Origin: Candidatus Bathyarchaeota archaeon
Lineage (GTDB): Archaea; Thermoproteota; Bathyarchaeia; Bathyarchaeales; Bathyarchaeaceae
Reading direction: 5' to 3'
NCBI GenBank assembly: GCA_030615265.1
Contig: JAUWZP010000003.1
Location: 1 to 49,923 of the forward strand
Length of the DNA: 49,923 nucleotides
Shown here: one piece after another, positions 1 through 49,923 of the stretch
How the letters are laid out: each line of letters begins with the position of its first letter
How positions within the stretch are numbered: position 1 is the first letter of the stretch
Notes under the pieces: model-generated
Database searches by the model: none
What the model saw: the letters and a program-made list of their open reading frames with translations, nothing else
Told to the model about the DNA's origin: nothing
Made by a program: the position numbers and the translations under genes

Positions 1-2
1 CC

Positions 3-998
3 AAGGTTACGGTGAAAAATCTTGAACAGGTTGGAAAGATTTTTGGTCCGGCGCAGGCTGCTGTGGCTAAGGCTGTGGCAGACGCTGTGGAAGAAGGCAT
101 TGTCCCTAAGGATAAGATTGATGATTGGGTGATAATATGCAGTGTTTTCGTGCATCCTCAGGCTAAGGATTATCGGAGAATTTACCATTATAATTATGGA
201 GCCACCAAGCTGGCATTAACGAGGGCTTTAGCCAAGTATCCGCCTTTAGCCAAGATATTCTACGACAAGGACAGAGCTAAACATCCAATAATGGGATTCC
301 GGGTTCCAAGGCTTTGGAGACCCCCCTACGTGCAGATAGCGCTTGACGTTCCAAGTCTTGAAAGAACAAAGGAGATTATTAGCGCTCTACCTGATAGCGA
401 CCGCATTATTCTGGAAGTTGGCACTCCGTTATTGAAGAAATATGGTGTAAACGCTATTCGTGAACTAAGAGAGCTGGTTAAAGACAAGTTCATAATAGCC
501 GACTTGAAGACACTGGATGTCGGGAAGGTTGAGGTTGACTTAGCCTTTGGAGAAACCGCGGACGGCGTTGTAGCCGCTGGACTCGCTGCAAAACAGGTGC
601 TTGACAAGTTCATTTACGAGGCTAAAAGACTTGGAATCTACGCTATAGTTGACATGATGGAAGTTGAAGACTCAATTCGAAAACTTCGTTTGTTGAAGCA
701 TTTTCCCGATGTTATAATTTTACATCGCGCCATCGACGTTGAAAAGGAGGGGACTCATCGGATGGAGTTCATTCAAGAACTTCGTAAAGCTTTCCCACAG
801 AAGAAGTTCTTAGTGGCAGTTGCTGGTGGAATAACTCCTGAGACTGCAAAGCAGGCGTTGGATTATGGAGCAGGCATAATCATCGTTGGCAGATACATAA
901 CGCAGTCAAGAGATGTGAGGCGTTCTGTTAGGGAATTCTTGGAATGTACCCGAGAAATGCGTGAGGACGTGGACCTCTACAGAGTGCATGTTGAGTAA
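3..998 (+). CDS. fae-hps: Bifunctional formaldehyde-activating enzyme / 3-hexulose-6-phosphate synthase (5'-truncated by window edge)
   Basis: Frame is open to the window start (KVTVKNLEQ...). Fae-like GPAQAAVAKAVADAVEEG and SVFVHP...YNYGATKLA, then HPS/OMPDC barrel motifs QIALD, EVGTPLLK, IADLKTLDVG, VAGGI, IVGRYIT. Confidence 0.9.
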   Translation, partial: KVTVKNLEQVGKIFGPAQAAVAKAVADAVEEGIVPKDKIDDWVIICSVFVHPQAKDYRRIYHYNYGATKLALTRALAKYPPLAKIFYDKDRAKHPIMGFRVPRLWRPPYVQIALDVPSLERTKEIISALPDSDRIILEVGTPLLKKYGVNAIRELRELVKDKFIIADLKTLDVGKVEVDLAFGETADGVVAAGLAAKQVLDKFIYEAKRLGIYAIVDMMEVEDSIRKLRLLKHFPDVIILHRAIDVEKEGTHRMEFIQELRKAFPQKKFLVAVAGGITPETAKQALDYGAGIIIVGRYITQSRDVRRSVREFLECTREMREDVDLYRVHVE

Positions 999-1057
999 AC
1001 TTCGCCCCTCTCTATTTTTCTGCGTAAGGTTAACATGCCAAATCATACACTAATTTA

Positions 1058-1336
1058 GTGATACAAATGATTATCTTGAAGCATGTAGAACACAAAATTG
1101 AAGACTCCGACGAATTTGAAAATCTCCTGAGTCATGTGAGAGAAACTACATCGAAAGTTGACGGTGTAGAGTTCAAAGACATTTACTTTCCAAAAGGCAA
1201 AGATGAATTCATCTTAGCAATGGATTGTACAAATGAAGACAAATATTTAGAATGGAGAGACATTTGTCCACCTCCACTTGGAGCTAAGGATTGGTATGAA
1301 GTTTTGCTATCAAAAGATGAATATTTTTCAAGATAA
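1058..1336 (+). CDS. Small hypothetical protein (92 aa)
   Basis: AT-rich ORF with a plausible globular sequence; no family recognised. Confidence 0.65.
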   Translation: MIQMIILKHVEHKIEDSDEFENLLSHVRETTSKVDGVEFKDIYFPKGKDEFILAMDCTNEDKYLEWRDICPPPLGAKDWYEVLLSKDEYFSR

Positions 1337-1405
1337 GCAGGCTTCGGGCAACTCTGCGTCGCTTCGCTCCTTGCCTCACCTTCGGCGAGGTCATATAAGA
1401 GCGGA
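1334..1405. repeat. GC-rich imperfect hairpin element overlapping the stop codon (attC-like)
   Basis: GGGCAA(1346-51)/TTGCCT(1371-76) and CCTCACC-TTC-GGCGAGG(1374-90) stems, repeated CTTCG motifs, in an AT-rich context. Confidence 0.35.
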
Positions 1406-1424
1406 TAAAAGGGAAGGATAGAGT

Positions 1425-2621
1425 GTGAAAATGAATAAAAAAGCAAGCGCTTTTTGCATTTCTCTTTTACTGTTATCCACCCTTGCATTTCAGAACATAA
1501 CTATTGTGAGAAGTACAACCGAAGAGGAAGAAACCGAATATTATGTTAAAAGTACGGTTACATATTCAAACAAGGGAAGCAAAGCTTGGAACTTCACAGA
1601 GCGAGAAGACCGCACCGTGGGTTTGTTCATGAACAGCTCATGGCAAACAGGATATCTGGTAAATTCAACAGTCTTCATTGAGGCTATCGAAAATGATACG
1701 GATGGAAACCAGATTGCTGTTTTACAGTTTCCCGAGATGCTGCTTGATCCCGGAGAAAACATTAGTTACGCCGTTACCTACCGTGTTGTTTCAAAACCTC
1801 GCACACTTGATGGCATCAATGAAACTGCCTCAGAAAGTTTGGATGAAATTCCCGAGCCCTTAAAAGAGAGATATTTAGGGGCAGAGGGGCCTTGGCTTGT
1901 CAATGACACAGAACTTCGGAGTTTAGCACTTAACCTAGCTGGAAACGAATCAAATGTGCTAACAATTATCAAGAATTTCGTCTCTTGGATTGCAGAAAAC
2001 ATCAACTATACAGAAACACATGAGGTTCCTCTCTACCCAAATGAAACTCTTATCGAAGGAAAAGGAGACTGCGACGACCAGGCAATCTTACTCGTTACGC
2101 TGTCTCGAATAGTTGGCATTCCAGCGTTCATTCAAATCGGCGCAATCTATAAGTTCGGTTCGTCGCTGACAAAAACAAGCTACTGGGGCAATCATGTGAC
2201 ATCCGTTCAGAAACGAATTGGCTGGCATGGTTGGGCGATGGTGTACATTCCGCCATGGGGATGGCTGCCTGTTGACCTCACATATGTCTTTGGAGGACTC
2301 GAGAGTAACTCGTTAAATGCTATAACCAATGCTGCAGTGACCTGGCAGGGCACAATTCAATACATGAACATCTCGCAGACTGACTATGTAGCTTCTACTC
2401 GTGAGACAAAAGAATTTCTCCTAGCCAACGGGTTTTACGTGTCCCTTGAAGACGAAATGATAGAGGTACCCCGTCAGAAGAACCTGTTTGGCGAAGGCGC
2501 GGAAAGGCTGTTTCCAGTAATTATTATACTCGCCGCTGTTCTTCTACTTGCAAGTTCTTACATTATAACTAGAAGGTTGAGTAGAAAAGAAGAGACGCCA
2601 GAATCGTTGACAAAGAGTTAG
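1425..2621 (+). CDS. Membrane-anchored transglutaminase-like domain protein
   Basis: Signal peptide; GDCDDQAILL (Cys), HGWAMVY (His), WLPVDLT (Asp) triad; C-terminal TM helix. Confidence 0.85.
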   Translation: MKMNKKASAFCISLLLLSTLAFQNITIVRSTTEEEETEYYVKSTVTYSNKGSKAWNFTEREDRTVGLFMNSSWQTGYLVNSTVFIEAIENDTDGNQIAVLQFPEMLLDPGENISYAVTYRVVSKPRTLDGINETASESLDEIPEPLKERYLGAEGPWLVNDTELRSLALNLAGNESNVLTIIKNFVSWIAENINYTETHEVPLYPNETLIEGKGDCDDQAILLVTLSRIVGIPAFIQIGAIYKFGSSLTKTSYWGNHVTSVQKRIGWHGWAMVYIPPWGWLPVDLTYVFGGLESNSLNAITNAAVTWQGTIQYMNISQTDYVASTRETKEFLLANGFYVSLEDEMIEVPRQKNLFGEGAERLFPVIIILAAVLLLASSYIITRRLSRKEETPESLTKS

Positions 2622-2726
2622 AAGACACACTTAAGCTTGCTTTTTTCATTTAGGCGAATCCTTAATAAACGAAGGTATATCTTCAATAATGCTACAGCAT
2701 CTGTTACATCAGGAGAGTAGAGTCAT

Positions 2727-3221
2727 TTGGCGAGATACAAAGTAATAGTTTCAGACCCCGAAACTGGAGAGGCAAAAGCTGTTGAGGTTGAAGGTGCCCA
2801 TGCTGTTCCGTTAATTGGGAAAAGAATCGGTGAAACCATTGACGGATCCGTAGTCGGCTTGTCGGGTCACAAATTGCAGGTTACTGGCGGGTCTGACAAG
2901 GACGGTTTCCCCATGAGACCCAGCATTCACGGTGGAGTTAGAATTAGATCAATTATAAGCGGAGGAGTGGGCTTCCATTCCAAACGAGCAGGGGAAAGAC
3001 GTAGGAAAACTCTTCGTGGAAACGTGATAACCGAAGAGATTGTTCAGATTAACATGAAAATTTTGGAAAAACCGAAAAAAACAAAAAAACCAAAAGAGGT
3101 CAAGAAAGAGAAGAAAGAGGAAAAAGTGAAAAAAGAGGCTGAGAAAAAGGAAACAGTGACAAAAACTGAACCTGCAAAGCCTGGAGGTAAATCTTCTGAG
3201 AAAACTGCCCAACCAGCCTGA
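2727..3221 (+). CDS. rps6e: 30S ribosomal protein S6e (K/E-rich C-terminal tail)
   Basis: LQVTGGSDKDGFPMRP and GERRRKTLRGN motifs; GGAG upstream of the TTG start. Confidence 0.97.
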   Translation: MARYKVIVSDPETGEAKAVEVEGAHAVPLIGKRIGETIDGSVVGLSGHKLQVTGGSDKDGFPMRPSIHGGVRIRSIISGGVGFHSKRAGERRRKTLRGNVITEEIVQINMKILEKPKKTKKPKEVKKEKKEEKVKKEAEKKETVTKTEPAKPGGKSSEKTAQPA

Positions 3222-3274
3222 AGTCAACATTGTTATCTTTAGTTTATAGCCGAAGGTCACAATAAGTTTTATAT

Positions 3275-4567
3275 ATGTCCACCGCATATTCTTATTCGAT
3301 GGTTAAAATGGCGAAGATGCATGAAGGAAGATTAGATGTCGATAACCGTGACGAGCACGGTTGGTTTAAGAAGGGAGCGCATTCTTACACGCCGCTTCTA
3401 CGCTGTAAAAGTGTTCAGTTGCTGTCGAAAAGCTATCCGGTGAGTAGCAGAGCTGGAAACCTTTACCAGCTTAAATGGTTCCTGGACTATAACAGTTTGA
3501 GCCCGGAAGAATTCTTATCGTTGAGCGCCCAGGAAGTTAAGAAGGTGATTATCGGGGCTTGCTTAACCAAGAATGGTGAAGGCAAAACTAGCACGCGAAG
3601 GATGTTCTATGTGGTTATGCGGCTTCTAGCGTTAAACGGTAGAGCTGTCGATTTTACCAGGCAAGAGCGCAAGACGTTTCTGAAAAGAGGGATGCGAAAG
3701 AAGATAGCGAGACAGTACATTCCAACGCAAGAAGACATCTTCAGGATGGCTGACAGTTTTCCGAATAAGGGTCCATTGCAGATGAAGAGAGGCAAAGCGA
3801 TAGTGCTTTGTTTATGGCAATCTGGAGTACGTGCAAGCTGTCTATGTTCATGGACTTGGGCTATGTTCAAAGATAAGCTGTACCCAACGGTTCAAACGCC
3901 GATACCCATTAGAGTTGTGGCTGAGAGACCGGAAGGCGTCAACGACGTTGCAGTGGACACCAAGATCTCAGCTTACGACGTGAGCTATTATTTTACTTTC
4001 GTACATGAAGAGGCAGCAAAGGTCCTCAAGAGCTATTTGGATGAGCGTATGAAACGGGGTTGGCAACCTAAAGATGAGGACCGTGTTTTCGTCACTGAAG
4101 CAATCAACAGAAGAGGAACACCGTTAAAACCAGTGATGCTTAACGAGATCGTTAAGTCTGGAGCGAAACAAATCGGCATCGATCCAGACTCAATATGGAC
4201 CCATTGCCTACGCAAAGCCTTCAGGAAAACATTGTATTCAAGCGGTGTGGACCCTGACATCGCTGAAGCATTGATGGGACACAAGTTAAACGCTTCTAGA
4301 GGTAGCTACTTCGACTATCACGACTTGGATTTCACGAAAAGAGAGTATCAGAGAGGGTTTTGGGGACGCATAAACCGGGATAGAGTGCGAGAGCTGGAAG
4401 AGAGCGTTGCAAAGGTGAAGACGTATGAGAAACGCATTGAAGAGTTAGAGCAGAAAAACCAAGAACTAAAGCAAAGGTTGAATGGCCACGTGTTGAGTAC
4501 CGATCAAATATCTGAGCTGCTCAAGCGCATAGAGAAACTGGAAAAACAAGCGCAAAAACAGATATAG
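3275..4567 (+). CDS. Tyrosine recombinase/integrase with C-terminal coiled coil (true start may be 3299 or 3308)
   Basis: Catalytic set SGVRAS (R), DTK (K), HCLRK (HxxR), LMGHK (H), SYF (Y). Confidence 0.92.
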   Translation: MSTAYSYSMVKMAKMHEGRLDVDNRDEHGWFKKGAHSYTPLLRCKSVQLLSKSYPVSSRAGNLYQLKWFLDYNSLSPEEFLSLSAQEVKKVIIGACLTKNGEGKTSTRRMFYVVMRLLALNGRAVDFTRQERKTFLKRGMRKKIARQYIPTQEDIFRMADSFPNKGPLQMKRGKAIVLCLWQSGVRASCLCSWTWAMFKDKLYPTVQTPIPIRVVAERPEGVNDVAVDTKISAYDVSYYFTFVHEEAAKVLKSYLDERMKRGWQPKDEDRVFVTEAINRRGTPLKPVMLNEIVKSGAKQIGIDPDSIWTHCLRKAFRKTLYSSGVDPDIAEALMGHKLNASRGSYFDYHDLDFTKREYQRGFWGRINRDRVRELEESVAKVKTYEKRIEELEQKNQELKQRLNGHVLSTDQISELLKRIEKLEKQAQKQI

Positions 4568-4568
4568 C

Positions 4569-6146
4569 TTAATTCTTGTCAGTTCCTACATCTTCGTCCC
4601 AGTATTCTTCCTTCCAGTATTCCTTAAATTCTACAAGAATTTTCTTCAAAAGTTTCCCATCCTTAAAAGGTTTCTCTAAATTTGGATAATATTTTTTGAG
4701 AAATCTATGCCAAGCTTTTTCCCTTCTACGGTAGAGGTTGCCAACACTAAGTCTCGTGGTTCCTCTTCTCTTTCGTGGATGGATCCCTCTATACTTTCCC
4801 ACTTTAATTTCTCCAACAACCCTTCCAACATCTTGAGAAACCAGGTAATCATTCAAAACCGAGTGAAGATCAACGTTTGGATTGTGATCTGCTATGATGT
4901 ATTCTAGTAGAGCTGCATCTAAAATCTTTGCAATGTCTCTGAACTTCGGTTCTTCGCCTATTTTCTCCTTATGTTCCCTTCTTAAGATTCTCCAGCTCTC
5001 GTAGAAACCTTGATTTCTCCAATCGGAACCACTTATTATCCACATACATAATGCCTTAACGCTTTCTTCATCTTCTTTCCGAACTACATATCTGATCATG
5101 CTATCAAAGTGTGCATATTCTCTGGGAAGTTTAGGTGATGTTATCTCATGGAACAATGGAGGTGAGACATGATCTATAGAATTCACGGAAAGGTCTTCTC
5201 TTCTTCGTTTGAAGCCAAGTTTTACCCAAAAGCAGTGGGGCATGAACCAGTCTGCATCCTTTTCTAATTGACTTTCAATCCATCGCTTAATCTTTTCATG
5301 TTTGACAAAGATAGGAAGAGTTTCTATGGGTTGTGGTAGTAAGGGAACTAATTCTTTCTCTCCACTTCGCGCTATTTTCCTTTCCCCGGACGGAAGTGTT
5401 GTGTATATTTCGAAATGGGTCTTCTTTCCGGCATACTGCAGAACTTTCTCCAGATGTTTTTTCCAGAATTCCGTATATGCCTTCTTATCGTCGTCATATG
5501 TCAAATTCATATCTATATAGAGCGGACCTAGAAGGTTAGGCCTGCGTTCCCTGAGAGTCTGCCAGTAGAAAGACCATAAAACCTTCAACAGGACAACTAC
5601 CTCGCCCTCATTAGCAGGAGAAAGATCAATACTCAGAGACACTTTACCCAAAGAAGAACATAAAGCCGCAGAAAGCTCCAAAATTCTATCTCTTATAAAG
5701 CTGTTTGAAAGAATTGCAGTTCTTGTAATGTTATCTGGATCACCGGTTATATTGGCTACAACTTCCTTTTCCTCTTCAAGTTTCAACTTGATTCTTAACC
5801 TAGGATTCTCTAATGGAGCAAGAAAGTAGTCATCAAGTATTTGCAATGCTTTCCTTCCCTTGTCACTCAAAATGAGACTGTACCCTTTCCAATCTTCTAG
5901 ATACCCACATTTTTTGAGCCAGTAAAAACTTGGAATGAGATGTGTGTTACTCATTCCAAGAGATTTTCTTTTAATATCAGAAACGCGAGTTCCTGTATGC
6001 TTTTGTCCAATGGATTTCAAAATACTGTAGATGCGTTGTTTATCTTTATCTTTAAGATCCTCTATTGTGGAATATCGCTCTAATCGTTCCTTTACTTGAT
6101 CCATCGAGATTGGCATAGGGACACCTTTTTCCGAAATACTATTCAT
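4569..6146 (-). CDS. Hypothetical protein (525 aa) with a possible N-terminal winged helix
   Basis: Long ORF; ...WLKKCGYLE...LILSDKGRKAL resembles a wHTH wing; remainder unrecognised. Confidence 0.7.
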   Translation of the reverse strand: MNSISEKGVPMPISMDQVKERLERYSTIEDLKDKDKQRIYSILKSIGQKHTGTRVSDIKRKSLGMSNTHLIPSFYWLKKCGYLEDWKGYSLILSDKGRKALQILDDYFLAPLENPRLRIKLKLEEEKEVVANITGDPDNITRTAILSNSFIRDRILELSAALCSSLGKVSLSIDLSPANEGEVVVLLKVLWSFYWQTLRERRPNLLGPLYIDMNLTYDDDKKAYTEFWKKHLEKVLQYAGKKTHFEIYTTLPSGERKIARSGEKELVPLLPQPIETLPIFVKHEKIKRWIESQLEKDADWFMPHCFWVKLGFKRRREDLSVNSIDHVSPPLFHEITSPKLPREYAHFDSMIRYVVRKEDEESVKALCMWIISGSDWRNQGFYESWRILRREHKEKIGEEPKFRDIAKILDAALLEYIIADHNPNVDLHSVLNDYLVSQDVGRVVGEIKVGKYRGIHPRKRRGTTRLSVGNLYRRREKAWHRFLKKYYPNLEKPFKDGKLLKKILVEFKEYWKEEYWDEDVGTDKN

Positions 6147-6185
6147 GGTGTCCCTGCTACTTAAGGTTACATATGCGTCACGGAG

Positions 6186-6395
6186 ATGATCTTGATGAGT
6201 TACAGAAAAATGGTCCAGTTAAATGTCAGAGTACCTCAAAACCTAAAAAAACTAATGAAAGAATACATCGAGCTAGACGCTCACAAGGACTTGAGCGAGT
6301 TAACAAGAGACGCCTTGCGAGAGAAGATCAAACGAGACGCTCCACACCTCTACGAAAGTTTGTTTAAAGGAGAAGCTAAGATTGAACCGATATGA
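6186..6395 (+). CDS. Ribbon-helix-helix (CopG-like) DNA-binding protein
   Basis: VQLNVRVPQNLKKLMKEYI...DLSELTRDALREKI matches the RHH pattern; divergent from the 525-aa gene. Confidence 0.8.
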   Translation: MILMSYRKMVQLNVRVPQNLKKLMKEYIELDAHKDLSELTRDALREKIKRDAPHLYESLFKGEAKIEPI

Positions 6396-6495
6396 GTTTT
6401 TTCAGAAGATTCTAGCACAGCTCAACGAAATCCAGACAGCTCTTAACACTTTGTACGCGCAGATAAAAGAAGAGATCAAGAATGAGCAACATTGA
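6382..6495 (+). CDS. Small coiled-coil hypothetical (37 aa; not in ORF track)
   Basis: GGAG at 6369-72, TTG start, MNRYEFFQKILAQLNEIQTALNTLYAQIKEEIKNEQH*; overlaps both neighbours as in phage operons. Confidence 0.5.
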   Translation: MNRYEFFQKILAQLNEIQTALNTLYAQIKEEIKNEQH

Positions 6496-6661
6496 CTTCT
6501 TTGTTAAGCTACGTGATGCAGTCCAGATGACCGCGGATGCCGCCAACGAGCAATTAGAGAAAATGGCTTCTCTTAGCGTCAAATATAACAAAAGAGTTTT
6601 TGACAATTTGATGTGGGAAACGAAGTCTGGAACGAAAGGCGACTGTCAACAGACACAGTAG
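6482..6661 (+). CDS. Small mobile-element hypothetical (59 aa; possibly truncated; not in ORF track)
   Basis: MSNIDFFVKLRDAVQMTADAANEQLEKMASLSVKYNKRVFDNLMWETKSGTKGDCQQTQ*; overlaps the preceding ORF. Confidence 0.55.
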   Translation: MSNIDFFVKLRDAVQMTADAANEQLEKMASLSVKYNKRVFDNLMWETKSGTKGDCQQTQ

Positions 6662-6696
6662 CCAACGCTTCCCAAACACGCCACGGAGCGAGCAAC

Positions 6697-8349
6697 ATGA
6701 CTAATAGCAAGGAAGACGATGAAAAACCTACGGAGATCCCAGCTTCCATAACTTCGTTTTTAATGAATGACATCCTTTTCCCTGGTCTAATGGAGCCGTA
6801 CATGCAACAAGTCAACGAGAAGCTTGGGGACCCTAACCTTCTCGAATGGGTAACAGAAGTCTTGTCAAACCGGATTGTCGGTGAAGACCTGAACAAACTC
6901 ACGCTTTTCCTGATAGCGCTTTCATACAAAACGGATGATCCTCAAGGTGTCATTTTCACTGGGCCCCCGGCGATAGGCAAGTCTCACTTAGCTAGGAACG
7001 TTCTGAGACTGTTCCCCAACGTCATTAACCTTACCAGGATAACACGCGCGGTATTAGATAGGCTTGAAGTCAACTTCAACAATTACATACTCTACATCAG
7101 CGAGCTTGGAGGTCAAGAACAAGCTACACCAACAATGCGAGTTATGCTTTCAGAAGGTGAATTACGACTAGCAACAACAACGATGGAAAACGGTAAAATC
7201 CTACCCAAAGTTATAGAGACAACTGGCAAGCCAGTTTACGTTACTACTACCACTCAGATGATTGTTGAGCGTCAACTTGCAAGCCGGACATGGATGCTCA
7301 ACCTTGACGTGACTAAAGAGCAGACACAACACATTCACCGTTACCAAGCTAGGAAAGCGGCCAGCGTGAACAAAGACGAGTATAACCAAGACGAAATGGT
7401 TTTGCGATGCTTACTCTACGAGCTGGAGCCTCACAAAATCTTGATTCCTTACGCTGAAAAGCTTAGCGAGATTTTTCCTTTCGGTGAAATCCAAGCGAGA
7501 CGTGACTTTTTACGTCTTCTAGCATTGATAAAATGTGTAACGTTAATCTTTCAGAAGCAAAGGGCGCTAGTAGAATCTAACAGTGAAAAGGTGCTTCTCG
7601 CCAACTTAACCGATTTGGCTTACGCCTTGAAACTGGTGAAGCCTATTCTCTTCACCACTTTGTATGCGCTGCCTAGGAAAGCGTTTGAAGTGCTAGATGT
7701 GTTCATAGACAGCAACGGCGCCGAGTACACAGCTAAAGACATGGCCCGAGAAGTGAGGTTAAGCCAAAGCCGCATAAGACGCATAATGAATGGGCTTGTA
7801 GACCGAGCGTTCTTGTATAAAGATGATTCGAGGAAGCCTCACAAATACAGCTGGACAGAAAAGAAGTTAGAAGAACCGTGCATTTTACAAACGCACGATC
7901 TTAAAGACTTCTTTACGCGAGAAGAGTTTGAATATTGGTTCGATTCAAACAAGTGTACCTACTCAGAAGCATGCAGCGACATCTACGGGACATATATTCA
8001 TCCATGTACACCATATGCTTTGGGGAAGGTACACACAATTGAAAACAAGCTTAAAACAACCGTTAAAACAGAAAAGAAGCCTGCAAGATTATGCATTAAC
8101 GAAACGCACGATCTTACAGAGACTAAGACACCACCAAAACTCCCTGAAAGAACAGCTGGGCACACACCTATAGACGAGAAAGTCAAGGCAGTGGTAGCTT
8201 TAAAGGGCACTCATGTTGATCGTTGCGCTCGATGCCAAAAAATAGAGGTGTTGCATTGGCAAATCGAGACTTTCAAAGGTGAATGGGGCCATGTATGCAA
8301 CGATTGCGGCGGTCTGTTTCAAGACATCTTAAGAAATAGGGTTCCCTGA
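6697..8349 (+). CDS. P-loop NTPase (replication helicase/primase-associated type) with wHTH and C-terminal Zn finger
   Basis: Walker A GPPAIGKS, Walker-B-like ILYISE, ARRDF motif, HTH (YTAKDMAREVRLSQSRIRRIMNGL), CARC...CNDC. GGAG precedes ATG 6697 (track start 6613). Confidence 0.75.
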   Translation: MTNSKEDDEKPTEIPASITSFLMNDILFPGLMEPYMQQVNEKLGDPNLLEWVTEVLSNRIVGEDLNKLTLFLIALSYKTDDPQGVIFTGPPAIGKSHLARNVLRLFPNVINLTRITRAVLDRLEVNFNNYILYISELGGQEQATPTMRVMLSEGELRLATTTMENGKILPKVIETTGKPVYVTTTTQMIVERQLASRTWMLNLDVTKEQTQHIHRYQARKAASVNKDEYNQDEMVLRCLLYELEPHKILIPYAEKLSEIFPFGEIQARRDFLRLLALIKCVTLIFQKQRALVESNSEKVLLANLTDLAYALKLVKPILFTTLYALPRKAFEVLDVFIDSNGAEYTAKDMAREVRLSQSRIRRIMNGLVDRAFLYKDDSRKPHKYSWTEKKLEEPCILQTHDLKDFFTREEFEYWFDSNKCTYSEACSDIYGTYIHPCTPYALGKVHTIENKLKTTVKTEKKPARLCINETHDLTETKTPPKLPERTAGHTPIDEKVKAVVALKGTHVDRCARCQKIEVLHWQIETFKGEWGHVCNDCGGLFQDILRNRVP

Positions 8350-8355
8350 AAACTC

Positions 8356-8381
8356 CATGCATGCATGTATGCATGCACGCG
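8356..8381. repeat. (ATGC)n palindromic tract
   Basis: CATGCATGCATGTATGCATGCACGCG, 6 bp after the NTPase stop. Confidence 0.9.
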
Positions 8382-8450
8382 GGTTGAAACCGGACATGTA
8401 ATAGATAATTCTTCCACAAATCATAATAAAGACGCGGAAGTCATAACGAA

Positions 8451-11333
8451 ATGATAAATATGAGCAAAATGCTCACGTTAGCGTTTATTCTTGGGATCAT
8501 TCTCCTGGGCATGTTAACGTTAGCATCTAACATTCAACAAGTTAAGGCAATCGGAACCGTTTACATAAGGGCTGACGGTTCAATAGACCCTCCAACAGCA
8601 CCCATACAACGTAACGGAGACCTTTACACACTAACTGGAAACATCACAAGCGATTCTGCGGGGATTGTGATTGAAAGAAACAACATTGTTCTTGACGGGG
8701 CAGGTTACACTGTTCAATTTTTTGGAGTTCATAGTTCATCTGATCAAGCTGGAATAATCTTGACTGACAGAAGTCAAGTAACTGTTAAGAATGTGAACAT
8801 CAAGGAATTCGTTACCGGAATGCAAGTCTTCCACTCTATAGACCTCAACATTTCTGGAAACAATTTGATAAGCAACCTCTGGGGCGTCTATCTCTGGGAT
8901 TCACATGACAGCACGATTTCCGAAAACAATCTAACAGAAAACGGGGATCATGGTATCTATCTCGATGGTTCTTCAAATAACAACATAACCAGAAATAACA
9001 TGGCGAACTCGGGTTTGAGAATTCGAATTGATTCTCCAAATAACAGAATTCTTGAAAACACTTTCATTAATGCCGGTCTATATGTATACGGCTCTCTTGA
9101 CAGCATCGTAGAAGGAAACACTGTAAATGGGAGACCTCTCGTCTACCTTGATGGTGCATCAGACCGCACCGTGGACGATGCGGGACAACTCATACTGATT
9201 GACTCTAACAATATCAAAGTAGAAAATCTTAGTATATCTAACACATCGTATGCTCTACAGCTATTGAGAACAAATAACAGCATCATAACAAACAACAACT
9301 TTGTAGGTAATGCAGGCGGCATAAGTCTGCGGGGTTCTTCCAATAACAGTATAGTGAGAAACAAGATAGTAGCAGGCACGGAGGTCGGCATTTATCTATC
9401 TTCTTTTTCCTCAAATAATAGCATAGTCGAAAATAATGTTACAGACAACCATGCAGGCGTGTGGCTCGGCGGTTCCCCAGGCAACAGCATAACAGAAAAC
9501 AACATAACAGCAAGTGGATGGAGTGGTCTCTACCTCGGCGGTTCAAACTATAACAGAGTTTTTCGAAACAACTTAGTAGACAATAACTATGGCATCCGGT
9601 TTGACTCTTCTCAAGGCAACAACGTATATGAAAACAACATAACAGCAAGCGAATATTCGGGTCTCAGCCTCAGTGGGTCTTCAGACAATAACACGGTTTC
9701 TCGAAACAGCTTAGCAGACAACAACTACGGCATCAGTTTTTCTGGCTTTTCTTCAGGCAATAACGTATTTGAGAACAACATCACACAAAACCATGAATAT
9801 GGTATTTACCTTGAACAGTCTTCAGGCAACAAATTTTATCACAACAACTTTGTAGGTAACACAAACCAAGGTTTTGCGTATGACTCAGTGAATGTATGGG
9901 ATGATGGCTATTTTTCTGGTGGAAACTACTGGAGTGATTACTCTGTTACTGATGAGAAAAGCGGTTCAACCCAAGACCAACCAGGAAGCGACGGCATAAG
10001 AGACATACCTCACAGCCTTGCAGCTGGTAATTCAGATCGTTATCCACTTGTGGACATTTACAGTATAGTTCCTAGCTATCCTATTGCAGTCTTCACCTAT
10101 TCGCCAAGCGACCCAATTAGCGGTCAAATCGTAGTTTTCAATGCATCCAACAGCACCTCGGAGAATGGCACAATAACAACCTACTATTGGAGCTTCGGCG
10201 ATGGAGCCTTCAGCGGAGGCTCAGGTACCACTCATGAATATGCGTCGTATGGAGATTACAAGATCACGCTGACAGTAGTTAGCAACAGTCGCTTGTTAAG
10301 TAACCAAACCAGATTGATATATGTGAGAGAAAGGCCAATTGCCAGCTTTCAGGTTTTTCCAGTGTTCAACCTTTCAGCAGGTCAAGCGATAACGTTTAAT
10401 GCTTCATTATCAAACCCACGCGGCGGAAATATCACAGATTACATTTGGAATTTCGGAGACGGAAACACGACGTCAACGGCAGAACCAGTTGTTACTTACA
10501 CCTATTCACAAGCAATAACTTACAATGTCACGTTGACAGTTCAAGATAGCGAAGATTTGAATTCATCATACTTTCAGATGATTAAAGTCTGGATGCCTAC
10601 ATCTATTTCGATTTCAACAAGCCCGTCGTCTACGTTTGTTGGCTTCGCAGCAGTCATCAATGGCACCCTTTACGATGTTTATGGAAACGGTTTGGAAAAC
10701 CAAACAGTAGTTCTCTACTACACTTTTCCAGGAGCAAACACTTGGGTTCCAATAACCTCCGACACAACAGACCAGCTTGGCAAATACTACGTTAACTGGA
10801 TTCCGCCTGCCACCGGCTACTTCACAGTCAAGGCAATATGGACCGGAAACGCCACACATTTTGAAGCAAACAATACCATCTCTTTAAGCATATTACCTTA
10901 TCAAAATGAGTACGTTTTCTCTGTTACATCTAACTCAACAGTCTCTACTTTGTCTTTTGATTCTGAAAGTAGAGAGCTAAACTTCGATGTGACTGGTCCT
11001 TCAGGAACCATTGGATACGTCAACGTATTTATCGCGAAAGGTCTCATTGCGGACATAGAGGACATTGAGGTAAAACTTAACGATGAGGAAGTAGATTTCG
11101 CAGTCACTTCCTTGGATGATTCATGGCTTCTTCACTTCACCTACCTACACAGCACACATGAAGTAACCATATCCCTAGGCCGCGTCTCCGCCCCGTTTAT
11201 AGAAAGCCTTCTCGGAGGGATTATAATTTTTGCAATAGTGTCTATCACAGTAATAGTCATCATTGTCCTCTTTGTCTTGAAAAGGAAACTCAAGTCGAAC
11301 CAAAAAGAGCCTGTGACAGTAGCTAGATCTTAA
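8451..11333 (+). CDS. Cell-surface protein: NosD/pectin-lyase-like beta-helix, two PKD domains, C-terminal TM anchor
   Basis: Signal peptide; many GIxLxxSxNNxIxxNxI repeats; GNYWSDY; YYWSFGDG and YIWNFGDG PKD motifs; C-terminal TM followed by a KRK tail. Confidence 0.9.
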   Translation: MINMSKMLTLAFILGIILLGMLTLASNIQQVKAIGTVYIRADGSIDPPTAPIQRNGDLYTLTGNITSDSAGIVIERNNIVLDGAGYTVQFFGVHSSSDQAGIILTDRSQVTVKNVNIKEFVTGMQVFHSIDLNISGNNLISNLWGVYLWDSHDSTISENNLTENGDHGIYLDGSSNNNITRNNMANSGLRIRIDSPNNRILENTFINAGLYVYGSLDSIVEGNTVNGRPLVYLDGASDRTVDDAGQLILIDSNNIKVENLSISNTSYALQLLRTNNSIITNNNFVGNAGGISLRGSSNNSIVRNKIVAGTEVGIYLSSFSSNNSIVENNVTDNHAGVWLGGSPGNSITENNITASGWSGLYLGGSNYNRVFRNNLVDNNYGIRFDSSQGNNVYENNITASEYSGLSLSGSSDNNTVSRNSLADNNYGISFSGFSSGNNVFENNITQNHEYGIYLEQSSGNKFYHNNFVGNTNQGFAYDSVNVWDDGYFSGGNYWSDYSVTDEKSGSTQDQPGSDGIRDIPHSLAAGNSDRYPLVDIYSIVPSYPIAVFTYSPSDPISGQIVVFNASNSTSENGTITTYYWSFGDGAFSGGSGTTHEYASYGDYKITLTVVSNSRLLSNQTRLIYVRERPIASFQVFPVFNLSAGQAITFNASLSNPRGGNITDYIWNFGDGNTTSTAEPVVTYTYSQAITYNVTLTVQDSEDLNSSYFQMIKVWMPTSISISTSPSSTFVGFAAVINGTLYDVYGNGLENQTVVLYYTFPGANTWVPITSDTTDQLGKYYVNWIPPATGYFTVKAIWTGNATHFEANNTISLSILPYQNEYVFSVTSNSTVSTLSFDSESRELNFDVTGPSGTIGYVNVFIAKGLIADIEDIEVKLNDEEVDFAVTSLDDSWLLHFTYLHSTHEVTISLGRVSAPFIESLLGGIIIFAIVSITVIVIIVLFVLKRKLKSNQKEPVTVARS

Positions 11334-11445
11334 ACTTGATGACTGTTATCGAAAGTTTTCTGCGGAATAACAATTCTTTCAAAGGTCGCAGTCTCTATGA
11401 CAAGCTTTTTTATGTAGTTTACCCCTGTGAGTGGTGAACACCTAG

Positions 11446-12192
11446 GTGACAAAAAGTATGTCACAACCCGCAAAAACCCTCGAAAACAACATAGACGGTA
11501 ATGATGAAAAATGTCCAGAAATGTCACAATTAATGGAAGATACTGTCCAACCGCAACCACTAGAGGGATTAAACAGTGCTTCTTTTCCAGAATTAACCGA
11601 TTTACAAGGTTTTCAAGGTGAAAATAGTGAAGGTTTCAGCACAGTTTTGACAGAAAAACACGGTTTAAAGCGAAGAAACATGCCTTCCTACCGCATAATC
11701 AACAAGAATTTGAAGAGTAAGAAGCAGTATTGGAAGGAGCGCAACCGCAGAAAAGAAGTGTTGAGGTTAAGCGGTGAATGGCTTACTTATCCTCAAATAG
11801 CAAAGAAGCTAGGTATAAGCACGAAGACTGTGCAACGTGACATGAAGAAGATAGCTCCATACCAAAAAGGGATACTTCTTAGACATTTACGGGAGCTTGA
11901 GGAAAAACGGATTCTAAAGTTTGAGAAGTTAATGGGTCACATGACGTTGAATCAACGGTTCAGAGCCTTAACCAACATGATTATCAAGCAACGTAAACAG
12001 AGGCGTGGGCGTGAGTATAGGAAGCATTTAGTCAAGGTTTTCATTAACATGGATGACGCGATACAAGGTATTCCACGTATCACGCACTGGCCTAACACTA
12101 AACACTTTAAACTCACTATGCCAATGCGAATGCAGTTTTTTGTCGTGATAAAAGGGATGAAACTGTATATGGGCATGTGGGAGCTGTCTTAG
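11446..12192 (+). CDS. HTH DNA-binding protein (likely start ATG 11680)
   Basis: LTYPQIAKKLGISTKTVQRDMKKI helix-turn-helix; the first 78 codons are low-complexity. Confidence 0.7.
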   Translation: MTKSMSQPAKTLENNIDGNDEKCPEMSQLMEDTVQPQPLEGLNSASFPELTDLQGFQGENSEGFSTVLTEKHGLKRRNMPSYRIINKNLKSKKQYWKERNRRKEVLRLSGEWLTYPQIAKKLGISTKTVQRDMKKIAPYQKGILLRHLRELEEKRILKFEKLMGHMTLNQRFRALTNMIIKQRKQRRGREYRKHLVKVFINMDDAIQGIPRITHWPNTKHFKLTMPMRMQFFVVIKGMKLYMGMWELS

Positions 12193-12193
12193 G

Positions 12194-12277
12194 ATGCTTG
12201 AGAAGCTGAAACGTCTAGGTCATTTCATAATAGAAGCAATATGGCAGTTAACGGAGAAGGACCGTAAACGTAAGTAG
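12194..12277 (+). CDS. Putative 27-aa peptide (not in ORF track)
   Basis: MLEKLKRLGHFIIEAIWQLTEKDRKRK*, starting 1 nt after the HTH gene stop. Confidence 0.35.
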   Translation: MLEKLKRLGHFIIEAIWQLTEKDRKRK

Positions 12278-12278
12278 G

Positions 12279-12359
12279 TATAGGACTCGTAGCAGAATTT
12301 TTAAAACTGACTATGGAGACATAAGTCTCTCACGCAATTGTTCTGCTACGAATCCCATG
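12279..12359 (-). repeat. Long inverted repeat / stem-loop
   Basis: Arms TATAGGACTCGTAGCAGAA and TTCTGCTACGAATCCCATG; inner hairpin GAGAC-ATAA-GTCTC. Confidence 0.8.
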
Positions 12360-12454
12360 CTTTGTTGTCAACGTAATCTGACATAAAACGATTTTGCATT
12401 TTTGATACATATCCAACGTCAGTTTTTTCGTGGACTGAAATTTCACAAAAAGGG

Positions 12455-12466
12455 GCATGCATGCAT
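12455..12466. repeat. (ATGC)n tract
   Basis: GCATGCATGCAT preceded by AAAAAGGG. Confidence 0.9.
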
Positions 12467-12536
12467 TCTCCGTTTAATACCGATTGTATAATATACGTGA
12501 AGCAGTGCAAAATTCATTCTGACTGATAATGTTCAG

Positions 12537-13265
12537 GTGGCTGTAAACATGAAGATTCTGAAGTTGTCAGGAACTTACCTGAAAAGAAAGGCGTACCAGC
12601 ACTTGATTTTGGGAACCTTGTGTCTATTTGTTCTTGTTGTCATATTTCTTACAACTGACCCAATTTTGCCTCTTTATATTGACCTAGGGCGGTACGACAA
12701 CACTCGTGCATTTGCAATGATAGTTCCGCTAATTGGGATGCTCATTTTCTACCGACTGCATCGTAGCTACCAGAAAGGCTTTGAAGGAGAAAAACAAGTT
12801 ACCAAAGTTCTTTCTTCAACATTGAGCGACGACTATTTTCTCATCAACGATGTTCAGCTCGTTGCGGGTAAAAAAGGCAACATCGACCATATTGTTCTGG
12901 GACCCACAGGAATATTTGTATTGGAAACCAAAAATTACCGTGGCAAGATTGTATGCTATGAAGATAGTTGGACACGTATAGGTCAGAACCCTTATAAACA
13001 AGCACGCCGCAACGCCTCGACAGTCTATAAGGTTATTAAGGCTTCTGGAATTCTCGCATCAAAACCTCCATGGATTAAAGCGGTTGCAGTTTTCGCTAAC
13101 AAAAAAGTAGAATTAGATAGGCGCAAAGCCCCTTCCAACCCTGAAGTTCTAAAGATTGATGAATTGACCAATTACATAACCCAAGAAACAAGATGTCTAT
13201 CCGCTCAAGAAATTGAGTTAATGAGCAAAGAAATTCTAAACGTGCACGCGAATGTGGGGGGTTAA
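12537..13265 (+). CDS. Membrane-anchored NERD-domain nuclease
   Basis: Two N-terminal TMs; KGFEGEKQV, NIDHIVLGPTGIFVLETKNY and NPYKQARRNA NERD motifs. Confidence 0.88.
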   Translation: MAVNMKILKLSGTYLKRKAYQHLILGTLCLFVLVVIFLTTDPILPLYIDLGRYDNTRAFAMIVPLIGMLIFYRLHRSYQKGFEGEKQVTKVLSSTLSDDYFLINDVQLVAGKKGNIDHIVLGPTGIFVLETKNYRGKIVCYEDSWTRIGQNPYKQARRNASTVYKVIKASGILASKPPWIKAVAVFANKKVELDRRKAPSNPEVLKIDELTNYITQETRCLSAQEIELMSKEILNVHANVGG

Positions 13266-13275
13266 ATCTTAATGC

Positions 13276-13297
13276 CATGCATGCATGCAGCATGTAT
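13276..13297. repeat. (ATGC)n tract
   Basis: CATGCATGCATGCAGCATGTAT between convergent genes. Confidence 0.9.
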
Positions 13298-13327
13298 TTT
13301 TTGCGTTTTCCCATGCTTTTAGGTATA

Positions 13328-14038
13328 TTAACCCTTTTCGCCAATCGGGCAGACGTTTGAGCACTCCTTACACCATAGTACAGAGTATTGTGATACCTCC
13401 TCTAGGTTGCTCTCGCAATAGCTGAGGCAAGCCTCTCTATCGTATTGCCCAGTATCAAATGCGTCTGCCGGACAGGCATCAACACATTTGTTGCATTCGC
13501 GGCAGAAGTCAAGGCTTTCAATGATTGGGTCGGGTTTCAATGATGCGTTAGTATTAACACCGCGTAAACGTATTCGAGGGCCATACTTCTCTGTTACAAG
13601 AAGATTGTTTTTGCCAATAAAACCTAAACCTGCAAGAACCCCTGCACCTTTAAGATAGATCCGGGGCTTATTAGGTGCGGGTTCGGTCCAATATCCCTCT
13701 CGTTCAAGCAAAAGTGAAAGACGTAGTGAGACACCACGCAGGATTTCATCTTCGAATGCACGGTCTGACTTGCCCTGTTGCTTCCAAGAAGGAGGGTGAA
13801 GCCACAGATCCAAAATGGGATCTTCCATCCAGATCGCTAGAACAATAACCGTTTTGGTTCCTTCGGAAGGACGGTTTTCCTCGGGGTACCGCTTGAATCT
13901 CTCAACGTCTGCAAATCCGACGAGGTCAGCTCCCCACTTGATGGATTTTTTCTGAATAAGATGCTTAAGCTGATCAAGTTTCTTCACTGAACTATTTCCA
14001 TCAGACAACCCAACACTTTCTCCAAGGAATTTGTGCAC
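13328..14038 (-). CDS. QueG / reductive-dehalogenase-like 4Fe-4S protein
   Basis: GADLVGFAD, AGLGFIGKNNLLVTEKYGPRIRL, CRECNKCVDACP, C...CKECSNVCP. Confidence 0.85.
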   Translation of the reverse strand: MHKFLGESVGLSDGNSSVKKLDQLKHLIQKKSIKWGADLVGFADVERFKRYPEENRPSEGTKTVIVLAIWMEDPILDLWLHPPSWKQQGKSDRAFEDEILRGVSLRLSLLLEREGYWTEPAPNKPRIYLKGAGVLAGLGFIGKNNLLVTEKYGPRIRLRGVNTNASLKPDPIIESLDFCRECNKCVDACPADAFDTGQYDREACLSYCESNLEEVSQYSVLWCKECSNVCPIGEKG

Positions 14039-14162
14039 GGTTTAAGCATTGAACCGCATATATATAGATAGTCTTGCATGCACGCGTGAGGGTGGCTTCG
14101 GTTTCTGAAATATGTCTGGAATCGTAATCATCACTATATTCTTTCGTTCCTGAATACTATTC

Positions 14163-14723
14163 ATGCGATCTATAGATATTCTGTTGGTTAATGGTGAGCC
14201 TGAGAATGAACGAGATGTAATCAGGATTGTTGAAGATGCGTCGAATTTTTTTCCGATAGAAACGTGGGGCGATGTTAAATATCTTGCAAAACTCATGTTG
14301 GAGCATGACGTTACGATAGCGACTGGTGGAGAATCTTTTGGAGCATTTCTTTTTGAAAAGTTAACTAAAAGGATCGGAAGGATAAAACGCTCCAATAAGT
14401 TGACGAACCTTCTGTTGGGAATAACACCTGATCCAATAATAGCGGTGTACTATTTCCTTGATGGAAGACGCTTCAGAAGGACGCTTCATCTTGTTCATGA
14501 TTACGTTGATGAAAGAATTGGAGTTGTCTCCCTTTTCCGGGTCAACGAAGAGTCTTCAAGCAAGGTTGTAGCCCACGGATTAGGACACAATAGAGGTCTG
14601 CGTCACCATCTGGAACCAATTGACCTTATGTACACCGAACTTCTGAGAACATCCACACTCCAGGTAGAAGGCTTCTGCAAGGTTTGTGTGCGCAAGTTGA
14701 CAGAAGATCGGAAAAACACTTAG
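14163..14723 (+). CDS. Archaemetzincin-like protein with a degenerate active site
   Basis: KVVAHGLGHNRGLRHH, then DLM (Met-turn position) and FCKVC; the Glu of HExxH is Gly. Confidence 0.65.
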   Translation: MRSIDILLVNGEPENERDVIRIVEDASNFFPIETWGDVKYLAKLMLEHDVTIATGGESFGAFLFEKLTKRIGRIKRSNKLTNLLLGITPDPIIAVYYFLDGRRFRRTLHLVHDYVDERIGVVSLFRVNEESSSKVVAHGLGHNRGLRHHLEPIDLMYTELLRTSTLQVEGFCKVCVRKLTEDRKNT

Positions 14724-14740
14724 GCAGGTTTTTGAAAGGC

Positions 14741-15157
14741 TCAATATTCTGGAGGCATACCACCCGGCATGCACGCATGCGGAGCTTCAGTTTTTCCACC
14801 AGATATTACATCGTCGATCCTCAAGATCATTGAAGCGGATTCCACAGCGGATTTTAAGGCCTGTTCCTTAACGCTCAACGGTTCGATAACCCCTCTCTTG
14901 TACATGTCAACTATGCATGCATGATTTGCAACGATATAATCTATCTTTTTGATGTCCAACTGTTTTAGGTTGTCAATCAACGCACGTGTCATAGTTGGAT
15001 CAACAGTGTCTATCAGAGCCGTCTTTTCATTTCCCTTGATTAGATAAGAGTTGTAACTTGTTCCGTCGGGGAGGGGAATAAGTTCATCGAAAAGTCGCCT
15101 GTCCCAATCAACTGCCCCAACCCAGTAGATTCCTGCTTTAATCTTTCTTGGTTTCAT
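14741..15157 (-). pseudogene. Chimeric ORF: flavodiiron protein (FprA) N-terminus fused to a thermosome C-terminus at an (ATGC)n tract
   Basis: [41 protein letters not shown]...DYIVANHA | C | [37 protein letters not shown]...MPGGMPPEY; junction ATGCATGCATG at 14913-14923. Confidence 0.9.
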
Positions 15158-15320
15158 CTTGTTCCACCATTTCAAATTGATCCTTTGTTGCTCCGCAAAT
15201 TGGACAGACCCAATCGTCTGGCAGTTCTTCAAATGACGTTCCTGGTTTCACTCCAGATTCGGAGTCACCCTCATCCGGATCATATATGTACCCGCAAACA
15301 GTACATCTCCATTTCGTCAA
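15138..15320 (-). CDS. Rubredoxin
   Basis: [15 protein letters not shown]...[11 protein letters not shown]; GGTGA before TTG 15320; upstream of fprA as commonly seen. Confidence 0.95.
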
Positions 15321-15423
15321 ATGGTCACCTTCTTCATTCTTTGGAGAGAGGACTTTTTTCATAGTTGCTCGACTTATATAGATTTCGCGAAAATGCATGC
15401 GTGTGCAATGATTCGCTCTGGCT

Positions 15424-15495
15424 ATGACGCTTCAAGAAAAAGAAGACACGCGCAGTGCGCTTCTCGAAGTGTCAAAAGAGTTGTTGCATGCATAA
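15424..15495 (+). pseudogene. N-terminal gene fragment (TetR helix-1-like) ending in an (ATGC)n tract
   Basis: [23 protein letters not shown]; the stop comes immediately after TGCATGCA. Confidence 0.4.
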
Positions 15496-15590
15496 GCGGG
15501 TCTATACATACATTCCTCAGAGCAGTGTTCTGTGACCCAATGCAGATGGAAGCAAGTAAGCAATAGTTTCACTATGCTCTGATGCATGCA

Positions 15591-15610
15591 TGCGGGGGAT
15601 ATATCCACTC
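15591..15610 (+). repeat. R1 repeat copy
   Basis: TGCGGGGGATATATCCACTC; 18/20 identical to 25895-25914; flanked by (ATGC)n tracts. Confidence 0.7.
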
Positions 15611-15675
15611 GGATAGGGTTACGCTCGTGTATGCATGCAAGCCTTAAATGCTTCTTTCAATCATAGAAACAATTC

Positions 15676-16599
15676 ATGACGTTAATCGTAGCTGAGAACC
15701 TAGCAAAAAGTTATGGCAGAGTGGTTGCCGTTGATGGTCTAAACTTGACGCTTAACGAGGGTTCTGTCACGGGTCTGATAGGGCCCAACGGCGCTGGGAA
15801 AACCACCACAATCAAAATGACTCTCGGTTTACTGAAGCCAGATAGAGGCTCCGTGAAAGTTTTTGGACAAGACCCTTGGGACAACACAGCCATACGGTCG
15901 CTGATCGGAGTGGTTTATGAAAAAGCATTCTTTCCTCCCCACCAAGAAACTCTAAACTATCTGAAGAGAGTGTGCAGAGTCTTCGGCGTTCCTGAGTCCC
16001 GAGCCATAGAAGTCTTAGAACTCGTGAACCTGCAGGAAGCAAGTGATCGGCAAATTAAAGCTCTTTCAGCGGGCATGCTCCAAAAGTTTGCCATCGCACA
16101 CGCTCTTATTCATGAGCCAAAGCTAATAGTAGCAGACGAAATGACGGCTAACCTTGACCCTCAAGCCAGAAGTGCGCTTTTAGATTTGGTTTTACAACTC
16201 AACAAGGATGAAAAAGTCACTTTTCTTCTCTCTTCTCATATTCTCCCCGAGTTGAGTAGAGTCTGCGACTCGGTGGCAATTATTAACAAAGGCAAAGTTT
16301 GGGCAATTGGAAAACTGACCGAACTCTATGAGAAGTATGCCGTTGGGACCATTAGAATATCCACCGACAACCCTGAAGCGCTAGCCGTTGAAATCAAAAA
16401 GTTAAACTACGTAGAAGGATTAGAAACCGATCTCCGAGGAATCTCAGTTAGAGTAATTGAAGGAAATGAAGAGAAACTTTACGAGGATACTCCCAAACTG
16501 GCAAAGAAAGCCAAAGCCAAAATCTTGGGAATAGAGACGGGAAGCGCTTCCCTAGAAGAACTTTACAGATTGGCGGTGAGCGGGAAGGAAAAGAAGTGA
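15676..16599 (+). CDS. ABC-2 type exporter ATP-binding protein
   Basis: GPNGAGKTT, LSAGM signature, IVADE, SSH. Confidence 0.95.
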   Translation: MTLIVAENLAKSYGRVVAVDGLNLTLNEGSVTGLIGPNGAGKTTTIKMTLGLLKPDRGSVKVFGQDPWDNTAIRSLIGVVYEKAFFPPHQETLNYLKRVCRVFGVPESRAIEVLELVNLQEASDRQIKALSAGMLQKFAIAHALIHEPKLIVADEMTANLDPQARSALLDLVLQLNKDEKVTFLLSSHILPELSRVCDSVAIINKGKVWAIGKLTELYEKYAVGTIRISTDNPEALAVEIKKLNYVEGLETDLRGISVRVIEGNEEKLYEDTPKLAKKAKAKILGIETGSASLEELYRLAVSGKEKK

Positions 16600-16605
16600 T
16601 GACTT

Positions 16606-17415
16606 ATGGGAAAAGGCAAACCGTTTCTGGAAGTTTTCGCCTCCGCTCTGCACGAGGACTACCGATTCCCAATTCTAGAAATCTTTGCGTTTCTATATGC
16701 CCTAAGCACGTTCGTGTTTGCAAATTTCGGACCCGCCATGTCTCCACAAGGCCTCATGAACCCAGAAGCCATGGCTCATTCCTTAACTACTTCGATTCTC
16801 GGTCTACCCCTCTTCATCTTCATCATCCTCATCTTCAAAAACGTCGCCTACGGTTTAGGAGGCGACCTAGAAAAAGGAATCATTCAAACCTACTTCTCAT
16901 ATCCCCTCAAAAGACGCGGAATCCTAACCGCAAAACTTCTCTCAGCACTTGGCGTTGCATTAATTCTCTATCTCACCATTCAGATTTCAGCACTCTACGT
17001 TTTAGCTCCAGACATTGTGTCGCCATACTTGGGCAACGTGCTTCTCACGTATACGGCAAACCTAAGCCCTTCTCTCTTTATCACGGGCATAATCCTCCTA
17101 GTGACACTAACTCTTAGAAAAGGGGGCTTAGCCCTTATCATGGGCATAGTTCTATATTTCGCTATGAACATCATTGGGGCCATAGCAATGATAGTTGCGT
17201 CCAGCACAGGATCTCCCTTAGCCCTTCAAATCATATCAGTGATTTCCCCCCTCATTATCCTATCACAATATTACTCAGCATCCATGCCTTTCGGAGGCGA
17301 ACTCTGGACACCGACCTTCACAGAAGTACTCCTTTACACAGGAGCCAGCTACGTAATTGTGGCTTTTCTCTTCTTCCTAGGATACTTCTATTTCAGCAGG
17401 AGACTTGGCCTATGA
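16606..17415 (+). CDS. ABC-2 type permease
   Basis: About 6 TM helices; DLEKG...YPLKR...AK motif; directly follows the ATPase. Confidence 0.85.
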   Translation: MGKGKPFLEVFASALHEDYRFPILEIFAFLYALSTFVFANFGPAMSPQGLMNPEAMAHSLTTSILGLPLFIFIILIFKNVAYGLGGDLEKGIIQTYFSYPLKRRGILTAKLLSALGVALILYLTIQISALYVLAPDIVSPYLGNVLLTYTANLSPSLFITGIILLVTLTLRKGGLALIMGIVLYFAMNIIGAIAMIVASSTGSPLALQIISVISPLIILSQYYSASMPFGGELWTPTFTEVLLYTGASYVIVAFLFFLGYFYFSRRLGL

Positions 17416-17990
17416 AACGTTGGATGATCTTTTTAGGCCGTGGAGGCACAGTTCTCTTAAGTATAGGTTTCGCGTTGCTCCTTGTTTCGCTTATTCCCCC
17501 TGCCGGCATAGCCAGTAGGAGTGGACAGGGCAGATTAAGTTCTGAAAGCTTTCTAATACCTTTTGGGCGTGTTCTAACACCACAACAAGGCTTGGAAGTA
17601 ACAATCACAGCCGACGACACGATAACCGTCTACATACTCGAAGTGAGCCAAGAAATCATAGACGCCTGGATTATAGAGCAACCTCCACCAGGACCACCAA
17701 GACTGGAAGATTTTCTGGAGGAAAATCCCGACGTGATTAGTTCACAGAAAGAAGCGCGTGAAGTAAAAATCGATTATATGCCAACCAAAGTCATGGATGT
17801 CACGTTAGCCCTCTCTAATCTCAGTTCAGAACCTGTCAATTTCAGTTTTGATTACCTCATAACAAGCGTGGTAGCCCCTGGAACCAAAGTTCGAAACCTA
17901 GCCCAGTGGACAATCCCGATAGGATTCGTACTTGCCCTGCCCTGGCTTGCCCAATTGTGGAAAGAGAAAAACACACATACAGACCAGTAG
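17412..17990 (+). CDS. Membrane-anchored hypothetical protein (ABC operon partner)
   Basis: N- and C-terminal TMs; ATGA overlap with the permease. Confidence 0.75.
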   Translation: MKRWMIFLGRGGTVLLSIGFALLLVSLIPPAGIASRSGQGRLSSESFLIPFGRVLTPQQGLEVTITADDTITVYILEVSQEIIDAWIIEQPPPGPPRLEDFLEENPDVISSQKEAREVKIDYMPTKVMDVTLALSNLSSEPVNFSFDYLITSVVAPGTKVRNLAQWTIPIGFVLALPWLAQLWKEKNTHTDQ

Positions 17991-18000
17991 TGCATTCGAA

Positions 18001-18060
18001 AAAAAGGGAGTTTGCGGGAGACATCACCAGTGCACCGTAGGTTCAAATCCCACCTACCAC
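18001..18060 (+). repeat. R1 repeat copy with a tRNA T-arm-like end
   Basis: AAAAAGGGAGTT-TGCGGGAGACATCACCA-N10-GGTTCAAATCCCACC. Confidence 0.7.
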
Positions 18061-18109
18061 TATCTTTTTCTAGCTGTGATCAAATGGTACAGTCTTTGAG
18101 GAGTGACCG

Positions 18110-18619
18110 ATGGCAAAGGGGTTAATCAAAATGATATTCGCTCGACGTAGTATACGCAAATACACAGCCAAACCAGTTAGTGAGAATGACATTAAGACGA
18201 TGCTGGAAGCTGCCATGGCGGCTCCTTCATCTTCAAACCACAAGCCTTGGCACTTCGTCGTAGTGACTGACCGGCAGATACTGGACAATCTGGCTAAGGT
18301 TCATCCCCACGGAAAGTTGCTGTTTGAAGCGCCTCTCTGCATAGCGGTATGTGGCGACAAAACGATCTCGCCAAGCGCTTGGGTACAAGATTGCTCCGCA
18401 TCTACCGAGAACCTTCTCTTGGCAGCTGCTGCATTGGGTCTTGGCGCAGTCTGGCTTGGTGTTCACCCCAGAGAAGACCGCGTTGGTCCCATAAGGAAGG
18501 TGCTGAATATCCCAGAGACCATTGTTCCTCTTAACCTGATTTCTATAGGTCATCCGGCGGAAGAGAAAGAACCGCGCACCCAGTACGACGAGCTACGAGT
18601 GCATCATGAACACTGGTAA
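18110..18619 (+). CDS. Nitroreductase family protein
   Basis: RRSIRKY, APSSSNHKPWHFVVV, ENLLLAAAALGLGAVW. Confidence 0.95.
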   Translation: MAKGLIKMIFARRSIRKYTAKPVSENDIKTMLEAAMAAPSSSNHKPWHFVVVTDRQILDNLAKVHPHGKLLFEAPLCIAVCGDKTISPSAWVQDCSASTENLLLAAAALGLGAVWLGVHPREDRVGPIRKVLNIPETIVPLNLISIGHPAEEKEPRTQYDELRVHHEHW

Positions 18620-18643
18620 GATAGCCAGACATAGAGGATTTAG

Positions 18644-19501
18644 ATGTTGGATTCTGTTGCTCTGGTGAATTATGAGGGCGATGTTCGGAAGGCTCTTGAA
18701 GAGGGTGTTGAACTGATAGGTGGTTTAGGAGTCTTAAGATCACCTCTCATAGTCAAGCCTAATATCTGTACACATGTGGACAAGACAGGATTCGCCGTAA
18801 CCCATGTAGAGGTAGTTGAGGCTTTAGTAAAACTGGTTCTCAAAGAGAATGAGAACCTATCGATCAAGATAGTAGAGTCAGACAGTGAATCCAAGTTTGT
18901 TGATGAAGCTTTTGAGAAATTCGAGTACAGAGGGTTAGAGGAAAAAATGCGGAGTTTAGGCTTCGACGTATCTCTGGTCAATCTCAGTCGTTCCCCGACT
19001 GTCTCGGCTAATCTGAAAGGGCTTTACTTCAAAAATCCTAAACTTCCCGATATAATTGTTAGACCTAGATACTTCGTCTCGGTGGCTGTGGCAAAAACCC
19101 ACCCTTTAACCTTCGTAACTGGAACATTGAAGAACCTCTTCGGGCTCCTTCCAAGAAAAGACCAATCATTCTACCATGCCCATATTAATGATGTAATCGT
19201 TGACTTGAACAGGCTTGTAAGACCAGATCTCTGCATCGTCGACGCAAGAGTGGGTCTCGAAGGTTGGGAAGGTCCAGAAACAAGGCGTATTGGCGTGTTT
19301 ATCGTTGGAAGGAAATCCGCGTCCGTGGATGCTACCATGGCTAGAGTTATGGGGTTCGAACCAGAGAAGATTTGTCATCTTGCGAAAGCAGAGAAATATG
19401 AGCTCGGCACGCTGGATCCTAAGGTTTTAGGGATGAGCCTCAAGTCTGCAAAAGTGAAGTTTAGTTCACCACAAGATTTGTCCCCGAACGCCCTTCGATG
19501 A
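18644..19501 (+). CDS. DUF362 domain protein
   Basis: IVKPN, KTH...TGTLKNLFG, IVDA...GP, VDATMARVMGF. Confidence 0.85.
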   Translation: MLDSVALVNYEGDVRKALEEGVELIGGLGVLRSPLIVKPNICTHVDKTGFAVTHVEVVEALVKLVLKENENLSIKIVESDSESKFVDEAFEKFEYRGLEEKMRSLGFDVSLVNLSRSPTVSANLKGLYFKNPKLPDIIVRPRYFVSVAVAKTHPLTFVTGTLKNLFGLLPRKDQSFYHAHINDVIVDLNRLVRPDLCIVDARVGLEGWEGPETRRIGVFIVGRKSASVDATMARVMGFEPEKICHLAKAEKYELGTLDPKVLGMSLKSAKVKFSSPQDLSPNALR

Positions 19502-19538
19502 TTGCGCACTCGTTTCCCGCTTAGAAAAAATGCGGAAA

Positions 19539-19576
19539 TGCGGGAGACATCTCCAAGCATTGGTGGGTTCAAGTCC
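19539..19576 (+). repeat. R1 repeat copy with a tRNA T-loop-like end
   Basis: TGCGGGAGACATCTCCA-N10-GGTTCAAGTCC. Confidence 0.7.
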
Positions 19577-19598
19577 AGTCCAGGATACAATACATTGT

Positions 19599-19612
19599 AT
19601 GCATGCATGCAT
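19599..19612. repeat. (ATGC)n tract
   Basis: ATGCATGCATGCAT. Confidence 0.9.
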
Positions 19613-19645
19613 TTACCTCATGTTTAATTTCACAATCGAGGTCTA

Positions 19646-20857
19646 TCAAGGTTTTTGCGGGACTGGTTGATCTATTGTTAGAAAGTAGAAGAGTATCGCT
19701 GCGACGATACCCATCACTCCAAGGATACTGCCCATAACTTCGTAATTGAACAAAACAAGTGCCAATCCTCCTAGTGCTGAACCGAGGGCGTTTCCCAGAC
19801 TTAGAGCAGCCGAGTTTATAGACATCATCGTGCCACGGAATCTTGGTACCTGTTCAAGAGTTAAACTATTAGCTGCTGAAGATGCCATGCCCGAAAACCA
19901 AGTACCGAAGAAATTCAAAGCCAAAGAAAGCCATAAATTCGGCAGATAAACGAAGGAGATTATGAATATACCGGCTAAAAGAGCAGTCAAGACCGTTAAG
20001 CTCTTCCGTCCAAACTTGTTTACAAGCCGACCCGCAAACAAGCTACCCAAAGTGTAGCATAAAGCTGCTCCTATTATTATTAGGGATGCAGAATCTGTTG
20101 ATACCAGAAACTGCTGTCTGAAAAATGATACCCCATAAAGGACAATTGCAACAAACGAGGCAGTGCGAAAAACATTACCAGCCAAGCAAGCAGCCGCAGA
20201 TTTGTTTAGCATGACTCCTCTAAAGCTTCCCAGATAAGTTGTCTTGTTAACTGTCAGCTGCTCACGTGATGTGGATGGAAGGCCAATAAGAGCTAGAAGG
20301 AGACTTGCAAGTGACACAGGAATCACAAATCCTAAGAGGGTCATTCGCCAGCCCCCAATGTCTGCAATTAAAACGATTATTGGAGCTCCAACGAGATATG
20401 ATAGAGACCCCGCAGCTATAATCCATCCAACGGCATTCCCTCTCTTCTCTAAATGTAAGCGTTCCCCGACTAGGGTAATAACCATTGGGAAAACCATGGC
20501 TGTACCTACTCCACTTAGAGAATAGGATATGAGCATTAAGTTGAAGTTGGAAGCCAGAAGACAACCTAAAGCTGAAACTCCGACACATAACAGACCAATA
20601 AGCAGCAATGATTTATGTCTGAATTTAACACTCAAAATGCCCATGAACAACGCGAAGACTACTGAGATAACGGAAGAAAAAGTGTTAATCTGTCCTGCGA
20701 CGCCCACTGAAACTTCGAATGTTAGTGCTATGTCAATTAGAAGTAATGTTATCAGAACTCCCAAGGGTCCTGTCGCAAAATTAGAGATGGCCAATGCGGG
20801 AAGAAACAAGCTTCCAGGAGAGGCTCTCTCTTTGGCGATACTTGAATTGTCATTCAT
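19646..20857 (-). CDS. MFS transporter
   Basis: About 12 TMs; GRLVNKFGRK motif A. Start set to ATG 20857 because the longer track ORF runs through an (ATGC)n tract. Confidence 0.9.
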   Translation of the reverse strand: MNDNSSIAKERASPGSLFLPALAISNFATGPLGVLITLLLIDIALTFEVSVGVAGQINTFSSVISVVFALFMGILSVKFRHKSLLLIGLLCVGVSALGCLLASNFNLMLISYSLSGVGTAMVFPMVITLVGERLHLEKRGNAVGWIIAAGSLSYLVGAPIIVLIADIGGWRMTLLGFVIPVSLASLLLALIGLPSTSREQLTVNKTTYLGSFRGVMLNKSAAACLAGNVFRTASFVAIVLYGVSFFRQQFLVSTDSASLIIIGAALCYTLGSLFAGRLVNKFGRKSLTVLTALLAGIFIISFVYLPNLWLSLALNFFGTWFSGMASSAANSLTLEQVPRFRGTMMSINSAALSLGNALGSALGGLALVLFNYEVMGSILGVMGIVAAILFYFLTIDQPVPQKP

Positions 20858-20948
20858 GTTCTGCAAACTCTGTTGGGTCGGAATGGATATACGAGCGCCG
20901 ATCTTTGTGAATAGGGTTTTGATGCTTTTGTGATTTTCGTGTAGTTTG

Positions 20949-20961
20949 GCATGCATGCATG
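20949..20961. repeat. (ATGC)n tract
   Basis: GCATGCATGCATG. Confidence 0.9.
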
Positions 20962-21029
20962 GACAAGAAATAAGTAGAAACAGGAGACCCAATTATTCAC
21001 ATACCAAAGAGAAGAAAAAAGGTGGTCCC

Positions 21030-21227
21030 ATGAAACAAAGAAACCTAAGATACATAGGTATTGCCTTAATAATTGGAGGGATAATGTTGTTTTTTGATGG
21101 ATTAGGTAGTCTAATCCTCCCAGCAAACTATCATGATTTTTGGTTTGACTTAGAGAGAGTCTTTAGAACAATAGGGAGTCTTCTGTTAATTATCCTAGGA
21201 GCATATTTTGTGAAGGAGACGACATGA
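21030..21227 (+). CDS. Small two-TM membrane protein
   Basis: GGTGG before ATG 21030; two hydrophobic helices. Confidence 0.7.
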   Translation: MKQRNLRYIGIALIIGGIMLFFDGLGSLILPANYHDFWFDLERVFRTIGSLLLIILGAYFVKETT

Positions 21228-21242
21228 ACATACATGTGCAAG

Positions 21243-21286
21243 AAAAGGGAAAGTCAGACCTAGAAGTTTTCTCCTTAAATTATTAA
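21243..21286 (+). repeat. R2 repeat copy
   Basis: AAAAGGGAAAGTCA-N6-GAAGTTTTCTCCTTAAATTATTAA. Confidence 0.85.
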
Positions 21287-21551
21287 CCCCACACACACCC
21301 TCAAACTGCGAAGAGGATTTAGAAACACAAAATAAACGTAAAAACTGTCGTGCCCCAAGTGCACAACCCAAAAAACCTCTATCAGCAAGGAGTGGCCCTG
21401 CAACCCACGTCAAACCAAGGAATTTCTAAACACCCTAGCGGGCATCACGATTCAAGCGCGGAACTTGGATTCCGAATCCGAACTGTCAATTCATAATCCT
21501 TTTACCCTTACCGTTGAAGAAACTAGAAAATCAACAGAGGGAATAATCTAA

Positions 21552-22214
21552 ATGTGGAAAAAACGAATCTCAATCGCTTTGATGCTAGTGTGCTCTCTAC
21601 TGCTGGTTTCTTCGATCGCACAGGCTGCAACAATAATTGCATGCGCTTTCGACAAGGACGGGTATTATCCGGGTCAAACAGGCTACATCGCAGTCACAGT
21701 ATACAACGATGAGGAAAGCACGATCAGGGTCGATAAGCTTTCTGCAACCATAGACTACTACTACACTGATGAAGATGTCTACCTGCAAACATTCTTCAAC
21801 TATCCTGATCCCCCGAAGGAAATCTTACAAGGAGAATCCTATACTTTCAACATTGATTTCAGCCTGCCAACGAACGTAGCCCCTGGTTACACAACTCTTC
21901 ATGTAAAAGCCGAAACCGAAATTTGGAACGACGGCTCTGAGTGGCGGGGATCAGACCATCCAACCTACAGTCCGACACTCTACATAGAATCGCCCTACAA
22001 GAACCAGTTAGAGGCACAAGAGGCAGCCAACCAAGAACTAGAGACAACCAACCAGCAGGTAACGGGACAATTACATGAACAACAGATACTCAACCAACAG
22101 ATCACAAATATGATGTACGTTCTGGGAGCTACCGCAGTGGGTTTCGCCGCTGTGATAGGACTACTACTCTTACTCCTCAAAAAAGCAAGAATCCTTGCAC
22201 AGCCTGCAGCCTAG
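21552..22214 (+). CDS. Exported Ig-like protein with coiled coil and C-terminal TM anchor
   Basis: Signal peptide, beta-rich domain, Q/E coiled coil, TM followed by KK. Confidence 0.75.
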   Translation: MWKKRISIALMLVCSLLLVSSIAQAATIIACAFDKDGYYPGQTGYIAVTVYNDEESTIRVDKLSATIDYYYTDEDVYLQTFFNYPDPPKEILQGESYTFNIDFSLPTNVAPGYTTLHVKAETEIWNDGSEWRGSDHPTYSPTLYIESPYKNQLEAQEAANQELETTNQQVTGQLHEQQILNQQITNMMYVLGATAVGFAAVIGLLLLLLKKARILAQPAA

Positions 22215-22332
22215 TCAAAGCGCACCCAAAGTCTACTACTCTTCAACATGATAGCGTGAGCAATGCGCCCAAAGGTTCATTGAATATTATATCAAACAAG
22301 ATGAAGTAAACACTAGACCAAAAAGGGGAGAG

Positions 22333-22482
22333 TTAGTGCTTGCACAATGATGTACGAACTATTCTCCTAATAGCTGGTCTAGAAGGACACTCCACGTATA
22401 TCACAGGGCAAGATTCATTTTCACAATTCCATTTGCTGGACGCTTTCACCAAAGGTTCTCCACAATCTGGGCAATCTACCAA
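22333..22482 (-). CDS. Small Zn-finger protein (49 aa; not in ORF track)
   Basis: GGTGA then TTG; MVDCPDCGEPLVKASSKWNCENESCPVIYVECPSRPAIRRIVRTSLCKH*; followed by a CCCCTTTTT terminator-like tract. Confidence 0.65.
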   Translation of the reverse strand: MVDCPDCGEPLVKASSKWNCENESCPVIYVECPSRPAIRRIVRTSLCKH

Positions 22483-22540
22483 GTTCTCACCATGAACACA
22501 TTAGAAAGTGGAATGTAAAAGAATTATGAACCTAGGATTC

Positions 22541-22623
22541 TAAAGCAAAATCCATGAACCCTCAAAAAAGGGAAAGTCAAGCATGGAACTTTTCTCCTTA
22601 AATTATTAATGCACCTTGAAATG
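22541..22623 (+). repeat. R2 repeat copy (longest; imperfect palindrome)
   Basis: TAAAGCAAAATCCATG...AAAAGGGAAAGTCAAG-CATGGAACTTTTCTCCTTAAATTATTAATGCACCTTGAAATG. Confidence 0.85.
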
Positions 22624-22641
22624 ATGTAACGTATATATGCA

Positions 22642-23115
22642 ATGAGTGGAAGGTTGGTGATTCTTGATTTGAGCTTCTTTGTCAATGCTCCTCAAGAAGA
22701 GGCGTTTCAGTTAATGACAGACTTTTTTAATGGAAGAGGTATGAGAATACTAACCTCAAACTTACCTTCATATGTAAAGGCAGAATTTGGTTCTTGGACT
22801 TCCATATCCCTTGACAATGCAAAAGGAGAGGTCAAAGTTGATCTAGCAAAAGCAAATCGTGGAAGTTATGCAAATCTCCACTTTAGCTTTTCTTCGGAAT
22901 ACCTTATGGGTTTTGCAGTTACACTGTTTTTTGCAGCTACCACGTACATCATCTACGCAATGCTTGAAATCCCTATCAGGTTTGCACTGATCGTAATATT
23001 AGTTGAAGTCATCTTTGTTGTATGTATCATTGGATACTCGGTCTCACTGACAAGGAGAAGATTCATAGAAGAGTTCAACATGTTTCTACAGTCCTTGGCT
23101 TCGAAGAGAGAGTGA
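22642..23115 (+). CDS. Hypothetical membrane protein
   Basis: Soluble N-terminal domain plus two TMs; the stop codon overlaps an (ATGC)n tract. Confidence 0.7.
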   Translation: MSGRLVILDLSFFVNAPQEEAFQLMTDFFNGRGMRILTSNLPSYVKAEFGSWTSISLDNAKGEVKVDLAKANRGSYANLHFSFSSEYLMGFAVTLFFAATTYIIYAMLEIPIRFALIVILVEVIFVVCIIGYSVSLTRRRFIEEFNMFLQSLASKRE

Positions 23116-23126
23116 TGCATGCATGC
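23115..23126. repeat. (ATGC)n tract
   Basis: ATGCATGCATGC joining two genes. Confidence 0.9.
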
Positions 23127-24166
23127 CTGTTGTTGGGATGGCTATTATGAATGAGAAAACTTTGGTAAAAATCCTGACAAAATCACTGAAGAAGGCTTTC
23201 TGGTTGGTTTTGCCTGAATTCGGAGTGCAGTCATACGAGGGCTTCAAGAAGGTTGATGTAACAGCTTTCAAATGGAAGAATGAAGTGGATGTTGAAGTAG
23301 TTCCGTTCGAATGCAAGTGCCAAAAGACTGCTAGGGACAGCTTTCTTGCTGCCTTAGGACAAGCTGTTGAGTATCAACGGTTCTTTCCGGAGGTCTTCAT
23401 AGTCACTCAAAACGATAAGCTATTTCCAGATCAAAAGTTGATCCTTGAAAAACTTGGTCTGGGTCTGATGATGATCAACGAGCTGGAAGAACTTGAACGC
23501 GGTGTTGAGCCGTCGATGAACGGAAATGTTCTTTATGATGAGAGTCTGTTTTCTAATCAGGTCAGAAATAGAGCTGTCTTGCTACTTGTTTTCAACGAAT
23601 TGTTTCCTGAAGCATGTAAGAATAGCTACTTTGGCGGTCAGAGTAGAGGAGAACTGTGGATCTACAACAAGCCGATCGGTGAAGTCCAGATTCGTGCTTG
23701 GACAGGTATAGAAAGTGCCTCTTACCTTGGCATCAACATCGAAGCAGTCAAGCTAATTAGGAATATCACCAGAAACTTGGATTTGGATGAGCTCTTAGCA
23801 GTCTTCAGCAAATTACCTCCTGAATATACAGTGGACTTTGGCGAGAGAGCAACAATAAAGGACAAAAGTGGACATCCGATTCGTTTAGACAGACAAAAAG
23901 GAACTATCCCCATTGAGGGATCTATCTTTGAAAGCCAAAGATTTAGCGAAAGTGGTTTCTCAGCGTGTAATCTAGCAAAGGAACAAATACAGAAGGAGAT
24001 TATCGAGAGAAGCAAGAAACTGAACTTCTATACACATCTGCTAATTGACAAGAAAGTTTGGGATGTTAAAAGCACATTGACAAGAGACCAATACTTCAGA
24101 GAGATTCACAAAGCCAAGGAAACTTTGGATGAAATCTATAGAAGATTGACGCAATGGGCAGAATGA
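23123..24166 (+). CDS. PD-(D/E)XK restriction-endonuclease-like protein (start possibly 23147)
   Basis: VDVTAF...PFECK and ALGQAVEY (QxxxY) motifs. Confidence 0.7.
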   Translation: MPVVGMAIMNEKTLVKILTKSLKKAFWLVLPEFGVQSYEGFKKVDVTAFKWKNEVDVEVVPFECKCQKTARDSFLAALGQAVEYQRFFPEVFIVTQNDKLFPDQKLILEKLGLGLMMINELEELERGVEPSMNGNVLYDESLFSNQVRNRAVLLLVFNELFPEACKNSYFGGQSRGELWIYNKPIGEVQIRAWTGIESASYLGINIEAVKLIRNITRNLDLDELLAVFSKLPPEYTVDFGERATIKDKSGHPIRLDRQKGTIPIEGSIFESQRFSESGFSACNLAKEQIQKEIIERSKKLNFYTHLLIDKKVWDVKSTLTRDQYFREIHKAKETLDEIYRRLTQWAE

Positions 24167-24450
24167 AAACATGCGAGCGCTCCATATGTATGCATTTCAG
24201 TTAGCCTCTTCGTTTATGCATGCATATTATACCTTTCATTTGATTTCAAATTCTAACATGGTATGTATGCATTCTCTGCTGTCGAGTCGTGGTCTAAGCT
24301 CCTTCTCTTCGCTCATGAGAATCACATTAGAAAAATGGGGCGTCTAGGAAGATAGTCCTGAAGTGTACACTTTAGCCCTTGAAGTACGCCATTTTTTTCT
24401 TCATACAGCCAAATACATGCATGTTGTGTTGGGAAATATGAAGAACGAAC

Positions 24451-25113
24451 CTACGGTCTCCGTAAAGTATCCCCCGATTCCCGGAGCTCAATCGTTCCGA
24501 CGCACGGATCATATAACTCGTTAAATTCGTCTGGATTACTAATTGTCCGCATAGCTGCGAAGGCACGGATGCGAGTTTGCGGAAAAACATCTGCCAACCG
24601 ATTCGCAGCACCTAGGAGAGTTGCGCCACGCGTGACTATGTCATCGACCAACACAATTTCATCTGGTTTGATGAGATGCCCCCTGATTCCCATTGACTCG
24701 TAGTGTTCAGTGGGAATTGGTCTCTCCTGTGGTACGCTTGATGCCGCCTTAGGCACAGGTTTAACCCGAACAAGGCACGGAAAAACCATGTTTCCGAACC
24801 CCATTCTGGCTAGAGCCGTAGCAATTCGCTCGGGAACCCACAGCGTGTCTGGTTGCATCAAAGAACTCTTTGGAGTGGGAACTAGGATTGTGTTAGGTTG
24901 AAAAAATGAAGTAAATGGGAGTGTTGCTCTATTTTGTTGTATTGTCTGCGCTACCCATTTTGACATTAGGACTCCTTGCGCGTACGCTGGGTCTTCAACA
25001 AATCTTTCATTCTTAAGTGCAATCATAAAATCCCTAGCATGCCGTATTTTAGGCGAATTCCCTCGAGGTGTATACGATAAGAGCGCACTAAACTCAAGTT
25101 GAGCTAGGCGCAT
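24451..25113 (-). CDS. Phosphoribosyltransferase (ComF / ShosT-like)
   Basis: LVPTPKS and the PRPP-binding loop IVLVDDIVTRGATL. Confidence 0.88.
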   Translation of the reverse strand: MRLAQLEFSALLSYTPRGNSPKIRHARDFMIALKNERFVEDPAYAQGVLMSKWVAQTIQQNRATLPFTSFFQPNTILVPTPKSSLMQPDTLWVPERIATALARMGFGNMVFPCLVRVKPVPKAASSVPQERPIPTEHYESMGIRGHLIKPDEIVLVDDIVTRGATLLGAANRLADVFPQTRIRAFAAMRTISNPDEFNELYDPCVGTIELRESGDTLRRP

Positions 25114-25116
25114 GGC

Positions 25117-25812
25117 TCATGGAGCAACCTTGAGGATTCTTCCGCTGAACGGTAAAACATCCAGCACTTCTTTTGGATCAGTGAGTACCATGGCTCCATA
25201 CTCGAGCATCTTCTTTGGCCAACTCAATGAAGAGTCATTCATGATGGAACTCCAAATGAAGAGCGGTCGTCCAAGCCTGAGAGCCTCCCATCCTTGATGC
25301 AGAGAGCCGCTGGTATCCCCCGCCTCGACAATGATTGAGGCGTCAGAAATGAGTGCCATCAGTCGATTTCGAATAACGAAATTTTTCCGCTGAGTTGGAT
25401 ACCCCATTGGAAATTGGGAAATCGCCATGTGGTGGCGCATAATGACCTCTTGAAGTCGGGAGTTTTTTTGTGGGTAAACGCGGTCTAAGGATGTTCCGAG
25501 AACCGCGATCGTGTGTCCCCCCTCTTCAATGGCGGCTTTGTGTGCCGAAGTGTCAATTCCCTCAGCAAGCCCGCTAACAACTATGGCCTTTCCTTTGACA
25601 AGAGTTCTTGCAATGTCACTTGCTGCTTGGAGACCTTCCGGAGACGCTTTCCTTGAGCCTATTACTGCTGACCTCGGACTTGGCAGCGGAATCGGCAGAT
25701 CACCTGCCACGTAGAGTTCCTTTGGAGCATACTTGTCTTCCACATCGTTTAGCGGACCCACAAGATCCTCGAAGGTGTGAGTTGAGGTTTTTATTCCTTT
25801 TTGCATCTCCAT
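25117..25812 (-). CDS. DprA/Smf-like protein (Rossmann domain only)
   Basis: AVIGSR, VSGLAEGID, RNRLMALIS, VEAGDTSGSLH. The track's N-terminal extension crosses (ATGC)n tracts and is probably spurious. Confidence 0.9.
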   Translation of the reverse strand: MEMQKGIKTSTHTFEDLVGPLNDVEDKYAPKELYVAGDLPIPLPSPRSAVIGSRKASPEGLQAASDIARTLVKGKAIVVSGLAEGIDTSAHKAAIEEGGHTIAVLGTSLDRVYPQKNSRLQEVIMRHHMAISQFPMGYPTQRKNFVIRNRLMALISDASIIVEAGDTSGSLHQGWEALRLGRPLFIWSSIMNDSSLSWPKKMLEYGAMVLTDPKEVLDVLPFSGRILKVAP

Positions 25813-25875
25813 CAATCTTTCCTGAGAAATCACGACTATTAATAGTCTTTCATGGAAATTTATAACACTATCGCT

Positions 25876-25928
25876 ATGCATGCATGGGGAGTTTTGCGGG
25901 GGATCTCTCCACTCTTGCATGCATACAT
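25876..25928. repeat. R1 copy between two (ATGC)n tracts
   Basis: ATGCATGCATG-GGGAGTTT-TGCGGGGGATCTCTCCACTC-T-TGCATGCATACAT. Confidence 0.8.
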
Positions 25929-26008
25929 TCCGTATCAGTCTAGCCTGCACTGCAAAAGCGAAAAGAAAAAAGGGAGTTTAGAACGTACTTTTCAAGAAGG
26001 AAAACAGT

Positions 26009-26773
26009 CTGTCAGGCGAAAAGAAACAGATCAAAAGATGGATAGTTCCTGCGGGAAAAAAGGAAAAACTTCTGATTGCTACAACGTCTCATCCAGAAGG
26101 AAACTCAAAGCTTATCATCAAGATATTAGGCAAACTTAATGAGCACTTGACATTATCTGTCAAAGATGACGGGACTTTTGATTTTCATCATACAAAGGAA
26201 GGGAAAGAAAAGAACTACATCCCGCTTGCAAAAGGTCGCATAAAGCTAGACGAACTACGTGAAGCTGCGGAAGAATGGTATCGAAACACGTCCAAAGCCT
26301 TTGAGAATCCTATGAAGATAACTGACCAATCTCTCCAAGAACTCATCTTTTTGATTCCAAAAAGCCAAGATTTGCTGAAAGAATTCTATGCAAGATACTA
26401 TCCCATCAAGAGGCGAAAGCAGATCTATCCTGACTCAAAAACTCAAAGACTCATGGCAAGGAATCTGCAGCGCTACTTTCTCGTTGGCTATGCGGACGAA
26501 GTTGCTGGAGAAGAATTTGTGTTTGCTATTTTGTTCAATCCAGAAGACGAGTCAGTGAATTTTCTGTTCAACAACCACGGGAAGTGTTGGGTTATGGATC
26601 TCACAGCTTTAGCAAGCATATTACCCCAATCATTTGAAATTGAGTCAAGATATTGTTATCGTTGCGGCACTGAGGTTCCTCTAACCAGCGGCTGGTGCCC
26701 TATCTGCAAGAAAAGGATCAGGAAAATGCACACAAACGAGAAAAAAAGGGAAATCGCATGTATGGAGGAATAG
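26009..26773 (+). CDS. Hypothetical protein with C-terminal Zn ribbon (start uncertain: CTG 26009 or TTG 26147)
   Basis: Frame is open from 25982; CYRC...CPIC at the C-terminus. Confidence 0.65.
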   Translation: MSGEKKQIKRWIVPAGKKEKLLIATTSHPEGNSKLIIKILGKLNEHLTLSVKDDGTFDFHHTKEGKEKNYIPLAKGRIKLDELREAAEEWYRNTSKAFENPMKITDQSLQELIFLIPKSQDLLKEFYARYYPIKRRKQIYPDSKTQRLMARNLQRYFLVGYADEVAGEEFVFAILFNPEDESVNFLFNNHGKCWVMDLTALASILPQSFEIESRYCYRCGTEVPLTSGWCPICKKRIRKMHTNEKKREIACMEE

Positions 26774-26834
26774 CCTTTGGTTTACCGTGAACATCTAACT
26801 GATCCTTGGCATTGCAGCTGGTGCAGCTTCAAAC

Positions 26835-27092
26835 ATGAAAACTTTGAAAAGGTCGTGGAACACGAAAATAGGGAGCATGGAGGGGGAAAAAGAAGTGAGT
26901 GAGACTAGATGTTCCAAATGCGGTGGAGAAATGGTAGAGGGAACAACGCCAGTCTTCGGTGATTCTTTCGCATGCACAAGGCGAAATCAGAAAAAGCTGG
27001 AAGAACAGGGCATGGACAGAATTCGAGCTTACTACTGTAGAAACTGCGGTTACCTCGAGTTCTATAAGGAGATCAAGAAAAACAAGGAGTAG
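26835..27092 (+). CDS. Small Zn-ribbon protein
   Basis: CSKCGGEMVEG...YCRNCGYLEFY; start may be 26877 or later. Confidence 0.75.
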   Translation: MKTLKRSWNTKIGSMEGEKEVSETRCSKCGGEMVEGTTPVFGDSFACTRRNQKKLEEQGMDRIRAYYCRNCGYLEFYKEIKKNKE

Positions 27093-27188
27093 GTTTTTAG
27101 AGTTCTTGTAGCGACGTACTTGATGTGCTCCGCAAAACCTTTTTACCACGACCACACCTTATGGTCTCCGTAATAGAGTGCATTAAAC

Positions 27189-28457
27189 ATGACTGAGAAA
27201 CCGAAGAAGGGACCCAAGAAAAGTGTAACTTTACCCCGTCAACCAGAAATAAACATTGGAACAATCGGGCACGTAGACCATGGAAAAACCACTCTAGTTC
27301 AAGCTTTAACAGGTATTTGGGCAGCACGGCACAGCGAGGAGTTAAGACGAGGCATTACCATTAAGCTTGGCTACGCAGACACCGCCATTTTTAAGTGTCC
27401 CAAATGCGAAGCTCCGAAATGCTACACGACTGAACCAAAGTGTTCTCATTGCGGTTCTCCAACGGAATTCGTTCGAGCCATAAGTTTCGTTGATGCCCCT
27501 GGCCATGAAGCGCTTATGGCAACCATGCTTTCCGGTGCAGCGGTCATGGACGGAGCCCTGCTTGTCATAGCCGCGGATGAGCGTTGTCCTCAACCACAAA
27601 CCAGAGAGCATCTGGCTGCCATCGAGGTTGTTGGAGTAGGCAACCTTGTGATTGTCCAGAACAAAATTGACCTCGTAGACGAGAAACGAGCGCTGGAAAA
27701 CTATGAGGAAATCGTGCAGTTTGTAAGCGGTTCTATCGCGGAAAACGCGCCGATAATTCCAGTTTCGGCTCAGCACAGCGTTAACATTGACGCTTTAATT
27801 CAAGCCTTGGAAGAGACTATTCCAACGCCAAAACGCGATTCAACCAAGCCTCCTAGAATGCATGTTGTACGTTCTTTTGACGTGAATAAGCCTGGAACAA
27901 AAGCTAAGAAGATAGTTGGAGGAGTCCTAGGTGGCACAATTCTTCAAGGAAAATTCGGTGTCAAAGATAAAATAGAAATTCGCCCTGGAATCCGCACAAT
28001 AAAACAGGGACGAACATTTTATGAGCCTCTCTTAACCGAAATCACTACTCTGCAAGCTGGAAGAAGAGAGGCCAAAGAAGCTCAATGCGGAGGCCTAGTG
28101 GGCATCGGAACCCTGCTTGACCCATCTTTAACAAAGGCTGATGGACTCATAGGAAATCTGGTGGGTATGCCCGGCAAGCTTCCCCCAACACTTTCTGAAT
28201 TAACATTGGAGACTCATCTTTTTGACCGCGCAGTTGGAACCAAAGAGCTGACTGAAGTGGAAAAAGCGCGCATGGGCGAGCATCTTCTTTTAGACATCGG
28301 AACCAGCATTACGGCTGGAAATGTTGTTTCAGTGAAAAAGGAGGATGTAACGCTTAAACTTGGGCGTCCAGTGTGCGCTGAAAAGGGAACAAGAGCAGCC
28401 ATAAGCAGAAAGATCGCTGGAAGATGGCGCCTCATCGGCTACGGAATACTAAAATGA
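27189..28457 (+). CDS. eif2g: Translation initiation factor 2 gamma subunit
   Basis: GHVDHGKTT, RGITIKLGY, Zn knuckle, DAPGHE, QNKID, WRLIGYG. Confidence 0.98.
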   Translation: MTEKPKKGPKKSVTLPRQPEINIGTIGHVDHGKTTLVQALTGIWAARHSEELRRGITIKLGYADTAIFKCPKCEAPKCYTTEPKCSHCGSPTEFVRAISFVDAPGHEALMATMLSGAAVMDGALLVIAADERCPQPQTREHLAAIEVVGVGNLVIVQNKIDLVDEKRALENYEEIVQFVSGSIAENAPIIPVSAQHSVNIDALIQALEETIPTPKRDSTKPPRMHVVRSFDVNKPGTKAKKIVGGVLGGTILQGKFGVKDKIEIRPGIRTIKQGRTFYEPLLTEITTLQAGRREAKEAQCGGLVGIGTLLDPSLTKADGLIGNLVGMPGKLPPTLSELTLETHLFDRAVGTKELTEVEKARMGEHLLLDIGTSITAGNVVSVKKEDVTLKLGRPVCAEKGTRAAISRKIAGRWRLIGYGILK

Positions 28458-28470
28458 AAGCGATAGTCTG

Positions 28471-28878
28471 TTGGGAGAATTGACCCTAAAAGTCATTTTA
28501 GACTCCAATTTTCTCTTCATTCCGTCCCAATTTCAAGTAGACATATTTGAGGAGCTTTTGAATCTTTTAAACCATCGGTTTGACCCAGTTCTACTTTCTG
28601 TAACGAAGCAAGAGCTTCTAACAATGGCAAAGAAAGGTTCTCCAAAAATGCGAAAGCAAGCTTCGTTGGCGCTACAACTAGCCCAAAAGTGTCGCATCGT
28701 CCAAGTTAAGCGAGGCGCAGACGAGACACATGATGATGTTATCGTGCGAATAGCACAAAAACTGAAATGCTCAGTGGCAACAAACGACCGAGCACTAAGA
28801 AAGGAACTGCGAATTAGGGGAATCCCTGTGATTTTTTTGAGAGGGAAAACTCGTTTAACTTTAGAGGGCGCTTTGTGA
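28471..28878 (+). CDS. PIN-domain protein (Fcf1/Utp24-like)
   Basis: VILDSNFL, DD, VATND; conserved position after eif2g. Confidence 0.9.
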   Translation: MGELTLKVILDSNFLFIPSQFQVDIFEELLNLLNHRFDPVLLSVTKQELLTMAKKGSPKMRKQASLALQLAQKCRIVQVKRGADETHDDVIVRIAQKLKCSVATNDRALRKELRIRGIPVIFLRGKTRLTLEGAL

Positions 28879-28966
28879 TGTTTGTGTTTTCCGAAAGCCT
28901 AATATTTAGGCGCAGTTTATGTGAGAAAGACTTCCTCGGAGAAAAAGTCATGTTTGAGGAACGTTT

Positions 28967-29596
28967 ATGTTTAAGCTCATCGAGTTAGAGGACACAATTC
29001 GCACACCTCCTGACAAGTTTGGTGAACCCATCGAAGAGGTTGGTTATGACCAATTAAGACTGAAATATGAAGGCATGGTAGACGAGGAACTCGGCTACGT
29101 CATAGCCGTAACCGACATTCAGGTTAATCCTGTGGGAAAGATTATTCCAGGCGACGGCGCAACCTATCATAAAGTTTTGTTTTCGCTTCTCACGTTTCTT
29201 CCGAAGATTCAAGAAGTTGTTGAGGGCGAAGTGGTTGAGATAGCCGATTTCGGAGCGTTTATTCGTGTGGGCCCAATCGACGCCTTGTTGCATGTGTCTC
29301 AGCTTATGGACGATTACATATCTTACGATGAAAAACAAGGCGTACTCATGGGTAGAGAAACCCGAAGGAAACTTTCAACAGGCGACCAAGTTAGAGTACG
29401 CGTAACCGCCGTTTCGCTCGGAAGAGGCGGAAGCTCAGGCAAAGTCGGCGTGACCGCCCGACAACCCTTCCTTGGAAAACTAGAATGGATAAGAAAGGAA
29501 ATAGAAAAACTGAGAAGCGCAGAGGCAGAGAAAGCCAAAAAGCCGGAAAAGCCAGCCAAGCAAGCTGCGCCCACAGTCAAACAGGCGAAAACTTAG
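28967..29596 (+). CDS. rpoE1: RNA polymerase subunit Rpo7 (E')
   Basis: GDGATYH, S1 domain FGAFIRVGPIDALLHVSQ, RQPFLGKLEW. Confidence 0.96.
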   Translation: MFKLIELEDTIRTPPDKFGEPIEEVGYDQLRLKYEGMVDEELGYVIAVTDIQVNPVGKIIPGDGATYHKVLFSLLTFLPKIQEVVEGEVVEIADFGAFIRVGPIDALLHVSQLMDDYISYDEKQGVLMGRETRRKLSTGDQVRVRVTAVSLGRGGSSGKVGVTARQPFLGKLEWIRKEIEKLRSAEAEKAKKPEKPAKQAAPTVKQAKT

Positions 29597-29608
29597 GAGA
29601 AATGAAAC

Positions 29609-29794
29609 TTGACTGAAAAAGCTTGCCGCGAATGTCATGTATTAACCGCAGGGTCAGTCTGCCCGCGCTGCAAGACCCCAAGCTTAAGCGATGATTTTTC
29701 AGGGCGTGTAATTATTTTTGACCCTGAGGGGTCTGCTATAGCGAAGTCTATGAAAATCGACAAGAAAGGACGATACGCTCTTCGCGTAAGATAA
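29609..29794 (+). CDS. spt4: Transcription elongation factor Spt4
   Basis: ACRECH...CPRC...SAIAK...GRYALRVR. Confidence 0.95.
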   Translation: MTEKACRECHVLTAGSVCPRCKTPSLSDDFSGRVIIFDPEGSAIAKSMKIDKKGRYALRVR

Positions 29795-29842
29795 TCAAGA
29801 ATGCAGTCTTTTCCCTCATAGTATTTTAGGGAGGACAGAAAA

Positions 29843-30382
29843 ACGCCACTTGCTGTACAGACACTTATTCTTCCGTCCAAACTGCGTCGAGAACTGAAAG
29901 CTCCGCTTGGAAAGTTAATCTTGGGCTCTCCTCGAGAAGCCATGGAACAGCTAGAAGAACTGGTAGGTAAAGAGAAGCCAGCAATGATTATTTCAGTGGG
30001 CGACATAGTCTCAGAAAACATGGCTAAACATGGCATCTTAACTCATCTTGCAATCGTGGATAATCGGGTTATGCGACAGCCGCGAGAACCCGTTGTGCTA
30101 AAGGTAAACCAGACAATACACGTTAAGAATCCTGCTGGAACCATAACCGACGAAGCTTGGCTTGCAGTAAAGGAGGCGTTAAAGCAAGAACATTCTGTCA
30201 AGATTGTTGTTGACGGCGAAGAAGACCTCCTCGCTTTGGTTGCGTTGCTTCATGCACCCTTAAACGCGCTTGTTGTCTATGGTCAACCCTACGCGGGAAT
30301 CGTAGCTGTCAAGGTTACACAGCGGAAAAGACAAAAGGCTCGCGGTATAATAGAGGCTATGAAGCCAATTACGAAAAGCTAA
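29843..30382 (+). CDS. GTP-dependent dephospho-CoA kinase (DUF359); start codon uncertain
   Basis: LRRELKAPLG (upstream of track start 29921), SVGD, VKNPAGTIT, VDGEEDLL, YGQP. Confidence 0.88.
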   Translation, partial: TPLAVQTLILPSKLRRELKAPLGKLILGSPREAMEQLEELVGKEKPAMIISVGDIVSENMAKHGILTHLAIVDNRVMRQPREPVVLKVNQTIHVKNPAGTITDEAWLAVKEALKQEHSVKIVVDGEEDLLALVALLHAPLNALVVYGQPYAGIVAVKVTQRKRQKARGIIEAMKPITKS

Positions 30383-30428
30383 AGTAAAGGATTCTATATC
30401 AAATCAACAACCCTTCGGAAGTATACCT

Positions 30429-30848
30429 ATGGGCATCAAAATCATAGCGCAAAAGTACAACCCGCTACTTAAGCGGAAAGAAGTTGTCTTCGAAGTGAAC
30501 CATGAAAAGGTAAAGGGAACGCCTTCACGTTTAGAAATCAGAGCAAAACTCGCGAAATTGCTGAAGATGAAGCTTGAGCAAGTATATGTGAGAAAAATGG
30601 AGACAAAGACAGGAACGATGATTGCCTTAGGTGAAGCCAACGGCTACGACACGGCTGAACAGGCCATGCTCATTGAACCAAAATATGTTATTGAAAGAAA
30701 CACTCCAAAAGAGAAAGCAAAAGAAGCAGAGAAACCTAAAAAGGCGGAGAAAATAGAAGAACCAAAGAAGCCGGAAAAACAGGTAGAAAAAGCGGAAGAG
30801 TCCAAAGTGGCTGAAAAGGCTACACAACCAAAGGAAAAGGAGGAATAA
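30429..30848 (+). CDS. rps24e: 30S ribosomal protein S24e
   Basis: NPLLKRKE, TPSR, EPKYVIERN; K/E tail. Confidence 0.95.
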   Translation: MGIKIIAQKYNPLLKRKEVVFEVNHEKVKGTPSRLEIRAKLAKLLKMKLEQVYVRKMETKTGTMIALGEANGYDTAEQAMLIEPKYVIERNTPKEKAKEAEKPKKAEKIEEPKKPEKQVEKAEESKVAEKATQPKEKEE

Positions 30849-30852
30849 CTAG

Positions 30853-31137
30853 ATGAGTAAACCCACTGAAACAGCGGAAACGACAGAAAAACCCACAGAA
30901 GAAGAACCTAAGGAAGAAACATCTCCCAAAGAAACGAAACCCGCAGAAGCCAAACCCAAAAAGAAGAAAAGCAAAGGCATCTATGTACATTATAAAGTTG
31001 AAGAGGGCACGCTCAAAAGGAAGCTTCCCTTCTGTGAACGCTGTGGCCCAGGATACTTTATGGCGAATCACGGCGACCGCTACACCTGCGGACACTGCGG
31101 CTTCACCAGGTACAAACCAGATGAAACAAGCAAGTGA
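30853..31137 (+). CDS. rps27ae: 30S ribosomal protein S27ae (acidic N-terminal extension)
   Basis: CERCGPGYFMANHGDRYTCGHCG. Confidence 0.95.
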   Translation: MSKPTETAETTEKPTEEEPKEETSPKETKPAEAKPKKKKSKGIYVHYKVEEGTLKRKLPFCERCGPGYFMANHGDRYTCGHCGFTRYKPDETSK

Positions 31138-31195
31138 GCGGTGCACACTTAAATCCGATAATGGGATACTATTATCCATTAAAGAGGACTATGTA

Positions 31196-31615
31196 ATGAT
31201 TCGAGTGAACGTTTTTGTGTATCAACTTTCTGCTGAGCGTTTCTGGGATATTGGAAAACCCATTCCACCAGTTAAGGTGGCGACAAATCTGAATGTTGTT
31301 GGGATTGAAAGCAAAGGTGAAGAACTGCTTGAGGCTCCTTTTGTCTTCACCATCAATTATACGCCGGCCGTGGCTCAAATCGCCGTTAAAGGAAAGGCCC
31401 ATGTGAGAGGTTCAAAAGAGGAACTTGAAAAGATTCAAAAAGCTTATGCGGACAAGCAGCCCCCACCGCCGATAATTGTTCAATCCATATCTAACGTAGC
31501 CTTTCTGGAATCCATACTTATCTCTAGGACTCTAAATATTCCGCCACCTATTCCCTTACCTCAAATCCCGCCTATGAAAAAGAAAAAGCGTTCGGAGCCC
31601 TCTTATCGCGCATAG
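31196..31615 (+). CDS. Conserved archaeal hypothetical protein (SecB-like fold possible)
   Basis: GAGG before ATG 31196; FVFTINYTP...LNIPPPIPLP. Confidence 0.7.
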   Translation: MIRVNVFVYQLSAERFWDIGKPIPPVKVATNLNVVGIESKGEELLEAPFVFTINYTPAVAQIAVKGKAHVRGSKEELEKIQKAYADKQPPPPIIVQSISNVAFLESILISRTLNIPPPIPLPQIPPMKKKKRSEPSYRA

Positions 31616-31620
31616 GACTC

Positions 31621-32025
31621 TTATTTTAAAGGCACGTACATCGACGACCGGGACGCACCGATGCCAGGTGTTCCATGTCTAACTGGCTTATTGGTAATAG
31701 CGAACTCGCCTAGGTAATGGCCTATCATTGCAGGTTTTATTTCCACAGGTGTGAATGCCTTTCCGTTGTGAACCAGAACTGTGACGCCCACCATCTCTGG
31801 CAGGATAATCATGTCTCGAACGTGAGTTTTAACCACGGTTTTTTCTCCTTGCGCTATGGCCTCTTTGACTTTTCGAACATTTTCAAGGAGGATTCTCTGT
31901 TCTTGGGTTAGACCTCTCAGTAAGCTTCGTCGTTGACGTGAAGGAAGCAAGTGGATAAACTCGTCCATGGACATGGTCTGTAATCCTTCAAGAGTGAAGC
32001 CCCTGTACTTGAATTCCTTTGGCAT
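31621..32025 (-). CDS. rps19: 30S ribosomal protein S19
   Basis: [32 protein letters not shown]. Confidence 0.97.
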
Positions 32026-32133
32026 GTCGTGTTCCTCCGTGTTCTCTCATTGTGTTATTTTCGAGGTTAATTAACTTTGTTGAAGCGGAAACCTATATGT
32101 GTACCCGTAAAAAGTTGTGTGGTAGGGATTCTA

Positions 32134-32511
32134 ATGTATGTTACTAGCGCTGACAAAGTAAGGGAATACAGCCTCAAAAGAGAAGGCGCAAAAGGAGTCA
32201 AAGTCAAGTATTTACTTCATAAAGGCGTGGGCGCTAACCATATACAACTTCGACTGTTCACTATAGAAGTTGAGGGCTACACACCTCTAGAGAAACATGC
32301 ACACGAACATGAAGTTTACATGTTAAAGGGAAAAGCGCTTGTCAAAGGAGGCGACAAAGAAGTGTTAGTAACTCAAGGAAACGTCATATTCATTTCCTCA
32401 CATGAAGAACACCAGTTTAGAAATGTCGGCGATGAAGAAGTAGAGTTCTTATGCACAAAAGAAACTTCTCAACACGATTCTGTTAAGTCTTTTTCTTTTC
32501 TGCGCCTTTAA
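32134..32511 (+). CDS. Cupin domain protein
   Basis: HAHEHEVYMLKG...EEHQFRN. Confidence 0.85.
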   Translation: MYVTSADKVREYSLKREGAKGVKVKYLLHKGVGANHIQLRLFTIEVEGYTPLEKHAHEHEVYMLKGKALVKGGDKEVLVTQGNVIFISSHEEHQFRNVGDEEVEFLCTKETSQHDSVKSFSFLRL

Positions 32512-32955
32512 CTAATCAAGGCTTTTCTTAAAGAATCTTTCCAGAATTGCCGATTTGCCTATCCAATACCCAATAATAACTCCTATGCTGTTGACTAAAA
32601 TGAAAAATGAGTTGACGAGTAGGAAGAGGTCAGACCTCAGAGGAAACACAAACCTTCCAGTCTCTACTGTTAAGAAATAGAGTTGATAGTAACCATGCAA
32701 TGGTGGTAAATGGGGAGGGGTGATAAAAACCATTGTAGTGTCAATCAAAGTGTAGAGCGGGAAAGAAAGTGGAACTGGAAAAGTCGGTGTGAAATAGTAA
32801 GTAGAGTTGTATGTGTCCACTCTTCCCATACCAAATGCGGAGAAAAATGATACTAAAACTATAACTACAATCATCAACAGTGAAAATTTTCTATTTCTAA
32901 GCTTTCTGGCTGAGACGAATGACAGGAACAATGAAAGAAACATTGCAGCCCACAA
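32512..32955 (-). CDS. Hypothetical membrane protein
   Basis: Several hydrophobic segments; 5' end uncertain. Confidence 0.55.
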   Translation of the reverse strand: MWAAMFLSLFLSFVSARKLRNRKFSLLMIVVIVLVSFFSAFGMGRVDTYNSTYYFTPTFPVPLSFPLYTLIDTTMVFITPPHLPPLHGYYQLYFLTVETGRFVFPLRSDLFLLVNSFFILVNSIGVIIGYWIGKSAILERFFKKSLD

Positions 32956-33081
32956 TCAATTATCAATAACCAGTATTTAATACCACATTTTAGAACAACG
33001 TTATATTTAGGAAAGTCCTTATGGTTAACACTCACCCTCTTTTATCGCAGAAGTCCCTTTAAGTTAACAGAACTCTCAACA

Positions 33082-34254
33082 CTAAGGAATATTAACTAGT
33101 TCTGGACTTTTCTCTAAAATCTGTTTCACTTTTTGAAGGAACTGTGCTGCGGGAGCGCCGTCTACTATGCGGTGGTCGTAGGCAAGGCTCAGATACATCA
33201 TCGGTTTAACCTGTATCTCCTTCTTTATGATAACTGGTTTCTCAGTGATTTTTCCGACACCAAGTATCGCGGCTTCAGGCGGGTTAATAATTGGTATGAA
33301 CACTTCAACTCCGTACATGCCGAGGTTTGTAATAGTGAAGGTTCCCCCGGTCACGTCTTCTTTTACGAGTTTACCTTCCCTCGCTTTCTCAACCAGTTCT
33401 TTAACAGTTGACGCAACTTGAAGCAGCGTTTTCTTGTTAGCGTTACGTATTACTGGAACAACCAGTCCCTTTTCAGTGGCAACTGCAACTCCTATGTTGA
33501 TATCCTCGTAAATCTTGATCTGTTCGCCATCCAAGGTTGAGTTTACAATTCGATGTTCCCCTAAGGCTTTGGCAACGGCTTTCACCAAGATGTCAGTGTA
33601 AGACACCCGTGTTTTTTCCCGAAGTTTAACCGCATTGGACATGTCCACTTCCATTGTTACGGTGCTGTGAGGAGCGGTTCGTGCGCTATATGAAAGTCGT
33701 TCGGCGGTTGTCTTTCTTATGCCAGTGAGCGGAATTACCTCTCGCACATGTGATGCAGGAGCCATCTCTTCAATGTACCGCCTAACGTCAACCTCAACAA
33801 TGCGTCCTTCCGGACCACTGCCCCCTACCTCTGCAAGGTCAATGTTATACTCTCTTGCGAGACGCTTAGCCGCTGGAGAAGCAGGGACACGTTCTCTAAC
33901 CTTTTTCACCATCTCCTTTTCTGGAAGAGGTGCAACTTTTTCAATTCTTTCTGGAGGAGCCGTAGTCACAGCGGCTTCTTCGATTTCTGTAATCGGCTCA
34001 TCCTTTTCTGCAATGATGCCCAGTGTTTCAGCTACTGGCACTTCGTCTCCTTCAAGCGCCAAGATTCTTCGGAGAATTCCGGATGCTGGAGCTTCCACGT
34101 CGTAGGTTACTTTTTCTGAGAGCACCTCTACAAGAGGATCCCCTTTTTTGACGGGGTCACCTTCTTTCTTGAACCAATTGACAACTGTTCCTTCTTTCAT
34201 TGTTAGGCTTAGTCTGGGCATAACAACTTTTGTTGCCAAACTGTTTTCCCTCAC
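33082..34254 (-). CDS. 2-oxoacid/acetoin dehydrogenase E2 (dihydrolipoamide acyltransferase)
   Basis: Lipoyl domain (SEKV), subunit-binding ASPAAKRLA, catalytic DHRIVDG. Confidence 0.95.
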   Translation of the reverse strand: MRENSLATKVVMPRLSLTMKEGTVVNWFKKEGDPVKKGDPLVEVLSEKVTYDVEAPASGILRRILALEGDEVPVAETLGIIAEKDEPITEIEEAAVTTAPPERIEKVAPLPEKEMVKKVRERVPASPAAKRLAREYNIDLAEVGGSGPEGRIVEVDVRRYIEEMAPASHVREVIPLTGIRKTTAERLSYSARTAPHSTVTMEVDMSNAVKLREKTRVSYTDILVKAVAKALGEHRIVNSTLDGEQIKIYEDINIGVAVATEKGLVVPVIRNANKKTLLQVASTVKELVEKAREGKLVKEDVTGGTFTITNLGMYGVEVFIPIINPPEAAILGVGKITEKPVIIKKEIQVKPMMYLSLAYDHRIVDGAPAAQFLQKVKQILEKSPELVNIP

Positions 34255-34264
34255 CTATAAGCGG

Positions 34265-35239
34265 TTACAGGACCTCTTTCACTGCTTTAATTATTGTTTT
34301 TTCGTTGGGTATGACAAACTGTTCGAGGGGTGGACTGAAAGGTATAGGCGTGTCAGGTTCAGCTACCCGTTTGATGGGCGCATCCAAATAGTCAAGTGCT
34401 TCTTCAGCTACAATAGCCGCGACCTCAGCGCTTACACCAGCGGTTTTGCAGTCTTCGGTTACAATCACGATTCTTCCAGTCTTCTTCACAGATTTTATAA
34501 TAGCCTGTTTATCCAGCGGCACAAGCGTTTTAGGGTCGATGACTTCCACGCTTATCCCCTGCTTGCGCAGTTCATTGGCTGCTGCAAGTGCTTTATGAAC
34601 CATGTACAACGTGGCGAATATTGTGGCGTCTTCACCTTCAATCTTCACGTCGGCCACGCCGAACGGAATCGTATAGTCGTCTTCCGGAACCTCGCCCTTA
34701 ATGGGATAGAGCAGTTTATGTTCAAAAAACATCACAGGGTTGTTGCCTCTTATGGCTGTTTTCAGCAATCCTTTGGCGTCGAAGGGCGTCGAAGGCGCAG
34801 CAACTAGTAAGCCTGGGGTGTGCATAAACCATGCTTCGAGGCTTTGCGAATGGTGGGAGGCTATGTTAACGCCTGCACCGAATGGAGTTCGAACTACAAG
34901 GGGCACTGTGGTCTGTCCGCCGAACATGTAACATATTTTCGCTGCTTGGTTACAGATCTGGTCCATAGCAAGAGTCGTTAAGTCGCCAAACATAATTTCC
35001 GCTACTGGTCGCATGCCCGTTATTGCGGCTCCCACAGCAACTCCGATTATGGCAGATTCTGAAATCGGTGTATCTCTTACACGTTCGTCTCCAAACTCTT
35101 CCGCTAAGCCTTTCGTAACCTTGAATGCACCACTCCAATAACGCCCAATGTCTTCGCCTAACAAGAAAACCGTTTTGTCTCGAACCATCTCCTCGCGCAA
35201 AGCTTCACGCAAGGCATCTCGATAAGTTAGCTCTCTCAT
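34265..35239 (-). CDS. 2-oxoacid/acetoin dehydrogenase E1 beta
   Basis: LGEDIG, RVRDTPISE, HHSQS. Confidence 0.95.
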   Translation of the reverse strand: MRELTYRDALREALREEMVRDKTVFLLGEDIGRYWSGAFKVTKGLAEEFGDERVRDTPISESAIIGVAVGAAITGMRPVAEIMFGDLTTLAMDQICNQAAKICYMFGGQTTVPLVVRTPFGAGVNIASHHSQSLEAWFMHTPGLLVAAPSTPFDAKGLLKTAIRGNNPVMFFEHKLLYPIKGEVPEDDYTIPFGVADVKIEGEDATIFATLYMVHKALAAANELRKQGISVEVIDPKTLVPLDKQAIIKSVKKTGRIVIVTEDCKTAGVSAEVAAIVAEEALDYLDAPIKRVAEPDTPIPFSPPLEQFVIPNEKTIIKAVKEVL

Positions 35240-35251
35240 AACAATCAGCCT

Positions 35252-36208
35252 CTACGCATATACATTCTCCAATGCTTCCTCTGGCGCTGGAAAAGGACTT
35301 TCAGTACCGAATTTGACTGCCTCCTCCACAGCCAAAATGACTTCTTGCTCCAGCTTTTCAGCTTCCTGCTTGGTTAGCATCTGCATCTCCTGCAGTTTTG
35401 CTTTAAACCTTGGAATCGGGTCCTTTTTCAGCCACTCTTCCACCTCTGCTTTGGGACGATAAGTGGCAGGGTCAAACCGTGAATGCCCTTTATGCCTATA
35501 AGTTTTGCACTCAATCAGCGTCGGTCCTTCGCCATGTCTCGCGCGGTCCACAGCATCCTCCGTCGCTTCATAGACCGCGAGCACATCGTTGCCGTCCACA
35601 GTTACGCCGGGAATTCCATAGGCTACGGCTCTGTCGGCAATGTTCTCTATCTTCATGACCACCGATTGCCTAGTTCCCATAGCGTACAAGTTGTTTTCAC
35701 AAACAAAAATCACCGGAAGCGACCAGATAGCCGCCATATTAATGCTCTCATGAAAAGTCCCCTGATTTGAAGCCCCATCACCAAAGAAGCCTGCCACAAC
35801 CTGATCAGTCCCCCTCAGCCTAATGGACAACCCAGCACCAACAGCTATCGGAATTCCAGCGCCAACAACCGCTGTGGCCCCAAGCATCCCTATACTGAAG
35901 TCGGCAATATGCATGGAACCTCCTTTGCCTTTACAGTAGCCCGTTTTTCTGCCAAGAATTTCAGCCATGACCTTTCGCAAATCTGCGCCCTTGGCGATGC
36001 AGTGGCCATGCCCCCTATGAGTGCTTGTAATGTAGTCGTCCTTTCGTAGGTTGGCGCAAACACCTGCGGCGACCGCTTCTTGTCCTACGTAAAGGTGAAT
36101 TGTGCCAGGCACGAGATTTTGACCGTACAACTCGTAAACTTTCTCTTCAAAATGGCGAATTCTCAGTATTTGCCGGTACATTTCAATTAGCTTTTCTTTC
36201 GTTGGCAT
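35252..36208 (-). CDS. 2-oxoacid/acetoin dehydrogenase E1 alpha
   Basis: GQEA, THRGHGH, GKGGSMH, TPP motif GDGASNQG...ENN, TYRHKGHS; start ATG 36208. Confidence 0.95.
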   Translation of the reverse strand: MPTKEKLIEMYRQILRIRHFEEKVYELYGQNLVPGTIHLYVGQEAVAAGVCANLRKDDYITSTHRGHGHCIAKGADLRKVMAEILGRKTGYCKGKGGSMHIADFSIGMLGATAVVGAGIPIAVGAGLSIRLRGTDQVVAGFFGDGASNQGTFHESINMAAIWSLPVIFVCENNLYAMGTRQSVVMKIENIADRAVAYGIPGVTVDGNDVLAVYEATEDAVDRARHGEGPTLIECKTYRHKGHSRFDPATYRPKAEVEEWLKKDPIPRFKAKLQEMQMLTKQEAEKLEQEVILAVEEAVKFGTESPFPAPEEALENVYA

Positions 36209-36302
36209 CTGCGGATTTTCCCTCTTGAAAATGTCTTTAGGAGATTTAGTTTGCTTATATAAAATTGTTATGAGTGAAAACATTCACACGTCATTGGAAT
36301 CT

Positions 36303-36972
36303 TCAAACGTCACTAAGTGCATTGACGATTCTTTCTGCGATTAACTGCGACGCAATTCTCTGGGCTTCTTGTGTTTGGGATCCTACATGCGGTGTGCAAA
36401 CAACGTTAGGCAGTCTTATAAGTGTCGTCTTCTGGCGGCTCCTCCAAGCTTTCCAGATTTCAATGCTTTGAGGAGAGCTTTTTCGTCAACTATAGCGCCC
36501 CTCGACGTGTTGACTAGGAAAGCACCATCCTTCATGAGTTGAACCTCTTCATCGCTAATCATATGATGAGTTTGCCGAGTATGGGGAACATGAATAGTGA
36601 CAATGTCGCTTCTCGGAGCAGTTCTTGCAGGAGAATAAACTCGGCTTCTAACTCCTTTAGCAAGGCAGGGGCTGGAGGAGCATGTTTGGTGATCAGAATC
36701 TTCATGCCAAAGGTCTTGGCAATTATCGCCACTTTTTCCCCAATGTTGCCTAAGCCTACTCCAACTCGTCCAATCACCTTCAACCTTTTCCCTGTTTCAA
36801 TTATTTCTTTTTTTAACTTTTGTTCTGCTTCGCACAATTAGCACGTCAAGTTTGAAACAACGTTTCTGAGTTATTCACCAGATATGCTCGGCTTGACATG
36901 AACTTCGAAACCAGCCTGCTCCAGTTTTTCTATCCCAACTCTATGAATAGGGTCACAAACAAGAACCTTCAT
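36303..36972 (-). pseudogene. serA: D-3-phosphoglycerate dehydrogenase-like pseudogene
   Basis: MKVLVCDPIH..., [39 protein letters not shown]; in-frame stop at 36871-73, frameshifts and internal deletions. Confidence 0.85.
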
Positions 36973-37153
36973 TTTAGGGTTCAACAATTCCTCCTCCACA
37001 CAACAATAGTGTTCCCTCCAAATAGTTTGTTGTCTTTTCCATAAACAAGCCAATGACTGCTTTGGCACCAACAGGATGCCCCCACGAATTGTATACTGTG
37101 TCTCTGCGAGCAGAAGGTTCATTTAATTAATGCGTTAACATTTGTAGTGGACG

Positions 37154-38368
37154 TTGAGAGTCTTGATGGTTGGCGTTGTTGGTAAGCCGAACACAGGTAA
37201 ATCCACTTTTTTCTCGGCTGCGACGCTGGTGCCAGTGGAAATAGGCAGCTATCCGTTTACGACAATTAAGCCTAATCGTGGAATCGCGTATGTTAGGTCT
37301 CCATGCATTTGTAAAGAGTTTGATGTGCAAGATAGTCCGGTGAATTCCCTCTGTCTCGACGGCATCCGTTTAGTTCCAGTTGAGCTAATTGACTGCGCTG
37401 GACTTGTACCCGGCGCTTGGCAAGGAAGAGGCTTAGGCAACCAATTTCTAGACGAAATACGCAAGGCAGACGCTCTCATTCACATCGTAGACGCTTCAGG
37501 CGCAACAGATTCTGAAGGAAAACTTTGCAAGCTTGGCGCTCACGATCCGCTTGAAGACGTTCGCTTCTTGGAAACCGAGATAACAATGTGGCTTGCCCAA
37601 ATACTGAAAAAGGACTGGCCAAAACTGGCTCGAACAGCTGAGTCTGGCAAAGAAGACTTGCTCTCTCTACTTGAAGAACGCCTAAGTGGACTAGCCTTCA
37701 GAAGAGCCCACATCTTTGAGGCTTTAAGAAAAACAGAGTTAAACGCAGAGAAGCCAACCTCTTGGAGCAAAGAAGACCTCATCAGATTTCTCGACACGCT
37801 GAGAAGCATTGCGAAACCCATGCTCATCGCCGCAAACAAGATTGACGTTGACCCGGCAGAACAAAACTTGGAACGATTAAAAAACCTAGATTACCTCGTT
37901 ATTCCTTGCTGCGCAGAAGCTGAGTTGGCGCTAAGGAGAGCTGCCGAGAAGAAACTGATTGATTATCGACCCGGAGACTGTAACTTCAACATGTCAAAGC
38001 CTGACGAGCTGACTGAAACTCAAAGCAAAGCGTTACGGGTTGTAAAAGAAAAAATTTTGCGGAAGTTTGGATCTACAGGCGTACAAGACGCCATAAACGT
38101 GGCTTTCCTTCGGCTCCTAAACATGATAGTTGTTTATCCAGTTGAAGACATTGAGCGCCTCTCTGATCATCAAGGTCGAGTGCTTCCAGACGCCTATTTA
38201 GTCCCTTACGGCACAACCGCACGCCAGCTCGCCTACATCATTCACACCGAACTCGGAGAAAGCTTCATCTATGCAGTAGAAGCCCGTGAGAAAAAGAGAA
38301 TCGGAGAAAACTACATGCTTAAAGACAGAGACGTCATCTCTATCGTTAGCGCCAAGAAAAGAGGTTAG
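37154..38368 (+). CDS. ychF: Obg-family ATPase/GTPase YchF
   Basis: GKPNTGKST, YPFTTI, DCAGLVPGA, ANKID, C-terminal TGS domain. Confidence 0.95.
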   Translation: MRVLMVGVVGKPNTGKSTFFSAATLVPVEIGSYPFTTIKPNRGIAYVRSPCICKEFDVQDSPVNSLCLDGIRLVPVELIDCAGLVPGAWQGRGLGNQFLDEIRKADALIHIVDASGATDSEGKLCKLGAHDPLEDVRFLETEITMWLAQILKKDWPKLARTAESGKEDLLSLLEERLSGLAFRRAHIFEALRKTELNAEKPTSWSKEDLIRFLDTLRSIAKPMLIAANKIDVDPAEQNLERLKNLDYLVIPCCAEAELALRRAAEKKLIDYRPGDCNFNMSKPDELTETQSKALRVVKEKILRKFGSTGVQDAINVAFLRLLNMIVVYPVEDIERLSDHQGRVLPDAYLVPYGTTARQLAYIIHTELGESFIYAVEAREKKRIGENYMLKDRDVISIVSAKKRG

Positions 38369-38374
38369 CTAACC

Positions 38375-39160
38375 TTAAGCTCCGAATCTTCTTTTCCGCT
38401 TCTGATAAGTTCGAACAGCCCTAAGCAAGTCGATGCGTCTAAAGTCTGGCCAATACACATCTAAGAAGCAGAGTTCACTGTAGGCGCTTTGCCATGTGAG
38501 AAAGCCGCTGAGGCGTTCTTCTCCCGATGTTCTTATGATGAGGTCTGGGTCTTGTTTAGGCAAATGCGCCGTGTATAGATGATCTTCAAAAACCTTCTCG
38601 TTTATTACGTCTGGACTCAACTCGCCATTCTGTATTTTTTGAGCAATTTTCTTGGCGGCGTCCACTATTTCGGCTCTTCCGCCATAAGCTAACGCTACGT
38701 TTAGAAAATGCTCATTGTAATCTTTTGTGGCATCTTCAGCTTCCCGTATCAACTGTTGAAGACTCGAAGGCAAAAGATTGCGTCTGCCGATGACTTTGAC
38801 TCTAACCTTGTTCTTGTGGATGCGCTCATCAGTTAGAACCTCCCGCAGTTTTTCCCCTGCTATCTTCATAATTTCCTCAACCTCATGCTTTGGACGCTGA
38901 AAGTTTTCTGTAGAAAACGCGTAAAGCGTTATTGACTTCACCTCTAATTCCAAACACCAATCAAGCAGGTTCCTAATCTTTTCAGCTCCAAAATAGTGAC
39001 CAACCCAAGGGTTTATTGCCTTCTCAGAAGCCCAACGGCGATTTCCATCAAGTATAATGGCGATATGCTCAGGCACCACGCCTCCTGTTTTCACTTGATA
39101 CCGAAGCCACTTTTCATACATTTTGTAAACGCCAGTGACTGATAGCAGAATCTTTAACAT
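38375..39160 (-). CDS. uppS: cis-prenyltransferase (undecaprenyl diphosphate synthase family)
   Basis: HIAIILDGNRRW, YAFSTEN, IRTSGEERLSGF. Confidence 0.96.
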   Translation of the reverse strand: MLKILLSVTGVYKMYEKWLRYQVKTGGVVPEHIAIILDGNRRWASEKAINPWVGHYFGAEKIRNLLDWCLELEVKSITLYAFSTENFQRPKHEVEEIMKIAGEKLREVLTDERIHKNKVRVKVIGRRNLLPSSLQQLIREAEDATKDYNEHFLNVALAYGGRAEIVDAAKKIAQKIQNGELSPDVINEKVFEDHLYTAHLPKQDPDLIIRTSGEERLSGFLTWQSAYSELCFLDVYWPDFRRIDLLRAVRTYQKRKRRFGA

Positions 39161-39293
39161 CTTTAGCCCCGTAATCTTGCGTCCTTGAGTGCATAGGCAC
39201 ACGGACAGCGACGTTTTGCTGGTAAATGCTTAATAGTCTCTCTTAAAACTTGCTGAATGATAGGCGTTTTTTTCTTGAGCTATTGCTGCTGCT

Positions 39294-40493
39294 TCAGCTT
39301 TCCTCAGCTTTCTCTTCTTTCTCCCCTGTCTCCTCTTCCTCCTCAAAGAGGTCAGCATATTTCCTGTGAAGCAAAGAAGTAACTAAAACAGCCAAAACAG
39401 ACCAAATTATGCTAACAACAATTGTGAAGACCAATATGCCATACCCGAGCACTGGAACGATTAAGATTCGAGAAGCTTCGTAGAAGACCCTCGACGACCA
39501 AGCAACCACAACCACAACAACTATTGTGCGCCACAACCGATTGTCCCGCTCAAAAAACCAGCGGATAGCTCTACCCGAAAGCAAAATACAAATGCCGATC
39601 ACTATAAGTGTTATTGAATTAGAGAGAAACCATCCTGCCAGCCTTGGAAGCAAGCCTACCCATTCACTTATGATTAATGGTGGGCTGGGTAAACGCGATA
39701 CTTCTGCGGATGTTTGGCTTAATCCTTGATAGAAGCCAATTCCGACTAGAAGAGCTCCAGCAACCGCGGAGAAACTCGATATTTGAACTGGAAATGGGGG
39801 CGGTGTATACTCTTTAACCCATATATAGAAGCTTCGGACGGCTTTGTCAATTCCGAAACCCTTTATGGCAAGAAAAGTGCCTAAAACGATAAGGAAAGCT
39901 ATCCACGTATAAACCAACAGGTTAAAAACACTCAGAATCCCGATGACGATGAGGAGTAGTCCAGGCAAACCTAGCGCAATTCTTGCGTAACGCGGATTTT
40001 CAATGAGCATTTTTAAATATCGGGAAAAAAGCCAAACAGTTTCCTCAATGGATTGGCTGTGCCTAACCGTGATTCTCCGAACAGAGGTCACGGGAACCCG
40101 CGACTGAATAAGCGGCAGAATAGTCTCATCTGCAAATCCGTCTACGACCAAAACAATGTCGGTGGCTGGAAAAGTCTTGAGCACTTCGTTAAATTCGGAT
40201 ACCAGCTTTCTGTCTGCTCCCACTCCTCCAAGTTCAGAACCAGCTAAAGTTGCAATTTGGCATTGCCCCCCTTCCTTTTCAACGGTTTCAGTTAGTCGAT
40301 CAAAAATTCTCACAGCTTCAAAAATGGCATTGGCATCTGGCTCCTCTGGGTCGCGCAATGCGAGCTGTACGGCGGCATTTATGTTTTCTCCTCTGCCCAA
40401 AATTGGCGTTTCTATTCCAGCCTTGACACCTAGATCATCGTCTCTGTCGACACAGAGAACTAAAGTGCGCTCAGCCTTTGCTGTGGCTTCCAT
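39294..40493 (-). CDS. DUF373 family membrane protein
   Basis: LVLCVDRDDDLG, DPEEPDANA, VDGFADE; usual neighbour of uppS. Confidence 0.9.
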   Translation of the reverse strand: MEATAKAERTLVLCVDRDDDLGVKAGIETPILGRGENINAAVQLALRDPEEPDANAIFEAVRIFDRLTETVEKEGGQCQIATLAGSELGGVGADRKLVSEFNEVLKTFPATDIVLVVDGFADETILPLIQSRVPVTSVRRITVRHSQSIEETVWLFSRYLKMLIENPRYARIALGLPGLLLIVIGILSVFNLLVYTWIAFLIVLGTFLAIKGFGIDKAVRSFYIWVKEYTPPPFPVQISSFSAVAGALLVGIGFYQGLSQTSAEVSRLPSPPLIISEWVGLLPRLAGWFLSNSITLIVIGICILLSGRAIRWFFERDNRLWRTIVVVVVVAWSSRVFYEASRILIVPVLGYGILVFTIVVSIIWSVLAVLVTSLLHRKYADLFEEEEETGEKEEKAEES

Positions 40494-40971
40494 AATCTTC
40501 TCCTTATGTTGTTGATTTTCACGTCTTACCCAAGGAAATACTTAAAGTTGAATGTTAAGCTATCCCCCATTTACCGAAATAAGCCATCTCTTAGGCTTAT
40601 CCAAATTGAACTATCTGTAACACCTTGTTATAAATATTTTATGAATTGACATAACTGATATTTCTCTGTTAATTTCCTCAAAAGATAGAATAGCCAGAGA
40701 AAACTAGGAAGTTTCCTCTTTTTCCATTATCGAACTGGATAGTTGATGTGCGTTGACATTCTATGAAATAGAAGAAGTTTTCACAAATGATAAGATCAAC
40801 TGGATAGTTTGAAGAAAGATAGGAGAAAAGAGTAAAGTGATTAGTGCTTGCCTTCTCATGCTCGATATTCCTAACTAATTAAACAGTGATCCTTTGGCTA
40901 ATATTGAAGTGTTAGCCTAACCACTCTCTTTTCCTTTCAATTATATGGTATAGTGGAATTATGGTTCAACT

Positions 40972-41136
40972 CTAAATCTTTCGTTTAGCTAAGACCTTTC
41001 TGAAGCTTTTTCCACAATGGTCGAAGAGACCTATCGTAAGCTCAGTTCTCTTGCCACTTTTGTCGGGACGCCCAGCCATCTTCCAAGATTTTCTGGGGGT
41101 AGAGACTTCCATTCCACACTTGGGACATTTAGCCAT
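40972..41136 (-). CDS. Cren7-like chromatin protein (54 aa; not in ORF track)
   Basis: MAKCPKCGMEVSTPRKSWKMAGRPDKSGKRTELTIGLFDHCGKSFRKVLAKRKI*; K-x-W...IGLF...GK-x-FR pattern; GGAG upstream. Confidence 0.8.
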   Translation of the reverse strand: MAKCPKCGMEVSTPRKSWKMAGRPDKSGKRTELTIGLFDHCGKSFRKVLAKRKI

Positions 41137-41314
41137 AACTTTCTTCTCCATTACAACGCATCATTCTCTTATGATGATAGATAAAAGATTATCGCCTATT
41201 TCCGAACCTCAGTTAAACCAATTACCACAAAAAGAGGGATTTACTACAGGTGATTCAGGCGTAGTTGAATTTCATATTTTGTGTGTAGATCTACGCTACA
41301 TACTGGCAATATAG

Positions 41315-41332
41315 ATTTAAGGAGAAAAGTTC
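41315..41332 (-). repeat. R2 repeat core
   Basis: Reverse complement GAACTTTTCTCCTTAAAT is identical to 22586-22603. Confidence 0.75.
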
Positions 41333-41374
41333 TGTAGAACGGAAGACCGAGTGGTGAGCCCCAATGCCGAGAAG

Positions 41375-41575
41375 TTAATCATTGTTTGGATGTTCATGTG
41401 CGTCCAACGTTTCTAAATAAGAAATCAGAAAAGTACACAACACAAAGAAACCTACCCCACTTAAAACGTAAAGAATCTTAGTAGGCAAATCCAACTGTGG
41501 ACTCTGCACTCTATTGATTATGACGTAAGCAAAGATGACCACACACACGTAGATGAAAGAATGTTTAACCTTCAT
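41375..41575 (-). CDS. Small two-TM membrane protein
   Basis: GGTGA upstream; two hydrophobic helices; flanked by R2 copies. Confidence 0.65.
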   Translation of the reverse strand: MKVKHSFIYVCVVIFAYVIINRVQSPQLDLPTKILYVLSGVGFFVLCTFLISYLETLDAHEHPNND

Positions 41576-41667
41576 TTTCCTTCACCTAGCTATTCAGCAT
41601 GCCACATATTAAACCGACTACACAAGCAGACTAGAAGAAGAGAGAACAATACCTTGTAGTGTTTTCC

Positions 41668-41709
41668 CATTTCAAGTTGCATTAATAATTTAAGGAGAAA
41701 TGTTCTAGA
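41668..41709 (-). repeat. R2 repeat copy
   Basis: Reverse complement contains TTTCTCCTTAAATTATTAATGCAACTTGAAATG, 32/33 identical to 22591-22623. Confidence 0.85.
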
Positions 41710-41904
41710 TATGTTTGAGAGCTTATGTCAAAAGGAAGAAAGAAAGAGAAAAAGAAGGCTAAAAAGAGGATGCCACCAAGCTCATACAATACTATGCCAC
41801 ATTATTTCCCAACAGAACAAATTGACATAGTTAGCAAGTTGAAATCCAAAAGACGGAGAAAGAAGAAGTAGCTCTCGTATCTCCTTTTGTTCTATATTTC
41901 TCAG

Positions 41905-42048
41905 CTAAAATCTGACTTTTTCTTTCTTGGGAGTTTTCTCTCTAGGTTTTCCTGACCACTCATATTTGCAGACTTTACATTTTTTCACATCTTCAGTTAT
42001 CGTAATCTTCTTACTCCCACAGTGAGGACATCGTTCTTTTCTTCCCAT
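41905..42048 (-). CDS. Small basic Zn-ribbon protein (47 aa; not in ORF track)
   Basis: MGRKERCPHCGSKKITITEDVKKCKVCKYEWSGKPREKTPKKEKVRF*. Confidence 0.7.
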   Translation of the reverse strand: MGRKERCPHCGSKKITITEDVKKCKVCKYEWSGKPREKTPKKEKVRF

Positions 42049-42167
42049 TCTCTTACATCTCTTGTATATCTCACATTTACTTTTACCTGTCAGTCTGAAC
42101 TATTTGGAAGTTTGTTTTACCGAGAGCCTTAAATCTCTTCTGATTGGATTTCAATCAATTTTATGAT

Positions 42168-43070
42168 TTACTCTTCTTTACACTTCTGCTTTGCGGAGCT
42201 CCTTTTGTTGTTGCTATCTTGTTCGGTTAGAAGTTTAAACTCTTCCCACGTTAATTTTTCTCCACGTTTCATTTTTTCGGAGGCTTTTTTGCGGGCTTCT
42301 TTGAGGAGCTGTTTTTGGCGCTTCGCTTGTTTTGCCTCTTCCATCTTTTGCTGTTTCTGCCTTAGCTCGTTAATTTTCTGCAACAGTTCTGTATATTTTT
42401 GGTGAAGTTCATTGGCTTTCTGGTGGGGTTCCACGTATTTTTGATGAGTATTGTCAGCTTCAACTTTGAGACTTTGAATTTGGCTTAAAACCTCTAGTCT
42501 TTGTTCATGGAGCTTCTGACTTTGCTCGGCAAGTTCCGCAAGTTCTTCATGGTGCGATTTAGCCTTGGTTGCAAGCGCTTTTTCATCAGTCTGCAGTTCA
42601 ATCAGCGTATTCTTCAAATCCTGCAGTTGTTTGAGAACATTTCGTTGAATTTCCAGGCGCCTTATCATGCTTATTATCTCTTCTTCCTGCTTAACTGAGA
42701 GTAAAGTAGTCTGAATTTTCCATTCGAGGCTGTCAATCTCTTCTTGTACGACACGTAGATTCTGAGAAGGCTTCTTCCCGAGAAGAGTCCTCATGTTTTC
42801 TCTTAGCTCTAAAATCTGAACATGTTTTTCTTTGCGTTTAGCTTTTGCTTGTTCCCGCAAGTTTTTCAGTTCTTTAACTTTCCGGTTTAATGCGTCTCGT
42901 TTTTCTCTGATACTGGCGGCTTCTTTTCTGAGCTTTCTGATCTGTTCATGAACAGAATTTCTCTCTTTAGCCCAACTTGCTGCCTCACTGTTTAACTTGT
43001 CACGTTGTTCTTTTACGAATGCTAGTTCAAGGCTTAGTTCCTCAATCTTCTTCTCGGCGGATTCAGGCAA
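42168..43070 (-). CDS. Conserved archaeal coiled-coil protein (COG1340-like)
   Basis: Heptad repeats; LEWKIQT and GEKLTWEEF motifs. Confidence 0.85.
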   Translation of the reverse strand: MPESAEKKIEELSLELAFVKEQRDKLNSEAASWAKERNSVHEQIRKLRKEAASIREKRDALNRKVKELKNLREQAKAKRKEKHVQILELRENMRTLLGKKPSQNLRVVQEEIDSLEWKIQTTLLSVKQEEEIISMIRRLEIQRNVLKQLQDLKNTLIELQTDEKALATKAKSHHEELAELAEQSQKLHEQRLEVLSQIQSLKVEADNTHQKYVEPHQKANELHQKYTELLQKINELRQKQQKMEEAKQAKRQKQLLKEARKKASEKMKRGEKLTWEEFKLLTEQDSNNKRSSAKQKCKEE

Positions 43071-43250
43071 TATCTGTTCCCTTATTTTCAGGTTTAACCC
43101 TATAACACAATTTGTGGAATTTGGACTCGTCCTTCATCTGTTGAAAAGACTGGGAGCTTCCAATTTTCCTTGATGCACCAGCGAGTGACTGTTTGAGTTT
43201 TTACGCGTTCTTGGAGGGTTCTTTGCGGTTCTTGGCCTAGATTGTGGTTA

Positions 43251-43946
43251 TCATTCCAGTATGATTCTTGCGTCAACCGTTTTGGCTCCCTTCTCGTAGA
43301 CCATTATCGGGTTGAGGTCAAGTTCCTTGATTTTTGGATGCTCCATCATCAACCTCGACGTGTTCAGCAAGATCTTTACTATGGCTTCTACGTCTGAGGG
43401 CGGTTGACCCCTGTAGCCTTTCAGAATTGGGTAAGCCTTCACCTCGGTTATCATCTCTCTGGCGTCAGACTCTGAAATAGGAGCAATTCTAAAAGTAACG
43501 TCTTTCAGCACTTCAACGAAGATTCCGCCCAGCCCGAACATTAAGGCTGGTCCAAACTGAGGGTCTTTTGTTGCACCCACGATGACTTCGGTTGACTGGG
43601 GAGCCATCTCCTGCACAAGTATGCCTCTGATTCTTGCATTTACCTTGTGCTTCTTCACGTTTTCCAAGATTCTATTATAAGCGGTTCTTACCTCTGTTTC
43701 GCTATTAATGTTAAGAATGACCCCTCCGACGTCAAATTTATGGATAACGTCTGGAGAAACAATTTTGAGAACCACGGGAAACCCAATCTCCGCAGCAAAC
43801 TGGACGGTTTCCATCTCGTTACTGGCTACTCTAAAGTTCGTAACTGGAATTCCATATTTCACACAAATTGCCTTAGCTTCTGGCTCCAACAGGTATTTTC
43901 TGCCTTCTTTCAGGGCTTCGCTAAATATCGCCTCACCTTTTTCCAT
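43251..43946 (-). CDS. acdB: ADP-forming acetate-CoA ligase beta subunit (ATP-grasp)
   Basis: VLKIVSPDVIHKFDVGGV, DPQFGP, ELDLNP, VDARI. Confidence 0.92.
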   Translation of the reverse strand: MEKGEAIFSEALKEGRKYLLEPEAKAICVKYGIPVTNFRVASNEMETVQFAAEIGFPVVLKIVSPDVIHKFDVGGVILNINSETEVRTAYNRILENVKKHKVNARIRGILVQEMAPQSTEVIVGATKDPQFGPALMFGLGGIFVEVLKDVTFRIAPISESDAREMITEVKAYPILKGYRGQPPSDVEAIVKILLNTSRLMMEHPKIKELDLNPIMVYEKGAKTVDARIILE

Positions 43947-44118
43947 CAGCTCAGCAACCTTCAGCAAAAGAATAGAAGTTTTGTCTTCTAACTCTTTTGC
44001 TTTCAGACTTCAAATCCTGTGCTTAACAGAGCAAGAAAACGTGAGTTCCTAGGTCAGGTTTCCTCTTTTCTTGGAAACAAACGAGTATTGTGAACTCCTA
44101 ATAAAGATTTAGAATGAA

Positions 44119-44336
44119 TGGTCGGGCGAGCAGGACTTTCATGAAGTGAAACCTTCATTTTGAATTCGCCGAGCTGAGGTTAAGTCCTCGCAGCTCTCCT
44201 GCGACGCTCCGGTTTCTGTTGTGCGCTTGGCGGCTGATGCGGCATCCACCAAGACGGCAGACGTCTACAGCGTCTCCACCAGTCTAAGTTTTGGTCAGAC
44301 TGGTTCGGAAGCACTACCAAGCTGAGCTACCGCCCG
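44119..44336 (-). tRNA. tRNA-Tyr(GUA) with four introns and encoded CCA
   Basis: Removing 44272-44305, 44214-44264, 44165-44197 and about 44137-44159 gives the 77-nt cloverleaf CGGGCGG TA GCTC AGCTTGGTA GTGC T TCCGG CTGTAGA CCGGA GCGTC GCAGG TTCAAGT CCTGC TCGCCCG A CCA. C1:G72 and A73 fit archaeal Tyr identity. Confidence 0.88.
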
Positions 44337-44493
44337 ACCTGAGATTTTACAAAGAAAACTTAATGATTTATGCGTTTCGATAGTTTTCCGTCAAGAGAGC
44401 AATGAATTTAATTTCGAAGTTTTCTTAGACATAGCCCAATAAGGCTCCAAATAGAATCCTAACAGAATTAAGCTTTGAGATAGGTTGGCTTTT

Positions 44494-44510
44494 CAAAAGA
44501 TTTAATATAA
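44494..44510 (+). promoter_or_regulatory. BRE-TATA promoter of tRNA-Ala
   Basis: CAAAAGA-TTTAATATAA about 30-40 bp upstream of the tRNA. Confidence 0.6.
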
Positions 44511-44540
44511 GGAGATTTGTGTTTCAAACGTTGAAGAAGC

Positions 44541-44613
44541 GGGCCGGTAGTTCAGTGGAATGAATGCCGCCCTCGCACGGCGGAGGTCGCGGGTTCAAAT
44601 CCCGCCCGGTCCA
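44541..44613 (+). tRNA. tRNA-Ala(CGC), intronless, no encoded CCA
   Basis: GGGCCGG/CCGGTCC acceptor stem with G3:U70; CCGCC-CTCGCAC-GGCGG anticodon arm; GCGGG-TTCAAAT-CCCGC T arm. Confidence 0.96.
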
Positions 44614-44662
44614 CATTACTTCTAGAAAACGGAAGCGTGTGTGCACATCAACTTTTACGCGG

Positions 44663-45082
44663 CTAACGGTAGCTTTTTTGGTCTCGAGCTCTGGCACCAG
44701 GTCCGCCAAACTTCTTTGATTCCCGTCGCCTTGGGTCTCCAGCGATTAGTGTGCGATCATATACAGAGAAAACTCTACGTAGGTGGGCGCTTTTTGTCCA
44801 TTTCAGCAATGCTCTTGCTATGGCTGTTCTTGTGGCTTCTGCTTGTCCCATGTAGCCTCCGCCTGAAACTTTAATGTCGATGTCTAGCTGGTTCCAAACT
44901 TCGTCGCCGGCATGCCTTAAAGGTTCCAGTATCATTTCACGGGAAATCTTCGGCTCCAAAATTTCGATTGGAACATTGTTTATGCGTACTCTTCCTTTGC
45001 CAGCCCTAACCGTAGCTCGAGCTATCGCTGTTTTTCGTTTACCGCTAGTTAACAAAACCTTTGTTTTACTTGCTCTACTCAT
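44663..45082 (-). CDS. rps9: 30S ribosomal protein S9
   Basis: GKRKTAIAR...[17 protein letters not shown]. Confidence 0.97.
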
Positions 45083-45522
45083 TTACTCATTCCCTTCCAA
45101 CCGATTTCTTTAGCGAACTCTCCTAAAGTAAAATATGGGCCCTTCAACTTGGCTGAGCTAGCCTGCGCAAGAGTCTCCATCTCCGCGTTTTTAAACTCAT
45201 CTGACACTCCCAAGTAAACTCGCAGTCTCCTAAGTGCCCGTTGCCCTTTCGCAATTCTTCGTGGAAGCATGCCTCGAACTGTGCGCTGAACGATACGGTC
45301 GGGTCTTCTCCTGTGAAAGGGTCCCTTGCCTGGATGACCAATTGCAAGATATTCTCTTGCTTCCTTTATCTTGCTTAATCTTTTGCCGGAAAGCACTGAT
45401 TTCTCTGCGTTTACAATGACTATTTTTTCGCCTTGCAGCAAACGTTTAGCCACCAGGCTTGCCATGCGCCCTAGAATTAAGCCGGAAGCGTCGATAACTG
45501 AGGGAGGCTGTTCCGTTGTCAT
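45079..45522 (-). CDS. rpl13: 50S ribosomal protein L13
   Basis: [21 protein letters not shown]. Confidence 0.97.
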
Positions 45523-45525
45523 TAG

Positions 45526-45891
45526 TCATCCCATGATTTTCACGTTGGTGCCTTTCGGATTCTTCTTCACCAACTCTTGAATTGATAAACATTTTCCCTT
45601 CACCTTCAAGATTTTGGCTTTTGCTTGCGTTGAAAAAGTGAACGCAGCCACATCTATTGGGTGGTCAAGGCGTCCTGCTCCTAGAACCTTGCCTGGTACT
45701 ACGACCGTCTCCTTCGCCTCTGTATAACGATTAAGCCGGCTGAGATTAACTGCGACTCGTCGTCTTTTTGAGGTTGAAAGCTTTTTCGCCACGTCTCGCC
45801 ATATGCCAGCGTTGCTTTCAGTAGATTTTTTCTTTAACAAACGGACAACGCTGAGCAGTTCTGTGTTAGTCGCCTTAGGCCTTTTCATCAC
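45526..45891 (-). CDS. rpl18e: 50S ribosomal protein L18e
   Basis: VNLSRLNR...VVPGKVLG. Confidence 0.96.
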   Translation of the reverse strand: MMKRPKATNTELLSVVRLLKKKSTESNAGIWRDVAKKLSTSKRRRVAVNLSRLNRYTEAKETVVVPGKVLGAGRLDHPIDVAAFTFSTQAKAKILKVKGKCLSIQELVKKNPKGTNVKIMG

Positions 45892-46700
45892 TTTTTCTCC
45901 GTTAGAAGGTTGAGGAAATTCTCTGCTTTTCCATCGAGAATTTTGAGAGATTCAAAAAGTAATCGGTCTACTGAAAGCCCGCCATTCGATTCTATTCCAA
46001 GAATGAACGCGTTTTTATCCCAGGTTACTTCGATGGCGGTTGGATCTTTAGGGCAAGCGTCTTCGCAGTCTTGGCAGAGTGTGCACTCGGTGATGTTGCG
46101 GATTCCTATGTTTTTTTCAACGTTTGTGAGAATTCTTTTCGGGCATACGTCTACACATTTGCCGCAAGCGTCACAGAGTTTCTCGTTTATTTTGACCTTT
46201 GGAAAATACTTGTAGGCGCACACTGAAACAGGCTGCCATTTTACGTGTTCTTTTCCTTTGCCGAGTCGAGCATAGGCTTCTAATCGGATTCTTTGGTCTG
46301 GTGCCAGTTTTGTAATTGGAATTTTGTTGCTTACTGGCGCAATGTCTGGGTTGTTGGGAACGAGGTCACTGGAGTATACTGTTTTAACGCTGTCGGTGGC
46401 TTCTACATCAATTGTTAGGGTCGCGCGGCAAAGGTTGCATCCAAACTCGCTTTTACATGGGCATTCTTTGGGCAAATTGTAAGTGTCCAAGTCCGTTTTT
46501 AACGGGACAAACCCGAGCCTATGGGCTAAAATTTCGTCGTTTAATATGGAGGAATTTTCGAGGACAACTATTTCATCGATTGCCATAGAGGGAACTTCGG
46601 TGAGTATGATGCGGCGTAAGGCGTTCATAAAGGGCACATCAACGCCCTCGATAATTAAACGGGCAGTAACGTCAGTTTTGTCAACAAATCGTACTTTCAT
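45888..46700 (-). CDS. rpoD: RNA polymerase subunit Rpo3 (D) with ferredoxin-like Fe-S insert
   Basis: NALRR...EVPSMAID, LAHRLG, GKEHVKWQP, CDACGKCVDVCP and CTLCQDCEDACP. Confidence 0.96.
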   Translation of the reverse strand: MKVRFVDKTDVTARLIIEGVDVPFMNALRRIILTEVPSMAIDEIVVLENSSILNDEILAHRLGFVPLKTDLDTYNLPKECPCKSEFGCNLCRATLTIDVEATDSVKTVYSSDLVPNNPDIAPVSNKIPITKLAPDQRIRLEAYARLGKGKEHVKWQPVSVCAYKYFPKVKINEKLCDACGKCVDVCPKRILTNVEKNIGIRNITECTLCQDCEDACPKDPTAIEVTWDKNAFILGIESNGGLSVDRLLFESLKILDGKAENFLNLLTEKK

Positions 46701-46796
46701 ACAGCTAAACACCTTACGATAGCTGTTAACCTATGCGCTTTTCATAAGGGAGAGAACGCATTATTTCAATGTTTCCCTCTCTAAAAGACTATGGTA

Positions 46797-47192
46797 CTAG
46801 ACTCTGCGACCTCGCCGTCCGCCTTTTCTTCTGGTTCCATCGTGAGGAATAGGAGTTACCTCTTCGATTCTTCCAATGCGAAAACCTGCTCTGGCCAGCG
46901 CTCGGATGGCTGCTTGGGCGCCTGGGCCTGGGGTTCTGGCTCCTGAGCCTCCTGGGGCTCTTACTTTGATGTGGATGGCGGTTATTCCTTTGTCTTTGGC
47001 GCTTCTTGCGGCTGCTGATGCCGCTCTCATGGCAGCGTAGGGGGAGGATTCTAGTCTGTCGGCTTTTACAAACATGCCTCCTGATGTTCTGGCTATGGTC
47101 TCAGCGCCTGATAGGTCGGTTATGTGAACGATTGTGTTGTTGTAGGAGCTGTATATGCGGACTACTGCCCATCGTTCTGTTTTTTTGCTCAT
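46797..47192 (-). CDS. rps11: 30S ribosomal protein S11
   Basis: [29 protein letters not shown]. Confidence 0.97.
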
Positions 47193-47770
47193 GTTTTTTC
47201 CTTCGCTTTTTTCTCTGCGCCTTTAGATGGGTGAGCAGTTTCTGGTTTTGCGGTCGGGATGGATGTGCGTAAAGGATGTTTAGAGTTGGACATTGGGCTT
47301 GTTGGAGCGTAGGCGATTGAGGCTTCTTCGTCTCTTAAAACTAGGTAGCTTGGGGAATTGACCTTTCGTTTTTCAATCGCAATGTGCTTGTGTGTAATGA
47401 GCTGGCGGGCTTGATGAATTGATCGGGCTAGTCCTTTCTGGAACACTATAGTTTGGAACCGCCGTTCGAGAATATCTTCAATTGACAAGTCAAGGGCATC
47501 GTCTAGTGCTGCTTTGTCGGGGAGAATGCCTAAGCGGTGAAGCCTGTTTAAAAGCTGCGTTTCCAGTTTTTTCCGTTGTTCCGGTGACATGCCTAAGAGT
47601 GAGCGGGCTATGCCTCGATATTTTGAGAGCATTGTTCTGTGGCGCCACAGTTCCCGTTTGTTTCGCAGTCCGTATTGTCCAACCAGTCTCAGTTCTGCTT
47701 CTAATGCGTCGATTCTCCATGGGAAACGGGGTGTTTCATATTTTTTCCGCTGTCTCCTGATGTCTCCCAT
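47189..47770 (-). CDS. rps4: 30S ribosomal protein S4
   Basis: [26 protein letters not shown]. Confidence 0.97.
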
Positions 47771-48237
47771 TACTTGGCTCCCCTTCGCATGAGTGCTTTT
47801 TTTCTGACGCCCATGGCTTTTCCTGATCTGCCTGTGGTTCTTGTTTTTTGTCCTCTAACTTTCAGACCGTAGGCGTGACGGTAGCCTCTCCATGACCTAG
47901 TTTTTTTCAGTTCTTCAATGTCGGATTTGACGCGAAGTTCTAGGTCTGGTCCTATAAGGTGGATGTCTTTTCCTGTTTCGATGTCTTTTGGGCGGTTGAG
48001 AAGCCAGCCTGGAAAGCCGTGTTTTGTAGGGTTTGTTATGATGTCTTCAAGTTTTTTCGCTTCAGCTTCGGAGAGAAAGCCTATGCGAGCTTGGGGGTTG
48101 ATGTTGGTTTTCTGTAAGATTGCGTGGGCAAGCTGGATTCCTATGCCTTTGATTTTAGTTAGAGCGTAGCTTACTTTTAGCGTGCCGTCTATGTCTGTGT
48201 CGGCGATTCTCAGGATGTGCAGGAATTCCTTTGACAT
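47770..48237 (-). CDS. rps13: 30S ribosomal protein S13
   Basis: IKGIG, WLLNR, RGYRHAYGLKVRGQKTRTTGR. Confidence 0.97.
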   Translation of the reverse strand: MSKEFLHILRIADTDIDGTLKVSYALTKIKGIGIQLAHAILQKTNINPQARIGFLSEAEAKKLEDIITNPTKHGFPGWLLNRPKDIETGKDIHLIGPDLELRVKSDIEELKKTRSWRGYRHAYGLKVRGQKTRTTGRSGKAMGVRKKALMRRGAK

Positions 48238-48283
48238 CTTAAACAGTCCATTGTTTTTGGGCTATCTACGAAAGGAGTCATAC

Positions 48284-48300
48284 TTTATTTAAACTTTGCT
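48284..48300 (-). promoter_or_regulatory. BRE-TATA promoter of the rps13 operon
   Basis: Reverse complement AGCAAAG-TTTAAATAAA about 50 bp upstream of the rps13 ATG. Confidence 0.55.
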
Positions 48301-48443
48301 TCAAAACACAAAAACGTTTGCATGCGCAAATTATCTTACCATGACTTTCCAAACACTGAGAATGTTGTATTCAATTCCAAAATGCTTAAACGAATCTTGA
48401 ATTCTATTGAAAATGAGGATTCCTCATAGAAAGAATTGTTATC

Positions 48444-49070
48444 TTGGAAAAACTTGGGAATAAAGAAGTCAAAGTTGAAGACATTGCTGAAAATGTGATA
48501 AGAAACCCAGATTTGCTCCCAGAGGTCTTCATTGGAATATCTTCGACAAACCCACGGATAAGATACGGTTGTGCCAAAATTCTCAGGATCATTAGCGAAG
48601 GAAACTCGGAGAGGCTTTACCCGAGAATAGATTTCTTCTTTGAACTGCTAGATAGTGACAAAAGAATACTGAAGTGGAATGCACTATATATAATTGCTAA
48701 TCTAACAAAAGTTGACATGGAAAACAGATTCGAAGATATTTTTGACAAATATTTCGGTCTTCTTAATGCTGAATATATGGTTACAGTTGCCAATGTAATT
48801 GGTAATTCGGGAAAGATCGCTAAAGCAAAACCACATCTTACTCAGAAAATCACCAATGAACTCCTAAAGATAGAAAATCTTACTACCAAATCACATCTCA
48901 CTCAAGAATGTAAGAACATTCTACTTGGTCATGCAATTTCAGCTTTTGACATGTATTTTGACCAAATTGAGAACAAAGAAGAAGTGATTTCATTTGCAAC
49001 AAGACAGCTAAACAATACCCGAAACGCGACAAAGGTAAAAGCAGAAAAATTCCTGAAAACAATACAATAA
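48444..49070 (+). CDS. HEAT/ARM-repeat-like hypothetical protein
   Basis: Helical repeats such as IRYGCAKIL and LKWNALYIIANL. Confidence 0.7.
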   Translation: MEKLGNKEVKVEDIAENVIRNPDLLPEVFIGISSTNPRIRYGCAKILRIISEGNSERLYPRIDFFFELLDSDKRILKWNALYIIANLTKVDMENRFEDIFDKYFGLLNAEYMVTVANVIGNSGKIAKAKPHLTQKITNELLKIENLTTKSHLTQECKNILLGHAISAFDMYFDQIENKEEVISFATRQLNNTRNATKVKAEKFLKTIQ

Positions 49071-49140
49071 AAAAAGTTACAGATCACCGTGCGCAAGAGA
49101 CTCTTCTCATCTAGATGAATTTATCTATTGGTTCATACAA

Positions 49141-49923
49141 GTGGACTGTTTTGGGAGTGTTGCTCTGAAAGACCGAAAGAACGCGTTGTTCTTAACGATT
49201 TTAGCTGGTGTACTGTGGGGCACTTCTTTTCCCGCCATAAAAATCGGCTTAGCATTTGTTGACCCCTACATGTTCATCTTTTTAAGAATGTCTATAGCTT
49301 CAGCCTTGGCTCTATTGATCAGCTCCTTAACGAAAAACCTTGATGTCTCTCTGGCAAAAGAACGAATAGTCTGGTATCTAGGATTACTGAACGGCGTTGC
49401 CTATCTAATACAGTATCTGGGCATGAGTTTTACAACAGCATCTAAATCCTCTTTGCTTGTCAATTTGAGCGCTGTCTGGGTTGCAGTTCTAAGTTGGCTG
49501 GTTTTAAAAGAACGTTTTTCGAAAAAGAAAACGTTGGGAATAGCCTCAGGGCTCATCGGAGTCTTCTTTGTCAGCACCAACTTAAACCTACTCGAACTAA
49601 CTCAAGGCATGATCACAGGAGACGGACTAGTATTCTTGTCAGGCATCCTCTGGTCCTTCTTCATAATGTACAACAAGAAAATAGTTGACGCTCACAACGC
49701 CATTCAAATCATGCCATGGATCTTCCTGGCGACAACTCTGCCTTTATCCCCGTTCATACTTCTTTCCAACACTTCTTCTTTGCTGAACCTCTCAGCTGAA
49801 GCATGGATAGCTATCTTATACACTGCAGTATTTTGCTGGTTAATCCCCTACTATTTATGGTTAAAAGGGTTGAAACACATTTCTCCTGCCGCTTCAACAG
49901 TTATTCTGTTAACAGAAGTAATC
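49141..49923 (+). CDS. DMT/EamA family transporter (3'-truncated by window edge; not in ORF track)
   Basis: LAGVLWGTSFPAIKIGL..., multiple TMs, frame open to the window end; start GTG 49141 or CTG 49165. Confidence 0.85.
   Translation, partial: MDCFGSVALKDRKNALFLTILAGVLWGTSFPAIKIGLAFVDPYMFIFLRMSIASALALLISSLTKNLDVSLAKERIVWYLGLLNGVAYLIQYLGMSFTTASKSSLLVNLSAVWVAVLSWLVLKERFSKKKTLGIASGLIGVFFVSTNLNLLELTQGMITGDGLVFLSGILWSFFIMYNKKIVDAHNAIQIMPWIFLATTLPLSPFILLSNTSSLLNLSAEAWIAILYTAVFCWLIPYYLWLKGLKHISPAASTVILLTEVI

Follow-up and report, generated by a model that had tools for sequence, protein, structure and literature searches.

The window, a 49,923-nt stretch of a Bathyarchaeia MAG (a sediment archaeon; 1.86 Mb in 119 contigs, 96% complete, contamination 3.5%), carries a genomic island of 23.9 kb (3275..27150, with an approximate right border) flanked by gene 2727-3221 and by the gene for aIF2-gamma (27189-28457). 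This MAG is coded G000 below and its contigs are given C numbers; G001 and so on are the genomes of relatives, X2, X3, and X4 are metagenome runs from other studies whose contigs were compared with the window, and gene positions come from simple, crude ORF calling. In G003, G013, G017, and G020, the homologue of 2727-3221 directly adjoins aIF2-gamma and the island is absent at the locus; G017 has a separate 4.4-kb insertion nearby, with 3 tracts of the kind described here. The leftmost gene of the island encodes a 430-aa tyrosine recombinase (3275..4567, +; Pfam Phage_integrase, 8.7e-11), which reaches 51 bits against the NCBIfam XerA cut-off of 220 and for which the identity of an integron integrase was ruled out by profile comparison. 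The 578-aa product of 6613..8349 (+) has weak NS1-like NTPase and winged-helix matches (Pfam, all under the curated cut-offs; phrog_12057, 5.8e-09), and, judging from these matches, 6613..8349 and 4569-6146 (-) probably form the replication/maintenance module of an integrated element.

Tracts within the island

All 17 perfect (ATGC)n tracts of at least 8 nt in the window fall inside the island. They are 8 to 14 nt long, start at 8356, 8369, 12455, 13276, 14075, 14913, 15393, 15485, 15582, 15631, 19599, 20949, 23115, 24216, 24416, 25876, and 25916, and span 8356-25924; the remaining 26,047 nt of the window, core operons included, hold none. Alternating purine-pyrimidine runs of at least 12 nt number 26, with 23 in the island and 3 outside it. 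The preliminary description of this DNA was therefore right about the tracts and about their absence from the core genes, and those that it called decayed (14767, 15627, 24186, 24262, and 24414) are true alternating runs of 12 to 15 nt. Its "degenerate" tracts are weak: one is a 13-nt alternating run (21228-21240), whereas the other, at 26756, has only ~10 alternating bases.

Several tracts lie close to stop codons, as had been pointed out. A compound tract of 26 alternating bases (8356..8381) begins 6 nt past the stop of 6613-8349. A 14-nt tract (13276..13289), 10 nt from a stop, separates the convergent genes 12537-13265 (NERD) and 13328-14038, and a 17-nt alternating tract (19596..19612, perfect from 19599, 33 nt from a stop) separates the convergent genes 18644-19501 and 19646-20992. 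The 12-nt tract at 23115..23126 overlaps both the stop codon of 22642-23115 and the beginning of 23123-24166; downstream of the latter gene are three perfect or decayed tracts (24183..24272), of which the one at 24216 is 49 nt from a stop, and a decayed tract (24413..24424, perfect from 24416) follows the stop codon of 24451-25113 (-) after 27 nt. A 13-nt tract (20949..20961) occupies the 5' edge of an MFS gene. Tracts at 15393..15407 and 15485..15493 are embedded in a 440-nt noncoding patchwork (15233-15675), and no homologue was found on either flank of the 15485 tract. Two tracts enclose a 37-nt piece of a dispersed motif at 15582..15639, and two others enclose a 29-nt piece of it at 25875..25928, at the 5' end of a DprA-like gene.

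Some tracts coincide with the exact points where the homology of related segments ceases. The 12-nt tract at 12455..12466 caps a repeat-family copy (12194-12454) whose homology to C30:38381-38589 and C7:4616-4805 stops at the tract, and the copy at C30:18716 has its tract cap 17 nt earlier. The homology of the 23115 region to C56:1-208 (92.8%) stops at the final tract base in both copies; in X2 and X4, gene 22642-23115 is followed by a tract and then by the 17999 module, an alternative tract-bearing joint. The tract at 14075..14088 is the upstream border of a mobile module bearing a 186-aa gene (14095-14761), with a second copy on C89 (86% identity). Based on Pfam, blastx, and alignment to the intact thermosome gene of G004, 14741..15232 (-) is a chimeric pseudogene in which an N-terminal piece of a metallo-beta-lactamase-fold protein is fused to a C-terminal piece of a thermosome. 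The gene does break off at the 14913 tract, as had been claimed: at this joint (14912..14923) the homology to the G004 thermosome ends at ...ACTAT, TGCATG corresponds to His-Ala codons of the beta-lactamase-fold fragment, and ~3 nt come from neither side. In the thermosome tail remnant, a decayed tract (14767..14781) sits at a native ATGC seed and replaces ~17 nt of ancestral tail sequence, as judged from G004; X3 contigs differ from the window there by +G and +CG.

Sequence, distribution, and placement

The preliminary description needs correcting in one respect, in that tracts occur well beyond this island: the genome has 266, spread over 75 of its 119 contigs, and 19 clusters amounting to 4.1% of the genome contain 99 of 181 tracts. 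Genome-wide k-mer counts on both strands, with expectations from an order-3 Markov model, a comparison that the preliminary description had proposed, place ATGCATGC (433 counted, 68 expected), the 12-mer ATGCATGCATGC (77 and 0.31), and CATGCATGCATG (60 and 0.35) far above expectation; GCGCGCGC was counted 280 times against 18.7 expected. Among tetranucleotide repeats only ATGC is enriched, with 72 tracts of at least 12 nt compared to 13 for the next-ranked repeat, and the remaining palindromic tetranucleotide repeats occur at or below expectation. A palindrome of at least 10 nt is present in 129 of 315 noncoding alternating runs and in 205 of 1575 shuffled runs; thus, self-complementarity exceeds what alternation gives. 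Decayed copies retain the purine-pyrimidine alternation, and given that alternating runs are described as generally suppressed in prokaryotes (PMC4060949), their excess in this genome needs explaining. Tracts end in all four phases without preference (87, 86, 65, and 60), and conserved arm sequences were not found in the flanks. Tract lengths lack a period of 4 and form a hump at 10 to 14 nt with a steep fall above 14, a profile that speaks against an open-ended microsatellite.

The phenomenon is both genome-wide and family-wide and has a twin in (GC)n, both of which go beyond the preliminary description. The ATGC 12-mer occurs in 17 of 24 other assemblies of the family; class-wide (201 genomes), only 4 besides G000 reach at least 5 hits to it, and genus g20 has it in 0 of 5 genomes. 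(GC)n takes the place of (ATGC)n in sister lineages within this Bathyarchaeia family, and close relatives differ in flavor at similar G+C (42-48%). The trait is restricted to this clade and exists in more than one flavor. Slippage alone explains neither the expansion of only ATGC and GC repeats nor the difference in flavor among close relatives of similar G+C.

Tracts are concentrated in inserted, variable DNA, almost solely where coding and promoter constraint is absent. The 150 tracts of at least 10 nt comprise 110 that are intergenic, 13 on gene edges, and 27 in coding sequence, in a genome that is 17.6% noncoding; the median distance is 77 nt to a stop codon and 156 nt to a start codon.

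Tracts and the ends of homology

A paralogous alignment lies near 48 of the 266 tracts, with 31 tracts at the alignment end and 4 spanned. In the control, 20,000 random intergenic sites within this one genome, 921 were at ends and 1764 were spanned (odds ratio 14.8, p 6e-11); these sites were drawn regardless of distance to gene ends, and the proximity of both tracts and alignment ends to gene ends is a possible confounder. The association is common to (ATGC)n and (CG)n tracts (for the latter, 25 at ends and 5 spanned, odds ratio 9.6) and is absent from other simple repeats (AG, 11 versus 21; AAAG, 0 versus 7; other tetranucleotides, 7 versus 21). An independent flank-based test of 181 tracts yielded 38 one-flank junctions, 4 two-parent junctions, and 1 collinear case. 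In 31 of 39 inspected pairs, which are not independent because tracts are common to several pairs, homology stops at most 3 nt from the tract edge. Some of the between-contig "paralogues" may be strain variants that were binned together (contamination 3.5%). The coincidence of tracts with synteny breaks relative to other genomes, which had been suggested for examination, is likewise seen.

The junction set is mixed, comprising cases compatible with exchange between tracts, cases of growth from native seeds, and joints whose partners both lack a tract. On contig C7, for example, the left flank of a two-parent tract (5672-5684) matches C113 and the right flank matches C27 in inverted orientation, and both partners have a tract. 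An X3 contig joins 12257 to 22337 via the tract TGCATGCATGCAA, and G000 has a tract at neither site; this joint and the tract-less paralogues that have no seed suit added filler better than pre-existing sites.

A possible lineage-specific mode of rejoining and its rivals

The crowding of tracts in variable regions and at the ends of homology suggests a lineage-specific mode of DNA breakage and rejoining, and to this extent the interpretation in the preliminary description is partly supported. We favor, at about an even chance of being correct, the view that the tracts are lineage-specific microsatellites, self-complementary and alternating in purine and pyrimidine, whose local expansion supplies preferred breakpoints and microhomology. 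Tract length changes by whole units between populations: the X2 and X4 contigs, whose near-identical profiles are possibly not mutually independent, have one additional GCAT unit in the 20949 tract (position 20948). At least some tracts arose by growth at ATGC/CATG seeds already native to the sequence, for instance in Met-Pro or His-Ala codons; the alignment of flanks to homologues gave a divided answer here, with native seeds in the intact G004 thermosome and, in C115 versus C77, two extra units on an ATG at a 39-nt deletion, but no seed at the break in the tract-less paralogue at several junctions. We propose that expansion occurs by slipped-strand or fold-back (hairpin) mispairing in DNA synthesis. 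Any pair of tracts may anneal, whatever their orientation and in more than one register, and this mutual pairing would make them favored microhomology for illegitimate recombination. The tracts would probably be fragile sites for such events, which could shuffle, truncate, and juxtapose modules within islands, and a dedicated enzyme would not be needed in this passive process.

Alternatively, the tract could be made at the joint: a polymerase would extend broken 3' ends, self-templated by fold-back or slipping, into self-complementary repeats, and two such tails would anneal as universal sticky ends and be ligated. This novel end-joining route, which we consider unlikely, would fit the X3 joint, the lack of a preferred end phase, and the short foreign pieces between the tract pairs at 15582-15639 and 25875-25928. 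It would also fit the one repeat family that is cut off at differing points with a tract cap at each, its tract-less copies lacking a seed, as well as the thermosome remnant on C89, which is truncated by GCGCGCGC at a point where G004 lacks this seed. Small collinear replacements point the same way (the ~17-nt thermosome tail; 39 nt in C115 versus C77, where the ATG at the deletion bears two extra units; and ~11 nt in C22 versus C40). An in vitro precedent is the hairpin-mediated tandem-repeat elongation by Thermococcus litoralis polymerase (Ogata and Miura 2000, cited in PMC13061963), and hairpin-driven self-amplifying repeats are described in PMC13061963 itself. However, all but ~3 nt of the best-resolved joint, at 14913, is native to either side, two-parent junctions with tracts in both parents make synthesis unnecessary, and untemplated synthesis would hardly yield a fixed repeat sequence. 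Nor was a candidate enzyme found: RT, Ku, TnpB, and Prim-Pol have no match in the 96%-complete MAG, all PolX matches are under the cut-off, and no enzyme, including the additional PolB paralogue on the tract-rich contig C64, was found to co-vary with the tracts.

The tracts could instead be selected structural elements at module or gene borders (Z-DNA or supercoil sinks, insulators, 3'-end elements, or protein-binding sites), with modules being copied along with their border elements. We regard this as distinctly unlikely. Placement just past stop codons does recur in two flavors and two genomes (21 of 142 distances at most 10 nt in G000; 15 of 22 (GC)n tracts intergenic in G022, many 1 to 40 nt from a stop), but purifying selection against insertions in promoters and genes would leave the same pattern. 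In other genera, the 186-aa gene has an alternating tract at a constant -88 to -105, in at least four unrelated upstream contexts and with differing sequence; this arrangement, the preferred length, the alternation retained in decayed copies, and the excess of alternating runs despite their prokaryote-wide suppression (PMC4060949) are consistent with selection. In contrast, many genes and whole genera, such as g20, have no tracts, the core operons of the window are tract-free, and tracts cap truncated pseudogene pieces and sit in dead genes, where function is unexpected.

Site-specific recombination, in which tracts would be tyrosine-recombinase crossover sites of integron-like cassettes, built on a palindromic core that could be used in both orientations and in a number of registers, seems quite improbable. 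Consistent with it are the two-parent junctions with a tract in both parents and one parent inverted, the 16 Phage_integrase matches in the MAG, and the presence of a tract 1 to 188 nt past the stop in 5 of 13 recombinase genes (C74, 1; C98, 24; C3, 41; C34, 121; C30, 188). Of all families, a recombinase family of 4 members shows the strongest enrichment in tract clusters (3 of 4 members, uncorrected p 0.002), and integrons are reported to occur in Archaea (Ghaly et al. 2022 preprint). However, within the island a tract is found just downstream of most genes, so that those for recombinases do not stand out; at many junctions one partner lacks a tract altogether, conserved arms are absent around the tracts, and the two borders of the island itself have none. 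Across 25 genomes of the family, the number of tracts does not follow the number of recombinases (rho 0.22): G004 and G007 (64% and 81% complete) have tracts and no integrase match, whereas the ATGC 12-mer is missing from G001 and G023 despite 11 and 10 integrase matches, respectively. Given the tract-free borders and this lack of co-variation, a role for the integrase, NTPase, and HTH proteins of the island's left end, which had been put forward as candidate enzymes, is not supported, and of the genes that might have been co-distributed with the motif, neither the recombinases nor the C64 PolB paralogue qualifies. There is no enrichment of attC-type core pairs (12 on both strands versus 10.2 shuffled), and no recombinase of the MAG attains the integron-integrase or XerA cut-off. 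An integron as such was ruled out by the attC, integrase-profile, and co-variation results.

It is highly improbable that a strain-specific restriction or nicking enzyme cuts within the repeat (candidate sites are CATG, TGCA, and GCATGC, or GCGC/CGCG in the GC flavor), with fill-in and rejoining duplicating the site so that repeats grow at cut-and-repair scars. Restriction systems turn over rapidly, and because of this the nuclease would account for flavor differences among close relatives; a polymerase and a nicking enzyme generate self-replicating repeats in vitro (bioRxiv 10.1101/518118). However, long coding sequences show no avoidance of such sites (ratios: CATG, 0.93; TGCA, 1.01; GCATGC, 0.99; ATGCAT, 1.04; GCGC, 0.88), in contrast to GGCC (0.41) and GATC (0.68), no candidate nuclease was identified, and neither the unfixed phase of tract ends nor the lack of a 4-nt length period fits such an enzyme.

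Finally, an artifact of assembly, binning, or library preparation, which the preliminary description had raised, can be practically dismissed: although the MAG is fragmented (119 contigs) and 7 of 181 tracts lie at most 200 nt from a contig end (4.6 expected), tracts of 8 to 14 nt are shorter than assembler k-mers, contigs of other studies cross 19596..19612 (X2, 302 nt, and X4, 325 nt, with 1 mismatch each) and 24186-24225 (an X2 contig of 320 nt covering 23945-24264) and carry the 20949 tract with its extra unit, and the family assemblies with the 12-mer include the single-contig genomes G013 and G018.

Self-complementary alternating repeats in one archaeal clade

Perfect (ATGC)n runs (hereafter, tracts) are real and are confined to one stretch of the window, as the preliminary description had it. 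A mechanical scan of the whole 49.9 kb (43.8% G+C) finds 17 perfect ATGC-period tracts of 8 to 14 nt, all within 8356-25924 and none elsewhere, and what had been called decayed tracts are genuine alternating purine-pyrimidine runs; 23 of the 26 such runs of at least 12 nt in the window fall in the tract-bearing stretch. The right half of the window carries archaeal information genes (i.e., aIF2-gamma, Rpb7, and RpoD with a ferredoxin insert). Bathyarchaeial relatives were found by a scan with an aIF2-gamma alignment, the nearest named ones being Candidatus Bathyarchaeia and Bathyarchaeum metagenome-assembled genomes (MAGs) at 63-71% identity.

The source genome, G000 (a 1.86-Mb MAG in 119 contigs, with marker completeness of 96% and contamination of 3.5%), holds 266 tracts of at least 8 nt, the longest of 23 nt. 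Counting words on both strands against an order-3 Markov model, as had been proposed earlier, gives 433 occurrences of ATGCATGC (one of the five commonest 8-mers) versus 68 expected and 77 of the ATGC 12-mer versus 0.31 expected. Among tetranucleotide repeats of at least 12 nt, the ATGC family accounts for 72 tracts and the runner-up, AAAG, for 13; palindromic tetranucleotide repeats of the ACGT, AGCT, GATC, and AATT types are at or under expectation. (GC)n is likewise enriched more than 10-fold (GCGCGCGC, 280 versus 18.7 expected). Palindromes of at least 10 nt occur in 129 of 315 non-coding alternating runs versus 205 of 1575 runs shuffled so that purine-pyrimidine alternation was preserved. 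Given this palindromy beyond alternation and the (GC)n excess, the class is best described as self-complementary alternating repeats of GC and AT steps. The lengths of the 266 tracts form a hump at 10-14 nt and drop steeply beyond 14 nt, with no period of four, and none of the four rotations of the unit is preferred at tract ends (87, 86, 65, and 60).

The excess is specific to a clade as well as to a sequence. The ATGC 12-mer occurs in 17 of the family's 24 other genomes (led by G017 with 96 matches, G006 with 37, and G018 with 21) and in 2 of 16 genomes from other families of the order, and it is absent from G001 and G003, two genomes of the same genus. Class-wide, 21 of 201 genomes have any match, and at least five matches are found only in G000, G017, and G044 of family f1 and in G190 and G039 of family f6. 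Sister lineages have a different flavor of the repeat: the (GC)5 10-mer is present in 21 of the 24 family genomes, with counts per strand of 233 in G022, 135 in G016, 92 in G001, 66 in G005, and 17 in G000, and in 3 of 16 other-family genomes with 1-2 matches each. Across 25 family genomes, ATGC and GC counts correlate with a rho of 0.51, a descriptive value given that kin are not independent. The G+C content of sampled loci is 42-48% in both flavors and 37.5% in the tract-free genome G023. A crude ORF call for 16 sampled regions of G022 puts 15 of 22 (GC)n tracts between genes, and many lie 1-40 nt from a stop codon. The genus g20 offers a natural negative control in searching for an agent: the ATGC 12-mer is missing from all five genomes searched, one of which is closed at 2.15 Mb, and the GC 10-mer is missing from G023, the sole g20 genome searched for it.

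Tracts are confined to unconstrained, variable DNA. By a home-made ORF caller (2030 genes; 82.6% coding), 110 of the 150 tracts of at least 10 nt in G000 are intergenic, 13 lie across a gene edge, and 27 lie within called genes, so that 123 of 150 are not fully coding in a genome whose non-coding share is only 17.6%. The median distance of a tract is 77 nt from a stop codon and 156 nt from a start codon, and distances of at most 10 nt are seen for 21 of 142 stop codons and 5 of 140 start codons. Tracts also cluster: 99 of the 181 that reach at least 9 nt fall in 19 clusters totaling 76.7 kb, or 4.1% of the genome, and there is a weak excess near contig ends.

A viral origin of the tracts was considered and rejected, since no coherent viral group related to G000 is found among the 43 of approximately 2.9 million viral contigs that contain an ATGC 16-mer. 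One set of viral contigs of 4.4-8.4 kb, most of them ~7 kb, at 56-58% G+C (L105, L106, L120, L126, L128, L131-L135, and L137) shares a pair of ATGC tracts, one of 10 nt and one of 17-19 nt, 65-72 nt apart from start to start; the composition of these contigs is unrelated to that of G000.

Coincidence of tracts with rearrangement and synteny breakpoints

The gene at 2727-3221 has a homologue that adjoins aIF2-gamma (27189-28457 in the window) in G003, a genome of the same genus, and in three genomes from other genera, G013, G017, and G020; the intervening 23.9 kb (3275 to ~27150) is thus an insertion. All 17 window tracts lie inside this island, with none in the remaining 26 kb. The left part of the island looks like an integrated element, with a tyrosine recombinase gene (from 3275), a 525-aa protein that has no match, and a 578-aa protein that weakly matches NS1-like NTPases and winged-helix domains. 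Its cargo is unrelated (a NosD/PKD surface protein, an HTH protein, a NERD protein, a ferredoxin-domain protein, an ABC transporter, a nitroreductase, DUF362, an MFS transporter, and a DprA-like protein), its genes are on mixed strands, and many modules have a conserved promoter-like element upstream. At the island borders, neither a tract nor an obvious direct repeat of the att type was seen. G017 has its own 4.4-kb insertion a few genes away, with three tracts, one of them 16 nt past a stop codon, and G013 has a 5.9-kb insertion carrying one tract. As a side observation, the NERD-domain protein (12537-13265, + strand) matches the N-terminal part of the kinase model of MAD6, a methylation-associated defense system, at 2e-20, far below the cut-off, and it is possibly a defense-island remnant.

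Do tracts mark the points at which homologous DNA parts company? A self-blastn of G000 (alignments of at least 80 nt, E <=1e-10) gave 734 non-self alignments; a tract was counted as at an end when no more than 12 nt separated it from the end of an alignment and as spanned when the alignment ran at least 30 nt on either side. An alignment lies within 60 nt of 48 of the 266 tracts, 31 of which are at an alignment end and 4 spanned; at 20,000 random intergenic 11-nt sites, ends alone were found at 921 and spanning at 1764. This gives an odds ratio of 14.8 (p 6e-11 by Fisher's test), a value that rests on one genome, in which some of the paralogues are possibly strain variants, and on a random control not matched to tracts for distance from gene ends. 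(CG)n tracts of at least 8 nt behave alike (25 ends versus 5 spanned; odds ratio, 9.6). Other repeats give ratios of ends to spanned of 11:21 for (AG)n, 0:7 for (AAAG)n, 7:21 for the remaining tetranucleotides, and 9:17, 3:10, and 6:12 for tri-, penta-, and hexanucleotides, respectively; these repeats too are low in complexity, and therefore masking does not explain the difference.

A second test, which used 70-nt flanks with the tract omitted and the low-complexity filter off, covered 181 ATGC tracts. One flank's paralogue ends at the tract in 38 cases, the two flanks match two different places in 4, and 1 is collinear; matches stop short of the tract in 18, and 120 have no paralogue. Homology ends at most 3 nt from the tract edge in 31 of 39 pairs counted by hand, which share tracts among themselves. 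For example, sequence to the left of the C7 tract at 5672-5684 equals that of C113, sequence to its right equals that of C27 in inverted orientation, and each partner has a tract. On C119, a tract directly follows the 3' end of a tRNA-Ile gene, and the C104 copy continues into other sequence. One repeat family is truncated at different points (12454 in the window; 18716 on C30) with a tract capping each end, and two more of its copies continue and have no tract.

Two of the tracts can be resolved by comparison with an outgroup. The gene for a 186-aa protein (14163-14723) is present in 14 of 60 family genomes and has ten distinct upstream contexts among the 15 loci compared; in at least 4 of the 10, an alternating tract of varying sequence lies at -88 to -105, which is the point where inter-genus conservation upstream of the gene stops. 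In G004 (same genus), an intact convergent thermosome gene follows the 186-aa gene, and the window keeps only its last ~57 codons. The preliminary description, which had a gene breaking off at 14913, proves correct in that thermosome homology to G004 stops there, at ...ACTAT, with GCATGCATG next and an N-terminal piece of a metallo-beta-lactamase-fold gene after it. In this 11-nt tract, the thermosome side natively supplies two bases, the His-Ala codons of the beta-lactamase-fold fragment supply six (TGCATG), and ~3 come from neither side. The ORF at 14741-15232 (- strand), which joins the beta-lactamase-fold N-terminal and thermosome C-terminal fragments, is a dead chimera and no gene.

Alignment to homologues had also been proposed as a way of seeing tracts grow from a seed, and the outcome is mixed. 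Within the thermosome tail, compared with G004, the tract at 14767 substitutes for ~17 nt at a native ATGC (Met-Pro codons), and C115 has an 11-nt tract where its C77 paralogue has 39 nt between two ATG triplets; these two cases show the growth from a seed that is typical of microsatellites. On C89, where G000 has the module a second time, what is left of the thermosome stops after ~14 nt at GCGCGCGC, for which G004 has no seed, and many junctions show no seed. Thus, some tracts grew from seeds already in place and others are found at points without a visible seed.

Metagenome contigs bear on the same joints. Run X1, which may be the source, contains 89% of sampled words of 12000-16500, and ten more runs from seven other studies dated 2015-2025 contain 22-34%. 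Contigs of runs X2, X3, X4, and X7 were placed on 8000-27000 of the window; joints with a side shorter than 30 nt were left out, and island stretches uncovered in X3 and X7 were given no reading. Contigs of X2 and X4, two runs with almost identical profiles and doubtful mutual independence, each cross the 19599 tract with one mismatch, and an X2 contig crosses 23945-24264. At 20948, the single site of unit variation, both runs have one additional GCAT unit, i.e., the whole-unit variation between populations seen in microsatellites. Both also run from the gene ending at 23115 through ATATGCATGCA... into the module that begins at 17999 in the window, and an X3 contig joins 12257 to 22337 via TGCATGCATGCAA (35-nt side, low depth). 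The contigs of other studies, together with tracts in relatives' assemblies, exclude an artefact of this assembly.

Origin of the tracts and comparison with known systems

The tracts are a genuine and unusual feature of the genome, and their statistical link to rearrangement is strong. The view that they are joining sites or joining filler stands as far as this coincidence with breakpoints goes; the new system that the preliminary description attached to it is not demonstrated. We infer, with confidence that is about evenly balanced, a mechanism in which tracts would expand locally via slipped or fold-back mispairing, any two of them could pair in either orientation and in several registers, and they would then act as fragile sites and as microhomology in illegitimate recombination. 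Such expansion and pairing would account for two-parent junctions, seeds, polymorphism in unit number, and the absence of any enzyme signal. They leave unexplained the sequence specificity, the flavors, the 10-14-nt optimum, and the seedless junctions, and it is these features that keep four alternatives alive.

The first alternative, an end-joining activity that adds filler, is unlikely in our estimation. A Ku-dependent form of it was rejected, as Ku (PF02735) has no match in the 96%-complete MAG; a telomerase-like or defense reverse transcriptase was rejected on the same basis (no RVT_1 match in that MAG). Prim-Pol also has no match in the MAG, and PolX has sub-cut-off matches only. The polymerases that are present are one of the Y family and three of family B. 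The third family-B gene (C64:5124-6830, - strand) sits on a 6.9-kb contig rich in tracts, shares 54% identity with the C55 copy, and was probably acquired horizontally; it was discarded as an agent since its occurrence is unrelated to tracts and other families have the same type. DRT3 reverse transcriptases are described as synthesizing alternating repeats enzymatically. Thermophilic polymerases reportedly elongate palindromic tandem repeats in vitro through hairpins (Ogata and Miura are said to have found this in 2000). In both cases, self-complementary or alternating repeats are made or lengthened without an external template; however, those are test-tube or defense-system products rather than genomic junctions, and no reverse transcriptase is found in G000. 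We know of no in vivo counterpart of either synthesis.

The second alternative, that the tracts are a structural element under selection, we regard as quite improbable.

Several known kinds of repeat come close to the tracts. The cyanobacterial HIP1 is a short palindromic word that is hugely over-represented in one lineage, has a suspected link to recombination, and is of fixed length throughout genes and spacers. The tracts share the lineage-specific gross excess of a palindromic word, limited here to a clade, but they are tandem, vary from 8 to 23 nt, lie mostly outside genes, cluster in islands, and come in two flavors; no fixed word runs through coding and non-coding DNA. Prokaryotic simple-sequence repeats, with their slipped-strand mispairing and contingency loci, are similar in their tandem tetranucleotide units and whole-unit length polymorphism between populations. 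In contrast to these, the tracts are very short (2-6 units), non-coding, and not positioned for gene switching; they comprise self-complementary units only and are linked to rearrangement breakpoints. By composition (alternating, rich in GC and CA/TG steps), the tracts are predicted to be prone to form Z-DNA, which two reports describe as linked to genome instability and deletions (PMC4060949; bioRxiv 10.64898/2026.05.04.722794), and Z-DNA-prone sequences resemble them in strict alternation, including (CG)n, and in association with deletions and rearrangements. Alternating purine-pyrimidine runs and simple repeats are described as normally suppressed in prokaryotes (PMC4060949), whereas here they are enriched more than 10-fold and have palindromy beyond alternation. 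An uncultured sediment clade reverses the usual suppression, with a sequence-specific self-complementary repeat marking the points where its genomes were cut and rejoined.

Site-specific recombination, the third alternative, appears very unlikely. The integrase had been named as a candidate enzyme, and the MAG has 16 Phage_integrase matches. A tract lies 1-188 nt past the stop codon in 5 of 13 called recombinase genes, which is true of most island genes too, and genomes with more recombinases do not have correspondingly more tracts (rho 0.22 in 25 family genomes). For the four recombinases scanned, the best scores are 56 bits versus a cut-off of 265 for integron integrase and 85 bits versus a cut-off of 220 for XerA. 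We therefore do not retain the integrase as the agent. Among paralogue families, a 4-member recombinase family alone stood out as enriched in tract clusters; the TBP, epimerase, ZIP, and beta-lactamase-fold families were judged ordinary cargo. A transposon or MITE with ATGC ends was rejected on two grounds: the sequences enclosed by 23 tract pairs at most 160 nt apart are unrelated and show no repeated element body, and the transposase family TnpB has no match in the MAG.

Integrons, which are reported from Archaea (Ghaly et al. 2022), deserve separate mention. The island resembles one in its array of unrelated genes, each with a short imperfect palindrome near the stop codon, and in modules that recur in different contexts. 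It differs in lacking an integron integrase, in its mixed orientations, and in modules with their own promoter-like element; attC is a 60-150-nt structured site, and the tract palindrome is a 10-14-nt simple repeat. In an integron, every cassette would be followed by attC, an inverted pair of core sites over 50-150 nt; by a simple pattern, such core pairs are not enriched (6 sites, 12 on both strands, versus 10.2 in 50 shuffles), and they are not located at cassette ends. With integron integrase, attC, and co-oriented, mostly promoterless cassettes all wanting, an integron was rejected. The tracts are neither integron-like nor HIP1-like by the defining tests and are microsatellite-like only in part; the tie to junctions, self-complementarity, and lineage flavors set them apart from known kinds. 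In a literature search with most subscription journals outside its scope, no description of natural (ATGC)n tracts was found, and the matches were primers and oligonucleotides.

Nuclease-driven amplification, the fourth alternative, has hardly any probability: long coding sequences avoid GGCC and GATC but not CATG, TGCA, GCATGC, or ATGCAT, which argues against a restriction enzyme cutting within the repeat. Separately, in the long coding sequences of G000, GGCC (ratio, 0.41) is strongly under-represented, and GATC (0.68) and CCGG (0.69) are under-represented as well, a pattern to be expected if the lineage has active restriction systems that recognize these sites.

Could the family have a DNA-joining route of its own? 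To our knowledge, the end-joining routes of Archaea are poorly known. One rather unlikely proposal is that broken or incoming DNA ends gain, or are trimmed to, (ATGC)n in some lineages and (GC)n in others. As such repeats can pair with each other whatever their orientation, they would serve as universal sticky ends for building islands from unrelated gene modules, with the flavor set by a fast-evolving polymerase, nuclease, or recombinase. If an enzyme does make or use tracts, genes would be captured by a new mechanism, one that might also provide a tool for joining DNA. If passive expansion and pairing are the true explanation, the tracts would be a natural marker of rearrangement breakpoints and a tractable archaeal example of gene shuffling driven by microhomology. 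On a practical level, tracts indicate the borders of islands and modules in Bathyarchaeia MAGs, and they may contribute to fragmented assembly of islands.

Other repeated sequences near tracts

A highly conserved promoter-like element of ~40 nt, with a TATA-like core TTAAATTATTAA and a fixed downstream part TGCAACTTGAAATGA, occurs at ~70 places genome-wide, including 22586-22624, 21267-21286, 41668-41705, and 41315-41332 in the window, usually 40-150 nt upstream of a gene. One half of it, upstream or downstream, is sometimes swapped for (GT)n, (GGGTTT)n, or an ATGC tract. Its depth in metagenome contigs exceeds 2500, with loose ends on both sides, and it is thus common to many loci and organisms. 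The 1.86-Mb genome also has seven paralogues of TATA-binding protein (C114, C16, C4, C68, C85, and C100), several of which adjoin tracts and a ~350-nt repeat family cut at varying points.

A tRNA-Ile(GAT)/tRNA-Arg(TCG) pair is found twice (C104:15312-15558 and C119:2229-2650; 88.7% identity over 124 nt); either an element that integrated at the tRNA duplicated the pair, or two strains were binned together. An Rfam scan of the island gave no match at E <=0.1, and the one T-arm-like hairpin detected is on C114. Finally, a dispersed motif of ~32 nt (an A-run, then GGGGAGTTTGC, then GGGGGAYATCTCCAC) is present in ~20 good copies genome-wide, among them 15591-15610, 17995-18029, 19521-19558, and 25895-25914 in the window. 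It often precedes remnants resembling a tRNA T-arm (on C89 and C114, identified by Rfam as a T-arm hairpin only) and may be an attachment-site remnant or a 5' leader; pieces of it are flanked on both sides by ATGC tracts.

Follow-up and report, generated by a model that had tools for sequence, protein, structure and literature searches.

A truncated fprA joined in frame to a thermosome 3′ end at an (ATGC)n tract in a Bathyarchaeia strain, a probable remnant of one non-homologous join

Introduction

Bathyarchaeia are abundant, uncultured sediment archaea, and the dynamics of their genomes are little known. A metagenome-assembled genome (MAG) from this group (G000; 1.86 Mb in 119 contigs) contains an open reading frame (ORF) in which the beginning of a flavodiiron protein gene, fprA, runs into the end of a thermosome gene, with a short tract of ATGC repeats at the join. 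An earlier note on the 49,923-nt stretch of contig C44 that we analysed here (the window) had read this ORF as a direct snapshot of an (ATGC)n process that shuffles domains and captures fragments of core genes. Is the ORF a new gene, an error of assembly or the scar of a join—and, if a scar, what part did the tract play in making it? We compared the locus with 31 related genomes, with metagenome contigs and with sequencing runs that hold closely related strains.

Results

An open reading frame made of two truncated genes

The ORF (Table 1) consists of FprA residues 1–80, one Cys codon and the last 57 residues of a thermosome subunit. Pfam assigned residues 33–77 to Lactamase_B (E = 6.6e-5) and residues 77–119 to Cpn60_TCP1 (profile positions 445–487 of 490, E = 1.8e-11). 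In alignments to solved structures, residues 3–80 matched residues 3–81 of FprA 1YCF, a flavodiiron NO reductase of 398 aa, and residues 80–138 matched residues 481–545 of thermosome alpha 1A6D (545 aa). The in-frame chimera is therefore confirmed by the open frame, by Pfam and by the structure alignments. Its FprA portion had been put at about 80 aa reaching to the first His of the di-iron motif, which held (residues 1–80, at the point where orthologues read NHAEQDH); the chaperonin portion does align to thermosome subunits at its C terminus, but the approximate 55 aa assigned to it are 57 aa plus the filler Cys.

Table 1. Features at and around the fprA–thermosome junction (window coordinates)
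Feature	Position	Strand	Details and basis
Chimeric ORF	14741-15157	(-)	ATG at 15157, TGA at 14743-14741, 138 aa
Junction tract CATGCATGCAT	14913-14923		three-way comparison of window, intact fprA (L013, L002-L006) and intact thermosome (G004)
fprA remnant, codons 1-80, ending ..IVANHA	14918-15157	(-)	orthologue identity, L013, PDB 1YCF
Thermosome remnant, last 57 codons, IVDMYK...MPPEY	14744-14914	(-)	stop 14741-14743; G004, PDB 1A6D
Second tract GCATGCGTGCATGC, one transition	14767-14780		local patch replacing native Gly/Pro/Met tail codons; G004 alignment
Rubredoxin gene, 60 aa, TTG start	15138-15320	(-)	Pfam Rubredoxin, E 4e-25
Rubredoxin promoter region (predicted)	15373-15400	(-)	TATA-like TATATAAG 15373-15380; tract GCATGCAT 15393-15400 precedes
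orf186, conserved hypothetical	14163-14723	(+)	convergent with thermosome remnant; 74% aa identity to G004 counterpart
Alternating purine-pyrimidine tract GCATGCACGCGTG	14076-14088		left edge of orf186 module

Flavodiiron proteins combine a metallo-beta-lactamase-like domain, whose di-iron ligand set starts H-x-E-x-D-H, with a C-terminal flavodoxin-like FMN domain, at a full length of about 395–400 aa, and the subunits of thermosomes (group II chaperonins) have three domains, including the ATPase equatorial domain, in about 550 aa. The chimera fits neither description. Where FprA orthologues read NHAEQDH, it reads NHA and then C-IVDMYK; the FprA half ends just past the first His of the motif and keeps one di-iron ligand of an incomplete set, the flavodoxin domain is absent, and the 138 aa compare with 394–396 aa in full-length orthologues. 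The chimera shares its N-terminal 80 aa and its operon setting with the class A FprA of rubredoxin–fprA operons, but it stops after that His and is a fragment of this class, not a member. Similarly, its last 57 aa are orthologous to those of a 549-aa thermosome subunit in the same-genus genome G004 and occupy the same genomic place, whereas the approximately 490 N-terminal residues with the ATPase, intermediate and apical domains are missing, reducing the three-domain subunit to its C-terminal end. About 20% of FprA and about 10% of the thermosome subunit are left. The NCBIfam scores were 65 bits against a cut-off of 635 for the FprA family and 49 bits against a cut-off of 400 for the thermosome family.

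Judged by what it encodes, the chimera is most likely a non-functional pseudogene remnant, its formation having destroyed both parent genes. No stop codon or frameshift interrupts the 138 codons, and the fprA part differs from that of the metagenome contig L013 at 6 of 240 nt, 3 of the differences being synonymous, with no excess of change; decay of the chimera is therefore not demonstrated, and the joining event is too young for visible decay. Given an undamaged promoter, rubredoxin gene and overlapping start, the 138-aa product, which is predicted to be co-transcribed with rubredoxin, may be made. No RNA data set was listed for the stretch, and the two RNA runs of the sample or study of sequencing run X1 contained next to none of the window's words and are uninformative on transcription. 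The chimera was found in no other genome or contig among the 31 related genomes and the metagenome contigs.

The parent genes and their neighbours

Rubredoxin is followed by fprA at loci L004, L006 and L008 of relatives, as it is by the fprA remnant in the window, and in L002 and L003 the ORF that precedes fprA is longer and has a C-terminal end of the rubredoxin type. The start of the fprA remnant overlaps the 3′ end of rubredoxin, likewise in relatives. At the amino acid level, the remnant is 76–81% identical to FprA N-termini in 7 of the 31 genomes; six of the seven orthologues are 395–398 aa long, and that of G015 is a 297-aa frame on L007, cut at the contig end. The rubredoxin–fprA pair, conserved in relatives, is ancestral. 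L013, a 1,044-nt metagenome contig with 97.5% DNA identity over 14918–15403, has the same promoter and rubredoxin as the window, and its fprA continues intact. Homology to L013 stops at 15403, beyond which the upstream flank of L013 is unrelated. An in-frame ATG at 15362 lies upstream of the rubredoxin start, in a frame that is not conserved in L013 (2-nt indel at 15329). G000 also has an FprA paralogue of 399 aa on C30 (56% identity).

On the other side of the junction, G004 carries the intact 549-aa thermosome gene convergent with a homologue of orf186, and DNA homology to the window is continuous across both, beginning at 14914; the thermosome remnant is 81% identical to the G004 3′ end in DNA and about 85% in amino acids. 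Because the whole gene in G004 adjoins the same orf186 neighbour with continuous homology, the thermosome 3′ end in the window is a leftover in its ancestral place and not a captured fragment, and the earlier proposal of capture of a core-gene fragment does not stand. By tblastn, G000 has one intact thermosome gene only, on C27. Thermosome C-terminal fragments at G005:C30, G007:C93 and G007:C196 were considered as remnants and rejected, as all lie at contig ends and are cut by assembly.

orf186 itself matched no Pfam or NCBIfam family, and its nearest named relatives are from Bathyarchaeia/Bathyarchaeota. It has a paralogue on C89, where positions 3663–4326 match 14095–14761 of the window contig with 86% identity. 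At the left edge of the orf186 module, homology to a G002 module ends exactly at 14076, and homology to C89 begins at 14095. The 35 kb around the G004 thermosome gene correspond to at least 14 different G000 contigs, gene by gene. The new element at this locus is the junction of two modules. Deletion and translocation both fit and are indistinguishable, because G000 and G004 have their genes in thoroughly different orders, down to single genes.

Anatomy of the junction

On the minus strand, CATGCA (14918–14923) in the junction tract is native to fprA (codons 79–80) and AT (14913–14914) is native to the thermosome gene. Across the join the window reads AATCATGCA-TGC-ATAGTTGAC, native thermosome sequence from ATA onward. 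Intact fprA in L013 reads AATCATGCAGAACAAG at the break and continues with NHAEQDHSGTLPQ, GTTGCAAATCATGCAGAACAAGACCAT encoding NHAEQDH; CATGCA is therefore native fprA, and TGC (14915–14917, one Cys codon) alone is filler, the sole part that comes from neither parent in comparison with L013 and G004. L013 thereby supplies the intact fprA with CATGC at the break that the earlier note had asked about. Intact thermosome in G004 reads GGGAAA/ATAGTTGACATG (GGGAAA/ATAGTT, the slash marking the break), with no ATGC microhomology there; closer thermosome relatives in the sequencing runs read GGCAAAGTTGTTGAC, and against them the filler could be up to 6 nt. The 6-nt match joins fprA with the tract motif, not parent gene with parent gene.

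The description of the two genes as joined exactly at the tract is right in that the join lies inside 14913–14923, but it overstates the share of the tract that the joining process created, since fprA itself contributes 6 of the 11 bases and the thermosome gene 2. That homologous recombination cannot explain the join was borne out, the parents being unrelated. Each cut lies between two codons and the filler amounts to a single codon, so the frame stays open; the chance of an open frame at such a join is 1 in 3.

The chimera is a strain-level allele

Run X1 may be the source sample of the window, and the junction was seen in X1 only. There, an independent assembly (Logan) contains a contig of 629 letters (depth 9.4, against a neighbouring 12.1) that spans 14351–14979, reaches 56 letters past the tract on the fprA side and shows 0 differences from the window, which shows the junction to be real DNA. 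A second X1 contig departs from the window at 14918 into intact fprA (EQDHSGTLPQ; 3 differences in 62 letters, depth 13), and a third departs at 14907 into intact thermosome. Since the junction contig and the intact-gene contigs occur in the same run, the chimera is a strain-level allele beside a sister strain with both genes intact.

Intact-fprA continuations also appeared as loose ends at 14918 in X1, X2 and X4, and the intact-thermosome continuation at 14907/14911 in X1, X2 and X5. None of the pieces listed for X2, X4 and X5 bridges the junction, and the exact 24-nt junction pattern had 0 matches in metagenome_contigs. Among the matches listed, homology to the window ends at 14918–14923 in 29 of 30 metagenome relatives; in L024 it ends earlier, at 14988.

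(ATGC)n tracts in the genome and its relatives

The window has 13 copies of CATGCATG, where 0.63 would be expected, and 0 of 100 shuffles reached that count. Genome-wide there are 266 perfect (ATGC)n tracts, with 8 nt as the minimum length counted and 23 nt as the longest, and ATGC-phase 8-mers are among the 20 commonest of the genome. Most tracts (164 of 266) do not overlap any ORF of 100 aa or longer, although the space outside such ORFs makes up only 24% of the genome; of the tracts at least 10 nt long, 20 are in divergent, 28 in convergent and 55 in tandem spacers. A role as promoters only or as terminators only was rejected, given their presence in all three spacer types and the lack of conservation within the genus. 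Across the 31 related genomes, counts of GCATGCATGC were 108 in the window's genome, 1, 12, 4 and 5 in same-genus genomes, 152 in G017, 46 in G006 and 0–4 in 12 genomes of other families, whereas the reversed control gave 0–1 across the 31 genomes and 1 in the window's genome.

Tract length differs between the window and the sister contig L014 by one GCAT unit at 20948–20961, and X5 has an ATGC insertion after 15630; like microsatellites, the tracts show whole-unit length polymorphism between close strains. Alternating purine–pyrimidine runs of at least 12 nt number 495, against about 153 in a first-order simulation, and 204 of them hold an ATGC-type hexamer. The excess fits tracts that decay by transitions, and selection for alternation itself may also lie behind it.

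Searches for an agent or a known element associated with the tracts were negative within their scope. We saw no family-wide consensus in the tract flanks and no multi-copy IS-like family next to tracts in the genome, and Rfam recognized one tRNA in the window and nothing else. Outside the tracts there was no restriction-avoidance signal (observed/expected 0.87–1.00 for CATG, TGCA, GCATGC and ATGCAT). Ku (PF02735) was found in 0 of 31 genomes, as was the D12 class of methyltransferases (PF02086), the one methyltransferase class covered; Prim-Pol (PF09250) was present in 3 of 31, all tract-poor. Our literature searches, supplements aside, turned up no account of (ATGC)n tracts in archaea.

Tracts are enriched at the joints of homologous segments

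When the genome was compared with itself by BLAST (segments of 100 nt or more), 863 distinct ends emerged, which are non-independent, families and both directions being counted; 28 of them had a tract no more than 3 nt away, where 2.0 would be expected, and outside ORFs the figures were 25 of 541 against 3.4 expected. In a set of 80 metagenome loci, 5 of 18 ends were as close as this to a tract, where 0.3 would be expected, 12 of 18 lay more than 15 nt away, and 62 of the 80 loci had no tract at all. For own duplicates and metagenome loci, the enrichment of tracts at segment ends is about 7- to 14-fold over chance. At the 27 boundaries that we inspected by eye (segments of at least 80% identity), homology halts at the tract and unrelated sequence lies beyond; the tract is in both copies at 6 of them and in one copy at 21. 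Examples include a tract directly after a tRNA CCA end (C119) and tracts that begin at a stop codon (C40).

L014, a 6.3-kb sister contig that is 98.2% identical to the window over 17991–21286, has three tracts exactly at the joints of pieces homologous to C115, C86, C114 and C44. Its rubredoxin is reduced to the last few codons at the tract GCATGCATGCATG, and its fprA shows no damage as far as the contig reaches. Tracts are missing from the borders of the 3.3-kb L014 block. In L017, homology begins at window 15335, 12 nt after a tract. Within the window, the tract-rich half (6.5–26.4 kb) has same-genus matches in the form of single-gene pieces on different contigs, and the tract-free half (26.4–46.3 kb) has collinear same-genus matches of 2–5 kb. 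Together, these data associate the tracts with segment joints genome-wide, in a manner that is correlative and incomplete.

Tract units also fill small deletions. The second tract of the chimera sits within otherwise continuous homology to G004, where APHACMPGG stands in place of APPMPPGGPGG in the thermosome tail and the patch is 6 nt shorter on balance; measured against a run X2 relative, which lacks the second tract, it is 3 nt shorter. The residues HAC had been described as added in frame: the patch at the second tract is there, but it is a replacement, and the intact thermosome without HAC that the note had asked about is that of G004. The segment with a duplicate on C89 ends 6 nt away from the second tract. 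Elsewhere, comparison of C115 with C77 revealed CATGC in place of 33 nt, forming an 11-nt tract.

We also surveyed frames that run across a tract of 9 nt or more and extend for 40 codons or more to either side of it. Nineteen were open, including the chimera, and by Pfam none of the other 18 fuses two families. The notion of domain shuffling is not upheld, since neither piece of the chimera is a whole domain, both parents were destroyed and no second case was found among those 18 frames. What survives of the proposed snapshot of an (ATGC)n process is the non-homologous join at a tract and the association of tracts with segment joints genome-wide, the chimera being most likely a pseudogene snapshot of tract-associated reshuffling; capture and domain shuffling are not supported.

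Discussion

A probable mechanism and its alternatives

We consider it probable that a single illegitimate (non-homologous) join in one Bathyarchaeia strain, made by microhomology-mediated end joining (MMEJ) with templated filler, left the ORF as a real but non-functional remnant. The rubredoxin–fprA operon is cut after fprA codon 80 and a thermosome paralogue 57 codons before its stop, still beside orf186, and the two ends are joined through the TGC filler, which together with CATGCA and AT makes the 11-nt (CATG)n tract. Because (ATGC)n is self-complementary in either orientation, a broken end with a partial tract could pair with any tract or any tract-ended break; the native CATGCA of fprA would provide 6 nt of microhomology, and extension by a few bases followed by sealing would amount to MMEJ with templated filler. 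The partner may have been a tract that already bounded a truncated thermosome gene, making the event two-step, or the filler may have been made during the join itself, in one step. Such joins would normally survive between genes only. This one hit two genes and killed both, a loss that the strain would have withstood because it still has paralogues of each (FprA on C30, thermosome on C27).

The same junction could have arisen by ordinary deletion or rearrangement with no involvement of a tract process, the break falling by chance at the CATGCA of fprA and three random bases filling the gap. Eight of the tract bases are indeed native (6 from fprA and 2 from the thermosome gene), most segment ends lie away from tracts, and illegitimate joints commonly carry short filler. 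We nevertheless regard this account as unlikely: TGC extends CATGCA and meets AT in register, with a chance of about (1/4)^5, tracts are enriched at segment ends, the deletion patches in the thermosome tail and in C115 versus C77 are filled with ATGC units, and the same operon was cut at another tract in L014. A dedicated recombinase acting on the tracts, or integron-like mobile cassettes, would make the chimera an off-target event between a tract and the CATGCA look-alike in fprA. This would accommodate the gene-sized modules that tracts bound in different contexts, such as a 65-aa ORF between tracts at L014 5385–5620, 92% identical to C114 9471–9695, which is also tract-started; tracts in both copies at 6 of 27 boundaries are in keeping with it, and the patchy distribution of tracts suggests an agent of gain and loss. 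It appears improbable in view of the 21 of 27 boundaries with the tract in one copy alone, the variable tract length (8–23 nt) and non-conserved flanks, the lack of a multi-copy element abutting tracts and of any candidate enzyme in our searches, and the deletion-plus-filler patches inside continuous homology, which fit repair scars better.

Productive domain shuffling, with the chimera a new fusion protein under selection, would be compatible with 138 open codons, with the intact promoter, rubredoxin and overlapping start, which make co-transcription probable, and with the absence of visible decay relative to L013. We judge it very unlikely, as such a protein would have a single ligand for the di-iron site, would lack the flavodoxin domain and would retain no more of the chaperonin than its last helices and tail, is absent from every other genome and contig searched, and has no chimeric counterpart among the 18 other tract-spanning frames. 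An assembly or library artefact that joined two loci is scarcely plausible. A MAG of 119 contigs from a sample with at least two close strains is a setting in which such errors might be suspected, and the junction is confined to X1; however, the independent k-mer assembly of X1 crosses it without a difference and at a depth close to that of its surroundings, the filler TGC occurs in neither parent, and the shared repeat is just 11 nt long, so that no false join is possible in a 31-mer graph.

Beyond the single join, a wider reading is possible, and we offer it tentatively. (ATGC)n may be the signature of a lineage-restricted break-and-join process in some Bathyarchaeia, in which a self-complementary tetranucleotide 'adapter', usable in either orientation, is used or laid down at end joining. 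Gene-sized modules would thereby be reshuffled, inverted, duplicated and exchanged between strains, and tracts would multiply in bursts (108 and 152 copies versus 0–12 in most of the 29 other genomes). Genes would occasionally be truncated or fused, the chimera and the L014 rubredoxin being two cases caught at one operon.

Relation to known joints and repeats

An MMEJ junction has non-homologous parents, short shared bases and optional filler. The junction described here is alike in its unrelated parents, in the putative microhomology CATGCA from one of them, in the few bases from neither and in the truncation of both genes. It differs in that the filler is always the same self-complementary tetranucleotide repeat, recurring at many joints, and in its occurrence in an archaeal lineage in which Ku was found in none of 31 genomes. 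The join itself is an event of an ordinary kind, an illegitimate-recombination remnant. REP/BIME elements are imperfect palindromes of 20–40 nt with conserved sequence, accompanied by a RAYT transposase gene; the flanks of the tracts described here have no family-wide consensus.

Two other systems of short palindromic words invite comparison. HIP1 (GCGATCGC) of cyanobacteria is a fixed 8-mer that occurs more than once per gene and is tied to orphan methyltransferases; certain lineages carry it in extreme numbers while their close relatives have few copies, and its function is given there as unresolved (PMC5861425, PMC4390886). The tracts resemble it as a palindromic, strongly over-represented and lineage-patchy word, but unlike HIP1 they are tandem units of 8–23 nt, mostly intergenic (164 of 266) and located at segment joints, in genomes with no D12-class methyltransferase (0 of 31). 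Fungal mitochondria contain ultra-short recombinogenic elements, including MUSE1 (11 bp, more than 100 copies), the GC clusters of yeast and the PstI palindromes of Neurospora, and the palindromic (A)n/(T)n microsatellites of Fusarium, for which no gene shuffling was reported (PMC7218506). The tracts share with these elements a very short palindromic sequence, optional presence among close relatives, intergenic position, length change by slippage and an association with indels and rearrangements; they differ in sequence, in residing on a chromosome and not an organelle genome, and in coinciding with module joints (PMC7218506). As tandem, self-complementary and mostly intergenic repeats at the module joints of an archaeal chromosome, the tracts differ from HIP1, from the fungal mitochondrial elements and from microsatellites.

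Implications

The chimera cost the strain one FprA and one thermosome paralogue and is itself a dead by-product. Its value lies in a clean, base-resolved junction for which both parents are known, one from a 97.5% identical sister contig and the other from a same-genus genome. Read from this junction, the joining process used a 6-nt native look-alike, added one unit-completing filler and ignored homology. Taken with the genome-wide and between-strain results, it makes very short self-complementary repeats candidate joints of a modular, fast-changing part of Bathyarchaeia genomes. A causal link between tracts and joints, if there is one, would account for gene order being so scrambled within a genus and would provide a simple sequence marker for recombination joints in MAGs.

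Gene breaks, copies and tracts

L014, a metagenome contig of a sister lineage ~94–98% identical to the window, has a GCATGCATGCATG tract behind which just the final few codons of rubredoxin remain, ahead of an intact fprA (compare window 15138–15174); the truncated gene in this lineage is rubredoxin, not fprA. This truncation is a second, independent tract-located gene break in the operon that carries the fprA–thermosome chimera. The same region holds a 65-aa ORF with a tract on either side, 92% identical to a copy on contig C114 of the source genome that likewise starts at a tract. The ORF looks like a one-gene module present in two different contexts.

A paralogue of orf186, the conserved hypothetical gene convergent with the thermosome remnant, lies on contig C89 of the source genome (86% DNA identity). 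It bears the last 6–7 thermosome tail codons, reading GIPPRY-stop, indicating that the orf186 module was duplicated along with a sliver of thermosome. After these codons come, in order, a GCGCGCGCG run, a 23-nt motif (GGAGATGTCCCCCGCAAACTCCC) and a ATGCATGCATGC tract. In the related single-contig genome G018, a 5'-truncated, 159-aa copy from the same thermosome orthologue group immediately precedes a paralogous thermosome gene of full length and adjoins an SMC-like N-terminal ORF; its break is unreadable, the region being partly masked with N.

Within the tract-rich variable half of the window, tracts at 12455–12464 and 13276–13288 bound the gene for a 242-aa protein whose NCBIfam match to MADS6/BREX PglW kinases (E 2e-20) is far below the cut-off.

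Location of features in the window and related contigs
Feature	Location	Strand	Description
242-aa protein	window 12537–13265	+	similar to N-terminal region of MADS6 and BREX PglW defence kinases
tRNA-3'-half-like sequence	window 17975–18005; C10 ~8860–8890
619-nt duplicate	C44 (window contig) 18000–18618; C10 8881–9499		93.5% identity
23-nt motif, window sites	18006–18028; 25888–25910
orf186 paralogue	C89:3663–4450
Truncated thermosome copy	L096 (G018 locus):2492–2971
Rubredoxin–fprA region	L014:5385–5640
65-aa ORF	L014:5393–5608; C114:9471–9695
Tract after tRNA-like sequence	C119:2217–2228

Sequences associated with tracts and segment edges

Allowing ≤5 mismatches, the 23-nt motif has 25 sites in the source genome, and Rfam returned no match for it. 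Because a T-run usually comes 3' of the motif, it looks like a terminator hairpin; in L013, another sister-strain contig, and at the second window site, an ATGC tract directly follows instead of the T-run.

At the edge of the 619-nt duplicate that they share, the window and contig C10 both carry a stretch (..TGGTAGGTGGGATTTGAACC..) that looks like a tRNA 3' half in reverse complement. Neither ARAGORN nor Rfam called it as a tRNA, and it could be an att-type remnant. On contig C119, a tRNA-like sequence ends in CCA and a ATGCATGCATGC tract begins at the very next base; the paralogous copy of this tRNA-like sequence on C104 is without the tract and runs on into unrelated sequence.

Across the whole source genome, GGCC, GATC, CCGG and GTAC are under-represented (observed/expected 0.43, 0.67, 0.72 and 0.75, respectively), which suggests that restriction-modification pressure in this organism acts not on CATG or TGCA but on these four tetranucleotides.
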